Position numbers and translations under genes: made by a program
NCBI GenBank assembly: GCA_965198005.1
Contig: CBDAOI010000004.1
Location: forward strand, 1,952,001-2,016,000
Length of the DNA: 64,000 nucleotides
Source of the DNA: Spirochaetia bacterium
GTDB taxonomy: Bacteria > Spirochaetota > Spirochaetia > SZUA-6 > Bin103
Reading direction: 5' to 3'
The notes under the pieces: model-generated
Databases searched by the model: none
What the model saw: only the letters and a program-made list of their open reading frames with translations
What the model was told of the DNA's origin: nothing
In this document: positions 1 to 64,000 of the stretch, piece after piece
Layout: the number at the start of each line of letters is the position of its first letter
How positions within the stretch are numbered: position 1 is the stretch's first letter

Positions 1-473
1 TGCCGTGCGTGGTGAGCCGGCATTGGCGGCATGGGGGGGAGGGGGCGCGCGCGCTGGCTGAGGCGGTGGTGGCCGCCTGCGAGACGCCGGTGGACTTCCG
101 CTACCTCTACCCCGAAACGCTGCCGCTGCGGGCGCGGATCGAGCGGATCACCACCGAGGTGTACGGCGGGGCGGGGGTCAGCTACGAGCCGGACGCACTG
201 GCCAAGGTGGCCGCGGTCGAGCGCGACCCCGCGCTGGCGCGGCTGGGCACGTGCATGGCCAAGACCCACCTCAGCCTGAGCCACGACCCGGCGTTGAAGG
301 GGCGGCCGACCGGCTGGGAGCTGCCGGTGCGCGACCTGCTGCTGTACCACGGCGCCGGACTGGCGGTGCCGGTGGCCGGCGACGTCAAGCTGCTGCCCGG
401 CACGGCCTCGGATCCCGCCTTCCGCCGGATCGACGTCGACCCGGCCACCGGCCGCGTGCGCGGCCTGCACTGA
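1..473 (+). CDS. fhs: Formate--tetrahydrofolate ligase, C-terminal part (runs off the window start)
   Basis: CMAKTHLSLSHDPALKGRPTGW...GAG...LPG...RIDVD matches the Fhs C-terminus. Confidence 0.9.
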   Translation, partial: PCVVSRHWRHGGEGARALAEAVVAACETPVDFRYLYPETLPLRARIERITTEVYGGAGVSYEPDALAKVAAVERDPALARLGTCMAKTHLSLSHDPALKGRPTGWELPVRDLLLYHGAGLAVPVAGDVKLLPGTASDPAFRRIDVDPATGRVRGLH

Positions 474-520
474 ACGCGCCGCTGCCCACGCCGAAATGCA
501 GAGTGAGCGCTTGCTCGTTC

Positions 521-1297
521 CTACTGCGAGGTGTAGCCGCCGTCCACCGGCAGGCAGGCGCCGGTGATGAAGGAGGCGTCGTCGGAGGCCAGGAACAGCG
601 CGGCCCGGGCGACCTCGTCGGGTTGTCCCAGCCGGCCGAGCGGCGCCATCGCCACGATCTGGCGCAGCCACTCCGGGTCGTCGGTGAGCGTGCGGGTGAG
701 CGGCGTGTAGATGAACCCCGGACACAGCGCGTTGACCCGAATGCCGTGCCGGCCCAGGCTGTTCGCCAGGTCGCGGGTCAGGCTGATCACCGCCCCCTTG
801 CTCGGCGGGTAGGGGTCGTGACCGGTGCCGAAGAACGCCGGCCGGCCCACCAGCCCGTAGATCGACGACAGATTGACCACCGCGCCGCCGCCCTGGCGCT
901 CCATCTGCGCCGTGGCGTAGCGCGCCATCAGGTAGGTGCCCTTGACGTTGACCCCCATCACCCAGTCCCAGGTCTGCTCGATGTCCCACTCCGGCGGCGC
1001 GTAGCGCGGCGTCACTCCGGCACAGTTGACCAGAATGTCGAGCCGCGCGAACCGTTCGACCGTGGTGCGCACCAGCCGCTCCGCGTCGCCGCCGCGCGTG
1101 ACGTCACCGGTGAGCGCGATCGTCCTTCCGCCAGCGCCGGCGATCGCCCGCGCACACCGCGCGGCCGTCTCCGGGTCGAGGTCGGCCGCCGCCACGGCCG
1201 CCCCCTCGCTTCCGAACAGGAGCGCGGTCGCTCGGCCGATGCCGGAGCCCGCGCCGGTGATCAGCGCCACCTTGCCGTCGAGTCTGCCGCGGCTCAC
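521..1297 (-). CDS. SDR family NAD(P)-dependent oxidoreductase
   Basis: TGAGSGIG Rossmann motif, NCAG, YPPSK catalytic motif, VDGG; GTG start overlaps the upstream TGA. Confidence 0.92.
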   Translation of the reverse strand: MSRGRLDGKVALITGAGSGIGRATALLFGSEGAAVAAADLDPETAARCARAIAGAGGRTIALTGDVTRGGDAERLVRTTVERFARLDILVNCAGVTPRYAPPEWDIEQTWDWVMGVNVKGTYLMARYATAQMERQGGGAVVNLSSIYGLVGRPAFFGTGHDPYPPSKGAVISLTRDLANSLGRHGIRVNALCPGFIYTPLTRTLTDDPEWLRQIVAMAPLGRLGQPDEVARAALFLASDDASFITGACLPVDGGYTSQ

Positions 1298-3003
1298 GCG
1301 AAGTCGGACCTCCAGACCAGCGCCGCCGCCCGCGCCAGTCGCCGCTGGCGCTGCGCCACCAGCTCCGGCGTCCACTGTTCGGGCGCCAGCTCCGGAAGCT
1401 CGCGCGTGAGGGCGTACGTACTGCGGCCGTACGCGGCGAGCTTGGCGCCGTAGGACGAGTTGGCCACGGCCCGATTGGCGGATGCTTCCAGCAGCGTCAG
1501 GTTGCCGAGGCGATACGCGTCGCTGTCCCACAGTTCGGGCGCATAGGTCTCGGTCCAGCTCTCGCCAGGGTGTTCGGGCAGCACGTGCTCGATGGTGCCG
1601 GGGTCAGTGTCCGGATCGCAGGCGCGGCCGGCGACCTGGTGCTCGAGCCGTGCGAGAATGTACTTCACCAGCTTTCTGCGACGTCCTTTCGGGTCGAGTT
1701 CGAGCATGGAAAAGTCCTGCCGCATCTTCTCGTCGGCCACGTACACCGGTTTGAGGTACTCGAACACCGCCGCCGGGGTGGCCGCGGCGCCATCCGTCAC
1801 CGCTTTGGCGGCTCGATGGTAGACCGATTCCAGTGCGTTGGGATTGAGACCGCTCACGATGCCATACCGGAACGAGACCGCACTGACGAGCTTCAACACA
1901 CGAATGAAGTCGTCCCTGCTGAATTCCTCCCAGGCTGCGAACAGGAGCGGTATCGGCTGCCGCACGCGAAACAGACTCAGCTCGCTCACGTGCAGCTTGG
2001 CCCGCGGCAGCTCCACCCAGTAGCCGTGGTTCGGGTCGAGCACCGCAGCGAACAGCTCGGCCCTGCCTTCCAGCTCTTCAAGCAGAGCGAATACTTCGGC
2101 CGCCGTACGGGTTCGGTCACGCACCAGCTTGAACAGCCGCTGGGCACGGATCTTCGGCTCCCGGCAGAGCAGGTGGAAGCGGAGGAACTCCGGGAATCCA
2201 CCCTGGCCCACGGTCTCGACCAGTGATCGCCAGCGGCGCCGGAGGACGTCGAGGTCGGACGGGACGGATACGCGCGAGAACAGGTAGTTCTTGAGCAAGT
2301 CGGTGGTCGTCAGTTCGAGACCCCGCGCGTTGAGCGTCTCGAACACCGTGTACGCGTTCAACTCGTCGTCTACCGTGATCAGGATGAAGAGGAGCTGGCG
2401 GGCCACGGTCTCGGACAGCAGACCCGCCAGGGCACGCCCGTCGTTGCGTATTTCGCTCAGGCTTGGGAGCCGCGCGACGAAGTACTCGTAGCACTCCAGC
2501 AGCAACCGGTTCGAGTTCGGCAGCTTGCGGCGGTTGAGCGGACTCCTGAGCTGGATCAGATAATCCTGGTAGAAGGCGTTGTCCGTTTCATTCAGATGCA
2601 GCCGGCTGCTCTCCACCAGCGAGGCCGGGTCCTTTTCCCCGATGAAGCGTTTGCGCAGTTCCCGGCCGCGCTCCTGGTTGTCGCTGGCTTCGATGCCGTT
2701 TTCCGCCAGCCCGCCCAACCGGTGAATCACGGCGAGGGCGAGCAGGCTCAGAGTGGCGAGGCGCTGCTGGCCGTCGATGATCAGAAACTCGCGGTCGCTG
2801 GTGCCTTCGACGACCAGCGCACCGAGGTAGTGAGTCAATTCCGTATCCGAACGCAGGTAGACGACGTCGTTCCAGAGATCTTCCCACTGTTCCTCCGACC
2901 ACGAATAGTCGCGCTGGTAGGGCGGCACCCGGTATTGCTTGCCGTTGCCGATCAGCTCGAGGTAGTTGATGGTCCGCGTATTCAAGAGATTGGACTTGGC
3001 CAT
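1294..3003 (-). CDS. DUF262 + DUF1524 (HNH) protein, GmrSD-like type IV restriction candidate
   Basis: VPPYQRDYSW, IIDGQQRL and FETLNARG (DUF262); TIEHVLP...LGNLTLL..AN (DUF1524). Confidence 0.88.
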   Translation of the reverse strand: MAKSNLLNTRTINYLELIGNGKQYRVPPYQRDYSWSEEQWEDLWNDVVYLRSDTELTHYLGALVVEGTSDREFLIIDGQQRLATLSLLALAVIHRLGGLAENGIEASDNQERGRELRKRFIGEKDPASLVESSRLHLNETDNAFYQDYLIQLRSPLNRRKLPNSNRLLLECYEYFVARLPSLSEIRNDGRALAGLLSETVARQLLFILITVDDELNAYTVFETLNARGLELTTTDLLKNYLFSRVSVPSDLDVLRRRWRSLVETVGQGGFPEFLRFHLLCREPKIRAQRLFKLVRDRTRTAAEVFALLEELEGRAELFAAVLDPNHGYWVELPRAKLHVSELSLFRVRQPIPLLFAAWEEFSRDDFIRVLKLVSAVSFRYGIVSGLNPNALESVYHRAAKAVTDGAAATPAAVFEYLKPVYVADEKMRQDFSMLELDPKGRRRKLVKYILARLEHQVAGRACDPDTDPGTIEHVLPEHPGESWTETYAPELWDSDAYRLGNLTLLEASANRAVANSSYGAKLAAYGRSTYALTRELPELAPEQWTPELVAQRQRRLARAAALVWRSDFA

Positions 3004-3178
3004 GTGACCGCCGCCTGGCCCGCAACCTCGCTGCCGGATCGCGAGCAAGCCCGTCCGCCATACTGACGCCTCGGAGCTCCGTTGATCAATACCACCATCC
3101 TCCTCAAATCCTCCTCACGCCGACGATCCGGAGGACGTGGCGGCGCTGGCCCTCCTGGGGCTGCAACTGAGCTGGCCA

Positions 3179-4360
3179 TCAGCCGTGTTCCGCTCCTTCG
3201 AACAGACCCTGCTTCCAAAGCTCGCCAGGACGATCGCCCCGGTCGATCAACCGGCGCAGCAGGTCACGATCAGCAGCGCGCCGCACGGTGGCGAACCCAT
3301 TGCTCTTTTCCAGCCAGTAGATCTCTTCGAGACTCGCACCGTTCATGAACTCAGGCGAATGAGTGGACACGAACACCTGGCCGCCACGACGCGCATAGTC
3401 GCGAAACTCTTCCACCAGTTCACTCAGCAATCGTGGATAGAGCTGATTCTCCGGCTCCTCCACTGCCAGTACGGGATGCGGCTTCGGGTCGTGCAGCAGG
3501 ACCAGGTACGCGAACATCTTTATGGTGCCGTCAGACACGTAGCGGGCAATGAACGGATCCTGGAAGCTCCCGTCCTGGAACCGTAGCACAAGCCGTCCAT
3601 CTTCGGTAGCTTTGGCTTCTACTCGGGTGACTCCCGGTACCCGTTGGCCCATCACGTCCAGGATACGCTGAAATCGATCCGGATGCTGTTCAAACAGGTA
3701 TGCCGCGGCCTGGGCGACGTCGTCGCCGCGTGCCGACAGATGTTCCGAGAGTCCCGCGTCGCTGCTCTGACGGGCAGAGCTGATCTGAAAGTCGGAAATG
3801 TGCCAGTGCTCCAACAGCCCGCGGAACTCGGATACGACCGGAAACTCACGGAACTGACCGAGACCCTTGATCGCCAAGGTGCTCGGATCATCGAGGACGC
3901 GCTCCTCCCGCTCCTCCGTGGCACCCTCCTGACCGTAAGCGGCTTCATTGGTTATGGCGGTACCTCGGCCCCTGGAGAAATCAAGGAAGTGCCAAGGACG
4001 ACCAGCCCTACCATGTCTGCGTGTGTAGCGCAGGATTTCCCGACCGACGATCGGCCGTCCGTTACGGTTGGCTATCTCCAGCAGATAGGTCGCCAGGCGG
4101 CCGCCGCTTTCTCGAAATTTTATAGTGATCCCAACAGGTCCGGCCTCACCGCGACTGATCAGCTCTCGCAGGCCGCCGCGTCGTGCCACAGCCTGGGATA
4201 CGTTTTCCGTCAGACATTCCTTGAGAAAACTCAGCGCGTCGAAGAAGGTCGACTTGCCAGATCCGTTAGCACCAACGATAACGGTGAACGGTGGCAGCTT
4301 GTTCCATTTGGCGCGACGAAACAGCCGATAATTGCGCAATTCAAGATACTCGATTCGCAT
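3179..4360 (-). CDS. AAA_21/ABC-type ATPase (defence/TA-associated type)
   Basis: Walker A GANGSGKS, signature VSDGT, Walker B AVEEPENQL, switch STHSP. Confidence 0.88.
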   Translation of the reverse strand: MRIEYLELRNYRLFRRAKWNKLPPFTVIVGANGSGKSTFFDALSFLKECLTENVSQAVARRGGLRELISRGEAGPVGITIKFRESGGRLATYLLEIANRNGRPIVGREILRYTRRHGRAGRPWHFLDFSRGRGTAITNEAAYGQEGATEEREERVLDDPSTLAIKGLGQFREFPVVSEFRGLLEHWHISDFQISSARQSSDAGLSEHLSARGDDVAQAAAYLFEQHPDRFQRILDVMGQRVPGVTRVEAKATEDGRLVLRFQDGSFQDPFIARYVSDGTIKMFAYLVLLHDPKPHPVLAVEEPENQLYPRLLSELVEEFRDYARRGGQVFVSTHSPEFMNGASLEEIYWLEKSNGFATVRRAADRDLLRRLIDRGDRPGELWKQGLFEGAEHG

Positions 4361-4490
4361 ACGTATTCCTCAATCACTTTCCGTAGCTCGCGGCGCGACA
4401 CCTGCATTCCGGCGCCGGCCGTCCCGCTGCGGTGGGCCCGTGTTGCGCAAGCTGTTCCGCATGGTTCCGGAGTGTAGCACGGCGGCATGC

Positions 4491-6200
4491 TCAGGGCGTG
4501 GGCCGAAGCTGATTGCGACGCTGGCGGGTGGCGGCGGCATCCACGGCGCCGGTGGCCGGGTCGATCACGACGCCGTACTGGGCCACCGCGGCCGCGGGCG
4601 AGACGTAGCCTTGGCGGACGTCCTCGGCCACCGCCTCGACGGCTCGCTCGACCGGAGGGTAGTAGCCGCCGCCGCCCGGCAGCCGCAGGGTGACCCGCTC
4701 GCCCGGCTGCAGGGTGTAGCGCCGTTTGGGGTGTAGCGCGGAGCCGTCGCCGGCGGTCAAGGCGCCGACCGCGCCCGGGCCGCCGCCCGCGAAGCCGCGC
4801 GCCGCGAATCGGGTGCGGTCATACATCGGCGAGTGCAGCGCCGGGTGGCCGGTCACCACTTCCAGCTCCATCTCCTGGCCCAGGCCGCCGCGCAAGCGGC
4901 CGGCGCCGCCGGAGTCGGTGCGCAGCGCCCGCCGGTGCATCAGGATCGGCGCCACCGCCTCGATCACCTCCGCCGGCACCCCGGTGATGCCGCTCGGGAA
5001 GGCGGTGGCCGACAGGCCGTCACGGTGCGCGCGCGCGCCCATGCCGCCGGCGGAGAAGAAGGTGTAGGCGAACACCTCGCCGCGATCACCGACCTTGCCT
5101 TCCAGCATCGTGATCCACAGGCCGGCGGAGCCGTCCGCGATCACCCGCTCCGGGATCGCCTGCCCCAGCGCCCCCAGGATCGGCTGCGACACGAAGTGGC
5201 CGATCAGGTGGCGCGCGCCCACCGCCGCCGGCCGCCGGCAGTTGAGGATCGAGCCCTCGGGCGCGGTGATGGTGAGCGGCCGGAACGCCCCGGCGTTGCT
5301 GGGAATGGCCGGCGCCACGGCGGCCATGATGGTGTAGGTGGAGTAGGCCTGGGTGTAGTTGAGCACCACGTTGATCCCGCGCTCCACCTGCGGCGAGCTG
5401 CCGGCGTAGTCGACCGTGATGGTGTCGCCGGCAACGGTCAGCGCGCACCGGATCGCCAGCGGCTCGTCGAACCCGTCGATCGCCACGGTGCTGCGGTAGA
5501 CGCCGTCCGGAATCTCCCGGACCGCCGCCCGCACCGCGTCTTCGGTGCGCTGCAGGATCAGCGGCGCCACCCCCTCCAGGTCGGGCAGGCGGTACTCTTC
5601 GAGCATCTCGGTGAGCTTGCGCGCCCCCACCACGTTGCCCGCCTGCTGGGCGTAGAGATCGCCGATCACCAGGTCCGGCACGCGCACGTTGGCGCGGATG
5701 ATCTCCAGCAGGTCGCGGTTGGGCTCGCCCCCACGAAACAGCTTCATCAACGGGACCGCCAACCCCTCCTCGAACAGCTCACGGGCGTCGGCGCCCATGG
5801 TCAGGCCGCCGACGTCGGTCGCGTGGCAGGTGCTGGCGAACCAGGCCACGCCGCGGCCGCGGTAGAACACGGGAGTGACCACGGTGAAGTCGAACAGGTG
5901 TCCCGAGGCCGCCCACGGATCGTTGGTGATCAGCGTGTCGCCGGGCTCCAGCGTCGCGATCGGGTGGCGCGGCACCACGTGGTCATGCACGCAGTTGGCC
6001 ATGGTGTTGATGTGGCCGGGGGTGCCGGTCACCGCCTGCGCCAGCATGCGGCCGGTCGCGTCGAACACGCCGGCGGAGAGGTCTCCCGCCTCCCGGACCA
6101 CGGTGGTGAACGAGGCGTGCATCAGCGCCGCGGCCTGCTCGTCGACGATCGAGATCAGCCGGTTGCGCAGCACCTCCAGCAGGATCGGATCGAGCGTCAC
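4491..6200 (-). CDS. Hydantoinase B / oxoprolinase family protein
   Basis: DPILLEVLRNRL, EAGDLSAG, NDPW..SGHLFD, DSGGAGRLRGGLG, PGGGG; GTG start at 6200. Confidence 0.9.
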   Translation of the reverse strand: MTLDPILLEVLRNRLISIVDEQAAALMHASFTTVVREAGDLSAGVFDATGRMLAQAVTGTPGHINTMANCVHDHVVPRHPIATLEPGDTLITNDPWAASGHLFDFTVVTPVFYRGRGVAWFASTCHATDVGGLTMGADARELFEEGLAVPLMKLFRGGEPNRDLLEIIRANVRVPDLVIGDLYAQQAGNVVGARKLTEMLEEYRLPDLEGVAPLILQRTEDAVRAAVREIPDGVYRSTVAIDGFDEPLAIRCALTVAGDTITVDYAGSSPQVERGINVVLNYTQAYSTYTIMAAVAPAIPSNAGAFRPLTITAPEGSILNCRRPAAVGARHLIGHFVSQPILGALGQAIPERVIADGSAGLWITMLEGKVGDRGEVFAYTFFSAGGMGARAHRDGLSATAFPSGITGVPAEVIEAVAPILMHRRALRTDSGGAGRLRGGLGQEMELEVVTGHPALHSPMYDRTRFAARGFAGGGPGAVGALTAGDGSALHPKRRYTLQPGERVTLRLPGGGGYYPPVERAVEAVAEDVRQGYVSPAAAVAQYGVVIDPATGAVDAAATRQRRNQLRPTP

Positions 6201-8277
6201 GGCGCGCCGCCCGCTCTCAGGATCAGGCAGCCGTTGGCGTGCACGCGGACCCGCCAGTCGGGCGGCACCACGGTCGTGCACTCCGCCTCCTCGATGATCG
6301 CCGGTCCCGCGCCGGCGAACTCCGCCGCCAGCCCCGCGCGCCGGTACACCGGCGTGTCGACTGCCCCGTGCGCGGGGTCGAACAGCACCGGCCGCCGGCC
6401 CACCGGTCGTGCCTGCCGCTCCCCCGGAGCCGCGGGCGGCGGCAGGTGCCGCAGGTCGAGCGCGGGGCCGGCGACCACCACCCGCCAGTTCACCGCCTCC
6501 AGCGGCACGCCGTCGCTGAGGCGGCCGTAGAACCGGACGTAGGCTTCCTCGAAGCTCCGGCGGATGCTGTCTACCAGCGCGCGGTCGACCGGCCCGGGCG
6601 GCACCTGCACGCGGATCTCGTAGCCCTGACCGACGTAGCGCAGGTCGGCCGTGCGCTCGACCGTGATTGCCGCCTCCGCCACGCCGGCGGCGCGCACCGT
6701 GCTGCGCCCTTCTCGTTCCAGTTCGTCCAGCAGCGCCCCGAGCCGGTCGCACGCGAGCCGATCGAGGCGCACCAGGTAGCTGCGGGTCAGGTCGAACGCG
6801 ATCGGTGCCCGCAGCAGCCCGAATGCCGACCCGACCCCCGCCAGCGGCGGCACCACCACCGCGCCGATGCGCAGCCGCCGCGCCACGCCGCAGGCGTGCA
6901 CCGGCCCCGCGCCGCCGGTGGCGACCATGGCGTAGCCGCGCAGGTCCAGGCCGCGCTCGGCGGCATGCACCCGCGCCGCCGCGGCCATGTTCTCGTCCAC
7001 CAGCTCGCGGATCCCCCAGGCCGCGCGCCGCGCGTCGACTCCCAGCCGCCGGGCCAGGTCGCGGTAGGCGGCGGCCGCGGCCGCCCGGTCCAGGGTCATG
7101 CTGCCGCCGGCGAACCACTGCGGGTCCAGGTAGCCGAGCAGCAGGTCGGCGTCGGTCACCGTGGGCTGCTCGCCCCCCAGCCGGTAGCAGGCCGGTCCCG
7201 GATCCGAGCCGGCGCTCAGCGGCCCCACCGCCGGCAGCCCCAGCTCGCCGATGCGGGCGATGCTGCCGCCGCCGGCGCCGATCTCGATCATGCGCAGCAT
7301 GGGCACCAGCAGCGGCAGGCCGCTGCCGCGCTTGAACCGATGCGCCGGGGCGACCTCCGACTCGGCGGCGACCGCGAATTCGCCGCGTTCGGTGAGCAGC
7401 GCCTTGGCCGTGGTGCCCCCCATGTCGAACGCCAGCAACTCGCGGTAGCCGCTGCGCGCGCCCCAGTAGCCGCCGCCAGCGCGCCGCCGGCCGGCCCCGA
7501 CTCCACCAGGCGCACCGGGAAGGCGGCCGCGGTCGCCACGGTGCCAGTGCCGCCGTTGGACAGCATGACGTGCAGCGGCCCGGCGATCCCGGCTGCCCGG
7601 AGCCCGGATTCCAGGCCGTGCAGGTACCGCCGCGCCAGCGGCTGGACGTAGGCGTTGGCCGCCGCGGTGGAGGCGCGCTGGTACTCGCGCATCGCCGGCG
7701 CCACCTGGTGCGACAGGGTCACCGGCAGCCGTGGCAGCCGCTCCCCGAGCAGGCGCTCGGTAACGCGCTCGTGCTCCGGGTTGGCGTAGGCGTGCAGATA
7801 GCACACCGCCACCGCCTCGATCCCCTCGGCCTGCAGGGTGGCGCACAGCGTGCGGACCGCGGCCTCGTCCAGCGGCCGCAACACCGCCCCCGCGGCGCTC
7901 ATCCGCTCCGGCACCTCCAGGCGCAGGCGCCGTTCCACCAGCGGCTGCGGCTTGATCAGCCCCAGGTCGTAGATGTCGTAGCGCCCCTCGGTACCGATCT
8001 CCAGCGCGTCCTTGAAACCGGCGGTGGTGAGCAGGGCGGTGCGGGCGCCGCGCCGCTCGATCAGGGCGTTGGTTACCAGCGTGGTACCGTGGATGACCCG
8101 CTCGACCGCGGCGGGATCGAGCTCGCGCGCGGCCAGCAGCGTGCGGATACCGGCCAGCACCCCGGCGCTCGGATCGGGCACCGTGGTGAGCACCTTGGCC
8201 ACGTGCAGCGTCCCCGCGCTCCGGTCCAGCACGACCAGATCGGTAAACGTGCCGCCGATGTCAACCGCAACCAGCAC
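6197..8277 (-). pseudogene. Hydantoinase A / oxoprolinase family gene with one frameshift near 7470 (possibly a sequencing error)
   Basis: DIGGTFTD, HGTT and ESGPAGG in one frame; FDMGGTT, IGAGGGSI and GGAGP in another; one missing G in GCG GCG G(G)C TAC restores continuity; GGAGG RBS before GTG 8277. Confidence 0.85.
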
Positions 8278-8357
8278 ACGGATCCTCCGGAATGACACAC
8301 CAGCCCGCGCCCCACACCGGCACGTTGCTGTTGTTGGGACGGTCCCGTCCGTGTATG

Positions 8358-8594
8358 TCAAGGCACAAACGACTGACCGCTCACCCGCTCGCGAAGGGCC
8401 GCGTTGATCAGTGATTGATAGCCAACCTTCCGAATCCCGGCGAGCTTCCGAAAATACAGCACAATGTCGTCGTCCAGGCGGATCGTCACTGATACCTTCT
8501 TCGGCGAGTAGAAGCGCCCTCGGATCGCCTCCTTGCCGGAAAAGTCATACTCCTCGGGCAGTTCGTAATCGTCCCGATCAACTCGTTTCTTCAT
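8358..8594 (-). CDS. BrnA-family antitoxin
   Basis: EYDFS, VTIRLDDD, GYQSLINAALR; overlaps the BrnT-like toxin. Confidence 0.85.
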   Translation of the reverse strand: MKKRVDRDDYELPEEYDFSGKEAIRGRFYSPKKVSVTIRLDDDIVLYFRKLAGIRKVGYQSLINAALRERVSGQSFVP

Positions 8595-8865
8595 ATTCCT
8601 GTCGCTCCCCCTGGGTGGCTCGGCGAGCGGAGATCAGCCGTACCACGCCCTCGCCCCGTTCGTCGAAAAACAGATTGGCCACCGTAAGCGTAACACCGGT
8701 GCTGCTTTGCCCGACGGTCACCCAACGTTCTTCGAACACAGAGAAGCGCTCGTCCAGCCAACTAATATGCAGGGGGTCCGCAAACACCTCCGCTGCCTCC
8801 TCGAATGACACGCCGTGCTTGCGCCGGTTCGACCGATCCTTTCGTTCGTCCCACTCGAAGCGCAC
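8578..8865 (-). CDS. BrnT-family toxin
   Basis: FEWDERK..N.RKHGVSFEEA..VF.DP, EER, RLISARRAT. Confidence 0.9.
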   Translation of the reverse strand: MRFEWDERKDRSNRRKHGVSFEEAAEVFADPLHISWLDERFSVFEERWVTVGQSSTGVTLTVANLFFDERGEGVVRLISARRATQGERQEYEETS

Positions 8866-9083
8866 GCCAATACGAGGGTACCACGGTCGTAGTTACGATG
8901 TCAATACACGACGGGTGAGGAGCGGTGAGGAGCACGCCTTCCATTAGGGACGATCTGTTCTGCCACGATCTCTTCTTTCAGATAGGTGAGGGCATAGCCG
9001 CGCAGATACGCCACTGGGCGAACAGGTCGCCTTCGATCACGTCCTGGAACAGAAACTCAGCACCGCGGAGCCGATCCGAAAAG

Positions 9084-9428
9084 TGGAGGTGGCGGGAATC
9101 GAACCCGCGTCCTGAGAGGTGCACCTGCGGCGTCTACAGGTTTAGCCGGCTGTTGTTTGCTTGGCGACGCCTTGGTGAGCCGACCAACCGGCGCCGGTGC
9201 AGCCCGCTGTTTGAGTTTCCCGCCGCACCCGCGAGCCGATGTGGCGGTGAGTTCTGAATTGCGTCGGGGTTGCTCGTCGCTCAGGACCGCACTTCAAGTC
9301 CCCGTGGCTACGTTATCAGGCAGCCAGTGCTAGATCTGTTTCGGCAGATCAAAAGTTCCAGGTTAAGGAGACTGGGCTCCACCTGCAGCCGCAAACATCA
9401 ATCTCTCAGTCGAAGCCAGGTCACCCCC
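9084..9428 (-). ncRNA. ssrA: tmRNA; tag reading frame (A)AETDLALAA** at 9345-9313
   Basis: 5' GGGGGTGACCTGGCTTCGAC; 3' T-arm GACGCGGGTTCGATTCCCGCCACCTCCA; internal frame ending LALAA-TGA-TAA; next to smpB. Confidence 0.95.
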
Positions 9429-9461
9429 AATTACAGTATCGGACGGCGCACTCACCGCCGC

Positions 9462-9962
9462 TCACAACCGACGCTGACCGGCGCGTACCTGACGTTCCAG
9501 GTCGCGCTCGGTGTCGCGCCGCTTGATGTCTTCCCGTTTGTCGAAGGTCTTCTTGCCGCGGCACACGCCCAGCTCGACCTTGACCAACCCGCGCTTAAGA
9601 TAAAACCGAAGCGGGATCAGCGTCAAGCCCCGCTCCGCCACTTTCTTGCCCAAGCGTCGCGTTTCGTCCCGATGGGCCAGCAGTTTTCGCGGGCGCGTCG
9701 GATCGTGGTTGAACCGGTTGCCGAAGGCGTAGGGGGTGACGTGCAGGCCGATCAGGGTCAACTCGCCGCCGGCGACCTTGGCGTAGGCATCGACGAACGA
9801 GAACTGCCCGCCCTTGAGCGACTTGACCTCCGTGCCGCGCAACGCGATCCCACACTCAAGTCGGTCCTCGACGTGGTAGAGATGGCGCGCGCGCCGGTTG
9901 GTGGCCAGCACGCTGGCGGCGCCGTCCGCGGGCCGCGGGCGGGCCGAGCGGTCGCGGCTCAC
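9462..9962 (-). CDS. smpB: SsrA-binding protein
   Basis: NRRARHLY, GIALRGTEVKSLK, NHDPTRPRKLL, GKKTFDKRE. Confidence 0.95.
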   Translation of the reverse strand: MSRDRSARPRPADGAASVLATNRRARHLYHVEDRLECGIALRGTEVKSLKGGQFSFVDAYAKVAGGELTLIGLHVTPYAFGNRFNHDPTRPRKLLAHRDETRRLGKKVAERGLTLIPLRFYLKRGLVKVELGVCRGKKTFDKREDIKRRDTERDLERQVRAGQRRL

Positions 9963-11629
9963 GGCTCTGCCAGCACCAGCCGGAACCCCAGCACCGGCGT
10001 GCACCAGTCGGCCGGCTGCGAGCCGCGCGTGTGCAGCTTGACCACCCGCGGGTCATTGGTGAACGAACCGCCGCGCACGACCCGCCGGCTCCCCACGCGG
10101 AATCTCGGGTCCGTCCGATAGTCGGTCACGAAGTCGCGCGCCAGCAGATAGCGGGCAGGGGAATACCAGTCGCCGGTCCACTCCCAGACGCTGCCCAGCA
10201 GGTCGCGGAGGCCGTAGCCGTTGGTGGGCGACCGCCCCACCGGCAGCAACCCCACGCCGGGAGCGGCCACGTGCGCCCCCTCGGACTGCGCACCGCGCGG
10301 GTACGGCTGCCCGACCAGCCCGCCGCGGGCGGCATACTCCCACTCCGGCTCGAACGGCAGCCGCGCCCGCAGCCGGCGTCCGGCCGCGGCCGGCGGCAGC
10401 CGCTCGCTGAGCCAGGCCGCGAACGCCTCCGCGGCCGGCGCCGAGACGTACACCACCGGCTCACGCTCGCGCCCGATGGGCGGGCGGCCGTCCACCCAGT
10501 CGGCCAGATAGTCTTCCGCCACCAGGCCGTCGACCACCAGCGCCGCGCGGTTGGCGACCGCCCAGGCGGGCACCGCGGCCACGAACCGGGCGTACGCCTC
10601 CTTGGTAACCTCGCGCTCCTGAATGTAGAAGCTCCCGACGGTAACCGGATGCGGCCACTCCTCGAACGGCTGTGCCGGCAGCACCGCGCCGCCGAACCGG
10701 GCCGCGTCGCCCATGACGTAGGTCCCTCCGGGAATCGAGTGGAATCTCAGCCCAACAACTTCGATCACCGCCCTGGCACTCGGCCCGGCTGCCGCCGGTT
10801 CGCCCTCGACGGTGTCCGGCGCCGCCGCGCGCGCCTGGCGCTCCACGAAGGCGGCAAAGGAAGCGGATTCCAGCAGCAGTCGGGTATCCGCCGCCGGCAG
10901 CAGCGCGCCGATCCAGAGCGGCCAGGTCGGATACTCGGCCGCTCCCCGGGCAAGCTGTCGGACCGCCTGCTGCAGGGCGAGTGGCGACACCGGGCCGCCC
11001 ACGGCGGCGAAGCGTACCTGCGCGCCGAACAGGGCCGCCACCCCGGCGCTGTCCTCTACTAGATAGAGGGCATTGTGCAGGAAGCGCTGCGCCGCCTCGG
11101 GTTGCGGTGGCGGCCCCGCCAGATCGTCGGCGGCCTCGGTGATGATGCGCACGAGCCGCGGGCTGCGCGCCAGTTCCAGCAGGGCGGCATCCACCGCGGC
11201 CTCGGGATCGCCGAGCTGCAAGGACGCGTGAAAGGCGGCGCGGCGCGGCGCAATCAGGGACAGCAGCAGACGACCGCGTACTTCGAACACGGTCTCGTGG
11301 GCCTGGAACCAGGTCCTGGTCAGGGTCACGCGGCGCGTGCCGGCGGCAAGCCGGGTGGTGGCCGGCGTGTTCCCCACGAACCGGCCGTCGACCTCGACCC
11401 GCGCGCCGGCGGGGCTGGACGAAAAGGTGACCAAGGACCCGTTGAAGCGCAGCCCGGGGAGAACCAGAAGGAGAAACAGCACCAGCAGCAACCCGACGCC
11501 GTGGAGTACCGGCACCCAGGTTGCCGGGGGGATACCCGCCACAGGGCGCAGCTTGACCGTGGTTCGGTCCACGGTATCGCCCGGCCGCGAACCGGCGCGA
11601 GGGACGTGCCGGTTCCGTCGGTCCGCCAT
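9959..11629 (-). CDS. Membrane-anchored PEGA-domain + FGE-sulfatase (SUMF1-like) domain protein
   Basis: TM segment, SSPAGARVEVDG..GNTP (PEGA); RLPFEPEWEYAARGG, NGYGLRDLLGSVWEW, RGGSF, GFR. Confidence 0.85.
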   Translation of the reverse strand: MADRRNRHVPRAGSRPGDTVDRTTVKLRPVAGIPPATWVPVLHGVGLLLVLFLLLVLPGLRFNGSLVTFSSSPAGARVEVDGRFVGNTPATTRLAAGTRRVTLTRTWFQAHETVFEVRGRLLLSLIAPRRAAFHASLQLGDPEAAVDAALLELARSPRLVRIITEAADDLAGPPPQPEAAQRFLHNALYLVEDSAGVAALFGAQVRFAAVGGPVSPLALQQAVRQLARGAAEYPTWPLWIGALLPAADTRLLLESASFAAFVERQARAAAPDTVEGEPAAAGPSARAVIEVVGLRFHSIPGGTYVMGDAARFGGAVLPAQPFEEWPHPVTVGSFYIQEREVTKEAYARFVAAVPAWAVANRAALVVDGLVAEDYLADWVDGRPPIGREREPVVYVSAPAAEAFAAWLSERLPPAAAGRRLRARLPFEPEWEYAARGGLVGQPYPRGAQSEGAHVAAPGVGLLPVGRSPTNGYGLRDLLGSVWEWTGDWYSPARYLLARDFVTDYRTDPRFRVGSRRVVRGGSFTNDPRVVKLHTRGSQPADWCTPVLGFRLVLAEP

Positions 11630-11741
11630 CGGCTCCAGTATACGGCCCCCGGCGCCGCGGGGGCCAGTCTGCGGCCGCCCGCGGGGCTGCCTTGCTCGCG
11701 CACCGGCGTTGCACTACCTTTCCGGGGTATAGGCTTCGCGG

Positions 11742-12734
11742 GTGAGAGACGGCACAGCATCGGACCGGCGGCACGCACTGGTGACCGGCACCGAGCGGTT
11801 CCTGACTTGGCGGCGGCGGCGCAACCTGCGGCGCCGGGCCCGCCAACAGCAGAAGAACCCCATCCTCGACTGGGCCGAGGCGATCGGGTCCGCGATCGTG
11901 ATCGTCCTCATCATCAATCAGTTCCTGCTCCAGGCCTACCAGATTCCCTCCGAATCGATGGTGCCCACGCTGCTCGTCGGCGACCGGATCTTCGTCAACA
12001 AGGTGATCTACGGTCCGGAACTGGTGCCGGGCGCGGTCAAGCTGCCCAGTCCGCGCGCACCGCGCCGCGGCGAGGTGATCATCTTCGAGAATCCCACCTA
12101 CGTGCCGATGGGGCCGCTGATGGACCTGCTGCAGCGGGTGATCTACATGGCCACGCTGTCGATCGTGAACATCGACCTCGATGAGCAGGGCGGGCAGCGG
12201 GTCCACTTCCTGATCAAGCGGGCGATCGGGATGCCGGGGGATCGGGTGCGGGTGCGCGCCGGCGACGTGGAGATCAAGGTCGGCGGCCGCGGACCATGGA
12301 TGGCGGAGCGTGAGGTGATGGAAGAGCTGGGACTGCCGTACAACGTTTCGCGTCTGTTTCCCCGCGACGGCTATCCCGACCTGCGCCGCGCCTCCGTGAT
12401 CCGGGTGCGCGCCGCGGCCGGCATGGAGGTCAGCGCGGCCGACCGGCAGGCGCTCGAACGGATTCAACGGTTGCGCAAGCTGGACCACACCTTCTCGAAC
12501 GCATGGATCGCGCGCGCGCGGTACGAGCTCGATCCGCACAACCAGGCGCTGGCGCGCGACTGGAGCCGCTTCGAGCACGGCTGGCTGGTGCCGGCCGGGA
12601 CGGTCATGCCGATGGGGGACAACCGCGACGATTCACGCGACGGCCGTGACTTCGGTCCGGTCAGCCTGGACCAGGTGCTCGGCCGCGGCCTGTTTCACTA
12701 CTGGCCGCCGTCGCGCTGGGGCAGTGTCCGGTAG
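11742..12734 (+). CDS. lepB: Signal peptidase I
   Basis: IPSESMVPTL..GDRI (Ser), IKRAIGMPGD (Lys), GDNRDDSRDGR.FG. Confidence 0.93.
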   Translation: MRDGTASDRRHALVTGTERFLTWRRRRNLRRRARQQQKNPILDWAEAIGSAIVIVLIINQFLLQAYQIPSESMVPTLLVGDRIFVNKVIYGPELVPGAVKLPSPRAPRRGEVIIFENPTYVPMGPLMDLLQRVIYMATLSIVNIDLDEQGGQRVHFLIKRAIGMPGDRVRVRAGDVEIKVGGRGPWMAEREVMEELGLPYNVSRLFPRDGYPDLRRASVIRVRAAAGMEVSAADRQALERIQRLRKLDHTFSNAWIARARYELDPHNQALARDWSRFEHGWLVPAGTVMPMGDNRDDSRDGRDFGPVSLDQVLGRGLFHYWPPSRWGSVR

Positions 12735-12759
12735 CGCTTCCGCGCCGACGACGCGGACG

Positions 12760-14067
12760 ATGACGGCGTTCGCGCTCTACGTGCACGTTCCGTTCTGCGC
12801 CGCACGCTGTGGCTACTGCGACTACCCCGTGCTGGTGGGCGCCCCGGAGCAGGCGGCCGGCTTCGTCGCCGCGGCGCTGGCCGAGGCGCGGGCGCTCGCG
12901 CAGGCGCTGGCGGGGCGGCCGCTGGCCGCGGTCTACGTCGGCGGCGGTACCCCGACCTGGCTGCCGCGCCCGGCGCTGCGCGCGCTGCTGCACGGGCTGG
13001 CCGGAATCGTGACCACGCGCGCGGCCGGCACCGGCGCCGGCCACACCGCCGCCGCGCCGGTCGAGTGGACCCTGGAAGCGAATCCCGAGGACCTGGACCG
13101 GGAGCTGCTGGAGATCTGCGCCGGCGCCGGCGTCAACCGGCTGTCGCTCGGCGTCCAGTCGTTCGAGGACGCCGTGCTGCTCCGGCTCGGACGGCGTTGC
13201 CACGGTCCGGACCTCGACGCGCGGCTCGACCTGGTGCTGAACCGCTGGACCGGACGCCTCAACCTCGACCTCCTGGTAGGGGTGCCGGGCCAGGCAGGCC
13301 CGGCGGTGGCGGCGGCGGTCGATCGGGCGGCGGCACTGGGTATCGGCCACGTCACGCTGCTGCAGCTCACCGACCCCGGACCCGGCGGCCCGCAGCCGGC
13401 CGCCGACGCCGACCAGCTCTGGCTGACCGGGTATGAGCGACTCCGCGCGCACGGCTTCCGCCAGTATGAGGTGACCCACTTCGGACTGGCCGGCGATCGT
13501 TCGCGCTACGTGTGTCATACGCTGCAGCTCGTGCCGCTGGCCGCGGTCGGTCCCGGAGCGGTCGGACTCCTGCCGGAGGCCGCGGCCGCGCTCTATCCGG
13601 CCGCGGCCCCCGGCCGGACGCTGCAGCCGCAGCGCGTGACGCATCCGCCGGCTCTGGCACCCTACGTCGCGGCCGCCGGCCGCGGGTGGGGAGGGTGCGC
13701 GGCCCCGGTACCGCCCGCCGACCTGCTCATGGACCACTTGGTGCACGGGCTGCGGCTGGCCGCCGGCGTGCGCGTAAGCGACGGCGCACGCTGGTTCGCG
13801 CCGTCACCGGCCGAGCTGCTCGCCGCACCGTGGCGGGAGTGGGTCAGGCGCGGTCTGGCGCACCCGGCCGGGCGCCGGCTGGCGCTCACTGCCGACGGCC
13901 TGCTCCAGGCCGACCGCCTCACCACGGAGGCGCTGGCCACCCTCGAGGAGGGACCCGCCGTCCGCTACCGTGCCGCCGCCTGGCCGGATGCCGCCCCGGC
14001 GCCCCGGCCAGCGCCCCAAAACCGTCGTCCGGGGCGCCGCTCTTGGCCCATCCCGTCCGTCCGCTAA
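12760..14067 (+). CDS. HemN-like/HemW radical SAM protein
   Basis: LYVHVPFC...CGYCD, YVGGGTP, EANPE, NRLSLGVQSF, YE. Confidence 0.85.
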   Translation: MTAFALYVHVPFCAARCGYCDYPVLVGAPEQAAGFVAAALAEARALAQALAGRPLAAVYVGGGTPTWLPRPALRALLHGLAGIVTTRAAGTGAGHTAAAPVEWTLEANPEDLDRELLEICAGAGVNRLSLGVQSFEDAVLLRLGRRCHGPDLDARLDLVLNRWTGRLNLDLLVGVPGQAGPAVAAAVDRAAALGIGHVTLLQLTDPGPGGPQPAADADQLWLTGYERLRAHGFRQYEVTHFGLAGDRSRYVCHTLQLVPLAAVGPGAVGLLPEAAAALYPAAAPGRTLQPQRVTHPPALAPYVAAAGRGWGGCAAPVPPADLLMDHLVHGLRLAAGVRVSDGARWFAPSPAELLAAPWREWVRRGLAHPAGRRLALTADGLLQADRLTTEALATLEEGPAVRYRAAAWPDAAPAPRPAPQNRRPGRRSWPIPSVR

Positions 14068-14236
14068 CGTTGGTAGTCGGCCCGCCGCCGGATCAGCGCG
14101 CGTCCGGCGCTTCTTATTGGACGGGCGCAACTGCCGGCTCTTCCTGCCGTTCAGCCTGCCGGTCCATCTTCCCCAACGTATCTTCTACGTGCTCCAACCT
14201 GATCTCTACGATCTAAATCTAAATCTCTGAATCTAG

Positions 14237-14749
14237 CTAAAGGGCGGACTCGAGGTCGCTCAATCGTGCCAACAGGACCAGCGGGTCGATTGGGGACTGC
14301 ACCAACCCGCAGTCCAGGTAGAAGCATCGGGCACGCTCGTTCAGCGCGTGGACGAGAACGGCGGCGACCCCGATTTCGTTGGCGGCGGTTCGGACCCGAA
14401 CCAACGCGTCTCGCACCAGTGCACGGCCGACCCCCGCACCTTGCTCGGCTGTTGCAACGGCCAAGCGCCCCAGTACGACGGCCGGGATCGGATCGGGCAC
14501 GTTGCGGTGGATTCGACCGGGTGCTTGGCGGTGATCGATAGCGCCTTCCGCCAGTGCGTAATAACCCTGGACGACGTGCCCGCGGCGAACCACGAAGGTG
14601 CGCGAGGCGCCGGAAAACTGGTTGGTCTTGGCCCGACGGATGAGCCAGTAGTCGAGGCTCGCCACGCCGCATTGGAACGCCTCGACCCGATGGGTGTCGC
14701 GGAGTTGCTCCGGTGGACCGAGAGGATGCCAATCAACGGCTAATCCCAC
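14237..14749 (-). CDS. GNAT acetyltransferase toxin (AtaT/TacT-like)
   Basis: FQCG..SLD.WL, GYYAL, PIPAVVLGRLAV..QG.GVG, VHALN..A..FY. Confidence 0.85.
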   Translation of the reverse strand: MGLAVDWHPLGPPEQLRDTHRVEAFQCGVASLDYWLIRRAKTNQFSGASRTFVVRRGHVVQGYYALAEGAIDHRQAPGRIHRNVPDPIPAVVLGRLAVATAEQGAGVGRALVRDALVRVRTAANEIGVAAVLVHALNERARCFYLDCGLVQSPIDPLVLLARLSDLESAL

Positions 14750-14892
14750 GGCGCCGCGGTTCCGAGCACCCGCTTGAGATTCTCGTTCGGCTTAGGCGGT
14801 GCGTCGAGGAGCTGCATGAACGCGTCAAACCGGTCGGAGTCCACGCGCAACAGGACGCGATCAAGCAGCGCGTTTTCGGCCGCCTGCCTCGC
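14740..14892 (-). pseudogene. DUF1778 (TacA-like) antitoxin, 3' half only; 5' part replaced by an IS fragment
   Basis: ARQAAENALLDR...FDAFMQLLDAPPKPNENLKR...APW; upstream sequence switches to transposase coding on the other strand. Confidence 0.75.
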
Positions 14893-16156
14893 CACCACCA
14901 CGACATCCTGCAGACCGCCATCGTCCACCCCGACAAGCGGCAGGTGCTGCCGTTGGCTCCCGGGTTCATTCACAACGCCGATGACTCTGGCGCCAAGAGC
15001 GCCAAACGCCGCAAGCAGGACTGTGAACTAAAAGCCGGCTACCGTGCCGTGCAGCGCATCCGTAACGACCATCCCCGGCTGGCTACGGTGATCGTCGCCG
15101 ATAGTCCGTGCTCCAAGCAACCGTTCATCGAACAGGTGCGCGCCGCCCGCTTCTCGTTTCTGCTGGTGGCCAAGCCGGAGGATCACACCAGCCTGTACCA
15201 GGATATCGACGGGCTGCGCCGCGGTCGGCTGCTGGACCACCGCTGCACCATCGACGCGACCGGGGACCGGCATGAATACGAGTGGGTTACCGGGGTGCCG
15301 CTGAACGGCAACCCCCGCAGTCCCCAGATCAACTTCGTGCACTACCGCATCGTACGGGCCGGCACGACCACCTATCAAAACGCCTGGGTGACCGACTTGG
15401 TGCCCACCGCTGGAAGCGTCGCGCGGATCGTGCGTGCGGGACGGGCACGCTGGAAGATCGAGAACGAGGGGTTCAATACGCTGAAGAACCAGGGCTATCA
15501 CCTGGAGCACAACTTCGGCCACGGTGACAAGTACCTGTCGGAGGCGTTCTTCCTACTCAACCTGCTGGCCTATTTCATGCACCAGATATTCGAGCTGGTG
15601 GACGGTCTGTATCAGCAGGTGCGGGCTGGGTTCGGGTCGCGCCGGGAGTTCTGGGGCGCGATCCGCGCCACGTTCCGGCTATTCCTGTTCCCGTCGTGGG
15701 ACCAGGTGCTGGTGCGGATGAACTCGCCGCCGCAGCCGCTGTCCGGGTAGCCGCTCCCTGGAGAACTGAACCTGCTCCCTGAACGATCCCTGACGAGGGC
15801 CGCGGCGCAGGTGTGCCGGCCGCGGCTGAGCACCGCCCCCGAAGGCCGATCGCCGCACCGCGCCAGCCCGCGGAATCGGCCGACCGGCGGTGGCTGACGG
15901 TGGTCAGGTCATCGCACCGGGCTGGCTTGACGGTGGCTAAATACATCACCTGCAATCAGTTACAGAATTTCTTCCGGGTCGGACCGTGCATTCACTCGGT
16001 GGGCCAACAGGTGGGCATGGTCGCGTTTCACACTCGGAGGGCTTGAGCTTATGACAGGGCTTGCGGTCTCGCCCTCAAGACTATTCTGCTGTAACCTTTC
16101 GGCCCCCAATGTTGCATTACTGTTTATGATGCTCTGCTGCTCCCCGAGAATTGCTG
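14893..16156 (+). mobile_element. ISNCY-type IS, 3' part (transposase C-terminal half to 15750 plus right end)
   Basis: HPDKRQVLPLAP.FI.N..KQDCE, GRARWKIENEGFNTLKNQGYHLEHNFGHG; terminal CCGAGAATTGCTG (16144-16156) is the inverse of CAGCAATTCTCGG at 23722. Confidence 0.8.
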
Positions 16157-16173
16157 AGCGCGGTGGGTCGCGC

Positions 16174-16203
16174 TTGACATGGATTCGGGCCGGCCTATAT
16201 ACT
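16174..16203 (+). promoter_or_regulatory. Sigma70-type promoter upstream of ABC cassette 1
   Basis: TTGACA-18 bp-TATACT; homologous to 49678-49707. Confidence 0.65.
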
Positions 16204-16609
16204 CGTCCGCGAATGGGAACTGACGCCATCCAGCCCAGCCGCCGGCTAGCGGTCACCCGACTTACCGACTTACCGACTTACCGCGCGCCGCTAGCGGCTC
16301 AGCCAACGCCCGGCAGCCAGCCGCGCGGCAGCCAGCCGCGCGGCAGCCAGCCGCGCGGCGCCGGTGCTGAGCGCGGCACCATTGATCCGTGTGGCGCACA
16401 GCCGCCACGCGTCCGTGCGTCCAACGGCCGACCTGTTGGCCCGCAAACTGATACCAGTCCACACCTGCATGCGTAGCGACGTGGCCGGAGCGAGAAGGGG
16501 CGCGGCTGTGCGCGACCATACTCGTGGGCCACAGATGCGCGCTAAGCCGTGGCAGCGGCTCGGCGATCGCCGGGCCACCGTTCTGTCAGAGGAACCTGTA
16601 GCTCAAGAG

Positions 16610-16818
16610 AGGAGGTGCAAAATGATACTCAAAGAGCCGCACGCGCGCGCGGCGTGAGCGGGGGGAACCCGCTGAGTCACACGCCGCGCGCTTTCAGTGT
16701 AATTGACTCAGACTGGCCGTCCGCGTTGCGGGCGCGCCCGCTGTTGCGGGCGTCAGAGTAGCCAGGGAGCGACAACTCGCTCCGCAATACTCTGGAGATA
16801 ACATTTAAGGAAGACACG
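16610..16818 (+). promoter_or_regulatory. Conserved structured leader, copy 1, with uORF MILKEPHARAA (16622-16657)
   Basis: AGGAGG RBS, uORF and hairpins conserved at 40296-40500 and 49948-50139. Confidence 0.7.
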
Positions 16819-18660
16819 ATGAAAAACTTTTTGACACTGACCTTCGCGGTTGCGTTGGTCCTGGTTGTGACCGCAACCGGCCTCTGGGCCGGCGGTGGCA
16901 CGGAAGAGGAGCCGCTAGCGGCGATGGAGAAGGAAATGGTGCGCGACCCAGCCACCGGCATGATGGTAACGGCACCAGAGTACGGCGGGACATTGACCAT
17001 GTCCAAGTCGGGTGGCTTTCCTCCGACTACTGACCCGTATTTTTCCGGGGGCTGGGCCGGCCACAGCCTGCTCCATGGTACTCTAGAGTTTCTAAGCATT
17101 GCCGACTGGGCAATAGATAGGGACCAATTGGACTGGTCAAGTTTTGCCGTTCCTCTATCTGGCTTAAGAGGGGCGCTGGCGGAAAGCTGGGATATTTCCG
17201 AGGACGGGCTCACCTATACCTTCAACATCCGCCAGGGCGTTTACTTCCACGATAAGCCACCGGTGAACGGTCGGGAGATGACTGCCAAGGATGTCGAATA
17301 TACCTTTCACCGCAATCTTGGAAATCGATTGACAGGGACCGAATTCTCCGAAGCCGAACCTACCCCCGACCTCCGTTGGCAGGGGTGGGATACGATGCCG
17401 ATCGAATCGATAACAGCAACGGACAAATGGACGGTTGTTTTTAAGCTGACGCGGCCAGACGCCCGTGCGCTGCGGGGTATCATCTCCCCTTCAGTTCACT
17501 TAATTGTTGCACGAGAGGTAATCGAGGAATACGGTGACATGAAGGATTGGAGGAACGTGGTCGGCACCGGACCCTGGATGCTGACTGACCTTGTCGAGGG
17601 CAGCTCTATGACCCTTACCAAGAATCCTAACTACTGGAGCGACGACGAAAAATACCCGGGGAACCGCTTGCCCTATGTTGACGAGTTCAGGGTTCTGGTT
17701 ATGCCAGAAGCGGCAACACGAATTGCGGCACTGCGGTCGGGTAAGATCGATTACGCCGGCGCCGCGCTCTCCTCTCCTGTCCTCGACAGTATCGACAAGG
17801 TGGAGAGCATGCAGCGGACCAACCCCGAAATCGTGATATGGGAGCATATAATACGGCAGAACTCTAGTTTTGGCATGAACACGCAGAGGGCGCCCTTTGA
17901 TGACATCCGGGTGCGCAAGGCTATGCAGATGGCACTGGACCTTGAGACACTGAACGAGACCTACTTCAAAGGGTGGGGAACGTGGGGACCTCAGGGACTG
18001 ATTGCCAACGATGTCCCACTGGCTGGCACCCCATTCGAAGAATGGCCCGACGAGGTCAAGAAAGGCTATAGGTATGACCCGGCAGGGGCGGAGGAGCTCC
18101 TTGATGAGGCGGGGTATCCGCGCGGGGCCGACGGCATCAGGTTCAAGGCCCATTTGGTCTGGTTTGACAAGCAAGATCCGAGCTTTATAGAATTACTAGC
18201 CGCTACGTACTACCGTGACATTGGCGTTGATGTAGAGATTGAGCTAGTGCCAGGTCCGGAATATAATCCTAGAAGGAAAGCTAGAGATTGGGACATGCTG
18301 ATGACCATAGCGGCCGACACGGGGTCGTCGCCGCCTTGGAACGCCATGGCTAGGTACAAGACTGGTGCTGATAATAACACCGCCAATGTGAACGATCCGG
18401 CTTATGACGCCATGTTGGCAGCCGCCGAAAAGGTAAGCACGGAAGAAGAGCAACTGCTTTTGGTGAAAGAGCTGAATATGTACGCAATAGAGAGGCACTG
18501 GACCGTATTTGCTGGTAATGTAATACCGTCGACGACCGTGACCCAGCCGTGGGTCAAAGGTTATAACGGAGAATTGAAACTGGGAGGTAACCATTTTGAA
18601 TATACCATCGCCGCCCGCCTCTGGATCGACCAGGAGCTGAAGGAGTCGATGGGATTCTGA
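16819..18660 (+). CDS. ABC transporter substrate-binding protein, family 5 (Opp/Dpp/Nik type)
   Basis: Signal peptide, PEYGG, LAESW, FNIRQGV.FH, VGTGP, DIRVRKAMQMALD, LDEAGYP. Confidence 0.92.
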   Translation: MKNFLTLTFAVALVLVVTATGLWAGGGTEEEPLAAMEKEMVRDPATGMMVTAPEYGGTLTMSKSGGFPPTTDPYFSGGWAGHSLLHGTLEFLSIADWAIDRDQLDWSSFAVPLSGLRGALAESWDISEDGLTYTFNIRQGVYFHDKPPVNGREMTAKDVEYTFHRNLGNRLTGTEFSEAEPTPDLRWQGWDTMPIESITATDKWTVVFKLTRPDARALRGIISPSVHLIVAREVIEEYGDMKDWRNVVGTGPWMLTDLVEGSSMTLTKNPNYWSDDEKYPGNRLPYVDEFRVLVMPEAATRIAALRSGKIDYAGAALSSPVLDSIDKVESMQRTNPEIVIWEHIIRQNSSFGMNTQRAPFDDIRVRKAMQMALDLETLNETYFKGWGTWGPQGLIANDVPLAGTPFEEWPDEVKKGYRYDPAGAEELLDEAGYPRGADGIRFKAHLVWFDKQDPSFIELLAATYYRDIGVDVEIELVPGPEYNPRRKARDWDMLMTIAADTGSSPPWNAMARYKTGADNNTANVNDPAYDAMLAAAEKVSTEEEQLLLVKELNMYAIERHWTVFAGNVIPSTTVTQPWVKGYNGELKLGGNHFEYTIAARLWIDQELKESMGF

Positions 18661-18662
18661 CG

Positions 18663-18841
18663 CAACGCCTGCGGCGTTGACTGAATCAATCGCCCTACGG
18701 GCGATTGAAACGGGAGTCGCTGCGCGACTCCACGAGCGAGTTCGCCGTAGGCGACTTAGCGTTTTCGCGGTCGTTCTGGCTGCATAGAAGGGCGCCGGGA
18801 GGCGCCGGGAGGCGCCGGGAAGCCCGAGGCTTCCCGGCGCC
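18663..18841. repeat. Cluster of short palindromic hairpins (REP/BIME-like) between SBP and permease
   Basis: CAACGCC-TGC-GGCGTTG, TCAATCGCCC-TAC-GGGCGATTGA, GGAGTCGC-TGC-GCGACTCC (imperfect centre), then (GGCGCCGGGA)x3 followed by its inverse. Confidence 0.6.
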
Positions 18842-18857
18842 CATTTACCACGAAGAT

Positions 18858-19865
18858 ATGAGAGCGTACATCATCAGGCGTTTCTTGCTGGCAATCCCCA
18901 CCCTGTTTATATTGAGCATCCTGGTCTTTCTCTCGGTCCGCTTCCTCCCCGGCGATGTAATAGACGCAATGGCGAATAGGATGCAGTCCGAGGGCCTGGC
19001 CATCGAGATTGACCGTGAAGCTTTTGAGCGTATGCTGGGATTAGACGTGCCTGTGTACGTGCAGTATGGACGCTGGATAGGAGTGTTGCCGACCCCTGAC
19101 TGGTTTACCGGTGAGTCCCACTTTAAAGGTCTCCTGCACGGCACCCTTGGCGAATCATGGATGTTTGGCGGTTTTTCGATAGAGGAGAGGATACTCGGTA
19201 GATTGCCGCTAACCATTCAGCTTGGTGTCATGGCAATCGTAATCGGGCTCGTCATAGCGCTGCCGGTCGGCATCTACTCGGCGATTCGCCAGGATACGGC
19301 TGCCGACTACGCGGGGCGCACCATCGCCATCATCGGCCTGGCCACGCCCAACTTCTGGTTGGCCCTGATGGTCATGATCTACCCGGCAATCTGGTGGGGC
19401 TGGACGCCACCGATGGAGTGGGTTCCTTTCACCGAAGACCCGCTGGGGAATCTCGGGGTGCTCATCATACCCGCCGTGATTCTGGGGACGGCCATGGCTG
19501 CAGGCACAATGCGGTTGACACGCACCATGATGCTGGGGGTGCTCAGGCAAGACTATATCAGGACTGCCTGGTCAAAGGGCCTCAGTGAGAGGGTTGTCGT
19601 GGTGAGACACGCCACAAGGAATGCCCTCATCCCGGTGGTTACGTTGATGGGCATGCAGTTGCCTCTGCTGGTAGGTGGCTCCGTTATCATGGAGAACATA
19701 TTTAACCTGCCCGGCTTAGGTCGTCTCTTTCTGACTTCACTCGAAGGCAGAGATTACCCTGTGGTCTCCGCAGTAAACCTGGTTTTCGCTACGGTTGTTG
19801 TGGGGGCGAATCTCATCATCGACCTGACCTATCCCTACCTCGACCCGAGGGTCCGTTATGAGTGA
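18858..19865 (+). CDS. ABC permease, OppB/DppB type
   Basis: YIIRR, PGD, TPNFW, QDYIRTAWSKGL, LDPRVR. Confidence 0.92.
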   Translation: MRAYIIRRFLLAIPTLFILSILVFLSVRFLPGDVIDAMANRMQSEGLAIEIDREAFERMLGLDVPVYVQYGRWIGVLPTPDWFTGESHFKGLLHGTLGESWMFGGFSIEERILGRLPLTIQLGVMAIVIGLVIALPVGIYSAIRQDTAADYAGRTIAIIGLATPNFWLALMVMIYPAIWWGWTPPMEWVPFTEDPLGNLGVLIIPAVILGTAMAAGTMRLTRTMMLGVLRQDYIRTAWSKGLSERVVVVRHATRNALIPVVTLMGMQLPLLVGGSVIMENIFNLPGLGRLFLTSLEGRDYPVVSAVNLVFATVVVGANLIIDLTYPYLDPRVRYE

Positions 19866-20772
19866 AGCCACAGGGGTATCATCATCAGTAATTGCGCCGA
19901 AGAGACGTACCGGGCTGGCTGATTTCTTCATCAGACTGTGGAGAGAGAAGCCACTGGGTACGATCAGCGGGATTATCATATTGCTGTTTATCTTTGTTGG
20001 TATCTTCGCCGATGTTCTGGCTCCCTATCCGTATGATGAGCCACACATACGTGACATGATGAAAGGCCCGTCAGCCCAGTATCTCCTCGGTACGGACCAG
20101 TTGGGGCGAGACTCATTGAGCCGCATCATCCACGGGACTCGTACTTCGTTGCTCGTCGGTCTGGCCACGACCGCTCTTGGTGTCGTGATCAGCACCCTGA
20201 TCGGCGGCACTTCGGGGTTCCTGGGTGGCAAATTGGACCTGGGTGTGCAGAGATTTGTCGACGCCTGGATGTCTTTCCCGGGACTGCTCCTGTTGTTGAC
20301 GATCATGTCTATCGTTGGGCGGGGTGTGCCACAGATAATACTGGTGCTGGGGATAGCAGGAGGCATCGGCGGCTCGAGAGTGTTGAGAGGCGCCGTTATC
20401 GACATCAAAGAGAATGTGTATTTCGAGGCGGCAGAGGCGATCGGCAGCTCAAAATGGAGAGCATTTATCCGACATGTCGTCCCCAATATCATGCCTGTCA
20501 TAGTCATCGGATTCAGCATCAACATCGGAGGCGTAATCCTGAGTATTGCATCTCTGGGCTTCCTCGGATACGGCCTGCCGTTCACGATTCCTGAGTGGGG
20601 AGGTCTGCTCAGCCGGGAAGGGCGTGAGTTCATGGAGATAGCGCCACGGCTGGCTCTCTGGCCCGGTCTTGCCCTGACTATTACCGTTTACTGTCTCAAC
20701 ATGTTCGGCGATGCGATGCGCGACCTGCTCGACCCGCGGCTGCGGGGCGGTGGCGGGCGGCCGGGTGCCTAA
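19858..20772 (+). CDS. ABC permease, OppC/DppC type
   Basis: LGTDQLGRD, EAAEAIG, HVVPN, GFLG.G, WG, GDAMRDLLDPR. Confidence 0.92.
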   Translation: MSEATGVSSSVIAPKRRTGLADFFIRLWREKPLGTISGIIILLFIFVGIFADVLAPYPYDEPHIRDMMKGPSAQYLLGTDQLGRDSLSRIIHGTRTSLLVGLATTALGVVISTLIGGTSGFLGGKLDLGVQRFVDAWMSFPGLLLLLTIMSIVGRGVPQIILVLGIAGGIGGSRVLRGAVIDIKENVYFEAAEAIGSSKWRAFIRHVVPNIMPVIVIGFSINIGGVILSIASLGFLGYGLPFTIPEWGGLLSREGREFMEIAPRLALWPGLALTITVYCLNMFGDAMRDLLDPRLRGGGGRPGA

Positions 20773-20804
20773 CCACACACACTCGATACCAAGGAACACT
20801 GAAA

Positions 20805-22900
20805 TTGCCTAGCTAGCTAGCTACAGCTACATCACGTCACTCGATACGAAGGAGGACGCCCTCGAGGTCGTCGGCGGCAAGGGCCGCTCTTTGGCCAAGT
20901 TGGCGAACGCCGGCTTCCCGGTGCCTGGCGGGTTTCAGGTAACCACCGCGGCGTATCGCAGCTTTGTCGCCGACCACGAGCTGCAGGCACGCATCGTTGC
21001 GTTGGCCAGGCCGGCGGTCGTCGATGGAAGAGCCTCGTTTGAGCAGTCGTCGGCCGCCATCGGGCAGTTGTTTGCCGACACCGAGATCTCGGCCGAGATC
21101 AGTGCCGAAATTGGCGACTGGTATGGCGCCCTGGCGGGCGGCACCCTGGAGGGCGAACCCGCGTTGGCGGTGCGCTCGTCGGCGAACGCCGAAGACCTGC
21201 CGGGTCTCTCCTTCGCCGGCCAGCAGGAGACGTTTCTCAACGTCACCGGCGCCGAGGCCGTGGTGGCTGCCGTCAAGAACTGCTGGGCCTCGCTATGGAC
21301 CGCGCAGGCCATCAGTTACCGGCACCAGAACGGCATCGCCCAGGACTCCGTGGCCATGGCCGTGGTCGCCCAGATCATGGTGCCCTCAGAGGTGTCGGGC
21401 AATGACCTGGCGTTGATGGTCGCGGATTTGTCGGAGGTGGAGCGACAGGCCTTTCGCGCATTCGAGGCCGCGCAGCATCTCGACGATCTGGCGCTGCAGG
21501 TGACGATGCCGGAGAGCGAGAGCCCCGTTTTTCTGGGAAAGACAAAGACAGGCCTCAACGACCGGATAGTGGACGAATGGCGCGCGGTCACTCGACCGCG
21601 ATTGATTGCGGTGAAGGAAGAATGGGCCGAGCTGGACCTGGATTCGGCGACGGATGAGCAACTGCTGGCAGCTATTCGCGAGATGAGTATGGAAGAAGGT
21701 TATTGCTGGGCCAGTAACTCGTACATCTCCTTCGCGACCTCCAAGTTCCCCGACGAACAGCTGCAGCATTTTCTCCGTGAAACGTTGCCGAACCACAACT
21801 TCACCAGCGGTCAACTCCTGTCCGGCATCGAGTCGAAGACCATGCAGGCCAACGAGGATCTGTTCGAAATCGCCAAGCTGGTTCGAGCGAGCGACGAGCT
21901 TACCTACCTGGTGATCGTGACGCCCGGTGAATTCCTGATGGATGAGCTGCGCGAGCACCCTGCTGCCGGCAAAGTGGTGGCGGGGATCGAGCAATACCTG
22001 GCGACCTACGGGCATCAGGGGTACTCCTTGGACTTCGTCGATCCGACCCAGGCGGAGGACCCGGCGGCCCTGTTCGCCACGCTGAAAGCGATGGTCGGCG
22101 ACCAGGACTACGACCCTGAGCATCAGCGCGCCAAGGCGGCAGCTATCCGCGAGGAGAAACTCGAGCAGATCTCGGAGCTGCTGAGCGGCCTGGAGTACTG
22201 GCAGTTTCGCTACCGCCTGTGGCTGGCCAGAAGGTACGCTCCGGTCCGCGACCAAGTCTCCTTCCTGTTGGGCTCCTGCTGGTCGCTAGTGCGCCCCATG
22301 GCGCTCGAACTGGGCCGTCGCCTGGTGGAAGTGGGCACCTTCTTGGAGGCCGAAGACACCTTCTACCTGGTCACCGACGAGTTGAACCAGGCGCTAGAGG
22401 CGCGCAAGTCGGGCAAGGCGTTACCGCAATTGGGTGCGTTGGCGGCCGAGCGACGCGAGCTGCGCGAGGCACGCAAGAAGCATCGCGCGCCGGCAGTCGT
22501 TCCCGAAGAGGCCAGGGCCAACAAGTACATTGCCCAGGCAGAGTCAATGGCAGCGCAGATCAACAACGACGAGTCCAGCGCTACCATGCGCGGTTTCGCC
22601 GTCAGTTCCGGTCAGGTGACCGCCAAGGCCAGCGTGGTGATGGGCCCGGCGGACTTCGCCAAGATGGAGCCGGGATCGATCCTGGTCTCGCCGTTGACCA
22701 CGCCGGCCTGGACGCAGCTGTTTGCCCATGCCGCCGGTCTGGTCACCGATATGGGCAGCATCCTTGCGCACGGATCGATCGTCGCTCGGGAATATGGCAT
22801 CCCCGCGGTCCTGGGGGTCGGCAACGGCACCGAGCGCATCGCGCACGCTCAGCTGATCACCATCGACGGCGACGCCGGCACGGTAGCGATCCACGACTAA
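20805..22900 (+). pseudogene. PEP-utilising enzyme (PEP synthase/rifamycin phosphotransferase-like architecture), apparently disrupted
   Basis: VGGKG.SL, AVRSSA.AED...SFAGQQET, swivel His domain GSILAHGSIVAREYGIPAV; ATP-grasp appears to stop abruptly after QIMVPSEVSG; likely TTG start out of frame across a (TAGC)3 tract. Confidence 0.7.
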
Positions 22901-22909
22901 AGACGGAAT

Positions 22910-23137
22910 GGCTCGCAGGCGCGCGGTGATGCGACCGAATACTCCGACTACGATTTTCTGGTAGTTGTCGACACGCACCCTGCGTCCGTCCGCGATGCCA
23001 TCCTGGACGCTGGAGTGCAGATGCTGAACGAATACGACCAGGTGTTTGCAGCGCTGTTGTACAGCGAGGAGCAATGGCGTGAGCTCAGCCGGTTTCCCCT
23101 CGGTTGGAATATTCAGCGGGAGGGCACACCGGTATGA
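22910..23137 (+). pseudogene. Minimal nucleotidyltransferase (MNT) remnant, no start
   Basis: Manual translation GSQARGDATEYSDYDFLVVVD...IQREGTPV*. Confidence 0.7.
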
Positions 23138-23721
23138 GCGCATTCGAGCCAACCGATGGTGTGCTGGTCCCTCACACCGTTACGGCTCCAGGTCGACGGC
23201 CGTCTACCGATGTGCTACGGTTTGTGGTGACATTGATGAGAGGGGACTGATATGCCTGCAAAGAACATAGACGTATTCTCGGTACGCGACTTATCGATAG
23301 CGTTGGCGATGCCCTGGACGCGTTGAGGGCGACCGGTTACCGACTTTCGGACGGACTCTGCTCTCGCCTTCTGGCCCCCGCCGGCGAGGCGTCTGTCGAG
23401 AGACCGAGAGACCAAAAGCGATAAGCCCCCGCTCACAAACGTGACCGACCTCAAAGGGCGAGCGACTCCTCCGCTCACTGCCGTTGCGCCCGCCGGGCCG
23501 CCGACCGCCAGCGCTTCCAGGTAGCGCTCCACCAACCACGGAGACACGCAGCCCGTCGGTCCCGCAGGCCGCCGCCCGTGCCTACTGTCGGTCGGGCGCA
23601 CTTGGCGCACTTCGCGCACTTCAGTTCGACTTGACGTTCCTTGACGCGAGAGTCATACTGCGAGTCCAGACTTCAACGGGTGTGGTTGACGCGTGACGAA
23701 CTTCCCTTGGGATCCTGGGAT

Positions 23722-24032
23722 CAGCAATTCTCGGTGAACAAAAATTGAGAGGGTCGGCGTGGGGGGCAATGGCGGGCGGGACGGCACGTAAGAGGTCGTA
23801 TAGGTCATGAGTATGTAATAAGTTGCCTACCGGCTGGACACTCGACCCCAGGGTTGTCATGCTCTCTCCTATGGCAAGAGGTCGCCGCAGAGGTCCATTT
23901 TTACTTCGTTTTCGTGCGCTCCTGGTCTCCTTGAACCTGCACGCCGCCAAGGTCGTCGATACCCGCCAAGCCAGCAAGGTCCGGTACTCCCTGCAGGATT
24001 GCTACGTGTGTGCTTTCGCCTTGTTCTACCTT
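23722..24032 (+). mobile_element. ISNCY-type IS, 5' part (left end plus transposase N-terminus from 23871), cut by a RIT end
   Basis: CAGCAATTCTCGG left IR; DTRQASKVRYSLQD...AFALF resembles the N-terminus of the family seen at 14893-15750. Confidence 0.65.
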
Positions 24033-24151
24033 ATATGTTGCGCGCAACATATGAGGTAATATGTTGCGGTGCTCGTTATGTTGCGTTCGAGCCGTTTCTC
24101 CTTGTGGAGTAAGGAACCGGGCTCCGATCAACGCAACATAACGGCGTGCGC

Positions 24152-25159
24152 TCACAGCGTTCGCAAGAACGCCATCAGACCGGTGTCCTCCCGCCACGGT
24201 TTGGTCGCTTGCGGTTCGGTCGCGTCGCACAGAGCGATTGCCTTGGCCTTCGTCTCAAGGTCGATTTCGACGTAGACATTCGTTGTGTCCAGCTTGGCGT
24301 GGCCGAGCCATGCCCGAATCGTGTTGAGGTCCACGCCGGCACGCAGCAGGTGAGTCGCCGTGGTGTGGCGAATCACGTGCGGGCTGACGCGCTTGCCGAC
24401 CAGCGACGATACCCGGGCTGAGGCGACGGTCGCGCAGCGACCGACCAAGCGGCCGATGCCGAAGCGGGTGATCGGTTGTCCGTGCCGGTTGAGGAAGACC
24501 TGCTCCGCGGCAGGGCGCCCATCGACCAAAGCTGGCAGCAGGCGCGCCGTGCGCGGCCAGAGCGGGCACTGACGGACCTTGCCGCCCTTTCCGCGTACCG
24601 TTGCCAGAGAAGGATGCGACTCGGGGACGGTCAGTTGTAGATCGCCGACCGTGAGTTGCGCGGCCTCGGACGCCCGGACGCCGGTGTTGTAGAGGAACAG
24701 CAGCAGGGCACGCTCGCGGCGGCCCTGCCGCGTGCCGTGGTCGGGAGCGTCGAGTAAGGCGTCGATCTCGGACTTCTCCAGATAGGAGATCGGCTTGGGG
24801 GCCGCCTTCTTGCGGGGCAGAGCACGGATCTGCGTGCACCATTCGACGTGCTCGGGACTGCGGCTGCCGACGAAGCGGGCAAACGAACAGATGGCCGTGA
24901 GCCGCTGATTGCGGGTCTGCGGGGAGCAGCCCCGCGCATCTTCAAGATGTGCGAGGAACTGCAGCACACGCTCGGAGGTGAGATCGAAGACGGCCAGCCG
25001 GTCGACCGGTTTGCGCCGCGCGCGGCTGACGAAGGGGAGCAGCAAAACCAGCGTGTCACGGTAGCTGCGTTGAGTGTTGCGGGCCAGATTACGCTCACTC
25101 ACCAGATGCTCCGCGAGGAAGCGTCGCAGCCAAGGGCCCAGAGTACGGGTATCAGTCAT
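24152..25159 (-). CDS. Tyrosine recombinase, RitC-like
   Basis: FL..HL..ERNL..NT..SYRD, TGVRASE, GKGGKVR, PHVIRHT, WLGH, TNVY. Confidence 0.88.
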   Translation of the reverse strand: MTDTRTLGPWLRRFLAEHLVSERNLARNTQRSYRDTLVLLLPFVSRARRKPVDRLAVFDLTSERVLQFLAHLEDARGCSPQTRNQRLTAICSFARFVGSRSPEHVEWCTQIRALPRKKAAPKPISYLEKSEIDALLDAPDHGTRQGRRERALLLFLYNTGVRASEAAQLTVGDLQLTVPESHPSLATVRGKGGKVRQCPLWPRTARLLPALVDGRPAAEQVFLNRHGQPITRFGIGRLVGRCATVASARVSSLVGKRVSPHVIRHTTATHLLRAGVDLNTIRAWLGHAKLDTTNVYVEIDLETKAKAIALCDATEPQATKPWREDTGLMAFLRTL

Positions 25160-25409
25160 CGCGGCCTCCGGTTGCGGTCTCTGCGTAGCGCTCGAAGCGG
25201 AGCGAAGCCGCGCGCAGCAACTCAGGGGTCATGCTGAGATAGACAGCGGTTCCTGCGATGTTGACGTGGCCCAGGTAGGTGGAGAGGAATGGCAGCAAGC
25301 GTTGCACGTCCTTCCCTTGGCGGTACCAGGAGGTCAGTCGATGGACGGCGAACGAATGTCGCAGGTCGTGCAGGCGCGGCTGACGGCGGGCTCCGACCGG
25401 GTTCCGCAC
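25152..25409 (-). pseudogene. RitB-like tyrosine recombinase, C-terminal fragment
   Basis: PRLHDLRHSFAVHRL.SWYRQG.DV...LSTYLGH...T.VYL..TPELL. Confidence 0.85.
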
Positions 25410-25423
25410 TCCAGCCGCTTGGC

Positions 25424-26079
25424 GCTTTCAGCGCCTGCCCTACTCACGGCGCGAGCTGTTCGAGCAGATCGAGCGGCACACCCTGAAGCCGTTGCCTCGG
25501 CACCACTTCCCGCTGCAGCAGATCCGGGAAGTGACGGTCCAGTTCAACTATCATGTGGAGCTGCGCGAAGACCGGCACTACTACAGCGTGCCCTGGCACC
25601 TGCGCACCCGCGATCCGCGCACCAAGGTCAAGCTGCTCTACGACGAGCGCACCGTCTCGATCCACTACGACAACGTGCGCCTGGTCGAGTACCAGCGCGA
25701 TCGTCGTGCGGGTGGCTACACCACGCTGCCCGACCACATGCCGCCGCAGCACCGGTGGTATGCCGAGTGGAGCCCGGAACGATTTCTGCGCTGGGGGCGG
25801 GCGCTGGGCCGCAACGTGGAGGCCGTGATCGCAAAGGTGCTCAAGGACGCCAAGTACCCGCCCCAGGGGTTTCGTGCCTGCCTGGGCATCCTGAACCTGG
25901 AGAAGAGCTATGGCGCACCGCGCCTCGATCGGGCCTGCCAGCGGGCGCTTGTCTACGGACTGTGCTCGTACCGCCGGATTCAGAACATGCTGAAGCTGGG
26001 CCTGGAGGAGGAGCACGACCAACCGCAGCTGAACTTCCCCCGCCATGACAACGTGCGCGGCAGCCACTACTACAACTGA
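25424..26079 (+). pseudogene. istA: IS21 transposase, C-terminal fragment
   Basis: RFQRLPYSRRELF, VQFNYH.ELREDRHYYSVPW, H.NVRG..YY; homologous to 59811-61373. Confidence 0.85.
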
Positions 26080-26089
26080 GGTACCGACG

Positions 26090-26851
26090 ATGACCAATAA
26101 CCAAGCCACCCTGCACAAGCTCGACCAGATGCGCCTGCACGGCATGGCACGAGCGCTACGCACCACCCTGGAGAGCTCAGCCCAGTGGACCGCCGACGAG
26201 CTGCTGGCGCACCTGGTGGATGCCGAGTGGGACGACCGACATGCGCGGCGCCTGCAGCGGCTGCTGAAGGCGGCCCACTTTCGCTACCTGGCCGCCATCG
26301 AGGAAGTAGACTTCGCGCTGAGCCGCAACCTCGACAAGAACCAATTGCTGCGGTTGGCCGACTGCCGCTGGGTGCAGCACCACCAGGACCTCATCATCAC
26401 CGGCAAATGCGGTTCGGGAAAAAGCTATCTGGCCTCCGCGCTGGGCCACCAAGCGTGTCTGCGCGGCTTCCGGGTCGGCTACTACGCGGCCGCGCGGCTG
26501 TTCGGAGAACTCCGCCTGGCCAAGGCTGACGGCAGCTACGTCCGGGAGCTGGAGAAGATCAAGAAGCAGGCATTGGTGGTCATCGATGACTTCGCGCTGG
26601 AGCCGCTGGACGGACTGGCGCGTCTGGCACTGCTGGAGATGCTCGAAGATCGCCACGGTCGAGCCTCGACCCTGATGGTGTCGCAGTTGCCGGTGTCGTC
26701 CTGGCATGAGGTAATCGGCGAGCCCACCATCGCCGACGCGATCTGTGATCGCATCGTGCACGGCGCCCACCGCATCAACCTCGAAGGAGAATCCGTCCGG
26801 AAGCTGTATGCCCAACGTGCCGACCGTGACTCAGCCGAGCGGCTGGGCTAG
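26090..26851 (+). CDS. istB: IS21 helper ATPase
   Basis: GKCGSGKS, VVIDDF, EDRH, SQLP, ADAICDR, GES.R. Confidence 0.92.
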   Translation: MTNNQATLHKLDQMRLHGMARALRTTLESSAQWTADELLAHLVDAEWDDRHARRLQRLLKAAHFRYLAAIEEVDFALSRNLDKNQLLRLADCRWVQHHQDLIITGKCGSGKSYLASALGHQACLRGFRVGYYAAARLFGELRLAKADGSYVRELEKIKKQALVVIDDFALEPLDGLARLALLEMLEDRHGRASTLMVSQLPVSSWHEVIGEPTIADAICDRIVHGAHRINLEGESVRKLYAQRADRDSAERLG

Positions 26852-27188
26852 TAGGGGCCACGAAAGCGGGACACCGTCAGTCGCCGCGTGCGCGGGGGGG
26901 ATGGGCCGTTGCCGGGGCGCGTCGCGGCGCTCCAGAGGTCCAAGAGCCGCTCGCCGGTCGCGCGGCACCGCTCGGACAGGAGCGGGCACGAGCGCCGCCG
27001 CGGCGACGAATCTCGGCACTCGGACCCGTTCAGGGCTGTCATTCATCGCCGACTGGCCAGCAGCGGGGCGGCGCACCGCCATCGAACACCAACGCCAGCG
27101 GCAGCGCGCAGCGGCTGCCGAGGTCGAGAGCGCAGACCAGACCGCGACCGCACCGCCCGAACCCGTTACGTAACGGAGTGCAGTTACC

Positions 27189-27476
27189 ATGGCTTTGACC
27201 AACGCCCAACGACAACGGCGCTATCGAGAGCGCCACCAGGCACAGCAACCGCAGGTGCATTACCGACGACCGCAGGACCGCCGATCCCGACCGCAGCGCT
27301 GGCAGGATGCGGTACGCACCCTGCTCGACCTTCAGGATGAGTACCAAGCGTGGCTCGACAACCTGCCCGACAGTCTCGGGGAGTCCGCGCTCGCACACAA
27401 GCTGCAGGCGATTTGCACCCTTGATCTTGCCGAACTGGAGAGCGTCGAGCCGCCGCGCGGGTTCGGGCGCGACTGA
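27189..27476 (+). CDS. Small hypothetical protein (IS passenger)
   Basis: GGAG RBS, ATG; TNAQRQRRYRER N-terminus, EYQAWLDNLP, C-terminal PPRGFGRD; protein-like composition. Confidence 0.65.
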   Translation: MALTNAQRQRRYRERHQAQQPQVHYRRPQDRRSRPQRWQDAVRTLLDLQDEYQAWLDNLPDSLGESALAHKLQAICTLDLAELESVEPPRGFGRD

Positions 27477-28288
27477 GGAAACCCGCAGCTCGCCACTCCG
27501 TTCGTCAAGCCCTGACCTGGCGGCCCTGGGGCCGCTACGGTGCCGACCGGCACTCCACGGTCGCTACGAGCAGGGCGCCAACCAACGTCCAGCCGTCCCC
27601 TCGCGCCCGACGAGCGCAACGCATGCGCTGCCAGCCAACGGCTCCTCAGAGCGCTTGCTCAGGCCCAGCCGGCGGTCGATGGCCTCCAAAATCGCCCGAG
27701 GATCGCCGTCGCGGGCTTCGCGGCAGCAAGGCGGTGGCGGGAGCAGAACGCCGGCGCTCGTCGACCTGGCGGTCGCTGTGCGAGTCCGGCCAGGAGGCAG
27801 CAACCTTGCGCGACGACGGCCACCGAGAGCCGTCCGCGGAATGGGGTGGTACCTACCGGCCCGGGCGGTGGGTCAATCGCTGACTCCGGGAATCTCGAAC
27901 CATGCTGCGAGACATCCCTCAGACACCCCCGGGTGATGAGCGGCGTATCGCCGTCGCAGCGACGCGAACGGCGTCCTGCGGCAGTGCGATGGCCGGCAGA
28001 GACGCTGCGGTCGAGGCGGTGCACGCGCCTGCGAACGCCGCGGGGGCCGCGGTCGGCGGGCGCGGTTGGGGACGTGCAGAACCACAGTCCCGGCTCCCTT
28101 GCAGCCGACAGAGCCGCGCGGGGTGATGGTGGTCGGAGGCGGTCGGTGAGACCGGGCTGCGAAAGCCTCCGCGGACTTGGCGTGACACCTGCACGACTAA
28201 CCGCCCTATGCCATCCTGTGTCTCGTTGCGACATTGATTCTCATCCTGATTGTCGCCGGTTTCTCATCCTGATTGTCGCGCCACACCC

Positions 28289-28790
28289 TGAGGGCCTTCC
28301 AAACCCAGGGGAATACCCCAGAGTACCCCCCGAAATCCCACAGTGTGCCCGTCAAGGCCGTTTCCGAGCACCGCTGACGCCGCGCGGTCGGACATACCAC
28401 CACCCGGCTGCGGGGTGCTACCCCGCGCGGTCCGCCACCCGGCTCCCATCCGGACCAGCAATCGAAGGCCCCCGCCTGCGGTCGGCGCGGTACTGTTCCA
28501 AGCCGACTGCCTCTGCCTGCCGCACGGCTGCCGGTCGAGTTCGCCCACCGGCGCGGCAGCATGAACGCCGCCACGGCGGCAATCCCGGAGTGTGGACCCG
28601 TTCAGGGCCGGCATTCACCACCGATTGGCCGGCAGCGGGACGCTCGGCGTCCAAGTCGGCCTCATAGCGGCTCTCTGAGGGCCTTCCAAACCCAGGGGAA
28701 TACCCCAGGGTACCCCCCGGAATCCCGCAAGGTGCCCGTCAAAGCCGTTCCCCAGCACCGCTGACCCCCCGCGGTCCGCCACCCCGGCTC
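28289..28790 (+). repeat. Two diverged ~95-115 bp direct repeats (about 28289 and 28675)
   Basis: CTGAGGGCCTTCCAAACCCAGGGGAATACCCCAG...CCCGTCAA.GCCGTT.CC.AGCACCGCTGAC occurs twice. Confidence 0.8.
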
Positions 28791-29136
28791 CCGTGTGCCA
28801 CCTCGAACATCAATCCGAGACGCGGCGCTCCGTTCGCGATGTCGCACCCTCCAACCCATCTCTGCGTCGCTTGCACAGATCCGAGCACCGAGCACTGCCG
28901 CTAGCCAGTTTTCTCCGCAAGGGTGGTGTGCTCAGCACTAAGGCCTCCGACCCCCACCCCCCAGGAAGCTTCTGCACCGAAGGAGGTTGCACCACCGAAG
29001 CCCCTCTGAGCACACACCCAGGCACCCAGGTTGATTCAAAAAAGCCACCCCGCTATAGTGGCTGTCACAGGATCGGACGCCCCGCCGGGTGGCTTTTTAT
29101 TCCCGGAATGGGTGGCTTTTTTCACCGGAATACGCA

Positions 29137-29498
29137 AACACATTCCGAATCAGCTTCTGCTCCTCCTTGGGGAACTCCAGCACGCTGGTGGGGTCCCGGA
29201 GGATGAAGTCGCCGCGCAGTAGATAATGGAAGAACTTGCGCACCGACCGCAGGATCAAGTTCTGCGTGGCATGCGTCAGCGCCCCGATGCGCGGATCCTC
29301 ATGCTCGGCCAGATGCCGTTGATAGTCGAGGATGGTGTCCTTGGTAACCTGCTCCACCGTCTCGATGCGTGGGTAGCGCTGCTCGAGGAATGCCAGGAAG
29401 CGCTTGGTGTTAGCCCCGTAGGTCTCAAGGGTGCGGGCGGCGAAGTGATGGGCGCGCAGGTAGTCGCGAAAACCGTCCAGGTGGCGCTGGAACTTCAT
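29137..29498 (-). pseudogene. XerD-like tyrosine recombinase, 5' fragment (copy A), truncated by IS21
   Basis: Near-identical to the first ~120 codons of 43347-44327. Confidence 0.9.
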
Positions 29499-29664
29499 GC
29501 TTGCTCCTTTCCGTTGCCGTCCGCTGCCGGTGAGACACCTTCGGGCACAGTCTAAACAGGGTATACGTTCAAATACGGCGTTCAGGGGTCCGGGTGCGGC
29601 TATCTCCTTGCAGGAGAGTTGGTTACCGCATCCGAACCTGAATGTTCGGGTGTGTTCAGCTCGT

Positions 29665-31842
29665 TCAGGTCGCCGCGCCCGCAGCGGCAGGTTGGGCCTT
29701 GATCCTGGCAGTCAGATCCTCGGGGCTGAGGATCGTGGTGAGGAAATCGAGGTCGCTGTAGTGTGCCGACAGCCGGTACTGATTGGCAAGACCACTGCGC
29801 GCCTTGATGAGCTGGATGTACTCGTAGTCGGCGAGGGTGCGGAAGTTGTTGCGGACCTGGGCGAACGACCACGAGGTATAGGTACGGATCTGGCTGCGCT
29901 GAAAGACCACCTGCTCGGCAACGACGCCCTCCGCATCGGCTTTGTCGGTGACGTACTTCTTGATGAGCTCCAGCAACTCTCTGGCCGGCCGTGGCAGGTC
30001 ATCGAGGGTGTTGTCCAGCACGCCGTCGGAGAGCAGCTCGTGAGCGAGCCGGTAGTCGGCGACGGTGCACTCGATGTATTCGAGGGTCTCGCCGCCGTCC
30101 AACGTCAGCTGCTTGCGCTTGCGCTGGTACTGATACAGGAAGCAGATGGCGTTGATGAGCCGCAGGAACTTCTCATGGTCGCGCCGGGTCTTCAGTGTGG
30201 AGGCCGGGAAGGTCAACACCGGCTCGAGCAACCGCTGCGCGAAGTGGTGGCGCTCGGTGATTCGATCCAGACTCCGTCGCTCGAGGAAGCCGTCGACGGT
30301 GTAGTTGGTGCGCTGCCGGTCGTGGATGAGCCGGGTCTGGTCCTCTGACTCGTCGATGCCCACGACGAAGCTGCGGCTGAGGTTGTCGGGGTTCACGTCG
30401 CCTTTGGTGGTGGTCTCGGCCAGCGAGATCGGCCCGTTCACGGTGATGGTCTCGGTCTTCACTTGGGCGGTGACCGGGTCCTTCATCGGCACCGCCTTGG
30501 TGATGGAGCGCCGCGAGATGAGCTCGCGCAGCGGGTAGTCGGAGCCCTCGCTGCCGTGCTTCTCGCCGATGACGATGAAGCAGTGCTTCAGGTCGTCCTT
30601 GCCGTAGTAGTAGAGCGCCTGCGCCGACAAGTCGCTGACGCTCTCCACATCCTCGGGCGGACACAGCTGCTCGGTCACCTCCACCAGCATGCTCTTGCCG
30701 GCGCTGCTGCGCGAGATGATGATCGCATGCAGCGGGTTGTGCATCAGGCGCGAGGTCATCACCAGGTAGAGCAGGAGCTTGTTCTTGCGCTCCCGGACGT
30801 AGCCAAGCTCGGTGTAGTCGCGGTCGATCTGGTCGACCAGGTCGGAGCTCTTCAGCAACTCCATCGCGATCTGCCGTTGATGGTCGGTCAGCGCGCGGTG
30901 CTTCTCGATCACGTCGATGATCTGGGTCAGGTCGCTCTCGATCTGCGCTTGGTCGCTCAAGCCGAAGCGGTCCATCAGCTGATAGGTGAAGTTCTGTCGG
31001 TCGCGGTTGCGGTACAGGTCGATGGAATCCACGAATGCGCTCTGGTCGAGCTGGGCCTTGATGTTGGCCTTCATGCGGGTGGTGTGCTCAGCGAAGCTGC
31101 CGATGACCCGGTAGGTCACCTGTGGGAACCGAAACAGGAAGCCGCCCTCGATCTCGGTCACCGCATCTGAGATGGACGCCTCACCACCGTCGCGGTCCAG
31201 GAGTCGCTGGAGTGAGGCGCGCACCTCAGAGCTGGGCAAACCGTCGAGCTCGATGGGCACGCGACGCGCCGAGACCCCGGCGCGCGTGAGATCGGCGAAC
31301 AAACGCGCGCGTCCCTCGAAGGTGAAGGTGACAGCGCGGATGCGCTGGTCCTGTGCGAACTTCAGGTACTTGGCGTCGCTGCCGAACGGGAACGTCGTAT
31401 GCGGAAAGTCATGCTGGATGAGCGTGAGCGCGTCGAGGGCGCTCTCGACGAAGATCACCTCCCTCTGCTTGCTCAAGAAGGGGGCGTTGAAGATGCCATC
31501 CTCGCCAATCATGACCAGGGGCCGCTTGGCGCGCCGGTTCAGTTTGTATCCGACGACGTTGACGACCGTCCCTGCCTCATCGAGGACCGGAATCGTCACG
31601 CAGCCCTGCAGCACGACGCGGCCGTTCTTGATGGCGCCGCAACGCTCCAGCTCTATGCGCAGCTCCTGGTCGCGCGCCAGATGCTCGGCGACCTGGTCGG
31701 CGCAGTAGCCGAGCCGGAAGCTCTCGAATACGAACGACTCAGTGATACCGGCTCGTGCGAGCGCGGCACGTGGGCGGGGATCCGAGGCCAGCGGTTCCGT
31801 GCAGAGGCCGGTCAGCTGTTCGAGTGCGTTGGCTTGATTCAT
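29665..31842 (-). CDS. Primase-like (DnaG-N/TOPRIM-like) + P-loop ATPase replication protein, copy A
   Basis: FRLGY, IPVLD..G.VVN..G, VIFVESALDALT; Walker A-like SRSSAGKS, V.GP...ETTT, DES..QT..IH.RQR. Confidence 0.75.
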   Translation of the reverse strand: MNQANALEQLTGLCTEPLASDPRPRAALARAGITESFVFESFRLGYCADQVAEHLARDQELRIELERCGAIKNGRVVLQGCVTIPVLDEAGTVVNVVGYKLNRRAKRPLVMIGEDGIFNAPFLSKQREVIFVESALDALTLIQHDFPHTTFPFGSDAKYLKFAQDQRIRAVTFTFEGRARLFADLTRAGVSARRVPIELDGLPSSEVRASLQRLLDRDGGEASISDAVTEIEGGFLFRFPQVTYRVIGSFAEHTTRMKANIKAQLDQSAFVDSIDLYRNRDRQNFTYQLMDRFGLSDQAQIESDLTQIIDVIEKHRALTDHQRQIAMELLKSSDLVDQIDRDYTELGYVRERKNKLLLYLVMTSRLMHNPLHAIIISRSSAGKSMLVEVTEQLCPPEDVESVSDLSAQALYYYGKDDLKHCFIVIGEKHGSEGSDYPLRELISRRSITKAVPMKDPVTAQVKTETITVNGPISLAETTTKGDVNPDNLSRSFVVGIDESEDQTRLIHDRQRTNYTVDGFLERRSLDRITERHHFAQRLLEPVLTFPASTLKTRRDHEKFLRLINAICFLYQYQRKRKQLTLDGGETLEYIECTVADYRLAHELLSDGVLDNTLDDLPRPARELLELIKKYVTDKADAEGVVAEQVVFQRSQIRTYTSWSFAQVRNNFRTLADYEYIQLIKARSGLANQYRLSAHYSDLDFLTTILSPEDLTARIKAQPAAAGAAT

Positions 31843-31941
31843 ATGGGCTCCCCATATACAGGACGTAGTAGTACCCTATATAGGAGTGCGTGGCAACCCT
31901 TGCGGTACAATTTGTCGCACGATTGTGCGTATGCTGCAGCT

Positions 31942-32310
31942 ATGGCTTCGCTCGGCACCCACCTCAAGGGCCTCCGAAAGCAGTCCGGGCTCTCCTACCG
32001 CCGGCTCGCCGATGCGGTCGGCATCTCCCACAACAACCTCGCCTCCTATGAGGCCGACCGCGTCATGCCCTCGTTCCAGAACGCGGTGAAGCTGTGTCAG
32101 TTCTTCAACGTCCCCCTCGAGTATCTGCTGGTCGGTCAGAAGGCCGACTTCCGCTATCACGACCTCAGGCTCGCCGAGCTGTTCCTCCAGGCCGATGCGC
32201 TGCCGGCCGAGTACCGCACCATCATCAAGGCGTACCTGCGCAGCGTGATGACGCACGCGGCCGAGAAGGAGCGCCTGATCGCTAGCGCCGCCGAGCCGGA
32301 GCTGCCGTAG
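31942..32310 (+). CDS. XRE-family HTH regulator, copy A
   Basis: LKGLRKQSGLSYRRLADAVGIS...YE..R..PS.....KL..FF.V.LEYL; divergent from the primase gene. Confidence 0.9.
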   Translation: MASLGTHLKGLRKQSGLSYRRLADAVGISHNNLASYEADRVMPSFQNAVKLCQFFNVPLEYLLVGQKADFRYHDLRLAELFLQADALPAEYRTIIKAYLRSVMTHAAEKERLIASAAEPELP

Positions 32311-32410
32311 GGAGAGGAAACCGAGAGCGCAGATCGCGCGAAGAAAGTGCTTGACTGCTGGGAACCGAGTGCGAAAGCGCCTGGCAACCAAGTACCAGGA
32401 GGTGCGATCG

Positions 32411-33007
32411 ATGGTGAGCTTTCAGGTTTTCGGTCAGCCGGCGCTGCGGTTCAAGGTGGCGGCGCGCGCGGTGCTGTTTGCCGGCAGCCGCCGCGGGCAG
32501 GTGGAGCAGCCGGTCTGCCGCGCGCTGGTCGAGCGGTTCCGCCGCCACGGGTTCGGGTTCTTCGTGGGCTGCGCGACCGGCGTCGATGCGGCGTTCCGCG
32601 CGGCGCTGGCCCACTCAGCGTGCGGCCCCGACGAGGTGTTCGTCGGCTGCGCGTTCGGCCAGCGCGCACGGCGCTGCCGGGCCGAGGGGCTGTTCGCCTC
32701 GGCGGTGGTGCCCGAGGGCATCCCGCCCCGGGCGGCGCTGGCGCGGCGCACCCTGTGGCTGGTCAAGCGCAGCTCGCTGGTGGTGCTGTTCCCCGAGCGG
32801 CCCGCCGACCGGCAGTGGGGTCCGGGCTCGCGGCTTGCCTATCGCTCGGCGCTCTACCACCTCAAGCCGACCTTCGTGGTGGCCTCACGGCCGCCTGTCG
32901 CTCCGGCGTTCTGTCAGGTGGTGGCCGCCGACCTGTTCGCCACGGTCGACGGCTACTGGGTGGTGCCGCACACCTTCCGCGACGGCCTCTGCGACGACGA
33001 GTACTGA
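32411..33007 (+). CDS. SLOG-superfamily (DprA/YspA-like fold) protein, copy 1
   Basis: AGGAGG RBS; VLFAGSR, VGCATGVD, ARRT..LV..S..VVLF, GPGS, KP.FVV. Confidence 0.7.
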   Translation: MVSFQVFGQPALRFKVAARAVLFAGSRRGQVEQPVCRALVERFRRHGFGFFVGCATGVDAAFRAALAHSACGPDEVFVGCAFGQRARRCRAEGLFASAVVPEGIPPRAALARRTLWLVKRSSLVVLFPERPADRQWGPGSRLAYRSALYHLKPTFVVASRPPVAPAFCQVVAADLFATVDGYWVVPHTFRDGLCDDEY

Positions 33008-33036
33008 GGGTCCAGATCGGAGCATCCGCTTCCCGC

Positions 33037-33203
33037 TGACCGGCAAGGCCACGCCCATGCACAGCCCGGCGCTCGCCGACCTGCTCGGTCGCCTTCCGGC
33101 CCCCCCTCCGGACCAAGAAGCAGCCCACAGCCCCCGACCTCGTGTCGTGGTCTGTGGGCCGTATGCCACCCGTGGCGCCAGGGAGGGCGCCACGGGTGGA
33201 GGT
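33037..33203 (+). repeat. Dispersed ~170 bp repeat ending in a 14-bp-stem hairpin (about 7 copies in the window)
   Basis: CCACCCGTGGCGCC-AGGGAG-GGCGCCACGGGTGG at 33166, 41692, 42502, 48000, 48553 and 54380, partial at 35352. Confidence 0.85.
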
Positions 33204-33551
33204 TGCTGGATACGGACTCTGCCGCGGCCGATGAAGCGGCGACACCACCGTGATCCGCGCCGGCACCACCGGCCAACTGTCACTAACGGTGCGCCCGCGA
33301 CATCAGCACAATGGCGATACGTGCGATCCGGCAAAAGGGCCCATTGGCCGATTCAGAACGTGCGCGAAGGCCCCTTGTTCGCGACCGACCGTGTCTGCCC
33401 ACGAACGGACGACGCGTCAGTCGTGTGATGAGGTACATAGTGCCCGGCTTCGCTGTGACGACGAGTATGGAGAGTGCACCGATGAGAGACGTACGAGAGA
33501 TCAGCGTCGATGAGGCGCCGACGTCGCAGTTCAGGCAGCCGAAGCCGGAGC

Positions 33552-33875
33552 ACTGCCTGCGCCGCTCGTCATCGACCACCTCGGCCGCTTTGTGCCGCCG
33601 GTCGGCGTCGATCACTCCACCTTTCGGTTGTTGCTACGCCTCGTCAGTGGCGGCAGGTGCTGGGTCAAGCTGTCGGCGCCATACGAGTCGTCTGCGGCCG
33701 GCAACCGCTGTTGCCAATCTACGCGCCACGGCCCGCGAGCTCGTGCGAGCCGCGCCGGAGCGGCATGCTGTGGGCGAGCAACTGGCCGCACCCGAACCAT
33801 TGCGGCATCTACGACGATGCCATGCTCCTTGACCTGTTGCTCGGCTGGGCCGACGACGAAGGCACCCGCTGTCGC
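33552..33875 (+). pseudogene. Amidohydrolase (PDC-hydrolase-like) C-terminal remnant
   Basis: VIDHLGR, WVKLSAPY, PERMLWASNWPHP across frameshifts. Confidence 0.7.
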
Positions 33876-33889
33876 AGCAGCTCGAATGG

Positions 33890-34168
33890 TCAGACCCCGA
33901 TTGTCTCGGCAGCGATCACGCTCTCCCTCAGGTCTTCGATGGACTGCAGCGCCTCTTCGCGAGACCGGAATGGGCCACGCGAGAAAACGACTTCCCCAGT
34001 CTCGAGCTTGAGAGAAAAGGTGTACTCGTCATTCTCATTCTGTGAGATTTCAAAGCTCGCCGGGTGTGGCACGTGATCCAAAGCGATCACAAACCGCTTG
34101 GGTTGTCCAGGGCGGTAGAAGACACCTCGTTTGCCACCTGTGAAGTCGTATTCGTCGCGCATAACCAT
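33890..34168 (-). CDS. Putative antitoxin with BrnA-like N-terminus and YegP/DUF1508-like C-terminus
   Basis: MRDEYDFTGGKRG.FY, then FEI...EYTFSLK..TGEVV...F.SREEA..SI; directly after BrnT. Confidence 0.55.
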   Translation of the reverse strand: MVMRDEYDFTGGKRGVFYRPGQPKRFVIALDHVPHPASFEISQNENDEYTFSLKLETGEVVFSRGPFRSREEALQSIEDLRESVIAAETIGV

Positions 34169-34169
34169 A

Positions 34170-34463
34170 CTACCCCTCAGTATACTCCTTTCGTTCCGCG
34201 GCGGTCGCCGGCCGAGAAGAGATGATCCGAATCAACTCGTCGTTCTCTTTCTTGTACGCGTGGGTGTAGACCACGACGAGTAGCCGATTTGATGATGCCC
34301 GTCCACTGGTGATCCATCGCTCTTCCTCAGGCGTGGAGTGCTGTGCATCAGGAACGGTGAGGGCAAGAGGGTCATCGAACACGCTGGTTGCCTCAAAGAA
34401 GTTCACTCCGTGCTTACGCTCATTTGAGATTGCCTTCCTATCGTCCCATTCAAACGTAATCAT
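34170..34463 (-). CDS. BrnT-family toxin
   Basis: FEWDDRKA.SNERKHGV.F.EA.SVFDDP, EERW, IRIISSRPAT. Confidence 0.88.
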   Translation of the reverse strand: MITFEWDDRKAISNERKHGVNFFEATSVFDDPLALTVPDAQHSTPEEERWITSGRASSNRLLVVVYTHAYKKENDELIRIISSRPATAAERKEYTEG

Positions 34464-34716
34464 CAACGTGCTCGCAGATTGAGGTTCCGATCATACTCGA
34501 CAGACGGCGTCCACTGGTGATCCATCGCTCTTCCTCAGGCGTGGAGTGCTGTGCATCAGGAACGGTGAGGGCAAGAGGGTCATCGAACACGCTGGTTGCC
34601 TCAAAGAAGTTCACTCCGTGCTTACGCTCATTTGAGATTGCCTTCCTATCGTCCCATTCAAACGTAATCATCAACGTGCTCGCAGATTGAGGTTCCGATC
34701 ATACTCGACAGACGGC
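34301..34716. repeat. 208-bp tandem duplication covering the 5' part of brnT and its upstream region
   Basis: 34301-34508 matches 34509-34716. Confidence 0.9.
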
Positions 34717-34756
34717 GCGGTTGAGACGCCAGCCGCGATGATTGCTGAGGTGAGGC

Positions 34757-35010
34757 TACCAGACCTCCGACAGGTCGACAGCAACGTCCGCGGGCGTCGC
34801 CAATACCACCCGATCGGTGTGAGCGCCACGCCCCACGTGGTTACCCGGTTCCGGATGATAGACCAAGACCTGCTGTGCGTCGGGATCGGCTCGGTGAGAT
34901 TCGCCCGACATGCATCCGGCTGCACCACGTCGAATGGTGATAGCTGCACGTCGAACGGCGCGTCGAACAACGCGCCGCGGCCGCTGGCCTCCAGTTGTTG
35001 GTAGTTTCGT
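34757..35010 (-). pseudogene. Uma2-family endonuclease remnant
   Basis: G.LFDAPFDVQLSPFDVVQPD and C-terminal VDLSEVW*. Confidence 0.55.
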
Positions 35011-35069
35011 GACTCGGACTCCGGACGCCGCCCCGAGCTTTCCATTGGACAGCCAAACGCTCGCCCTCT

Positions 35070-35363
35070 ATGGCGCGGGAACGCCTGTGCTGGGCGCGCG
35101 GCGGATCGCGTCCGACGGGACGCACGAACGGACGAACCGTCAGTTACCTGTGCACTTCGCCGACTGGGTCTGCGGTGCCCGATGATGCGCCGACACTACG
35201 ACGCCAGGCGCCGCCTCGAGCTGACCGGCCACGTCACGCCCATACCCACCCCAGCGCTGGTTGACCTGGTCGGCCGCGTTCCGGGCGCGCCTCCGGAATA
35301 GCCAACGGGCTCCCAGCCCCCGACGTCCTGTCGCGGCCTGGGAGCTACATGCCACCCGTGGCG
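35070..35363 (+). repeat. Outer inverted-repeat arm of ABC cassette 2 (partner about 41712-42006)
   Basis: ATGGCGCGGGAACGCCTGTG...GTTACCTGTGCACTTCGCCGACT...TTGACCTGGTCGGCCGCGTTCCGGGCGCGCCTCCGGAATAGC...ATGCCACCCGTGGC, inverted at 41712-42006. Confidence 0.8.
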
Positions 35364-35512
35364 GCACGGCGGCGTCATCCCGGCCCGAGCGAAGGGTCGG
35401 CATCAAGAATCTCGGCGTCGGGGTAGAGGTGATCAATCGGTGCCCCGTGCGGTTGCAGCGCCGGCGTCCAACGCCTCGATGGCCGGGCGACCTCAGCTCG
35501 GGGTGAGCTGGC

Positions 35513-36463
35513 CTATGGCCGTGCCGAGGCGGCGGCACCGTAGCGGCCGAGGCGGCCGCGCAGCCGCGGGTCGAGCAGGTCGCGCACCGCGTCACCGAAC
35601 ATGTTGAGGCTGTAGACGACGACGGTCAGGCACAGCCCCGGCCACAACGCCAGATGAGGCGCTACCTCCATGTACCGCCGCCCCTCGCGGCTGAGCATGC
35701 CGCCCCAGCTCGGTATGTCCGGCGGCAGGCCGAAGCCGAGAAAGCTCAGCGCCGCCTCCGACATGATCACCCCGCCGACGTTGATGCTGAAGATGATGAT
35801 GATGGGCGCGGCGATGTTGGGCAGCACGTGGCGCAGCAGCGAACGCCGGCGCGAGCTGCCGATTGCCTGCGCCGCCTGGAAGTAGACGTTCTCCTTCACC
35901 CCCAGCACTGCGCCGCGCACCACCCGCGAGGCCGGGATGCCGCCCGACACCCCCAGCACGATGATGATCTGCGCCATCCCGCGGCCGGCAATCGACATGA
36001 TCGTCAGCAGCAACAGCAGCCCCGGGAACGCTATCCAGGCGTCGACGAAGCGCTGCGTCACCAGGTCCAGCCGCCCGCCGATGAAGCCGGTGGTGCCGCC
36101 GATCAGCACCGCCACCACGACGTTGAGGGCCGTGGCGGCCAGCCCCACCGTCAGCGACAGTCGCGCACCGTGGATGAGGCGGCTCAGCAGGTCGCGCCCC
36201 ACGTGGTCGGTGCCCAGCAGGTACTGGGCCGAGGGGGCCTGCAGGCGATCGCGCAGATGGATTTCCTCGAAGCGATAGGGCGCCAGCCCATCGGCGAAGA
36301 TGCTGACCAGCACCAGGAGCAGGATGACGATGCCGCCGGCGGTGCCCAACGGCTGCTCACGCACCAGCCGGCCGAAGAACCGCCGCGCTCCAGCCTGCCC
36401 AGCCGCAGCCGCCCCAGCGGCCGGCTCGGCGCCGGCCGGCGTCAGCTGTGATACGTCACCCAC
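35513..36463 (-). CDS. ABC permease, OppC/DppC type
   Basis: LGTDHVGRD, HVLPN, SFLGFG, SWG, GDAVRDLLDPR. Confidence 0.92.
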   Translation of the reverse strand: MGDVSQLTPAGAEPAAGAAAAGQAGARRFFGRLVREQPLGTAGGIVILLLVLVSIFADGLAPYRFEEIHLRDRLQAPSAQYLLGTDHVGRDLLSRLIHGARLSLTVGLAATALNVVVAVLIGGTTGFIGGRLDLVTQRFVDAWIAFPGLLLLLTIMSIAGRGMAQIIIVLGVSGGIPASRVVRGAVLGVKENVYFQAAQAIGSSRRRSLLRHVLPNIAAPIIIIFSINVGGVIMSEAALSFLGFGLPPDIPSWGGMLSREGRRYMEVAPHLALWPGLCLTVVVYSLNMFGDAVRDLLDPRLRGRLGRYGAAASARP

Positions 36464-36486
36464 GGGCTTCCCTCATTGCTTTTGCC

Positions 36487-37488
36487 TCACTCGTAGCGAA
36501 TCCGCGGGTCCAGCGACGCGTACAGCAGATCGGTCAGCAGGTTAACGAACACCACCACCGTGGCGAAGAACAGGTTCACCCCCGACACCACCGGGTAGTC
36601 GCGGTCATTAAGCGCATGAAGCATCAGCCGCCCCAGCCCCGGCAGGTTGAAGATGTTCTCGATGATGACCGAGCCGCCCACCAGGATCGGCAGCTGCATG
36701 CCCACCAGCGTCACCACCGGGATGATGGCGTTCTTGACCGCGTGGCGTAGGATCACCGACCGCTCCAGCAGACCCTTGGCCCAGGCAGTGCGAATATAGT
36801 CCTGCCGCAGCACCTCCAGCATCATGGTGCGCGTCATGCGCATGGTGCTGGCCGACAGGTAGGTGCCAAGGATCAGGCTAGGGATGAGGAACATACCGAG
36901 GTTGCCGAGTGGGTCTTCCGTGAAAGGAACCCACTTCATCGGTGGCGACCAGGCCCACCAGATGGCCGGGTAGATCATCACCATCGTTCCCAGCCAGAAG
37001 TTGGGCGTCGCCAGCCCCATGATGGCGACCGACCGCCCCACGTAGTCGGCGGCGGTGTACTGGCGCACCGCCGAGTAGATGCCGACCGGCAGGGCTATCA
37101 CCAGCCCGATTACGATTGCCATGACACCGAGCTCAATGGTTACCGGCAATCTACTTAATATCTTCTCCTCTACCGTCCAAGTGCCAAGCAGTGATTTGCC
37201 AAGGCTACCCTGGAGGAGACCTTTAAACTGGGACTCACCGGTAACCCAGTCAGCGGTCGGCAACACTCCTATCCAGCGTCCATACTGCACGTAGACGGGC
37301 ACGTCTAATCCCAGTATACGCATAACAGCTTCACGGTCAATCACCCCCGCTGCTTGCAATTCCTGCCTACCCACCATTACGTCTATTACATCGCCGGGGA
37401 TGAAGCGCACCGAGAGAAAGACCAGGATGCTCAATATGAACAAGGTGGAGATTATGAGCAATAACCGCCTGATGATATAGGCTCTCAT
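36487..37488 (-). CDS. ABC permease, OppB/DppB type
   Basis: MRAYIIRR, PGD, TPNFW, QDYIRTAWAKGL, LDPRIR. Confidence 0.92.
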   Translation of the reverse strand: MRAYIIRRLLLIISTLFILSILVFLSVRFIPGDVIDVMVGRQELQAAGVIDREAVMRILGLDVPVYVQYGRWIGVLPTADWVTGESQFKGLLQGSLGKSLLGTWTVEEKILSRLPVTIELGVMAIVIGLVIALPVGIYSAVRQYTAADYVGRSVAIMGLATPNFWLGTMVMIYPAIWWAWSPPMKWVPFTEDPLGNLGMFLIPSLILGTYLSASTMRMTRTMMLEVLRQDYIRTAWAKGLLERSVILRHAVKNAIIPVVTLVGMQLPILVGGSVIIENIFNLPGLGRLMLHALNDRDYPVVSGVNLFFATVVVFVNLLTDLLYASLDPRIRYE

Positions 37489-37514
37489 GTGATACACCTG
37501 ATTGCGATTCCCCC

Positions 37515-38230
37515 CGTCATTCCGGCGAAAGCCGGAATCCACTTAGACAATCTCGTCGCCTTCTCTCCCCCCATCATTGCGGTGAAAAACCTGCCCCGGA
37601 CTGGATCCGGGGCCGCAATCCACTTAGACAATCTCGTCATATCCCGACACGTCGGGATCGGGACGAAGGGTCTGGGGAGTGTGGGGGGCTGCGATCCCAT
37701 GCGTCGGCCAAATCTTCCCAGTAGGGATTCAACGATTCAAAAAGGGCGACCTTCTTGCTGCGGAGCCAGCCTTTAATCTGTTTCTCCCGCGCAATTGCCG
37801 ACTCGACGTCGTCTGTAGCCTCGTAATGCACGAGCTTTGAGATGTTATACCTCTTAGTAAAACCGTCCACCACCTTGAGGCGGTGTTCATACACTCGACG
37901 CGTCAGGTCGTTGGTCACCCCAGTGTAAAGCGTTCCTCTATAGCTGGCCATGAGGTAAACGTAGTACTGGCTCATTACCTGTCTAAGCCCCCGCACCCAG
38001 AACCGCTCCTCCGCCTTAGGCGGATCATGAACGATGAAAATGGCTGTGCATTTGTCACCCTGAGTCCTTCCAGGAAGGACGAAGGGTCTGGGGCGGTGCG
38101 CAGTTTCCATTGGCGGGGTGGCCTCGCATTGCATACGAGCCACACGCCCCCGACCCCAGATTCTTCGCCTGCGGGCTCAGACGCCGTCCTGAGCCTGCCG
38201 AAGGAATGACATTTTATCAGGAATGACGGC
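37515..38230. repeat. (C/T)GTC-tagged REP-like palindromes flanking a GIY-YIG gene
   Basis: CGTCATTCCGGCGAAAGCCGGAATCCA (37515), GTCATATCCCGAC..GTCGGGAT..GACGAAGGGTCT (37636), TGTCACCCTGAG..GACGAAGGGTCT (38053), AGATTCTTCG..AATGAC (38158-38230). Confidence 0.7.
37637..37975 (-). CDS. Small GIY-YIG nuclease
   Basis: YYVYLMAS..GTLYTGVTNDL.RRVYEH, FTKRY, AIAREKQIKGW.R.KK..L...NP.W.DL. Confidence 0.9.
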   Translation of the reverse strand: MSQYYVYLMASYRGTLYTGVTNDLTRRVYEHRLKVVDGFTKRYNISKLVHYEATDDVESAIAREKQIKGWLRSKKVALFESLNPYWEDLADAWDRSPPHSPDPSSRSRRVGI

Positions 38231-38269
38231 TCCCTCCCAAGTGTCTCTCAGGCAGTCATCAATGACTAT

Positions 38270-38306
38270 GGGAGCTGGGAAGCTTGAGCCTCCCAGCTCC
38301 CTTTTT
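38270..38306. terminator. Hairpin downstream of SBP 2 (T-run on the + strand)
   Basis: GGGAGCTGGGA..TCCCAGCTCCC followed by TTTTT. Confidence 0.55.
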
Positions 38307-38336
38307 CCCTAAGGTGAGCCACAAGGGGTGAACCCA

Positions 38337-40295
38337 CTAACGACCCATTGCTTCCTTCAGCTCACTATCAATCCAGAGGCGGGCGAGGATGGACATATAT
38401 TGCATATCTCCCATCGAGTATTCACCGTTAAAACCTTCGACCCACGGCTGGCTCACCTGAAACCTTGGTTCCAGAGGACCCCATATCTGATTGTGCTGCT
38501 TTATCACGGCCAAATCAAACTCTCTAGATGCCTGCATCTCCTCCTCAACGGTGGTAGCGGCCAAAAAGGCATCATAGGCGGCGGTCAGCTCAGGGGTCTC
38601 GACTCCGCCCACGTAGTCGCGCGTAGATGGATTGTCCGAGCGATAAGCGCGCGTGGACCAGGCAGGGCTCGAAATGGCCATGCCGCCACCGGTAGATGCC
38701 TGCATCTCCTCCTCAACGGTGGTAGCGGCCAAAAAGGCATCATAGGCGGCGGTCAGCTCAGGGGTCTCGACTCCGCCCACGTAGTCGCGCGTAGATGGAT
38801 TGTCCGAGCGATAAGCGCGCGTGGACCAGGCAGGGCTCGAAATGGCCATGCCGCCACCGGTCATCTCATAATCATGTGCTCCTCTCTTAGCGACCCAAGT
38901 CGCCGTGTCATATATATTAATCGTTACATCAACGCCAATATCAGCAAAGTAGCCGGCAGCTATTTCCACATAGCCCAAATCCGAGATGTCGCGGTGAGAA
39001 TAGTCGACCTTGAATCGAACGCCGTCCGCGCCCCGCGGATATCCAGCCTCGTCAAGGAGCTTCTCAGCACCTTCCGGGTCATACCTGTAGTATTGCTTGA
39101 GCTCTTCGGGCCACTCTTCAACTGGGGTGTAATACCCCTTGACGAAAGACACCGCAGGAGATTCCCACTTTGCTAAACCGGCATAGTAGGTATCGTTAAT
39201 CGTCTCGAGGTCCAGTGCCATCTGCAGTGCGTGGCGTACCCTGATGTCGTCAAAGGGCGCGTTGCGAATGTTCAGACCAATGGCAGCAAACGCCGCCTGG
39301 TGATAAAAGCTCGCCTCGAGTTCGGGGTTGGTCTTCTGGAGGCTCTTTACCACGTCTAGGGATTTTATTTCACCGACGCCGGCTTTAGCTGTTATATCAA
39401 TCTTACCCGAGCGTAGTGCCGATATACGTGTTGCTTCTTCTGCCATATAGAGGGCACTTACCTGGTCAATATAGGGCAGGCGGTTCTCAGGGTATTTTTC
39501 GTCGTAGCCCCAGTAGGCAGGATTCTTGGTCCAGGTGATAGAGACGTCTTCGACATAGTCAGTCAGCTCAAAGGGCCCGGTGCCGACCACGTTCTTCCAA
39601 TCCGTATAGTCGCCGTATTGCTCGATTACCTCGGGGGGTAATATCCAGTGCAAAGCTTCGTTGATGATAACCTCTAGCGCATAGACGGACGGCTCCGTCA
39701 GCTTAAAAACAACCGTATATTTGTCGGTGGCCTCTATCGATTCCCATGGCATATTGACAGCAACTCTAGGACTAAGGGGACGTTCGGTGAAGTCACCCAG
39801 AACGGTATTACGCTGCCAGGTATATACGACATCATCGGCAGTTAGCTCCCGACCGTTCATCGGTGCCTTGTTATGCCAGTAAACCCCCTGGCGGATGTGG
39901 AAGATGTAAGTCAGTGGGTCGGGCGTTTCCCAGCTTTCCGCCAGAGACCCTGTGAAGATAAACGTAGGGACATAGGGGTTTCTAAAGTCAAATTCTTTCC
40001 TATCTAGTCCCCAGTCCCCGAGGGCGAGAGTCTCATTAACACTGGCTATGAGGAAGCCCGCATAGCCGCCAGTAACAAAGGGGTCAGTAGTAGAGTAATC
40101 TAATCTATAGGGAAAGGTTAATGTCCCGCCATACTCTGGTGCCACCACGACCTTGCCGGTGGTCGGGTCGGTCACATACTTCTTGTCAGCCGCGGCTGCC
40201 GGTGCCTCTTCTGCGCCAGCGGCCCACAGGCCGGTTGCGGGCAAAACGAGGACCAACGCAATCGCGAAGGACCTTGCAAAAAATATCTTCATCAT
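38337..40295 (-). CDS. ABC substrate-binding protein, family 5, with an in-frame 56-aa tandem duplication
   Basis: Same motifs as SBP 1; 38525-38692 matches 38693-38860. Confidence 0.92.
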   Translation of the reverse strand: MMKIFFARSFAIALVLVLPATGLWAAGAEEAPAAAADKKYVTDPTTGKVVVAPEYGGTLTFPYRLDYSTTDPFVTGGYAGFLIASVNETLALGDWGLDRKEFDFRNPYVPTFIFTGSLAESWETPDPLTYIFHIRQGVYWHNKAPMNGRELTADDVVYTWQRNTVLGDFTERPLSPRVAVNMPWESIEATDKYTVVFKLTEPSVYALEVIINEALHWILPPEVIEQYGDYTDWKNVVGTGPFELTDYVEDVSITWTKNPAYWGYDEKYPENRLPYIDQVSALYMAEEATRISALRSGKIDITAKAGVGEIKSLDVVKSLQKTNPELEASFYHQAAFAAIGLNIRNAPFDDIRVRHALQMALDLETINDTYYAGLAKWESPAVSFVKGYYTPVEEWPEELKQYYRYDPEGAEKLLDEAGYPRGADGVRFKVDYSHRDISDLGYVEIAAGYFADIGVDVTINIYDTATWVAKRGAHDYEMTGGGMAISSPAWSTRAYRSDNPSTRDYVGGVETPELTAAYDAFLAATTVEEEMQASTGGGMAISSPAWSTRAYRSDNPSTRDYVGGVETPELTAAYDAFLAATTVEEEMQASREFDLAVIKQHNQIWGPLEPRFQVSQPWVEGFNGEYSMGDMQYMSILARLWIDSELKEAMGR

Positions 40296-40500
40296 TTCTT
40301 CCTTGGATGTTATTTCGGGAGTATTGCGGAGCGGATTGCCGCTCCCTGGCTACTCTGACGCCCGCAACCGCGGGCGCGCCCGCCAACGCGGGCGACCAGT
40401 CTGAGTCAAATTTGTGAAGCGCGCGGCGTGTGACTCACCGGGTTCACCCGGGCTCACGCCGCGCGCGCGTGCGGTTCTTTCAGTATCATTCGAACCTCCT
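40296..40500 (-). promoter_or_regulatory. Conserved structured leader, copy 2, with uORF MILKEPHARAA (40489-40454)
   Basis: AGGAGG RBS; uORF differs from copy 1 only by synonymous CTC>CTG and GAG>GAA. Confidence 0.7.
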
Positions 40501-40837
40501 TCTTCGCTAGATCTACGTCGGGATCTGCGCTACAACGCCACGCGTGGCGGTGGTCTGAGCAGCAGTGAGTCTGAATGGCCGGCAACGCCGGCGGTGGGTT
40601 TTGCGGGCAGTCAGTCGCGGGCAGCGATCCGGGACGGCTGCGGTCGACGGGAAGGGCGCGGGCGGTCCGCATGCCGGTTCGGCGATGGACCGAGCCGGCG
40701 CCACGGATAGCTACGGCGGTGGTGAAGGCGACGGCGTGCGCGGGGTCGCGTAGGGCGCGATCAGCCGGAGCGGTTAGTTGTTTCTCGGTCTCGGTTTGAA
40801 AAGTTGGGGGAGGGGGATGCACTGGCTGCGTCACAAC

Positions 40838-41625
40838 TAACCGGTCACTGCGCTGCCTGTCATCGTGACCCTTCATGACCATCCGTCGAACCCCAGGTGA
40901 GGCACGCTAGCATAGGCGCGGCGCGCCGTCAACGACTCGTGGGGGTCACCGGGGTGAGCGAAGGTCACCGGCAACCCGTCACTGCGCTGACTGTCACCAT
41001 GGCGCTTCATCTCCGATCCGTCCGACCCCAGGCGAGGCAAGCTTGCTATGGACGCGACCACCCGGTCAACCACTCGGAGCTCACCAAACGTGAGCGCCAA
41101 CCGGTCACTGCGCTGACTGTCATCATGGCGCTTCATCGGCATCCGTCGACCCCAGGCCAGGCATGATAGCGTGGGCGCGGCGCACTGTCAACGTTTCGGA
41201 GCTCACCAAACGTGACCGCCAACCGGCCACTGCGCTGACTGTCATCATGGCGCTTCATCATCGATCCGTCGAACCCCACCCCAGGCGAGGCAAGCTTGCT
41301 ATGGACGCGACCACCCTGTCAACGACTCGGACGTCACCGACCGTGACCGCCAACCGGTCACTGCGCTGACTGTCATGATGGCGCTCCATCCGCATCTGAT
41401 CAACCCGAATCACCATCTTCCGCGGGCGACTCAGAAAAGTCAACGGCGATTCTGGCCTCGTGCACCTTGCCACGCCCGGCTCTGCGATTCGGCTGAACTT
41501 GCGCGCCTCACCCCTAACCAGTCACTGCGCTGCCGCCATCCTGGCGCGTCGTCGTGGCGCATCATCTGCATTCGCCGAACCCCTAACGGTGCAGTCTCTC
41601 GCGAGCGCGGCCACCCTGTCAACAG
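40838..41625 (-). repeat. Array of about 5 diverged 120-140 bp units, each with a TTGAC box on the - strand
   Basis: GTCAA on + at 40928, 41065, 41187, 41318 and 41618; shared GCGAGGCAAGCTTGCTATGGACGCGACCACC and ACTGCGCTGACTGTCATCATGGCGCTTCAT. Confidence 0.85.
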
Positions 41626-42693
41626 CGCCGCCCCCTGCGTGCGCGGCCGACCGGCAGCCGGGGCGGTGTCACGCCCGATGCCCGGTGACCTCCACCCGTG
41701 GCGTCTCCCTGGCGCCACGGGTGGCATGTAGCTCCCAGACCGCGACAGGACGTCGGGGGCTGGGAGCGGTTTTGCTATTCCGGAGGCGCGCCCGGAACGC
41801 GGCCGACCAGGTGAACCAGCGCCAGGCTGTGTATGGGCGTGACGTGGCCGGTCAGCTCGAAGCGGCGCCTGGCATCGTAGTGTCTGTGCATCATCGGGCG
41901 CCGCAGACCGAGTCGGCGAAGTGCACAGGTAACTCATCACACGACTGACGCGTCGTCCGTTCCTGGGCCCCGTCCATGGGGCCCAACACAGGCGTTCCCG
42001 CGCCATGGAGGGCAAGCGTGCGGCTGTCCTGTGGACAGCTCGGGGCGCGTCCGGAGCAACGTGCACCATCATGCTCACCAGCGCCGAGTCATGGAACCCG
42101 CTGGCCGAACCGGTCAGTCTGAAAGCAGCGACTGGCATCGCAGGGTCTGTGCATCATCGTGGCGAAGGTCGGAGGCCACGCCACACGAGCCGTGAACCCG
42201 CTCCCCACCGACCGTCGGCAGGCCGCTCGGGGAACAACACCACTGACCTCGGGGTGAGTCCGGCGGGGAAGCCGGCACCAGGTACCTCACCACACGACTG
42301 ACGCGTCGTCCGTTCGTGGGCAGACACGGTCGGTCGCGAACAAGGGGCCTTCGCGCTCCCTCTGAATCGGCCAATGGTAGCGCTGCCACCTCCCATGTGC
42401 CTCCGCCCGCGGACTGCGTCGCTGCCGGCCGATGCCCCATGGGCTACGACAAGGTGCGCCGCCGCTTCATCGGCCGCGGCAGAGTTCGTAATCGGTGACC
42501 TCCACCCGTGGCGCCCTCCCTGGCGCCACGGGTGGCATACGGCCCACAGACCACGACACGAGGTCGGGGGCTGTGGGCTGCTTCGAACTCCGGAGGCGGG
42601 TCCGGAAGGCTGCTCAACAGGGCAGCCATCGCCGGGCTCCGCATGGGTGCTGCGGCGCCGGTCAACTCGAAGCGGATGCTCCGATCTGGACCC

Positions 42694-43290
42694 TCAGTAC
42701 TCGTCGTCGCAGAAGCCGTCGCGGAAGGTATGGGGCACCACCCAGTAGCCGTCGACCGTGGCGAACAGATCGGAAGCCACCACCCGGCAGTAGGCCGGCG
42801 CCGCAGGCGGCCGCGAGGCCACTACGAACAGCGGCTTAAGATGGTAGAGACTCGATCGAAACACGTGCCGGGAGCCTGGACCCCACTGCCGGTCGGCAGG
42901 CCGCTCGGGAAACAGCACCACCAGCGAGCTGCGCTTGACCAGCCACAGGGTGCGCCGCGCCAGCGCTGCGTTGGGCGGGATGCCCTCGGGCACCACCGCC
43001 GAGGCGAACAGCCCCTCGGCCCGGCAGCGCCGTGCGCGCTTGCCGAACGCGCAGCCGACGAACACCTCGTCGGGGCCGCATTCTGAGTCAGCCAGCGCCT
43101 TGCGGAAGGCGGCATCCACCCCGGCCGCGCAGCCCACGAAGAACCCAAACCCGTGCCGGCGAAACTGCTCGATCAGCGCTCGGCAGGTCGAGGGCTCCAC
43201 CTGCCCGCAGCGGCTGCCGGCCAACAACACCGAACGCGCCGCCACGTTGAACTGCAGCGCGGCATCGCCTGCTACCTGAAATGTCACCAT
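42694..43290 (-). CDS. SLOG-superfamily protein, copy 2 (left inverted arm)
   Basis: Close paralogue of 32411-33007; AGGAGG RBS. Confidence 0.7.
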   Translation of the reverse strand: MVTFQVAGDAALQFNVAARSVLLAGSRCGQVEPSTCRALIEQFRRHGFGFFVGCAAGVDAAFRKALADSECGPDEVFVGCAFGKRARRCRAEGLFASAVVPEGIPPNAALARRTLWLVKRSSLVVLFPERPADRQWGPGSRHVFRSSLYHLKPLFVVASRPPAAPAYCRVVASDLFATVDGYWVVPHTFRDGFCDDEY

Positions 43291-43346
43291 TCATCGCACC
43301 TCCTGGTACTTGGTTGCCAAGCGATTTCGCACGCTGCTCCCGGCAG

Positions 43347-44327
43347 TCAAGTATTTTCTGTGCGCGATGGCCGCTCTCCGTTTCCTCCACTGGAGTTGCG
43401 TTCTCGCGGATGGTAGAGGCTGTGCACACGCTTCAGATCGCCGATCTCGACACGGAGGTACTTCTGGGTGGTCTTCAGCGAGGCGTGGCCGAGCAGCTTG
43501 GCGATGTACATGACGTTGGCCTCGTTGCGAAGCATGTGCGTGGCGACCGAGTGGCGAAAGGTGTAGCAGGTCAGGTCTTTCTTCAGCCCCACCTCGGCGG
43601 CGATCTTCCACATCACCGAGCGGTTAATGGTGCTCGCGTTGAAGGGGTTGCCCCAACCCGATAGGAACAACAGGCCCGGATCGTCGGCGCGTCCGCGCAG
43701 GAAGTACTTGCGACCCTTGCGCAGATACTCGGCGATGTAATGGCAGGCGTACTGACCGATGGGGACCACACGCGACTTGCCGCCCTTGCCCTTCATGATG
43801 GTGACCGTCTGTTCCTTGAGATCGAGATCTGCAACTCTGAGCTGGCAGAGCTCTGTGGTGCGGATGCCGCAGGCGTACAGCAGCTCGACGATGGCGCGGT
43901 TGCGCAGCCCCTCGGGACCGATCGGCTTGATCTGCTCGAGCAGACCTGAGACCTCATCCTCCGACAACACATTCCGAATCAGCTTCTGCTCCTCCTTGGG
44001 GAACTCCAGCACGCTGGTGGGGTCCCGGAGGATGAAGTCGCCGCGCAGTAGATAATGGAAGAACTTGCGCACCGACCGCAGGATCAGGTTCTGCGTGGCA
44101 TGCGTCAGCGCCCCGATGCGCGGATCCTCATGCTCGGCCAGATGCCGTTGATAGTCGAGGATCGTGTCCTTGGTGACCTGCTCGACCGTGTCGATGCGAG
44201 GGTAGCGCTGCTCCAGGAATGCCAGGAAGCGCTTGGTGTTAGCCCCGTAGGTCTCGAGGGTGCGGGCGGCGAAGTGATGGGCGCGCAGGTAGTCGCGAAA
44301 ACCGTCCAGGTGGCGCTGGAACTTCAT
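43347..44327 (-). CDS. XerD-like tyrosine recombinase (full length)
   Basis: GIRTTEL (Arg), KGKGGKSR, YTFRHS (Tyr in place of the first His), LLGH, TQKY; AAGGAG RBS. Confidence 0.9.
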   Translation of the reverse strand: MKFQRHLDGFRDYLRAHHFAARTLETYGANTKRFLAFLEQRYPRIDTVEQVTKDTILDYQRHLAEHEDPRIGALTHATQNLILRSVRKFFHYLLRGDFILRDPTSVLEFPKEEQKLIRNVLSEDEVSGLLEQIKPIGPEGLRNRAIVELLYACGIRTTELCQLRVADLDLKEQTVTIMKGKGGKSRVVPIGQYACHYIAEYLRKGRKYFLRGRADDPGLLFLSGWGNPFNASTINRSVMWKIAAEVGLKKDLTCYTFRHSVATHMLRNEANVMYIAKLLGHASLKTTQKYLRVEIGDLKRVHSLYHPRERNSSGGNGERPSRTENT

Positions 44328-44493
44328 GCTTGCTCCTTTCCGTTGCCGTCCGCTGCCGGTGAGACACCTTCGGGCACAGTCTAAACAGGGTATACGTTCA
44401 AATACGGGGTTCGGGGGTCCGGGTGCGGCTATCTCCTTGCAGGAGAGTTGGTTACCGCATCCGAACCTGAATGTTCGGGTGTGTTCAGCTCGT

Positions 44494-46672
44494 TCAGGTC
44501 GCCGCGCCCGCAGCGGCAGGTTGGGCCTTGATCCTGGCAGTCAGATCCTCGGGGCTGAGGATCGTGGTGAGGAAATCGAGGTCGCTGTAGTGTGCCGACA
44601 GCCGGTACTGATTGGCAAGACCACTGCGCGCCTTGATGAGCTGGATGTACTCGTAGTCGGCGAGGGTGCGGAAGTTGTTGCGGACCTGGGCGAACGACCA
44701 CGAGGTATAGGCTACGGATCTGGCTGCGCTGAAAGACCACCTGCTCGGCAACGACGCCCTCCGCATCGGCTTTGTCGGTGACGTACTTCTTGATGAGCTC
44801 CAGCAGCTCTCTGGCCGGCCGTGGCAGATCATCGAGGGTGTTGTCCAGCACGCCGTCGGAGAGCAGCTCGTGAGCGAGCCGGTAGTCGGCGACGGTGCAC
44901 TCGATGTATTCGAGGGTCTCGCCGCCGTCCAACGTCAGCTGCTTGCGCTTGCGCTGGTACTGATACAGGAAGCAGATGGCGTTGATGAGCCGCAGGAACT
45001 TCTCGTGGTCGCGCCGGGTCTTCAGTGTGGAGGCCGGGAAGGTCAACACCTCCGCATAGGGGTTGAAGACCAACACCGGCTCGAGCAACCGCTGCGCGAA
45101 GTGGTGGCGCTCGGTGATTCGATCCAGACTCCGTCGCTGGAGGAAGCCGTCGACGGTGTAGTTGGTGCGCTGCCGGTCGTGGATGAGCCGGGTCTGGTCC
45201 TCTGACTCGTCGATGCCCACGACGAAGCTGCGGCTGAGGTTGTCGGGGTTCACGTCGCCTTTGGTGGTGGTCTCGGCCAGCGAGATCGGCCCGTTCACGG
45301 TGATGGTCTCGGTCTTCACCTGGCCGGTGACCGGGTCCTTCATCGGCACCGCCTTGGTGATGGAGCGCCGCGAGATGAGCTCGCGCAGCGGGTAGTCGGA
45401 GCCCTCGCTGCCGTGCTTCTCGCCGATGACGATGAAGCAGTGCTTGAGGTCGTCCTTGCCGTAGTAGTAGAGCGCCTGCGCCGACAAGTCGCTGACGCTC
45501 TCCACATCCTCGGGCGGACACAGCTGCTCGGTCACCTCCACCAGCATGCTCTTGCCGGCGCTGCTGCGCGAGATGATGATCGCATGCAGCGGGTTGTGCA
45601 TCAGGCGCGAGGTCATCACCAGGTAGAGCAGGAGCTTGTTCTTGCGCTCCCGGACGTAGCCAAGCTCGGTGTAGTCGCGGTCGATCTGGTCGACCAGGTC
45701 GGAGCCCTTCAGCAACTCCATCCCGATCTGCCGTTGATGGTCGGTCAGCGCGCGGTGCTTCTCGATCACGTCGATGATCTGGGTCAGGTCGCTCTCGATC
45801 TGCGCTTGGTCGCTCAAGCCGAAGCGGTCCATCAGCTGATAGGTGAAGTTCTGTCGGTCGCGGTTGCGGTACAGGTCGATGGAATCCACGAATGCGCTCT
45901 GGTCGAGCTGGGCCTTGATGTTGGCCTTCATGCGGGTGGTGTGCTCAGCGAAGCTGCCGATGACCCGGTAGGTCACCTGTGGGAACCGAAACAGGAAGCC
46001 GCCCTCGATCTCGGTCACCGCATCTGAGATGGACGCCTCACCACCGTCGCGGTCCAGGAGTCGCTGGAGTGAGGCGCGCACCTCAGAGCTGGGCAAACCG
46101 TCGAGCTCGATGGGCACGCGACGCGCCGAGACCCCGGCGCGCGTGAGATCGGCGAACAAACGCGCGCGTCCCTCGAAGGTGAAGGTGACAGCGCGGATGC
46201 CCTGGTCCTGTGCGAACTTCAGGTACTTGGCGTCGCTGCCGAACGGAAACGTCGTATGCGGAAAGTCATGCTGGATGAGCGTGAGCGCGTCGAGGGGGCT
46301 CTCGACGAAGGGGGCGTTGAAGATGCCATCCTCGCCAATCATGACCAGGGGCCGCTTGGCGCGCGGGCTCAGTTTGTATCCGACGACGTTGACGACTGTC
46401 CCTGCCTCATCGAGGACCGGAATCGTCACGCAGCCCTGCAGCATGACGCGCCCGTTCTTGATGGCGCCGCAACGCTCGAGCTCTATGCGCAGCTCCTGGT
46501 CGCGCGCCAGATGCTCGGCGACCTGGTCGGCGCAGTAGCCGAGCCGGAAGCTCTCGAATACGAACGACTCAGTGATACCGGCTCGTGCGAGCGCGGCACG
46601 TGGGCGGGGATCCGAGGCCAGCGGTTCCGTGCAGAGGCCGGTCAGCTGTTCGAGTGCGTTGGCTTGATTCAT
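44494..46672 (-). pseudogene. Primase-like + P-loop ATPase, copy B, with a 1-nt insertion near 44712
   Basis: Near-identical to copy A; GTATAGGCTACGG versus GTATAGGTACGG shifts the last ~70 codons. Confidence 0.75.
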
Positions 46673-46772
46673 ATGGGCTCCCCATATACAGGACGTAGTA
46701 GTACCCTATATAGGGGGTGCGTGGCAACCCTTGCGGTACAATTTTTCGCACGATTGTGCGTATGCTGCAGCT

Positions 46773-47141
46773 ATGGCTTCGCTCGGCACCCACCTCAAGG
46801 GCCTCCGAAAGCAGTCCGGGCTCTCCTACCGCCGGCTCGCCGATGCGGTCGGCATCTCCCACAACAACCTCGCCTCCTATGAGGCCGACCGCGTCATGCC
46901 CTCGTTCCAGAACGCGGTGAAGCTGTGCCAGTTCTTCAACGTCCCCCTCGAGTATCTGCTGGTCGGTCAGAAGGCCGACTTCCGCTATCACGACCTCAGG
47001 CTCGCCGAGCTGTTCCTCCAGGCCGATGCGCTGCCGGCCGAGTACCGCACCATCATCAAGGCGTACCTGCGCAGCGTGATGACGCACGCGGCCCAGAAGG
47101 AGCGCCTGATCGCTAGCGCCGCCGAGCCGGAGCTGCCGTAG
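46773..47141 (+). CDS. XRE-family HTH regulator, copy B
   Basis: One amino acid different from copy A. Confidence 0.9.
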   Translation: MASLGTHLKGLRKQSGLSYRRLADAVGISHNNLASYEADRVMPSFQNAVKLCQFFNVPLEYLLVGQKADFRYHDLRLAELFLQADALPAEYRTIIKAYLRSVMTHAAQKERLIASAAEPELP

Positions 47142-47241
47142 GGAGAGGGAACCGAGAGCGCAGATCGCGCGACGAAAGTGCTTGACTGCTAGGAACCGAG
47201 TGCGAAAGCGCCTGGCAACCAAGTACCAGGAGGTGCGATCG

Positions 47242-47838
47242 ATGGTGAGCTTTCAGGTTTCCGGTCAGCCGGCGCTGCGGTTCAAGGTGGCGGCGCGCTC
47301 GGTGCTGTTTGCCGGCAGCCGCCGCGGGCAGGTGGAGCAGCCGGTCTGCCGTGCGCTGGTCGAGCGGTTCCGCCGCCACGGGTTCGGGTTCTTCGTGGGC
47401 TGCGCGACCGGCGTCGATGCGGCGTTCCGCGCGGCGCTGGCCCACTCAGCGTGCGGCCCCGACGAGGTGTTCGTCGGCTGCGCGTTCGGCCAGCGCGCAC
47501 GGCGCTGCCGGGCCGAGGGGCTGTTCGCCTCGGCGGTGGTGCCCGAGGGCATCCCGCCCAACGCAGCGCTGGCGCGGCGCACCCTGTGGCTGGTCAAGCG
47601 CAGCTCGCTGGTGGTGCTGTTTCCCGAACGGCCTGCCGACCGGCAGTGGGGTCCGGGCTCGCGGCTTGCCTATCGCTCGGCGCTCTACCACCTCAAGCCG
47701 ACTTTCGTGGTGGCCTCACGGCCGCCTGTCGCTCCGGCGTTCTGTCGGGTGGCGGCCGCCGACCTGTTCGCCACGGTCGACGGCTACTGGGTGGTGCCGC
47801 ATACCTTCCGCGACGGGTTCTGCGACGACGAGTACTGA
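47242..47838 (+). CDS. SLOG-superfamily protein, copy 3 (right inverted arm)
   Basis: Near-identical to 32411-33007. Confidence 0.7.
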   Translation: MVSFQVSGQPALRFKVAARSVLFAGSRRGQVEQPVCRALVERFRRHGFGFFVGCATGVDAAFRAALAHSACGPDEVFVGCAFGQRARRCRAEGLFASAVVPEGIPPNAALARRTLWLVKRSSLVVLFPERPADRQWGPGSRLAYRSALYHLKPTFVVASRPPVAPAFCRVAAADLFATVDGYWVVPHTFRDGFCDDEY

Positions 47839-48257
47839 GGGGTCGAGAGCGGAGCATCCGCTTCGAGTTGACCGGCAAGGCCACGCCCATGCACAGCCTG
47901 GCGCTCGCCGACCTGCTCGGTCGCCTTCCGGCCCCCCCTCCGGACCAGCGAAGCAACCCACAGCCCCCCGACCTCGTGTCGTGGTCTGTGGGCCGTATGC
48001 CACCCGTGGCGCCAGGGAGGGCGCCACGGGTGGAGGCCACCGATTACGAACTCTGCCGCGGCCGATGAAGCGGCGGCATGACGTGGCAGCGCTACCTCTC
48101 ACGTCACCACCATCCGCGCCGGCACCACCGGCCAACCGTCACTAGCGGTGCGCCCGCGGCATCAGCACAATGGCGATACCTGCGATCCGGCAAAAGGGCC
48201 CATTGGGCGATTCAGAATGCGTCCCAAGGCCCCTTGTTCGCGACCGACCGTGTCTGC

Positions 48258-48592
48258 CCACGAACGGACGACGCGTCAGTCGTGTGATGAGGCTTCGCCG
48301 AGTCGGTCTGCGGTGCCGCGGTGCCCTGGCGCTGCTTCGGGCTGACCGGCCACGTCACGCCCATAACGAGCGCGGCGCTTGTCGACCTGGTCGGCCGCGT
48401 TCCGGGCGCGCCTCCGGAGTAGGACGCGGATGTTACTACCGAATAGCGAAGGTATTGTAAACAGCCGGTGCAGCTCTGACTCGCGCAGGGGATCGAGAAT
48501 AGCCACCAGGCTCCCAGTCCACGACGTCCTGTCGCGGGCCGGGAGCTGCATGCCACCCGTGGCGCCATGGAGGGTGCCTCGGGTGGAGGTCA
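48258..48592 (+). repeat. Inner inverted-repeat arm of ABC cassette 3 (partner 54374-54634 + 57078-57185)
   Basis: Shares an ~80 bp insert (GTAGGACGCGGATGTTACTACCGAATAGCGAAGG...) only with the 54.4 kb arm. Confidence 0.85.
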
Positions 48593-48629
48593 CGCTGCAT
48601 CAGACGTGATACCGCGGGGGGTGCCGGTC

Positions 48630-49745
48630 GGCGCTGTTGACAGGGTGGCCGCGCTCGCAAGAGAGTGCACCGTTAGGGGTTCGGCGAATGCAGATGATGC
48701 GCCCCGACGACCGCCAGCGCGGTGGCCGGTGATGTTCGGTGACGTCCGAGTCGTTGACAGGGTGGTCGCCTCCATAGCAAGCTTGCCTCGCCTGGGGTGG
48801 GGTTCGACGGATCGATGATGACGCGCCATGACGACAGTCAGGACAGTGGCCGGTTGGTCGGTGACGTGCGAGTCGTTGACAGGATGGCCGCGTCCATAGC
48901 AACCTTGCCTCGCCTGAGGTGGGGTTCGACGGATCGATGATGACGCGCCATGACGACAGTCAGGACAGTGGCCGGTTGGTCGGTGACGTCCGAGTCGTTG
49001 ACAGGATGGCCGCGTCCATAGCAAGCTTGCCTCGCCTGAGGTGGGGTTCGACGGATCGATGATGAAGCGCCATGATGACGCGCCAGGATGGCGTAAGCGT
49101 AGTGACCGGTGGCCGGTGATGTTCGGTGACGTGCGAGTCGTTGACAGGCTGGTCGCGTCCATAGCAAGCTTGCCTCGCCTCGGCTTCGACGGATCGATGA
49201 TGACGCGCCATGATGACGCGCCAGGATGGCGTAAGCGCAGTGACCGGTTGGCGGTGACGTTCGGTGACCGCCGAGTGGTTGAAAGGGTCGTCGCGCCCAC
49301 GCTATCATGCCTGGCCTGGGGCGACGGATGCCGATGAAGCGCCATGATGACGTGCCAGGATGGCGTTGGCGCAGTGACGGGTTGCCGGTGACCTTCGCTC
49401 ACCCCGGTGACCCCCACGAGTCGTTGACGGCGCGCCGCGCCTATGCTAGCTTGCCTCGCTTGGGGTCCGACGGATGGTCATGAAGCGCCATGATGACGCG
49501 CCAGGATGGCGACAGCGCAGTGACCGGTTGCCGGTGACGCCGCGCGATGAGCGCGTTGGGTCGCTGTTGACACGGATTTGGGCGGCGGCGTACAATCTTC
49601 GGCGAATGGGCACCGACAGCATCCAGCCCAGTCGCCGGCCAGCGGTGACGAAGCGCGATGAGCGGGTTGGGTCGCGCTTGACACGGATTTGGGCCGGCCT
49701 CTACACTCGTCCGCGAATGGGCACCGACAGCATCCAGCCCAGCCG
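48630..49745 (+). repeat. Array of 9 diverged units (111-145 bp spacing), each starting with a TTGAC(A)-like box
   Basis: TTGACA/TTGAAA/TTGACG at 48637, 48754, 48876, 48998, 49141, 49279, 49424, 49567 and 49678. Confidence 0.88.
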
Positions 49746-49947
49746 CCGACTACCGACTACCGACTACCGACTACCTAACCGCGCGACAGCCAGCCGCTCG
49801 GCGCCGGTGCTGACCGCGGCACCATCGATCCGCGCGGCACACAGCCGTGCGTGTGGCGGCGGACCGCGTCGGCCGCAACCTCCACCAGTCTACATCAACC
49901 GGCGTTGCCGGGACTTCAGAAGAGAGGGGCACATCTGCGCCCGACCG

Positions 49948-50139
49948 AGGGGGTGCAAAATGATACTCAAAGAGCCGCACGCGCGCGCGGCGTGAGCCGG
50001 GGTGAACCCGTTGAGTCACACGCCGCGCGCTCTTAGTGAATTTGACTCAGACTGGCCGTCTGCGTTGCGGGCATGAGAGTAGCCAGGGAGCGGCAAGTCG
50101 CTCCGCAATACTCTCGAAAATCAAGATCCGGAGTTACGC
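49948..50139 (+). promoter_or_regulatory. Conserved structured leader, copy 3, with uORF MILKEPHARAA (49960-49995)
   Basis: GAGGGGG RBS; same hairpins, with one small hairpin missing. Confidence 0.7.
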
Positions 50140-51939
50140 ATGAACTTTGTAAAAATTAGAATGACCTTCGCGTTTGCGTTGGTCCTCGTAATGACCGCAA
50201 CCGGCCTCTGGGCCGCTGGCGCAGAAGAGGCGCCGGCAGCCGCCGCCGACAAGAAGTACGTGACCGACCCCACCACCGGGAAGGTGGTGACCGCGCCAGA
50301 GTACGGCGGGATAATCACCTTTGCCAGGCGGGGTGACCCTCCGCATTGTGACTCCTTTTTCTCGCACGCGCCGGGAGTGGTCACTAGTGGCGTTGCCGAG
50401 AAGCTAGTCCACGGGAACTGGGGAATAGATAGGGACGAACGCGACTTTCGGACTGGCTTCAATCCTCCATCTGCCATGATAGGACAACTGGCTGAAAGCT
50501 GGGAACAACCCAACGACACAACTTATATCTTCAACATCCGCCAGGGCGTTCACTGGCATGATAAGCCCCCGATGAACGGTCGGGAGTTAACTGCCAAGGA
50601 TATAGAATATAACTATCAGCGTTATACTGGTCTAGGCAGCGGCTTCACCGAACCTAGCCCCTATATTGGGGATTTGCTCACCCGTGAGCCATGGGAATCG
50701 ATAACCGCTACCGACAAATGGACGGTTGTTTTTAAGCTGAAGAGGCCATCAGCCACTGCGCTGCATACTATCTTCGATAGCGCGTACAATTTTATATACC
50801 CCCCCGAGGTAATCGAGCAATACGGTGACTTAAAGGATTGTAAGAACCTGGTCGGCACCGGGCCCTTTATGCTAACTGAGTTGGTCGAGGGCAGCTCTGC
50901 GACCTGGATGAAGAATACTGACTACTGGGGCTACGACGAAAAGTACCCAGAGAACCGCCTGCCCTACGTTGACGAGTTAAGGGGCCTGATTATGCCAGAA
51001 GACCCAACACGTCTGGCGGCACTGCGCACGGGTAAGATTGATTACCTAGGTCACCTCGGCACCTCTCAAATATTTACTATCGACGAGGCAGAGAGCCTCC
51101 GGCTGACCAACCCTGAAATCGAACTGCATACGTTTGTCTTGCGGTCAGAAAACTCTTTTGTTGCTGGCATACGCCCCGACAACCCGCCCATTAACGACCT
51201 CAAGGTACGCATAGCAATGCAGAAGGCGTTGGACCTTGAGACAATTAACAATACCTACTTTAGGGGTTGGGCAGACTGGAAACCTATGGGGATTAATGGC
51301 ACTGGTTTAAAGGGGTATCACATCCCATTTGACGAGTGGCCCGAAGAGCTCAAGCGAGAATATACCTATGACCAGGAAGGGGCCGAAGCGCTCCTTGATG
51401 AGGCCGGGTATCCGCGCGGCGCCGACGGCATTAGATTCAAGACCGTCTTGAACCACCTCGATCGGTGGGATTTAGGCTTTAGAGAATTGGTTGCCTCCTA
51501 CTGGGCTGAGATTGGCGTTGATATTGAGATTAGGGAGATGGACGGAACCAAAATTGGCGCTATGATACGCGAACATACTTATGAAGGTATCGCCGATGGA
51601 ACTCCGGGCTACGAGGAGGGACCTCTGAAGCAGGTAGCCTGGTTTACCTCGGACTCATCATGGAACCCCCCTAATGTCAGTGACCCGGTTTATGACGCCA
51701 TGATTGAAGCCGCCGAAGCTGCTACCGGTGAGGAGCAGAAGAGGCTGATTACAGAGGCAGATATGTACGTTATAAAAAACCACTGGTTTATATGGGGTGG
51801 TAGAGCTCCACAGTTTAGCGCGAACCAGCCGTGGCTCATAGGTCATAACGGTGAAATGGCACTAGGAACCATGGACTTTATTGGCCCCTTCGCCCGCTTC
51901 TGGATTGATTCCGAGCTGAAGGAAGCAATGGGTCATTAG
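50140..51939 (+). CDS. ABC substrate-binding protein, family 5
   Basis: WAAGAEEAPAAAADKKYVTDPTTGKVVTAPEYGG, LAESW, VGTGPF, LDEAGYP. Confidence 0.92.
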   Translation: MNFVKIRMTFAFALVLVMTATGLWAAGAEEAPAAAADKKYVTDPTTGKVVTAPEYGGIITFARRGDPPHCDSFFSHAPGVVTSGVAEKLVHGNWGIDRDERDFRTGFNPPSAMIGQLAESWEQPNDTTYIFNIRQGVHWHDKPPMNGRELTAKDIEYNYQRYTGLGSGFTEPSPYIGDLLTREPWESITATDKWTVVFKLKRPSATALHTIFDSAYNFIYPPEVIEQYGDLKDCKNLVGTGPFMLTELVEGSSATWMKNTDYWGYDEKYPENRLPYVDELRGLIMPEDPTRLAALRTGKIDYLGHLGTSQIFTIDEAESLRLTNPEIELHTFVLRSENSFVAGIRPDNPPINDLKVRIAMQKALDLETINNTYFRGWADWKPMGINGTGLKGYHIPFDEWPEELKREYTYDQEGAEALLDEAGYPRGADGIRFKTVLNHLDRWDLGFRELVASYWAEIGVDIEIREMDGTKIGAMIREHTYEGIADGTPGYEEGPLKQVAWFTSDSSWNPPNVSDPVYDAMIEAAEAATGEEQKRLITEADMYVIKNHWFIWGGRAPQFSANQPWLIGHNGEMALGTMDFIGPFARFWIDSELKEAMGH

Positions 51940-51962
51940 AGGCTTCATCCCCTTTTTTTTGC

Positions 51963-52016
51963 GAGCTGGGGAGCCGCCTCCGAGCGCACTATTGAGCGGC
52001 TTCTCGGCTCCTTTTT
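51963..52016 (+). terminator. Probable intrinsic terminator after SBP 3
   Basis: GAGCTGGGGAGCCGC...GCGGCTTCTCGGCTC followed by CTTTTT. Confidence 0.5.
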
Positions 52017-52065
52017 CCGCTTGTCTAGGAGAAGAAGGACCAAGGCGAATTGGGAGAACTTATAA

Positions 52066-52347
52066 GTGATACCTATGGTCAAATAGAATCAATCGATCTA
52101 AAATCGGTGGTGCTGGATCCTCGCAATCCTTGAAGAGATCCTAGAGGAATCTCCCACGGCAGCAATAAAGGTGCTATGGGAATCGGAGGATCAATCTTGT
52201 ACTAGCGCTCTTTGGTCATGTACTGTCGGAAGATGGGAAATTGATTGGAAAAGGGATGAAATGATGTACATAATCGAGGGTGAATCGGAACTCGCAGATC
52301 AGTTCGGACACTCTCAAGCATTTGCGGCGGGTGATTTTTCATGTTAG
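52066..52347 (+). pseudogene. Cupin (DUF861-like) remnant, AT-rich
   Basis: Manual translation ...SALWSCTVGRWEIDWKRDEMMYIIEGESELADQFG..FAAGD with stops upstream. Confidence 0.6.
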
Positions 52348-52436
52348 CAGGAGGCTAAGACGATGTGGAATGTAGAACGGCCTCTTCTGAAGATCTTTTA
52401 ATTTTCGCCGATGAATCCCGAAAGGTTCTGGCTGCC

Positions 52437-53402
52437 ATGAGAGCCTACGTCATCAGGCGGCTCTTACTACTCCTCCCCACACTGTTTATCATGTCCGTCC
52501 TGGTCTTTCTGTTGGTCCGCTTGATCCCCGGCGATGTAATAGACGCTATGGTGGGTGAAATTGTGTTCTATGGTAGAGGTGATACAGCAGTAGACCGTGA
52601 AGCTCTTGAGCGCATGCTTGGATTAGACGTACCTGGCTACGTGCAGTATGGACGTTGGATAGGAGATATTATTCTGCATGGCACCCTTGGCGACTCACTG
52701 ATTGGCGGTTGGAGAGTGGAGGAGAGGATACTAGGTAGACTGCCGGTAACTATTGAGCTTGGCCTCATGTCGATCGTCATTGGGCTGGTGATAGCACTGC
52801 CGGTCGGCATCTACTCGGCGATTCGCCAGGATACGGCCCCCGATTTCCTGGGGCGCTCCGTCGCCATCATCGGCCTGGCAACGCCGAACTTCTGGCTGGG
52901 GATCATGGTCATGCTATACCCGGCAGTGTGGTGGGGCTGGTCGCCACCGATGGAACTGATTCGGTTCACGGAAGACCCGCTGGGCAGTCTCGGAGTGTTC
53001 ATCATCCCGAGCCTGATTCTGGGTACCTACCTGTCTGCAGCCACCATGCGGATAACGCGGACGATGATGCTAGAGGTGCTGCGGCAGGATTACATCCGGA
53101 CGGCCTGGTCGAAGGGTCTCAAGGAGAGGGTGGTTGTGGTACGGCACGCTGTCAAGAATGCCCTCATCCCGATCGTTACCCTGGTGGGCCTGCAGTTTCC
53201 TATCCTGGTGGGTGGCTCGGTCATCATGGAGAACATATTCAACCTACCGGGGGTGGGTCGTCTCATGGTGGCCGCGCTCACCGACAGAGACTACCCGGTG
53301 GTCTCCGGAGTAAACCTGTTCTTCGGCACGGCGGTCGTGGGGGCCAATCTCATGATCGATCTGGTTTACGGCTACCTGGATCCGCGGGTCCGTTACCAAT
53401 AG
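52437..53402 (+). CDS. ABC permease, OppB/DppB type
   Basis: MRAYVIRR, PGD, TPNFW, QDYIRTAWSKGL, LDPRVR. Confidence 0.92.
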   Translation: MRAYVIRRLLLLLPTLFIMSVLVFLLVRLIPGDVIDAMVGEIVFYGRGDTAVDREALERMLGLDVPGYVQYGRWIGDIILHGTLGDSLIGGWRVEERILGRLPVTIELGLMSIVIGLVIALPVGIYSAIRQDTAPDFLGRSVAIIGLATPNFWLGIMVMLYPAVWWGWSPPMELIRFTEDPLGSLGVFIIPSLILGTYLSAATMRITRTMMLEVLRQDYIRTAWSKGLKERVVVVRHAVKNALIPIVTLVGLQFPILVGGSVIMENIFNLPGVGRLMVAALTDRDYPVVSGVNLFFGTAVVGANLMIDLVYGYLDPRVRYQ

Positions 53403-53413
53403 CACGCGCGGGA

Positions 53414-54289
53414 ATGGCTGCTTTCCTTGTCAGGCTGTGGCGAGAGAAATCACTCGGTGCTATCAGCGGGATCATCATCCTGATATTGATTCTCGTGGCT
53501 ATCTTTGCCGATGCTGTGGCCCCGTATGAGTATCTCGAGATACACTTGGCAGACCGGCTGACCGGCTCATCAGCCGCGTATCCGCTGGGTACCGACCACT
53601 TGGGACGAGACCTGTTGAGCCGCATCATCTACGGGGCGCGGCTGTCGTTGATCGTCGGTCTGTCGGCGACTGCAGTGAATGTCGTGGTCGCCGTGCTGAT
53701 CGGCGGCACGTCAGGATTCTTCGGCGGACGACTCGATCTTGTCGTGCAGAGATTCGTCGATGGCTGGATGGCCATCCCGGGACTGCTGCTGTTGTTGACG
53801 ATCATGTCCATCGTAGGGAAGGGGATGCCACAGCTGATACTGGTCCTGGGGATATCAGGAGGCATCGGCGGCTCGAGATTGATCAGAGGCGCCGTGATAG
53901 ACATCAAGGAGAATGCCTATTTCCAGGCGGTCGAGGTGATTGGCGCCTCGAAGTGGCGGACATTCATCGGCCATGTCCTGCCCAACATCATGCCGGTCGT
54001 GATCATCGTCTTCAGCATCAACGTCGGCGGGGTGATCATCAGTGAGGCTTCGCTGAGCTTCCTCGGCTTCGGTCTGCCCCCCGACGTTCCCAGCTGGGGA
54101 GCGATGCTCAGCCGCGAAGGGCGTCAGTACATGCAGCAGGGGCCATGGCTGGCTCTCTGGCCCGGTCTCTGCCTGACGATTGTCGTCTACAGTCTGAACA
54201 TGTTCGGCGACGCGGTGCGTGACCTGCTTGACCCGCGGCTGAGGGGTGGCGGGGGACGCCTGGGAGCCGATGCCGCCAGGTCGGTCTAA
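53414..54289 (+). CDS. ABC permease, OppC/DppC type
   Basis: LGTDHLGRD, HVLPN, SFLGFG, GDAVRDLLDPR. Confidence 0.92.
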   Translation: MAAFLVRLWREKSLGAISGIIILILILVAIFADAVAPYEYLEIHLADRLTGSSAAYPLGTDHLGRDLLSRIIYGARLSLIVGLSATAVNVVVAVLIGGTSGFFGGRLDLVVQRFVDGWMAIPGLLLLLTIMSIVGKGMPQLILVLGISGGIGGSRLIRGAVIDIKENAYFQAVEVIGASKWRTFIGHVLPNIMPVVIIVFSINVGGVIISEASLSFLGFGLPPDVPSWGAMLSREGRQYMQQGPWLALWPGLCLTIVVYSLNMFGDAVRDLLDPRLRGGGGRLGADAARSV

Positions 54290-54713
54290 GAGAGCGCGCC
54301 TGCGGCCGCGCGCGCGGGTGCCCGTCCACCCCACTCAGCAGGCAACCTTCGGGGTGTCACGCCGGATGCTCGGTGACGTCCACCCGTAGCGCCCTCCCTG
54401 CGCCACGGGTGGCATGTAGCTCCCGGCCCGCGACAGGGGCGTCGTGGGCTGGGAGCCTGGTGGCTATTCTCGATCCCCTGCGCGAGTCAGAGCTGCACCG
54501 GCTGTTTACAATACCTTCGCTATTCGGTAGTAACATCCGCGTCCTACTCCGGAGGCGCGCCCGGAACGCGCCCGACCAGGTCAACCAGCGCCGGGCTGTG
54601 TATGGGCGTGTTCGGCCGGTCAGTCCGAAGCAGCGTAAGCGTCCGGTGGCCCCCACCTACCGCGGCTGAGAATGGAGGGTTCATAGTCTCTCGACCGAAG
54701 ATAGGAGGGGCGA

Positions 54714-55034
54714 ATGAGACTGGGACGAGAGCACTGGATAGGGCAGGTGGAGGCGTGGCGCAGCAGCGGTCTGAGCCAGGCGGAATACTGCAAGCGCCAC
54801 CAGGTGGTGTACAACACGATGAACGGGTGGGCGCGCCGGCTGGCGGCCGAGCGAGAGGACGCCGATCGACCGCTGGTGGAGCTGAAGGCGTCACCGACCA
54901 TGACCGCCAGCGACCTGGAGCATCGCCCGGCGATCGAGCTGGTGGTGGCGGGCCGGTATCTGCTGCGGCTGTGGCCCGGGACGCGGTGCGAGCAGCTGCG
55001 TGAAGTGATCACCGTCCTGGAGGAGCGGCAGTGA
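54714..55034 (+). CDS. tnpA: IS66 accessory protein
   Basis: W...VEAWRSSGLSQAEYC..H.V....W. Confidence 0.85.
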   Translation: MRLGREHWIGQVEAWRSSGLSQAEYCKRHQVVYNTMNGWARRLAAEREDADRPLVELKASPTMTASDLEHRPAIELVVAGRYLLRLWPGTRCEQLREVITVLEERQ

Positions 55035-55384
55035 TCGGGCTGGATCTGGGCGAGGCGCGGATCTTCGTGCGCCCTGGGGCCACCGACATGCGCAAGCAGA
55101 TCAACGGACTGGCGCTGATCGTGCAGGAGCAGATGCAGATGAGCCCGTTTGATCCGACGCTGTTCGTGTTCTGCAACGCACAGCAGCGGATTCTCAAGGC
55201 GCTGTACTGGGACCGCACCGGGTTCTGTCTGTGGATGAAGCGGTTGGAGAAACATCGGTTTCCCTGGCCGCGCAACGCCGCCGAGGCGCGCCAGCAGATC
55301 GACGAGAGCCAGCTGCGGCTGCTGCTGAGCGGCGTGAATTTCTGGAGCCGGCACGAGGAACTCTTCTATACAAAGGTGGGCTAA
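55031..55384 (+). CDS. tnpB: IS66 accessory protein
   Basis: TDMRKQINGL, LFVFCN, KALYWD.TGF.L..KRLEK.RF.WP. Confidence 0.92.
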   Translation: MIGLDLGEARIFVRPGATDMRKQINGLALIVQEQMQMSPFDPTLFVFCNAQQRILKALYWDRTGFCLWMKRLEKHRFPWPRNAAEARQQIDESQLRLLLSGVNFWSRHEELFYTKVG

Positions 55385-55436
55385 ACCCCTGGGCTAACCA
55401 TTGCCTGCCCGACATTGTCCGTGCTAGTTTTGGTTC

Positions 55437-57020
55437 GTGGCCGACAGCCTGACCCTCACCAGAGAGAACCAGAAGCTGCGGTCCGAGAACCAGGAGCTAA
55501 CCGTCCAGACCAACGAGCTGACCATCGAGGTTAGACAGCTGGCCATTAAGCTGGAGGTCGTCAACGACGAGCTGGCCAAGATCAAGAGCCGATTCTTCGG
55601 CCGTGCCAGCGAGAAGCTGAGCGTCGAGGAACGGCAGCAGATGCGGCTGTTCGACGAGGCGGAACAGGCCGCCGCCGAGAATCAGGAGCAGCCAGCCCCG
55701 ACCGAGGCGGCCACCGAGGTGCCGACGCACACCCGCCGCAAGCCGGTACGTCGGCCACTGCCGGAGTCACTTCCTCGCGAAGAGGTGGTGGTGGACATCA
55801 GCGACCAGGACAAGCACTGCAAGTGCGGTCACCAGATGGTACGCATCGGCCAGGAGGTCTCCGAGCGCCTCGACGTGATCATGCCGAAGGTGAAGGTGAT
55901 TCGCACGGTGCGGCCCAAATACGCCTGCCATCACTGCGAAGGCTCCGGGGACGAAGATCGACCTGCGGTGCGCATCGCGCCGGTGCCCAAGACGCTGATC
56001 CCGAAGGGCATCGCCACAGCCGGGCTGCTGGCCTTCATCGTCACCGCCAAGTTCTGCGACGCGTTGCCGCTCTACCGGCAGCAGAGTCAGTTTGCCCGCA
56101 TCGATGTGGATCTGCCACGCAGCACCATGGCCGACTGGATGCTGACTACCGCTGTCGCGTGCGAGCCGGTGATGAAAGAGATGCAGCGCAAACTGCGTTC
56201 AGGCCCGGTGCTGCAGGTGGACGAGACCAGGATCCAGGTGATGAAAGAAGAGGACCGAGCCAACACCACCCAGAGTTACATGTGGGTGGCCCGCGGTGGT
56301 CCGCCCGGCGAGCCGGTGCTGATCTATCACTATGCCCCCAGTCGTGGCGCGCCGGTGGCCGAACAGATGATCGGCGACTACGAAGGGTTTGTGCAGACCG
56401 ACGGCTACGAGGCCTACGATCGCAGATGCGCAGGCGATGGCATCGCCCATGTGGGTTGCTGGGCGCACGGCCGGCGCGGGTTCACCGACGCCAAGGAAGC
56501 TGCCACCAAGACCGCCAAGAAGGCGGGCGCCGCCGAGCAGGCGCTGGCGTTCATCGCCAAGCTGTATGGGGTTGAGTCACAACGCGACAGCTATGCCAGC
56601 CTCGATGAGTTCAACCAGGCCAGGCGAGCCCAGGTGGAGCCGATCCTCGAGAAACTGCGGACCTGGCTCCATGCCAAGAGCGACCAGGTTCTGCCTGGTT
56701 CAACGCTCGGCAAGGCGGTCGCCTACATGCTCGGGCAGTGGCCCAAGCTGACCCGCTACCTGGACTCCCCCCACCTCACTCCCGACACCAACGCCGTCGA
56801 GCAAGCCATCCGACCGTTCGTGCTGGGTCGCAAGAACTGGCTGTTCTCCGGCAGCCCACGCGGCGCGGCCGCCAGCGCCACTCTCTACAGCCTCATCGAG
56901 ACCGCCAAGGCCAACCGCCTCGAGCCCTACCACTACCTACGCGAACTCTTCGAGAAGCTGCCGCTGGCCAAGACTCCCGCCGACTACCGAGCTCTCATCC
57001 CCAAACGACGGGTCTACTAA
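55437..57020 (+). CDS. tnpC: IS66 transposase
   Basis: FGRASEK, zinc ribbon, LPLYRQ, VDET, QTDGY.AY, CWAH.RR, DTN..E..IRP..GRKNWLF. Confidence 0.95.
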   Translation: MADSLTLTRENQKLRSENQELTVQTNELTIEVRQLAIKLEVVNDELAKIKSRFFGRASEKLSVEERQQMRLFDEAEQAAAENQEQPAPTEAATEVPTHTRRKPVRRPLPESLPREEVVVDISDQDKHCKCGHQMVRIGQEVSERLDVIMPKVKVIRTVRPKYACHHCEGSGDEDRPAVRIAPVPKTLIPKGIATAGLLAFIVTAKFCDALPLYRQQSQFARIDVDLPRSTMADWMLTTAVACEPVMKEMQRKLRSGPVLQVDETRIQVMKEEDRANTTQSYMWVARGGPPGEPVLIYHYAPSRGAPVAEQMIGDYEGFVQTDGYEAYDRRCAGDGIAHVGCWAHGRRGFTDAKEAATKTAKKAGAAEQALAFIAKLYGVESQRDSYASLDEFNQARRAQVEPILEKLRTWLHAKSDQVLPGSTLGKAVAYMLGQWPKLTRYLDSPHLTPDTNAVEQAIRPFVLGRKNWLFSGSPRGAAASATLYSLIETAKANRLEPYHYLRELFEKLPLAKTPADYRALIPKRRVY

Positions 57021-57519
57021 CCGTTTTCCACCGCTCCTTGCCGCCCACACCGGCGGTGCGGTTCCCCGGACGCTTACGAAGCAGCGCCTGGCATCATGTT
57101 GTTGGCGCATCATCGGGCACCGCAGACCGAGTCGGGGAAGTGTACAGGTAACTCATCACACGACTGACGCGTCGTCCGTTCGTGGGCCCCGTCCATGGGG
57201 CCCACCATAGGCGTTCCCGCGCCATGGAGGGCGCGGGCGATTGCGCGCGTCCGGAGTCACCACCCATCACGCTCACCAGCGACGGGTCATGGAACCCGCT
57301 GACCGAACCGGTCAGTCTGAATGCGCATTCCGGTGAACCTTTCCAGTGAATCCGGTGGAACGTTACCACCGCCGACGCGTGAGGCGTCATCTCGATGCTG
57401 GTTAGAAGTGGTAAGTTTGGTCCTCCCCCGGAGGGTAGGTCAAGGTGTATTCGGGTGATTGTCAGAGCACTGCTCCCTCTTAAAAACAGGTGGCGGTAAA
57501 AGGGGGTGGGGGTCCGGGG

Positions 57520-58341
57520 GAGCGCAGCGAGGCTAGCTGCTGAACTTGCGGGTGTAAGTCCCGCCGGCGCAAATCCCAGTGTGGCGCCGTAGTTATATCC
57601 GGCAGTCGACAGGGGCGACTCTGACGGCTGAAAGCCCGGAAGTAAACGTACTCAGGGGAGGGCGTGAGCCCGACCGACCAATGGCCTAGGAGGAGGCTAA
57701 CAACCAGAAGGGCCGTAGCGAGAGCGAACGGACTAATCGCCGAAAACCTCCCCAGCGGGAAGTTGGTTGCTGGATCTCGGAGTGCCAAGGGTTTCCTCCT
57801 CCTACCCGATGGCCAGTGCTGCTGCGGAAGAAACTGGGAAGTGCACGCGGTAGGCTCCCGGCGGAAGTTGAAGGCGGCAATTCTGGATAGTTCAGCAGTG
57901 AAAGCCCGGAAGGTGTGCTGCTCAGGCAGGATGATCCTCGAATGCCAAGGACCGGACCTATAACCGCTGGATGGCGGGAAGTGGAACGGAGAGCAGCAGA
58001 CTGGCGGATGAGGCCACCAAGCGACGATGGCCGCGACAACATAACGCGGCTGGAGCGAGGGCCTCAGGGCTCAGGAGGAGCCAGTGGAAATGCACCGCCC
58101 GGACACTGAGCCGGGGAACGGTGGATACAGCCGTTGGCTCGAAGCGATGGTCAAACCGGGGACAGCGCCCACGTAGCCAAGGATCAGGCTGAGCGTGGTT
58201 GCTATCGTACCGGGAAGGGCCGCCGTGAGCTTGCGGGCACCTGAGCTTCGAGCCGTACTGTGGGAAAACCCGACGTACGGAATCTCAGGGGGGGCGCTGG
58301 AAACGTGGCCTACGGGCGCGCGCGCCAGCGCTCTACCCGAC
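57520..58341 (+). ncRNA. ORF-less group II intron (~820 nt)
   Basis: 5' GAGCGCAGCGAGGC...GCGGGTGTAAGTCCCGC; DIII-like GGCGGATGAGGCC...GGAGCGAGGGCCTC; DV GAGCCGTAC..GGGAAAACC..GTACGG; DVI GGGGGGCGCTGG...CCAGCGCTCT(A)CCC then terminal AC; no RT ORF. Confidence 0.82.
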
Positions 58342-58534
58342 GGGGGCGCTTGATCCTGTGGACATTGTGGATAACTTCCCTCACCGGATTGTGCTCCCGC
58401 TTGTGCTCTGCCCTCGGAACCCGCAATTGCGACGTGCTCCCCATGCCCGCTACGCCATCTGCGGTCCGGTCGCCGCGACCCCGCCGCAGGCCGGCGCCGG
58501 CGTCCGACCATCCAGTGCCGAGTGCGGTCGTACC

Positions 58535-58816
58535 TCTGGACTGGAAGGAGAAGTCGAACTCCTCGACGGTGTTCAGGAACGGGAAGCGAGCCTGTCTGAC
58601 CGAGCGCTGGATGCGGGTCTGTTGGCGATGGGAGATCTCCTCGATGATCCGCACGCCGAGGAACGCCCGGCACGACCAGCCATGAATCTCCGCGCGATCG
58701 AGCAACTGCCGCCAGCGGCGGCGGGTGTTGGCCACCGGGTTGAGCCGGCGCAGCAACGGATCGAACTCCACGGTGGCCGGATCGTAGGGCGGCGAGTGCG
58801 AGGTGGCGGTGCTCAT
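58535..58816 (-). pseudogene. N-terminal remnant of a second, different IstB-like ATPase
   Basis: RAE..GWS...FL.....EEI.HRQQTRI.R.VR.ARFPFL.TVEEFDFSFQ. Confidence 0.7.
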
Positions 58817-59067
58817 CGCCAAGGCAGCTCCTGAGAAACTACCTGTTTCTGCCATGCCTGCACCGGCCCCGGGCCGGTGGGTAGCTCCTGAGATGGTGCG
58901 GATGCGCGCTCGACAGGCCCCGTGAGCGCCCGCTGCACGCGAATCAGGTAGGTCACGGAGAAAAAATCGTCCATAGCGGCCCTGTGCGGCGTTTTCTGAG
59001 GGGAGGTGGTGTTGCAACACCCCCTGGAAATGCCGGGACAACCGCCGATTCAGGAGAGGCCAGACTC

Positions 59068-59811
59068 TCATCGCACCTCCTCGGCAGCCTGCGGCTTGCG
59101 CAGCGACTCCCCCTGGAGATCGATCCTGACCGAGTGGTGGATCAGGCGATCGCAGATAGCATCGGCGATGGTAGCATCGCCGATGACCTGGAACCAGCTA
59201 GCCACGGGCAGTTGGGAAGCGAACACGGTGGAACGGCGCCCGACCCGATCTTCCAAGACCTCCAGCAGGGTGAGCCGGGCCGGGCCATCAAGGTGCTGGA
59301 GACCAAAATCGTCAAAGACAACCACATCGGTTCTGGCGATTTGGTCGATCTGTTTGAGGTAGCTGCCATCGGCCACCCAGAGCCTGGTCTGCGGGAAGAA
59401 CTTGGTGCAGTTGAAATAGCGGGTCTTGAAGCCGTGCAGACACGCCTGATGGCCGATAGCTGAGCAGAGGAAGCTTTTGCCCACCCCGGTGGGGCCGGTG
59501 ACGATGACGTTGCGGTGCTCCTGCACCCAGCTGCCGTCGGACAGGCGCAGCACCAGATTCTTGTCGAGATTGCGCGCGCGACCAAAGTCGATCTGCTCGA
59601 AGCTGGCCTGATAACGGAACCGGGCGCCCTTCAGCAGCCGCGCCAGCCGGCGGTTGTGGCGCTCATCCCACTCCGCATCGACCAGATGGCCGATCAGTTC
59701 ATCGGCGGTGTACTTGGCGCCGATACCGCCCTCCAGCACCCCGCGGAAGGCACGCTGCATCCCCCACAGCCGCATCTGGGTCAGCTTTTCCTGGGTCGCT
59801 TGGTTGTTCAT
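59068..59811 (-). CDS. istB: IS21 helper ATPase
   Basis: GPTGVGKS, VVFDDFG, EDR, SQLP, ADAICDRL. Confidence 0.93.
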   Translation of the reverse strand: MNNQATQEKLTQMRLWGMQRAFRGVLEGGIGAKYTADELIGHLVDAEWDERHNRRLARLLKGARFRYQASFEQIDFGRARNLDKNLVLRLSDGSWVQEHRNVIVTGPTGVGKSFLCSAIGHQACLHGFKTRYFNCTKFFPQTRLWVADGSYLKQIDQIARTDVVVFDDFGLQHLDGPARLTLLEVLEDRVGRRSTVFASQLPVASWFQVIGDATIADAICDRLIHHSVRIDLQGESLRKPQAAEEVR

Positions 59812-61373
59812 CAGCGTTCCTCCTGGAAGTGGTAGTAGTCATTGCCGCGAATATTGGCGTGTAGCGGCAGGGACGGCTGGTTGGCGGACAGCTGCTCGGG
59901 TTCGATCTTGTCCAGACCGTTGGCCAGGATGTTCTTAACTGCCTTATATGAGTGGTAGCGGAACTCCAGCGCCCGACCACAAGCCCGCTCCAGGCGCTCC
60001 TCACCATACTTGCGGTGCAAGTTGATGATGCCCAGGGCCACCTTGAAGCCCTGCTCCGGATGCTCACGCTCGTCCAGCACCTTGCCGACCAGGGCCGCGA
60101 CCTCAGGGCCGATCTCACCCGCCCAGCGCAGGATGCGTTCGGGGCTCCAGTCAGCGTAGAAACGGTGCTGCGGCGGCATATGGTCGGTAACGGTGGTGTA
60201 GCCGCCAGCGGTCCGCGCGCGCTGGTGAGCTGCCACCCGCAGATGGTCGTGATAGATCTCCACCATGCGGTCGTTGTACAGCACCTGTACTCGGGTGCCT
60301 TTGAGCCGCCACGGCACGCTGTAGTAGTGACGGTCCTCGCGGAGCTCGATGTGGTAGTTGAACTGCACCTTCAGATCCAGCGTCTGCATCAGCTCGAAGC
60401 GCTCCGCGGGCAGCGGTTGCAGGGCATCGCGCTCGATCCGATCGAACAGCTCGCGCCGTGAGTAGGGCAGCCGTTGGAAACGCGTGGCGTTGTGCGCATC
60501 GACCAGCGGCCTGATTGCCGCATTCAGCTCATCGATGCTGTAGAAGGTGCGGTCGCGCAGCTTGGCGTACACCCGCTGATACATCAGGCGCACGGTTTGC
60601 TCGACCAGAGCTTTGTCCTTGGGCTTGCGGCTGCGGGCGGGCAGCACCACCATGCCGTAGTGACGGGCGAACGCCGCGTACGCACGGTTCAGATCCGGCT
60701 CATAGGGGTCCGCCTTGGTCACCGCCGACTTCAGGCAGTCCGGTACGATCCCCGCCGGCACCCCACCGATATAGTCCAAGGCGCCCACGCTGGCAGCAAT
60801 CAGGTCTTCCTTCTGCTGCGTCTCGACTGCCTCAAGATAGCCGAGATGACTGGCTCCCAGCACCGCCACGAAGGACTCCACCTCCCGACTGACGGCGCGG
60901 TGCCGCTCGCTGACCGTCAATTTCTTGCCGGCAAAGTCCACAAACAGCTTGTCGCCGACTTTGTGCTCGATATGCATCGTCACCTCGTCGCCGTCACGCC
61001 ACACTTGATAGTGATAACAGAACTGCGAGTAGCTGTACCCGTCCGGCTCCTCCTGACGGTACTCCTCCCAGATCTGCTGGATCGTCACCCCGACCCTCTT
61101 CAATTCTCGTGTACAGCGCTCAAACCAGGCGCCCAACTCACCGTAGCGTGCGTCCGCTGCCCGACCACCGGCAAGCAGCTCCACGAGCTCGCTGTCGCTG
61201 ATTCCCCTGATCTGCTCGTAGCTGAGCCCGGTCGCCGCAAAGTCCCGTGCGTACTGGCTCACTACCGGATGCGATACCCGCAGTGCACGACCGATCTGTC
61301 GATAGCCGAGCCCTTTGTCCCGCAGACGAATAATGTCTCTGATCTTGCGCATGCTGATCCTCTCGTTGGCCAT
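59811..61373 (-). CDS. istA: IS21 transposase
   Basis: MANERISMRKIR, GYSYSQFC, FVDFAG, VPDCLKSAV, PKDKA.VE, YSVP. Confidence 0.93.
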   Translation of the reverse strand: MANERISMRKIRDIIRLRDKGLGYRQIGRALRVSHPVVSQYARDFAATGLSYEQIRGISDSELVELLAGGRAADARYGELGAWFERCTRELKRVGVTIQQIWEEYRQEEPDGYSYSQFCYHYQVWRDGDEVTMHIEHKVGDKLFVDFAGKKLTVSERHRAVSREVESFVAVLGASHLGYLEAVETQQKEDLIAASVGALDYIGGVPAGIVPDCLKSAVTKADPYEPDLNRAYAAFARHYGMVVLPARSRKPKDKALVEQTVRLMYQRVYAKLRDRTFYSIDELNAAIRPLVDAHNATRFQRLPYSRRELFDRIERDALQPLPAERFELMQTLDLKVQFNYHIELREDRHYYSVPWRLKGTRVQVLYNDRMVEIYHDHLRVAAHQRARTAGGYTTVTDHMPPQHRFYADWSPERILRWAGEIGPEVAALVGKVLDEREHPEQGFKVALGIINLHRKYGEERLERACGRALEFRYHSYKAVKNILANGLDKIEPEQLSANQPSLPLHANIRGNDYYHFQEER

Positions 61374-61578
61374 GGCCTCTCCTTCCCCGCTGCTGCGGGA
61401 ACCAGAAGCCTGCTCGATAAGAGACGCACATGCGCGTCGGTCCATTCCGGTCATCCCTACCACCCATTCCGGTAGCCACCCAAAATTGGAAGGCTTGCCC
61501 CGGAATCGCTGGTAAGGTTGCCCGGATTCGGTGGTAAGGTTCACCGGAATGACTGGTAGGGTTCGCCCGGAATCCACA

Positions 61579-63280
61579 TTCGGACGCGCAGCTCCGCGCG
61601 CTGAACGCCGCGTTCCTGCTGGGTCTCGGCGACCCATCGCCGTTGCGGACCGAGGCCCGTAAGCTGCTGCAGCGGGTTGCCAGGGGCAGCGCCTCCTCCT
61701 CCTCGGTGGCGACGGAGGCGACGGAGGCGGCGGTGGCGACCTTCTACCTGGAGTCCCTCGACCGAATCGCCACCGAGATCGCTAGCGCCGCGGCGCCTCA
61801 TCGGGAGCTGCGCGAGCTGGCACACTGGCTGCGGCGGCACCAGCGGGGCGACGAACAGCGGGGCGGCGACCCACGCGGCGACGAGCAGCGGGCAGCGCCG
61901 AGCGTGTGTGGCAGGTGTTCATGCCCGAGGGCGTTGGCATCCAGGACGACCACGATGCGCAGGTGCGACAGCTTCGCGATCGGCGGACCGTGCGGATCAC
62001 GGCCCTCAATCCGTCGCCGTTGCAGCATCCGGCACGGCAGATTCTGTTCACCGCCAACGTGCTGCTCGGCTTGCCAGCCGCGGGCGCCAGCGAGCTGTCT
62101 GAAGACCTGCATGCGCGCGTAGCGAAGGTGGCGAGCGAGCCTCAGCTGTTCTGGTACGACCACCCCATCCCCATCGGCACCCCGCCGAGTAGCAACGAGA
62201 TCCTCTATGGGCTGCGCGCCCTCGACGACGCGCTCGAACAGGAGCGTGTGCGCGGCAATCTGCCTGCGCGGCAGCGAGCCACCTGCGTGCTGTCGGTCTG
62301 CACCACCCACGCCGGGCTGCAGCGGCTGGCAAGTGAGTACGTGAGCGACCTGTTGCGTGCCGCCGGTGGCATGCGCAACCTGGAGGTGTACGTCTTTACC
62401 GAGTCGGACACGTCGCAGCTCATCGAGCAGCTCCTACTGCCGACGGCCGTGGCCGAGAATCCGGATGCCGCCGCCCTGCTGCAGATCTTCGGCGTCGATG
62501 GCCGTTACGCACGCCACTACAACTTCCTGAAGGCGATCGCCGCGATCTGGCAGGTGGTGGTCGATCCCCAGCTTCGCGCCACCTTCAAGATCGATCTCGA
62601 TCAGGTGTTTCCGCAGCCGGAGCTGGTGGAGCAGGCCGGCGGGTCGGCCCTGGAGCTGCTGCGCACGCCGCTGTGGGGCGCGATCGGACGCGATTCGTGG
62701 GATAACGAGGTCGAGCTGGGCATGGTCGCCGGGGCGTTGGTCAATCAGACCGACATCGGCGCCGGGCTGTTCACCCCCGATGTGCGCTATCCGCAGCAGC
62801 CGCCGCCGCTGCTGCCGGACGAGGTGCTGTTTACCAGCAGGGTGCCGCAGGCGTTGTCGACGGCGGCGGAGATGATGGCGCGCTACGACGGGCTACCGGC
62901 GGGCCGGGAGGGGGCGGAGGCGGCGCAGCCACCGCGCCTGGATGGCCGGACCCGGTGCCTGCAACGCATTCACGTCACCGGCGGCACCAACGGCATCCTG
63001 CTAGATGCGCTGCGTCGGCACCGACCCTTCACCCCGTCGTTCGTGGGTCGCGCCGAGGACCAGGCCTACCTCCTGTCGACCTTCGGCGGCGGCCCCCTCG
63101 GTGGCGGCCACCGCAGGCTCGGCTACGCGCACGCCGCCAGCCTGATTGCGTCACGACAAGCACGAGCTGATCCCCGAGGCGATCGAGGCAGCCCGCACCG
63201 GGCGCCTGGTGGGCGACTACGTGCGCATCCTCATCTACTCGGCGTACGCCGACGCCATCGGCGACCGAGCCGAGGTCAAG
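61579..63280 (+). pseudogene. Large hypothetical protein, truncated at both ends, with frameshifts near 61900 and 63150
   Basis: Protein-like frame with FWYDHPIPIG, FGVDG.Y.RHY.FLKA, TFKIDLDQVFPQ, HVTGGTNG, GRAEDQAY. Confidence 0.6.
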
Positions 63281-63420
63281 AGGGCCGGTCGTCGTCGAGC
63301 GATACGCGGTGGTGCGCGTGGTGCGCGGCTGCAGTGCCACCGACGAGGACCGCATCTGGCACCAGCGCTTGGAGGCGAGCGGCCGCCTCCAGCACCGCCT
63401 GCATTTCCGCTGCATGCATA
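63276..63420 (-). pseudogene. AbiEii-like nucleotidyltransferase N-terminal remnant
   Basis: VLEAAARLQALVPDAVLVGGTAAA...HR.S.DDD. Confidence 0.55.
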
Positions 63421-63481
63421 CCAGTAGTGAGTTTACTCACTATCCGGCCCGGCGTCGAGGGCTTGGCAGAGACGCTCCAGC

Positions 63482-63655
63482 GTGTTGCTGACAAGCCGCG
63501 GTCGTGGCGTAGCGGTGGTGCAGTCGGTTAGCCAATTCGACGCCGCCGAGGAAGAGAGGGCGTTCATGCGTGCCGTGGTTGCCGGGCTTGCGGACCTGGA
63601 CGCTGGCCGGGAGGTTGCGTTGGCCACAGCAAGGGAGCGGCTCGATCTCCGCTAG
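63482..63655 (+). pseudogene. Phd/YefM antitoxin, 3' part
   Basis: Manual translation VLLTSRGRGVAVVQSV..F...EEE.AFMRAVVAGLADL.AGR. Confidence 0.65.
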
Positions 63656-63957
63656 GTGAACCCGCGCGTCGCCATCAGGCTCGCGGAGTCCGCGCTGGCG
63701 GATCTACAGGCACTCAGGAGATGGTTACGATGACCAGGATCTCTCGGATGTAGGCAGTCGGGTGGCGACGGAGATCTTGTCGCGTATCGACAGCCTTGCG
63801 GACCATCCAGACCTGGGACGGGTGGTGCCAGAATATGATCAGCGGTTTCTCCGCGAGCTCATCCATCCATCGTTCGTATCGTCTACCGCCGCGGCAGCAA
63901 CCTCGTCCAGATCGTGTGGCGGAGCGAGCGGTTGCTCCAGCTACCCGACGACGAGTG
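63656..63957 (+). pseudogene. RelE/ParE-family toxin with frameshifts
   Basis: IRLAESALADL..., L.DHPDLGRVVPE...RELIHP, VWRSERLL across frames. Confidence 0.6.
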
Positions 63958-64000
63958 ACAGTCTGACGCGGGAGGCGAGGCACCGCTGCCGTCGATGCGC

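Follow-up and report, generated by a model that had tools for sequence, protein, structure and literature searches.

A conserved leader with a mini-ORF and a probable H-type pseudoknot precedes many members of an expanded SBP gene family in a Spirochaetia bacterium

The window analyzed here, i.e., the whole 64,000-nucleotide stretch of DNA from a Spirochaetia bacterium, carries three copies of a conserved sequence that is well supported as the core of a long (perhaps ~0.6 kb) 5' leader in a massively expanded family of Opp/Dpp-type SBP operons. There is equally good support for a division of this leader into three modules: an SD with a mini-ORF (the uORF), a stem (P1) with UGAGUCA in its loop, and an H-type pseudoknot near the SD of the SBP gene. 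The three copies were found where the original prediction had placed them, at 16610-16818 (copy A) and 49948-50139 (copy C) on the forward strand and at 40296-40500 on the reverse strand (copy B), with the SBP ATG at 16819, 50140 and 40295, respectively. An SBP_bac_5 gene lies downstream of each (E 1e-58 to 1e-72), and by tblastn these three are the only loci of the SBP family in the window. Mean column identity across the three leaders is 81%, a similarity far beyond chance, and upstream of the uORF SD the copies cannot be aligned. The leader had been described as standing ahead of all three SBP genes, which is true of the window but does not extend to the genome, where 76 of the 146 full-length paralogs have this type of leader and 70 do not.

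The gene behind copy A (16819..18660, forward strand; PF00496, E 1.3e-72) scores under the cut-offs of all named NCBIfam equivalogs, and its first ~170 nt, which encode the signal peptide and N-terminus, form part of the conserved 5' cassette. Its SD and start codon (AAGGAAG to ATG, 16807..16821, forward strand) lie in what is a variable module among the copies; one class of start-site region folds as CATACG-GAGAAA-CGTATG, with a variant CATAGG..CCTATG, and in copy C the SBP SD is GGAG at 50130-50133. On the upstream side, a sigma-70-like promoter candidate, TTGACA-18-TATACT, is located at 16174..16203 on the forward strand, ~420 nt 5' of the copy A uORF. It matches the consensus at 11 of 12 positions, with one such site present against 0.2 expected, and its position would make the 5' leader roughly 0.6 kb long. 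For 46 of 74 copies a similar site was found no more than 900 nt upstream, at a median distance of 435 nt from the conserved leader, as compared with 0 of 74 on the opposite strand. C-rich short tandem repeats were also seen upstream of the uORF.

To the scale of the whole genome, a fuzzy pattern for the uORF retrieved 77 copies, nhmmer 74 full and 11 partial leader copies, and a covariance model 86 matches. An ORF of at least 150 aa follows in 75 of the 77 pattern-derived copies, and 72 of those 75 ORFs are SBP paralogs. Leaders that combine MILKEPHARAA with P1 represent a distinct subtype (type A), more numerous than the sister types B and C; there are ~80 type A leaders, or ~130 when sister types are counted, on 146 paralogous transporter genes. 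Leaders were likewise present in genomes G000, G001, G003, G005, G006 and G007, but none was found in G002, G009 or G010. Across the leader-bearing genomes we counted ~270 type A and ~140 type B/C matches, and these genomes also carry the SBP expansion where this was checked. In contrast, the congeners G009 and G010 have no SBP expansion and possess a single SBP homologue with a short plain leader.

In searches of wider scope, the genomes found to carry the leader were few, uncultured and confined to one genus, among those searched. Model R1, run on the family, gave matches in 0 of 13 genomes of genus g2 and nothing outside the leader's own genus, and model R2, run on the order, gave none in the 55 genomes from other genera. 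When the genomes of all species were scanned for an exact pattern, 37 stretches were obtained, all of them in three Spirochaetia bacterium MAG records and one 4-kb contig labelled Acidobacteriota. As a measure of distance between these genomes, a housekeeping gene showed 83% nucleotide identity to G003, the sole usable value given that the gene is absent from two of five genomes. A limited literature search on SBP paralog expansion returned nothing on such leaders, a result that is not a claim of absence from print.

Conservation above 90% begins at the uORF SD, AGGAGGTG (16610..16617, forward strand, in copy A), which is followed by the uORF itself, MILKEPHARAA plus TGA, at 16622..16657 on the same strand. 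The corresponding features are the SD at 40500-40493 and uORF at 40489-40454 (reverse strand) in copy B, and the uORF at 49960-49995 (forward strand) in copy C. As had been noted from the sequence, the three window uORFs differ solely at CTC/CTG and GAG/GAA, both synonymous. Among 124 unique copies, a canonical start is present in 119 and an SD-like sequence ahead of it in 116; 95 of them have their stop at codon 12, and 18 have it at codon 7. Minor-allele frequencies over codons 2-6 are 0.013, 0.010 and 0.139 at the first, second and third codon positions, so that third-position variation is ten-fold above that at the other positions, and from this pattern the uORF looks to be translated. The refuting drift that further copies might have displayed was thus not encountered: synonymous third-position variation dominates codons 2-6, and the GAGTA/TACTC helix covaries.

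Constraint at the level of the peptide is well supported for MILKEP, with codon 7 free to vary. The C-terminal half, HARAA, is unconstrained as peptide, and codon 7 is itself the stop in those 18 copies. One copy in G007 has a 6-nt deletion that keeps the reading frame. The most divergent copy, in G008, has lost the SD, ATG and TGA and retains GAUACUCAAAGAACC, which hints at a role for this stretch at the RNA level. A stabilizer of the STAB-SD type, with an SD-like sequence near the 5' end that binds ribosomes but starts no ORF, does not fit the start codon after the SD in 119 of the 124 copies, the codon periodicity, or the ~435 nt that separate the SD from the promoter candidates.

The uORF stop lies, as predicted, inside the 5' arm of a 12-bp stem, P1 (GCGCGCGGCGTG/CACGCCGCGCGC). 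In copy A, P1, as predicted by RNAalifold, spans 16645..16691 on the forward strand, with arms at 16645-16656, which holds the TG of the stop codon, and 16680-16691; the arms are at 40466-40455 and 40430-40419 (reverse strand) in copy B and at 49983-49994 and 50019-50030 (forward strand) in copy C. Within P1 of copy A are a variable hairpin, P2 (16658-16672), which is absent or ~22 nt larger in some copies, and the invariant TGAGTCA (16673-16679). The complement of the latter, TGACTCA, follows at 16704..16710; the two motifs are at 40437-40431 and 40408-40402 in copy B and at 50012-50018 and 50043-50049 in copy C. These two motifs, the CTGG(C/T)/GCCAG and GAGTA/TACTC pairs and the GGAGCG..CGCTCC hairpin were all present as noted. 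In an alignment of 48 sequences, P1 is paired in 99.1% of cells and its changes are wobble only. The TGAGTCA/TGACTCA pairing is formed in 94.9%, with an invariant GAGTC/GACTC core and a few co-changes of the end pairs (T to C with A to G), and the predicted fold pairs UGAGUCA with UGACUCA when the uORF region is blocked. The two motifs could make either a tertiary (pseudoknot) contact or a hairpin that forms when P1 melts. Because covariation within type A is almost nil, P1, P2 and the UGAGUCA contact are argued from conservation and energy only.

The third module, the candidate pseudoknot domain, spans 16713..16794 of copy A (forward strand). Its first stem, S1, joins CTGGC (16713-16717) to GCCAG (16761-16765), and its second, S2, joins CAGAGTA (16754-16760) to TACTCTG (16788-16794); the loop L1 holds two GC hairpins (16718-16753), and L3 holds the P4 hairpin GGAGCGA-CAAC-TCGCTCC (16766-16783) followed by GCAA. 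In copy B, on the reverse strand, S1 pairs 40399-40395 with 40350-40346, S2 pairs 40357-40351 with 40323-40317, and P4 is at 40345-40328. In copy C, on the forward strand, the same elements are at 50052-50056 with 50082-50086, 50075-50081 with 50109-50115, and 50087-50104, and one of the L1 hairpins is missing. Paired cells amount to 99.6% for S1, 95.8% for S2 and 94.9% for P4. Over all proposed pairs 96% of cells are paired, compared with 27-54% in a slid-partner control, and none of 200 dinucleotide shuffles folds as stably as copy A (z = -5.1).

Type A by itself gave three pairs with double changes against 1.7 expected (48 sequences), and informative covariation was obtained only after the sister types B and C had been added. 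Across leader types, double changes occur in five of the seven S2 pairs, in 24 cells as compared with 6.7 +/- 2.0 in shuffles, a count that was reached in 0 of 500. For S1, 30 of 34 sister-type leaders contain a perfect 7-mer complement, versus 11.7% of shuffles, with compensatory variants that include CCTTCGC/GCGAAGG (three times) and CCCTCGT or TCCTCGT with ACGAGGG (twice); between types, CUGGC/GCCAG of type A and CUCGC/GCGAG of types B/C differ by a G-C to C-G swap. The original prediction had read CTGGC/GCCAG and GAGTA/TACTC as alternative pairings. Both are kept with compensatory changes in the sister types, which favors taking them as S1 and S2 of a single H-type pseudoknot. A pairing of the 5' arm of S2 with a UACUC inside the uORF was also considered and set aside: codon 3 varies at its third position in 24% of unique copies (CTG in most), which weakens it.

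In all three leader types the pseudoknot is directly upstream of the start site, with the SBP SD beginning 7-15 nt past the 3' arm of S2 and thus outside the pseudoknot. L1 and L3 are very different between types, and in types B and C L3 carries a GGCAGUG motif that hardly varies. A filter run without a control picked out other SD-preceded mini-ORFs (MxPKTGYD*, M*, MQN*) in 27 of the 34 sister-type leaders, suggesting that the types are built alike, with a mini-ORF that loads ribosomes placed upstream of the pseudoknot.

We compared the leader with known RNA families and with the classical forms of attenuation. That it is no known riboswitch was borne out by Rfam, in which no family matched the leader. 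Rfam 15 at gathering scores identified nothing in the whole window beyond tmRNA and a group II intron domain; at E up to 10, positions 16500-16900 gave five weak matches of 13-17.5 bits, against gathering scores of 35-61, and four sister-type leaders gave 0 matches at E up to 1. There were 0 terminator-like sites in 16000-16900, and the 6 nt after P1 contain two or three T in 32 of 48 copies and at least four in 9 of 48. With neither a terminator-like site nor a conserved U-tract, P1 is not a canonical intrinsic terminator, and a classical attenuator is not supported. With regard to the trp/his/pyrBI type, no intrinsic terminator follows the leader ORF and MILKEPHARAA contains no tandem regulatory codons.

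As in leaders of the ermC/cat type, a short SD-bearing ORF overlaps one arm of a hairpin, but folding without pseudoknots revealed no masking of the SBP SD or start that is relieved when the uORF is blocked. In that model the start site is unpaired with a mean probability of 0.50 when the uORF is free and 0.51 when it is blocked, and blocking makes the site more open in 7 of 56 copies and less open in 3 of 56. An ermC-like unmasking of the SBP start was accordingly rejected, although a tertiary link could escape a nearest-neighbor calculation that takes no account of pseudoknots. In common with tna and mgtA, there is a uORF with a coding signature in a putatively long leader (promoter candidates at a median of 435 nt upstream), and in common with H-type pseudoknot riboswitches there are two interleaved covarying stems, although the SD is not sequestered in them. 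Of the translation-coupled attenuator that had been proposed, what stands is a conserved, structured leader and, in it, a uORF that looks genuine and ends inside a stem; what does not is attenuation in the form of a terminator or of predicted coupling to the start site.

The reading that we favor, and hold tentatively, is that the translation state of the uORF may be passed via P1 and the UGAGUCA:UGACUCA contact to the pseudoknot, which would set the output of the leader. P1 would have to be melted by any ribosome that translates the mini-ORF or pauses on it. Peptidyl-prolyl-tRNA should be slow to react with an incoming residue or with a release factor, so a pause could occur at codon 6. Ribosome occupancy of the mini-ORF would then set P1 closed or open, and this would decide the state of the UGAGUCA:UGACUCA contact, two bases away from S1. 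Through such a link between P1 and the pseudoknot, the translational or amino-acid state of the cell may be relayed to the pseudoknot domain, which in turn might determine read-through, mRNA lifetime or 30S loading at the adjacent start. With the cassette common to ~80 operons, a single signal would govern them all, in place of the particular substrate of each. The differences in peptide between leader types argue against the sensing of one specific peptide as the principle that unites them.

We consider it doubtful that the leader goes further and represents a regulon-wide RNA switch of a new class, in which a nascent-peptide or proline-pause mini-ORF is coupled to a new pseudoknot aptamer or operator and the cassette doubles as a homology block. 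If this were true, one signal would set more than 100 ABC-transporter operons, and the cassette would wire new transporter genes into the regulon.

A different division of labor, which we think unlikely but rank directly behind the favored reading, makes the pseudoknot the sensor, either as a new riboswitch aptamer whose ligand is a global metabolite or a second messenger, or as the operator of an RNA-binding protein or small RNA in charge of the whole SBP regulon, and leaves the mini-ORF only the task of keeping the long leader translated and so protected from Rho or nucleases. Pseudoknot aptamers (preQ1-II, SAM-II) and pseudoknot operators (rpsO) do exist, and GcvB co-regulates many SBP mRNAs. 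The covarying stems and conserved loops just upstream of the start in all three leader types, including the nearly invariant GGCAGUG in L3 of types B/C, are consistent with a sensor, as are the sharing of the pseudoknot by types whose peptides differ and the absence of a match to a known Rfam family. However, the position of the SD 7-15 nt downstream is unlike that in well-known pseudoknot riboswitches, L1 and L3 differ greatly between types, and a distribution within one genus, among the genomes searched, would be unusual for a metabolite riboswitch.

There is good support for a conserved 5' cassette, made up of the leader plus ~170 nt at the start of the gene, that recombines among paralogs. 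Conservation is unbroken from the uORF SD through the signal peptide, and the median nucleotide identity of the leaders is 0.857, as compared with a median amino acid identity of 0.471 for the SBP bodies (1540 pairs). For four of eight SBP genes with near-identical bodies, the leader of the partner ranks only 15th to 47th of 56. Similarly, five of six pairs compared between genomes show 93-100% identity of the gene bodies, starting at about +300 to +400, 65-80% identity of the leaders, and unrelated sequence farther upstream. Because recombination among paralogs partly maintains the high identity, conservation overstates the selection acting on each base.

These properties also agree with there being no switch at all, but a constitutive expression and export cassette, composed of a mini-ORF that loads ribosomes, stable structures and a signal peptide, that gives new paralogs mRNA stability, protection from Rho, and secretion, kept uniform by recombination. 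The unbroken conservation and the swapping of leaders fit this well, as do the promoter candidates ~435 nt upstream, the lack of both a terminator and predicted occlusion of the start site, and the short plain leader of the single, unexpanded SBP homologue in G009 and G010. We nevertheless judge it improbable, to much the same degree as the new-class switch, for the constraint on the MILKEP peptide and the compensatory upkeep of both stems exceed the needs of a generic stabilizer, and the UGAGUCA/UGACUCA arrangement is left unexplained. Considerably less probable still is a role primarily at the DNA level, with the 5' block as a homology site that shuffles promoters or upstream regions and SBP bodies among ~150 loci and the RNA secondary. 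The between-genome mosaics would be accounted for, and integrases and IS elements abound in the window, but homology alone explains neither the codon periodicity nor the compensatory pairs, and the borders of the block showed neither a recombinase site nor inverted repeats. Finally, a mobile (MITE-like) or chance repeat without relation to the genes, for which the high copy number and a genome rich in mobile elements might speak, is effectively refuted by the fixed orientation and distance to SBP starts in 72 of 75 cases and by similarity that extends into coding sequence; terminal inverted repeats and target duplications were not seen.

If functional as proposed, this would be among the most highly repeated cis-regulatory leaders in one bacterial genome, and a natural experiment in which a leader peptide, a stop-holding stem and a covarying pseudoknot have been combined and spread by recombination together with the expansion of a family. 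It adds a candidate RNA class to the list of orphans and offers a concrete case of how common control over a newly expanded transporter family can be maintained.

Comparison with known systems places the leader beside several of them. Like preQ1-II, SAM-II, SAM-V and the E. coli rpsO operator, it has a compact two-stem pseudoknot upstream of a start; unlike them, it has its SD outside the pseudoknot and hairpins in both loops, and no Rfam family matched, these ones included if within Rfam 15. The GcvB regulon of enterobacteria, in which a single small RNA targets many SBP mRNAs in their 5' UTRs, is similar in that a 5' UTR element common to these mRNAs brings them under one control, although GcvB targets short C/A-rich stretches and the element here is a 200-nt structured leader with a uORF. 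The ermC/cat leaders resemble it in having an SD-bearing short ORF whose 3' part is a hairpin arm, such that a ribosome remodels the fold, whereas here no alternative pairing that masks the downstream SD or start was found and the next gene starts ~160 nt after the uORF stop. In the Salmonella mgtA and mgtCBR leaders (mgtL, mgtP, mgtM) and in E. coli tna (tnaC), translation of a short proline-containing ORF decides RNA structure and the fate of the transcript, and the Salmonella transporter leaders join the uORF with a second structured sensor. The leader described here is similar to these in being a long 5' leader with a very short proline-containing ORF, and differs from them in bearing no sequence or Rfam relation, in having an H-type pseudoknot as its second module, and in recurring as a design in front of roughly 80-130 operons of the same genome.

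The window contains the three predicted leader copies, at 16610-16818 (+; copy A), 40296-40500 (-; copy B) and 49948-50139 (+; copy C), each with the sequence elements attributed to it. In all three, a strong Shine-Dalgarno sequence (AGGAGGTG/T) lies 4-5 nt ahead of an upstream ORF (uORF), ATG ATA CT(C/G) AAA GA(G/A) CCG CAC GCG CGC GCG GCG TGA, the stop of which sits within the 5' arm of a 12-bp stem, P1 (GCGCGCGGCGTG/CACGCCGCGCGC). P1 encloses a small hairpin and TGAGTCA, and is followed 3' by TGACTCA, CTGG(C/T), one or two GC hairpins, (C/G)AGAGTA-GCCAG, the hairpin GGAGCGR-CAAN-YCGCTCC, GCAA-TACTC and the start site of the downstream gene. Column identity among the copies was 81%, the sequence 5' of the Shine-Dalgarno being unalignable, and the fold of copy A beat 200/200 dinucleotide shuffles (z = -5.1). 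Each downstream gene encodes a substrate-binding protein (SBP) of the SBP_bac_5 type, followed by two Opp-type permeases; the window holds these three genes of the SBP family and no others, and their products score below the cut-off of every named NCBIfam equivalog. After the permeases of the copy A and copy B sets (16819-22900 and 35513-40295) no ABC ATPase genes come next, and the ATPases may be encoded elsewhere and shared; the copy A set continues with a PPDK_N/PEP-utilizers protein (20891-22900). Within the copy B SBP gene, the product of which has 652 aa versus about 600 in paralogs, lies a perfect (100%) tandem duplication of 168 nt x2 (38525-38861). This and a second perfect (100%) duplication of 208 nt x2 (34300-34717) are either very recent or assembly artefacts.

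Searches of the window's own genome, G000 (4.89 Mb, 4 contigs), returned 43 matches among 40 scored of 125 candidates with a BLAST-type search, 77 copies with a fuzzy uORF pattern, 74 full and 11 partial copies with nhmmer, and 86 matches with R1, a covariance model of the kind that the original prediction had proposed, built here from 48 sequences. A downstream ORF of at least 150 aa followed 75 of the 77 pattern-matched copies, and 72 of these 75 are paralogs of the window's SBPs. By tblastn, the SBP family comprises 146 full-length loci in this genome, 76 with the leader (hereafter type A) and 70 without; the claim that the leader precedes all the SBP genes is thus true of the three in the window but not of the genome. 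At gathering scores, Rfam 15 matched only a full-length tmRNA gene (9081-9428, -; 134.7 bits) and a group II intron D1-D4 domain (57546-57723, +; 51.1 bits) across the whole window. No family matched the leaders, in agreement with the earlier remark that the element was not recognised as a known riboswitch; relaxing the limit to E 10 for 16500-16900 brought up five weak matches, all far under threshold, and four leaders of the sister types described below, searched at E up to 1, had none.

R1 matched 8 of 11 genomes of the genus, the window's own included (86, 63, 43, 35, 33, 5, 1 and 1 matches), and 0 of 13 genomes of the sister genus. Of 61 genomes of the order, R2, a model built from sister types only, hit five, every one within the genus, with 54 matches in G000 and 53 in the congener G001, weak type A hits included. 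When each species was represented by a single genome, an exact-pattern scan yielded 37 stretches, confined to three MAG records with the title Spirochaetia bacterium and one contig; the latter (L182, JAPPFQ010000701.1, 4,047 nt), which carries one match and comes from a MAG labelled Acidobacteriota, may be mis-binned. At E up to 1e-30, there were 127 SBP matches in G001, 6 in each of two leaderless congeners, G009 and G010 (best 43-44% identity), and 1 in each of two sister-genus genomes. In both G009 and G010, the leader of the nearest homologue is short and plain, and a promoter-like site precedes the Shine-Dalgarno by ~50 nt. By these counts, the leader family and the SBP expansion therefore co-occur in the genomes checked.

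G000 and its congeners yielded 171 uORF copies, 129 of them unique, and we compared the 124 of these that could be parsed. Of the 124, 112 began with ATG, 4 with GTG and 3 with TTG, and 116 had a Shine-Dalgarno-like sequence ahead of the start. The reading frame ended at codon 12 in 95 copies and at codon 7 in 18; in the other 11, the stop came later or was missing from the first 15 codons. Across codons 2-6, mean minor-allele frequency was 0.139 at third positions, against 0.013 and 0.010 at first and second positions, the frequent variants being synonymous (CTC/CTG, GAA/GAG, CCG/CCC/CCT/CCA), so the synonymous character of uORF differences noted in the window mostly extends beyond it. Because this three-base periodicity fits a coding rather than an RNA-only constraint, the mini-ORF is probably translated, and MILKEP probably made and selected as a peptide. 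Codon 7 is free (CAC, TAC, TAG, TGG, GAG or TTG), and since TAG was found there in several genomes, the shorter product MILKEP is tolerated; what remains of the ORF, GCGCGCGCGGCGTGA, forms the P1 arm, and its constraint lies at the RNA level. One divergent copy in congener G007 holds frame through a 6-nt deletion and another is frameshifted. The only copy in congener G008 has lost the Shine-Dalgarno, ATG and TGA and retained GAUACUCAAAGAACC, hinting at an additional RNA-level role for this element.

For 48 type A sequences, RNAalifold predicted P1, CTGGC/GCCAG with an inner hairpin, and the GGAGCG hairpin. With two crossing helices included, standard pairs occupied 96.0% of 2277 cells, versus 27-54% with partners slid by 1-3 columns. 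Double changes affected 3 pairs versus 1.7 expected from shuffles, and changes were mostly wobble; type A by itself is too uniform for proof of the fold. Upstream regions of the 70 paralogs without a type A leader formed clusters of 23 and 17, and a motif search found a related domain in 35 of the 70. Thirty-four of these sister leaders (types B/C; G000 L093-L126, e.g., G000:C2:725635-725994 and C4:700568-700927; none in the window) were analyzed, the 35th being an identical copy. An approximate consensus query also found the conserved signal-peptide block described below in 28 of the 70, which we treat as a lead only.

The sister domain comprises S1a (CCCUCGC), a loop of 5-45 nt that often contains the hairpin CCUGCGAUUGCAGG, S2a (GAGAGYR), G, S1b (GCGAGGG), about 17 nt with GGCAGUG, and S2b (YRCUCUC), an interleaving equal to CUGGC ... 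AGAGUA-GCCAG ... UACUCU in type A. This order of stems and loops, 5'-S1a-L1-S2a-L2-S1b-L3-S2b-3', is that of an H-type pseudoknot. In 33 distinct sister sequences, S2 columns 100-132 held UA in 20 and CG in 8, and columns 101-131 AU in 14 and GC in 8; four helices together gave 24 double-change cells versus 10.9 +/- 2.4 in shuffles (matched by 0/500). Across types (45 sequences; 13 type A and 32 types B/C), S2 carried double changes in 5 of 7 pairs (24 cells versus 6.7 +/- 2.0 shuffled; 0/500) and was 89.2% paired, versus 26-65% with partners slid. For S1, a perfect 7-nt complement lay at most 72 nt upstream in 30 of 34 sister leaders versus 11.7% of shuffled controls, with CCCTCGC/GCGAGGG (17), CCTTCGC/GCGAAGG (3), CCCTCGT or TCCTCGT with ACGAGGG (2), and G-U intermediates; between types, CUGGC/GCCAG versus CUCGC/GCGAG is a G-C to C-G exchange. 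R2 weakly matched type A 3' halves, e.g., G000:C4:586715-586827 (E 3.4e-4). Rather than drifting without covariation, S1 and S2 thus show compensatory changes across leader types. The pairings originally read as alternatives over GAGTAGCCAG are both conserved, and CTGGC/GCCAG and GAGTA/TACTC are most likely two stems of one pseudoknot; their joint conservation suggests that both form at once.

A covarying pseudoknot hence lies just upstream of the SBP start site, and at least 35 paralogs combine it, with different stem sequences, with other mini-ORFs. By a filter run without a control, a Shine-Dalgarno-preceded mini-ORF was found upstream of it in 27 of the 34 sister leaders, encoding, for example, MxPKTGYD (9), MKSPYD, MQN or MRN, or (V/M)K(L/P), each followed by a stop, or being a bare start-stop pair. 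Because the peptides differ between types, the common principle would be a ribosome-loading mini-ORF plus a pseudoknot, not one peptide. We propose that a ribosome on the mini-ORF melts P1, the very stable stem that holds its stop, and that occupancy is perhaps prolonged at Pro6, since peptidyl-prolyl-tRNA is slow to react and a Glu-Pro-stop context is unfavourable to termination. Melting would alter the UGAGUCA:UGACUCA contact, two bases from S1, and so could set the state of the pseudoknot domain and hence the output of the long leader. With identity among the 80-odd SBPs at only about 47%, a sensor for one substrate common to all leaders is unlikely; a global signal is a more plausible input. 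The persistence of the pseudoknot under differing peptides would also suit a riboswitch, or an operator bound by a protein or a small RNA, the mini-ORF then being an accessory; we regard this as possible, though unlikely.

The attenuator reading of the original prediction, taken as a classical attenuator, found no support. Terminator-like sites numbered zero in 16000-16900, and 32 of 48 copies had 2-3 T among the 6 nt after P1. When the uORF region was constrained to be unpaired, as under a ribosome, Shine-Dalgarno and AUG accessibility of the SBP gene did not change (start-site openness 0.50 versus 0.51, in a method without pseudoknots), openness rising in 7 of 56 copies and falling in 3; UGAGUCA paired with UGACUCA in this folding. 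The SBP start-site region is a variable module, one class folding as CAUACG-GAGAAA-CGUAUG, with the variant CAUAGG..CCUAUG. A sigma-70-like site, TTGACA-18-TATACT (16174-16203), is a promoter candidate for copy A, and similar sites occur at most 900 nt upstream of 46 of 74 copies (opposite strand, 0/74), with a median distance of 435 nt to the conserved core; the flagged stretch would then make up the 3'-terminal third of a leader some 0.6 kb long. The interval from the promoter candidate to the uORF contains a further short ORF-like start as well as short tandem repeats, the latter directly after a conserved ATGGG(A/C)AC(T/C)GAC start. Perfect repeats are CCGACTTA x3.4 (16257-16283), a 15-mer x3.5 (16307-16359) and, at copy C, CCGACTA x4.3 (49746-49775); 7- and 8-nt units would shift the frame of any traversing ORF. 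Tandem arrays of 111-138-nt units (2-4 copies, 80-92% identity) lie 5' of copy B (40839-41396) and copy C (48693-49748), each unit with a TTGAC-type promoter-like site and an ATGATGA(A/C)GCGCC motif; these would be stacked promoter modules ahead of both leaders. A cassette for constitutive expression and export, lacking any switch, would be consistent with the unchanged start-site accessibility; set against the compensatory changes in the pseudoknot, it seems doubtful to us.

Conservation exceeded 90% from the uORF Shine-Dalgarno across the leader and on into the gene for ~170 nt, i.e., the signal peptide and N-terminus, and dropped to 30-60% beyond. Among 56 paralogs (1540 pairs), median identity was 0.857 for leaders (5-95%: 0.787-0.933) and 0.471 (aa) for SBP bodies, the two being nearly uncorrelated (Spearman 0.14). 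Eight of 27 copies from other genomes precede an SBP body that shares 90-99% identity with a G000 paralog; in four of the eight, the leader was 76-80% identical to that paralog's leader, ranking 15th to 47th of 56, and 83-93% identical to some other G000 leader. Compared segment by segment, six such pairs showed body identity of 93-100% starting at about +300 to +400; five had leaders 65-80% identical and unrelated upstream sequence, and the sixth was similar from -300. This mismatch indicates that leaders were swapped among loci; the cassette is spread by recombination. High leader identity is partly concerted evolution and alone no measure of per-base selection, a caveat of which codon periodicity and compensatory pairs are independent; a mainly DNA-level role, as a homology block, is accordingly very improbable. 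SBP bodies at four loci (L082, L032, L035 and L086) are 93-100% DNA-identical to G000 paralogs across species-level genomes, as is the operon behind the SBP in one case, L091 (G001:C1:820000-839999); one other gene compared was 83% identical, to congener G003 only. Recent transporter-operon exchange between species and contigs shared between bins are both possible explanations. Mobile DNA is dense in the window (24152-26851, 43347-46672, 55437-57020 and 58310-61637), with two tyrosine recombinases, IS21-type IstB ATPases, an IS66 transposase and a Mu-type transposase. A pair of large ORFs that resemble each other and have no Pfam match (29665-31842 and 44429-46672) lies in segments repeating at ~14.8 kb offset, and a GmrSD-type restriction endonuclease adjoining an AAA_21 (AbiEii-like) ATPase (1294-4360) is probably a defence locus.

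Taken together, the data identify a real, new, lineage-specific leader family, a leader peptide with structured RNA, of unusual copy number and well-defined anatomy, for which the mechanism is a proposal. Literature on SBP expansion, of coverage too slim to call the family unpublished, yielded no similar leaders. Set beside known systems, the leader is a member of none, the defining features sought, i.e., a terminator, start-site masking, a Shine-Dalgarno inside the pseudoknot and an Rfam match, being absent on testing. It has single features in common with ermC-type attenuators and with pseudoknot riboswitches or operators, and its likeness is greatest, in the proposed working, to the uORF-plus-structure leaders of mgtA/mgtCBR and tna.

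Follow-up and report, generated by a model that had tools for sequence, protein, structure and literature searches.

Among described systems, the dif modules of Acinetobacter plasmids (pdif) and the tycheposons of Prochlorococcus come closest to the locus reported here. In the available parts of the pdif literature, 28-nt sites with an 11-6-11 layout go together with Xer-type recombinases, bracket discrete gene modules in alternating orientation and have flanks that are reassorted around the conserved site (PMC6449649, PMC13141974, PMC7399989, PMC12907356). The accessible portion of the tycheposon report describes a tyrosine recombinase combined with a small primase/helicase module and cargo, some of these elements carrying nutrient-uptake operons (bioRxiv 10.1101/2020.12.28.424599). 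Our locus shares the sites, recombinase type and bracketed modules of the former, and the recombinase, primase/helicase module and cargo of the latter. The yeast 2-micron circle is a small element that unites a tyrosine recombinase, a long pair of inverted repeats and a replication function, and the element described below has all three in common with it. As to single proteins, the large protein of our locus belongs to the same family as the plasmid and phage primase-helicases of PF27228 (MTBMA_p00010), judging by Pfam matches of its homologues and by atlas clusters, and a second, arm-encoded protein is predicted to share the fold of DprA/Smf, ShosA, the ThsA SLOG domain and YpsA.

Here, we analysed a stretch of 64,000 nt (the window) from the genome of a Spirochaetia bacterium. 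A sequence-only reading had proposed that a recombinase-primase-XRE core at the centre of a mirror of ABC-transporter cassettes may capture, amplify or shuffle these cassettes. We find that the core (42285–48292) is a copy of a mobile element, probably an integrated and partly decayed copy of a widespread one with its own replication module. The cassettes, in turn, are likely not products of the element and form part of a genus-wide family.

Results

The tyrosine recombinase, primase/P-loop ATPase and XRE genes grouped into a core by the sequence-only reading are present, and they occupy the centre of the most complete element copy in the window (copy 2, 42285–48292, 6.0 kb), which runs from a left arm through the recombinase, primase-helicase and XRE genes to a right arm. 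Both ends were set by aligning the arms with each other (47145–48292 against 43387–42285, 83%), and the remaining element copies in the genome end at equivalents of 48242–48292. The proposed inverted repeats, each with a SLOG gene, were borne out, with their ends refined to 42285 and 48292; they measure about 1.1 kb overall and are 83–87% alike over 42460–43387 / 47145–47841 and beyond. Each arm is composed of a DprA-like SLOG gene, a conserved hairpin segment (HPa) and, at the tip, a 28-nt dif-like site. In the left arm (42285–43387, minus strand) these lie at 42694–43290 (minus), 42495–42673 and 42288–42315, and in the right arm (47144–48292, plus strand) at 47242–47838 (plus), 47858–48042 and 48262–48289. 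The XRE-family regulator (46731–47141, plus strand; Pfam HTH_3, E 1.2e-13) is divergent from the primase gene and scored 58 bits with an NCBIfam RstR-like model, under the cut-off of 80. No description of this module was found in the literature searched, which agrees with the proposal of an undescribed mobile module, and the element is apparently unnamed.

The recombinase (43347–44327, minus strand; REC-b type) matches Pfam Phage_integrase (PF00589) with an E-value of 1.7e-40 over profile positions 2–168 of 172, and carries an N-terminal SAM-like domain (PF13495, E 7e-11). Across seven aligned recombinases R156, K181/K184, R258, H281 and Y290 are invariant, which we take to be the catalytic Arg, Lys, Arg, His and Tyr. 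Because its scores with the NCBIfam equivalog models for XerC (260.8 bits, cut-off 371; 213.9 bits, cut-off 335.15) and XerD (224.1 bits, cut-off 329.6) stay below the cut-offs, we rejected an assignment as XerC/XerD ortholog and call the protein Xer-like. An IntI-type integron integrase was likewise rejected, as the two integron models scored 135 (cut-off 265) and 67.2 (cut-off 435). The gene is the sole complete copy in the genome. Its product is 54–59% identical to the second recombinase of related metagenome elements, and no homologue of their first recombinase (REC-a) was found in this genome.

Read from the minus strand, the large gene (44429–46672, GC3 0.83) is a 747-aa ORF whose product is predicted to join a DnaG-type primase with an MCM-like P-loop helicase (PF27228 family). 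The ORF had no match in local Pfam or NCBIfam; its homologues carry PF27228, which bears the name MTBMA_p00010_2nd, with or without PF08275 (precomputed Pfam), and PF08275 is present on many of them. In the structural model of the copy 1 protein, the N-terminal ~250 aa resemble the RNA-polymerase domains of DnaG (Foldseek E 6e-10, target TM 0.52–0.57; matches to DnaG catalytic cores span E-values from 6e-10 to 5e-7 and target TM of 0.45–0.57 over ~245 aligned columns), with a pLDDT of 74–92 over the first 200 residues. This part is accordingly predicted to adopt a DnaG-type primase fold with a Toprim subdomain. The remainder matched MCM chains (E 1e-5 to 1e-3); the rmsd was 12–20, however, and pLDDT was low, falling below 50 at residues 430–498 and 542–616; a Walker-A-like SRSSAGKS motif is invariant in the family. 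For the arm-encoded proteins (~198 aa), no match was obtained in Pfam or NCBIfam, and profile searching of the PDB returned no match with an E-value under 0.5. Their model (core pLDDT 75–88, mean 64.9) showed a DprA/SLOG fold in Foldseek, matching DprA (4ljk, 5mll, 3maj, 3uqz), ShosA (8zva), the ThsA SLOG domain (7uxs) and YpsA (2nx2) at E 5e-6 to 7e-4 and TM 0.43–0.54, with 0.54 for DprA. We therefore assign them, on this model, to the SLOG superfamily with a predicted DprA-like, Rossmann-like fold. The left-arm protein shares just 84–86% identity with the remaining full copies that the genome holds.

Relatives of the element are found in many phyla. Homologues of the primase-helicase numbered 151 at E ≤ 0.001, full-length ones being 47–63% identical, and MAGs of Planctomycetes, Promethearchaeota and Spirochaetales are among their named sources. 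Among 80 related metagenome loci, the primase gene is followed by two recombinase genes in 28 and by one in 7, a divergent XRE gene lies upstream of it in 32, and a SLOG gene occurs in 10, with inverted SLOG genes at both ends in 2; inside single relatives the arms are 92–98% alike. The annotated cargo beside the primase gene is mostly of a defence (anti-phage) type: HamA with a DEAD-box/ResIII-type helicase (read as HamB) and an OLD-like ATPase, PDC-S54 with HNH and a D12 methylase, PDC-S11, a TOTE AEP-helicase, SduA_C, and SAVED. The expected link to Rhs/polymorphic-toxin loci found no support in this cargo or in the count of zero RHS_repeat matches in the element's own genome (90% complete). 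Nor did homologous cores accompany ABC cassettes elsewhere, as none of the 80 loci gave an ABC cassette match.

The combination of recombinase, XRE regulator and primase-helicase with defence-type cargo, together with Uroviricota members in the atlas clusters of related primases, would fit a helper-phage-dependent satellite (PICI- or P4-like) carrying defence genes. We nevertheless consider a satellite improbable: packaging, capsid or interference genes were not seen in the annotated loci and cargo ORFs scanned, IMG/VR yielded no relatives, and tRNA or tmRNA genes are absent at the element ends. Moreover, neither long inverted arms that bear genes nor a pair of recombinases is known to characterise satellites.

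The second core copy noted earlier was recovered as a left-truncated element (copy 1, 29137–33433), comprising the N-terminus of the recombinase (29097–29498, minus strand), the primase-helicase (29665–31842, minus strand), XRE, the SLOG gene (32351–33007, plus strand) and a terminal site (33403–33430, plus strand), and having neither left arm nor recombinase body. It aligns with 43966–48292 at 81 mismatches in 4354 columns plus 8 indels. Both local copies look damaged. The primase gene of copy 1 lacks 27 nt that copy 2 has; that of copy 2 is frameshifted by one additional base at 44712–44713 and misses 27 nt at ~46307, and its protein has a 9-aa gap adjoining the Toprim motif. The additional base is absent from the contigs of four of four other runs, and the window contains 100% tandem duplications of 208 nt (34300–34717) and 168 nt (38525–38861), as might be expected if the inverted arms or the pair of core copies had arisen from mis-joined repeats. 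Such an assembly artefact is, however, very improbable, because collapsed or duplicated repeats would be identical, whereas the copies differ by the substitutions and indels given above and the arms by 13–17%. In addition, independent metagenome contigs share the architecture, and pieces of the element occur at 95–99% identity in four runs from four studies.

The dif-like site at the right tip, GAACGGACGACGCGTCAGTCGTGTGATG (48262–48289, plus strand), has 11-nt arms around 6 nt; read as an inverted repeat, GAACGGACGAC and GTCGTGTGATG agree in 7 of their 11 positions. Additional sites in the window start at 33403 (plus), 41935 (minus), 42288 (minus) and 57154 (minus), so that the element itself lies between a minus and a plus site. 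Allowing up to six mismatches, 26 copies were found in the genome and none in the reversed-genome control. Site positions are conserved at 80–100% and the left flank at 30–60%; the flanks fall into seven left and three right classes, present in 12 combinations. Over related genomes the site counts follow the element (G000 25, G001 13, G003 5, G005 5, G006 1), the site being absent from the other 16 genomes searched. As the divergent relative G029 and the point of divergence of loci L034/L041 showed no comparable terminal site, the site is established only for this genus.

The hairpin repeats flanking the cassettes are truncated element ends carrying the 28-nt site. The repeat HPb at 48293–48658 (plus strand) consists of a SLOG 3' end remnant and an HPa-like core, further copies in the window lie at 41559–41968 (minus), 35106–35372 (plus) and 54308–54653 (minus), and HPb is 75–81% alike to the segment directly after the SLOG gene (47858–48042). 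The distal repeat on the right is separated from its site by an IS66-family insertion (54654–57115, plus strand; orfA-like, TnpB and transposase genes by Pfam), beyond which the match to 48256–48317 picks up again at 57187–57116. Genome-wide, 61 HPb-type matches were found, about two-fifths of them (roughly 25) 17–230 nt past an OppC gene. Element remnants lie within 3 kb of cassettes in 13 of 19 cases, compared with 36% of the genome, and a cassette gene lies within 2.5 kb of the site on its right-flank side in 20 of 26 cases and on its left in 3 of 26, against a random expectation of 22%. Pure coincidence fails to explain this association, which weighs against our reading of the cassettes as independent of the element.

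The mirrored order of hairpin, array, SBP, OppB, OppC and hairpin is present on both sides of the core. The left cassette (35513–41396, minus strand) comprises OppC (35513–36463), OppB (36487–37542), SBP (38337–40295), a leader and an array of ~122-nt promoter-like units (40839–41396), and sits between the sites at 33403 (plus) and 41935 (minus). The right cassette (48693–54289, plus strand) comprises unit arrays (48693–49755), two TTGACA-18-TACAAT/TACACT units, a leader, SBP (50140–51939), OppB (52365–53402) and OppC (~53399–54289), and sits between the sites at 48262 (plus) and 57154 (minus). As to the proposed uORF, the ATG after the promoter-like units falls within a 173-codon open frame that fails the GC3 filter. 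A third cassette lies nearby at 16819–20772, as had been noted. The two sides are diverged as described, with permease DNA 73–79% alike and protein identities of 70–73% for the permeases and 48–49% for the SBPs.

Equal part order and array units that are 93–95% alike across the sides could mean that one cassette plus arm was duplicated locally in inverted orientation (palindromic amplification) and that the two halves then diverged. We give this explanation almost no credence. Among 128–140 paralogues, the left and right copies rank 36 and 79 for SBP, 76 and 69 for OppB, and 62 and 43 for OppC as seen from each other, which puts them at the median distance of the family. Moreover, the left OppC shares 98.7% identity with a copy at C4:690241, and inverted arms characterise the element family across hosts that are unrelated. 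Not being mutual closest paralogues, the cassettes reflect neither local duplication nor amplification by the core; they are family members at average distance, and their orientation away from it is incidental. The family counts ~145 copies in the genome (143–149 full copies per cassette gene), amounting to 12% of it, and two of so many were therefore not multiplied by the replicon. Permease searches of the same-genus genomes G007, G009 and G010 returned 167, 95 and 83 first-look candidates, and searches of these genomes for primase, SLOG gene and site found nothing. Amplification, as one of the suggested roles of the core, is not supported by these data. In sum, since the cassettes belong to a genus-wide family, the apparent mirror is made up of inverted arms, truncated element ends beside cassettes and two divergent cassettes.

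Of the suggested roles, a link to some cassettes stands. Three inverted (plus/minus) site pairs enclose four cassettes, namely 33403/41935 and 48262/57154 in the window and C4:1584285/1599104 with two cassettes. On a narrower form of the proposed capture and shuffling, cassettes bracketed by sites would behave as dif modules, which the recombinase would invert, excise as circles and re-insert at other sites. The three enclosed modules, the bias of sites towards cassettes on the right-flank side and the 12 flank combinations are consistent with it, as are direct-site doublets (gap 307–338 nt) that occur beside single-site forms and an ortholog of the right cassette in G003 (98%), which likewise lies between inverted sites, whose outer flanks differ. 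On the other side, only ~20 of the ~145 cassettes have a nearby site and four are bracketed, the 98% segment shared by G000 and G003 stops at 49948 and 54343, away from the sites, and the hairpin repeat there is just 76–77% alike. Moreover, the sole complete recombinase is without its usual partner, and the run contigs show no joint of an inverted or excised module. We regard dif-module behaviour of this kind as rather unlikely. A limited, dif-module-like shuffling of cassettes, suggested by the reassorted flanks of the 26 sites, their position beside cassettes and the three modules, is plausible but unproven.

Discussion

For the mobile element itself, the gene content suggests how it might work. 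The recombinase pair would cut and rejoin DNA at the terminal sites, and the freed element would be replicated by the primase-helicase, with the XRE protein silencing both functions. At the arms, the DprA-like protein may act on single-stranded DNA or load RecA, an activity that would also keep the arms alike. Recombination at the sites presumably reassorted flanking DNA, and some few of the cassette modules enclosed by sites may have been relocated or inverted by it. Circular or excised forms were not observed, matching ends being present on none of the 80 metagenome contigs and the public runs consisting of short contigs.

Set against known systems, the element combines familiar parts in a distinct arrangement. 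An inverted-arm element with Xer-like recombinases is a context not given in the available part of the PF27228 family description. In contrast to the 2-micron circle, the element is integrated in the chromosome, with no circular form on the 80 contigs, and its proteins are unrelated. Compared to DprA and other SLOG proteins, the arm protein is short, standalone and encoded twice, in the arms of a mobile element. A tycheposon was rejected, as there is no tRNA integration: the window holds no tRNA genes, and a tmRNA (9081–9428) lies 20 kb from copy 1. Relative to what the accessible portion of the tycheposon report describes, the element has two SLOG-bearing inverted arms, and its relatives carry mostly defence-type cargo and usually a recombinase pair. 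Finally, compared with the Acinetobacter pdif sites as presented in the available parts of those papers, the sites described here are chromosomal and tied to an element with its own Xer-like recombinase(s) and replicon, their recombination is deduced from reassorted flanks, they terminate 1.1-kb gene-bearing inverted arms, and the modules between them hold nutrient-uptake operons.

An element with gene-bearing inverted arms forms the core

The window is GC-rich, and gene calls were selected via third-position GC. On this basis, element copy 2 (42285-48292) comprises a SLOG gene of ~198 aa in the left arm (42694-43290, minus strand), a tyrosine recombinase gene (43347-44327, minus), a 747-codon primase-helicase gene (44429-46672, minus), an XRE HTH gene (46731-47141, plus) and a second copy of the ~198-aa SLOG gene in the right arm (47242-47838, plus). 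The layout put forward in a sequence-only reading of this DNA was thereby retained, with a correction for the large gene, which lies on the minus strand. Both SLOG genes are located inside inverted arms of ~1.1 kb each, which are 83% alike when 47145-48292 is aligned to 43387-42285, reaching 87% in sub-stretches. The same reading had flagged a second core copy nearby, and this copy 1 is indeed present at 29137-33433. It differs from 43966-48292 by 81 mismatches in 4354 aligned columns plus 8 indels, and is devoid of the recombinase body and the entire left arm. Copy 2 itself has one extra base at 44712-44713 that is absent from the contigs of four of four other public runs (short contigs of ~150-1200 nt) and may represent a private mutation or a sequence error. 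Both element copies thus look impaired, and any shuffling of cassettes may be historical. An opposite-strand joint (42461 to 48224), seen in two runs with sides of 29-32 nt, was discounted, as inverted arms with indels would yield the same joint.

Searches of PADLOC, Pfam and NCBIfam gave no match for the primase-helicase, those of Pfam and NCBIfam none for the SLOG protein, and a PDB sequence profile search returned nothing for either protein. At E <= 0.001, 151 primase-helicase homologues were found, the full-length ones being 47-63% identical. Nearly all of them occur on 2-15 kb contigs and contain PF27228, with or without PF08275; PF27228 is MTBMA_p00010_2nd in the protein atlas, where it is listed beside the Toprim and DnaG_N families. 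In an AlphaFold model built from an alignment of 14 sequences, the N-terminal ~200 residues (pLDDT 74-92) matched DnaG catalytic cores with E-values of 6e-10 to 5e-7. The C-terminal part, modeled with lower and in places low confidence, matched MCM subunits (E 1e-5 to 1e-3), and a Walker-A-like motif, SRSSAGKS, is invariant across the family. From these model matches, we read the large protein as a probable DnaG-primase fused to an MCM-like helicase, that is, a plasmid- or phage-type replication protein. The model of the SLOG protein, based on 7 family members (mean pLDDT 64.9, core 75-88), matched DprA from three species, ShosA, the ThsA SLOG domain and YpsA (E 5e-6 to 3e-4), with a TM score of 0.54 against DprA chains, upholding the SLOG assignment of the arm gene at the fold level. 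The recombinase is Xer-like, scoring below the XerC and XerD cut-offs and keeping the conserved catalytic positions. It belongs to the type encoded by the second recombinase gene of related elements (REC-b, 54-59% identical), and no homologue of the first (REC-a) was found anywhere in the source genome.

Related elements share the layout, and their arms evolve in concert

Scanning metagenome contigs with an alignment-based query yielded 80 related loci, and all counts refer to this full set. The primase-helicase gene is followed by two recombinase genes at 28 loci and by one at 7, a divergent XRE gene lies upstream of it at 32, and a SLOG gene occupies an outer position at 10, with inverted SLOG genes at both ends in two cases (L034 and L046). 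Because most contigs end early, a part missing from a related locus is no evidence of its absence. The canonical layout reads SLOG (minus), XRE (minus), primase-helicase (plus), REC-a (plus), REC-b (plus) and SLOG (plus). None of the 80 metagenome contigs had matching ends, a scan of IMG/VR detected no relative of the element, and scanning genome contigs with a single protein recovered no more than 5 loci, each a close relative or fragment. Alongside loci from Spirochaetia MAGs (L018-L021), a contig of a MAG labelled Bryobacterales (L022) encodes 96 aa of the primase-helicase at 99% identity, owing either to very recent transfer between phyla or to faulty binning.

The two arms of a single element are 94% alike in L046, 98% in L034 and 92% in L077, while the primase-helicases of different elements are 40-50% divergent. 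Therefore, the arms evolve in concert. Some relatives harbor extra genes between the core genes, and we annotated this cargo in 8 of the 80 loci, picked for having space for it. L046 contains HamA, a DEAD-box/ResIII-type helicase that we read as HamB, and an OLD-like ATPase; L040 contains PDC-S54, an HNH protein and a D12 methylase; L077 contains PDC-S11, L044 a TOTE AEP-helicase and L043 two DUF1670 proteins. In L034, a PAD_porph protein is carried as cargo and a Schlafen AlbA_2 protein lies outside the arm. SduA_C in L066 and a SAVED protein in L075 are candidate cargo, located inside or outside the arms.

The flanking ABC cassettes belong to a separate, larger family

On both sides of copy 2, we observed the identical seven-part order of hairpin repeat, array of ~122-138-nt units, leader, SBP_bac_5, OppB-type permease, OppC-type permease and hairpin repeat, in agreement with the mirror originally described around the core. 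When the region was searched against the whole source genome by BLAST, 100-190 matches covered the permease genes. At more than 70% coverage, tblastn detected 143 SBP, 149 OppB and 144 OppC copies plus many fragments, such that ~145 SBP-OppB-OppC cassettes and fragments make up 12% of the 4.9-Mb genome. Leader similarity was found ahead of 83 of the 143 SBP genes. Paralogue identities center on ~70% for the permeases and 45-50% for the SBPs, and in the comparison of the left (35513-41396, minus) with the right cassette (48693-54289, plus) the paralogue ranks, among 128-140 in total, are 36 and 79 (SBP), 76 and 69 (OppB), and 62 and 43 (OppC). The two cassettes are thus separated by the median distance of the family, which rules out that the mirror originated from a local inverted duplication.

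The cassette expansion is genus-wide: with 30 relatives searched, first-look permease candidates numbered 83-364 in the better-assembled genomes of the same genus. Searches of the 10 other genomes of the genus detected the primase-helicase in 2 and the SLOG gene in 3, and those of 8 sister-genus genomes detected neither. In particular, the related genomes G007, G009 and G010 contain 167, 95 and 83 permease candidates, respectively, and no match to the primase, the SLOG gene or the element's terminal site. Therefore, the element did not build the cassette family, and the earlier proposal that the core may amplify the cassettes is not supported. An ABC cassette match was seen in 0 of the 80 related metagenome loci. 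These data demonstrate that the cassette expansion is independent of the element.

No cassette includes its own ATPase gene. Genome-wide, there are 8 matches to oligo_HPY (OppD/F C-terminal), corresponding to about four ATPase pairs, which the ~145 cassettes seem to share. Directly 3' of the third cassette (16819-20772), in a position that an ATPase gene could be expected to occupy, lies a gene for a PPDK_N plus PEP-utilizers protein of 669 aa (20891-22900, plus). In the OppC-OppB part of the left cassette (35513-37542), OppC shares 98.7% identity with a copy at C4:690241, and the adjacent OppB has its best match, at 86.7%, at another locus (C3:145574). The cassettes are mosaics, a pattern suggestive of gene conversion between paralogues.

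Tandem arrays composed of ~111-138-nt units precede SBP genes at 40839-41396 and 48693-49755, and also at 16155-16251. Some units contain near-consensus TTGACA-18-TACAAT or TACACT boxes, amounting to 3 promoter-like sites compared to 0.3 expected. Across the genome, 99 units were counted, ahead of 30 of the 143 SBP genes. The units on the left and right are 93-95% alike, the cassette genes only 73-79%. Besides these arrays, the window contains two tandem duplications with 100% identity, one of 208 nt (34300-34717) and one of 168 nt (38525-38861). Each arose very recently or else reflects an assembly artefact. The 168-nt duplication is in frame within the left SBP gene, which encodes 652 aa as compared to about 600 in its paralogues.

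A dif-like site terminates the element and recurs beside cassettes

The cassette-side hairpin repeat (48293-48658, with further copies) and the in-arm segment 3' of the SLOG gene (47858-48042) are 75-81% alike, and the beginning of the repeat is similar to the 3' end of the SLOG gene. Judged by this resemblance, the hairpin repeats are truncated element ends. As a general cassette boundary the repeat was rejected, since it occurs in the 2.5 kb upstream of only 8 of the 143 SBP genes. Rfam matches at gathering thresholds were confined to the tmRNA and a fragment of a group II intron, and none fell in the hairpin repeats or arrays. The loop motif ACGTCCTGTC of the hairpin following the SLOG gene is retained in a related locus (L118, G029:C13, 13765-13793, vs 48509-48547 in the window), where the SLOG protein is only 46-47% identical and the hairpin stem sequence differs. 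From sequence comparison, the shared motif hints at a conserved structured element.

The arm ending at 48292 carries a 28-nt sequence (48262-48289, plus) in which two 11-nt arms flank 6 nt. At up to 6 mismatches, 26 copies were detected in the source genome, most having 0-1, and none in the reversed genome. Conservation is 80-100% at the site positions and falls to 30-60% in the left flank. The flanks fall into 7 left and 3 right classes occurring in 12 combinations, with several class pairs present in all four pairings, a pattern that DNA exchange at the site would be expected to leave. At three loci, the site is doubled in direct orientation, with a gap of 307-338 nt between the two, where others have one. 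Over 21 genomes, site counts track the element, with 25 in the source genome, 13 in G001, 5 each in G003 and G005, 1 in G006 and 0 in the other 16.

The sites are positioned one-sidedly relative to the transporter genes. A cassette gene lies within 2.5 kb on the hairpin-repeat side at 20 of 26 sites and on the other side at 3 of 26, compared to 22% for random one-sided placement. What adjoins the site is the end of an OppC gene, 0.3-0.5 kb away, or else the start of an SBP gene at a distance of 1.2-2.4 kb. Element remnants overall are enriched near cassettes as well, lying within 3 kb of one at 13 of 19 loci, which are not independent of each other, vs 36% of the genome. Three stretches are bracketed by inverted site pairs, namely the left cassette, the right one, whose distal hairpin repeat is occupied by an IS66 (54654-57115), and a two-cassette stretch at C4:1584285-1599131. 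In G003, a 98% ortholog of the right cassette resides between inverted sites with other outer flanks; the 98% segment stops inside the sites, and the hairpin repeat there is only 76-77% alike. Synteny with G003 is limited to the cassette body, the flanks are not collinear, and no empty site could be defined. Searches for an equivalent terminal site gave nothing convincing in G029 or at the divergence points of L034/L041 and L043/L044. The terminal site is thus established for the source genus only.

Other mobile DNA in the window

The tmRNA gene (9081-9428, minus, 134.7 bits) is at no end of either element copy and was ruled out as attachment site by distance and orientation. Two stretches, 24152-26851 and 54654-61637, form a graveyard of mobile DNA. 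They include a further tyrosine recombinase gene (24152-25159, minus), with four genome copies at >=98.5%, and IS21-type IstA/IstB pairs at 25074-26851 (plus) and 59068-61637 (minus). A group II intron D1-D4 match (57546-57723, plus; 51.1 bits at a cut-off of 49) has no reverse-transcriptase ORF beside it and lies within a repeat of ~830 nt, of which near-identical copies exist at C2:11068-12706 and C4:277415.

Proposed mechanism and relation to known systems

In sum, the mirror is composed of the element's intrinsic inverted arms, truncated ends beside cassettes and two divergently oriented members of a huge cassette family. Alongside the demonstrated gene content, folds, family architecture, site and reassorted flanks, we propose a mechanism in which the Xer-like recombinases would act at the 28-nt site, the primase-helicase would replicate a free form of the element, the XRE protein would repress, and the DprA-like protein would act on the arms; site-bounded modules comprising a few cassettes may have changed place or orientation. 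A more far-reaching scenario, which we consider rather improbable, is that cross-phylum self-replicating elements with long, self-homogenising DprA-like-encoding arms seeded, in the source genome's sponge-associated spirochaete lineage, dozens of dif-like sites beside nutrient-uptake operons. This would constitute a chromosomal counterpart of Acinetobacter dif modules, with an element-encoded Xer-like pair flipping, excising and exchanging transporter cassettes. In 2-micron style, the copy number of the free element might in addition be amplified through the inverted arms and recombinase.

Title and abstract searches of the literature found no description of SLOG with a tyrosine recombinase and primase, or of an MCM/DnaG plus recombinase integrative defense element, which does not prove absence. 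We could thus not find a precedent for these known parts (Xer-like recombinase pair, primase-helicase and XRE) in this apparently undescribed layout. What distinguishes the element are kilobase inverted arms, each with a DprA-like gene, that are nearly identical within one element, and internal slots holding anti-phage systems in hosts of several phyla. The arms and defence-bearing slots therefore make it a candidate vehicle for defence genes, and the near-identity of the arms makes it a test case for the maintenance of long gene-bearing inverted ends. In the source genus, the one-sided bias of sites beside transporter operons offers a testable route for moving or inverting a few uptake cassettes. 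The larger oddity is the cassette complement itself, ~145 SBP-permease units filling 12% of the genome with promoter-like unit arrays ahead.

With respect to a recombinase and replication element with adaptive cargo, the nearest analogue is the tycheposon, which targets tRNA genes (bioRxiv 10.1101/2020.12.28.424599); unlike for tycheposons, there is no tRNA gene in the window. With respect to sites and modules, the nearest mechanistic analogue are the dif modules of Acinetobacter plasmids (PMC6449649, PMC13141974, PMC7399989, PMC12907356).
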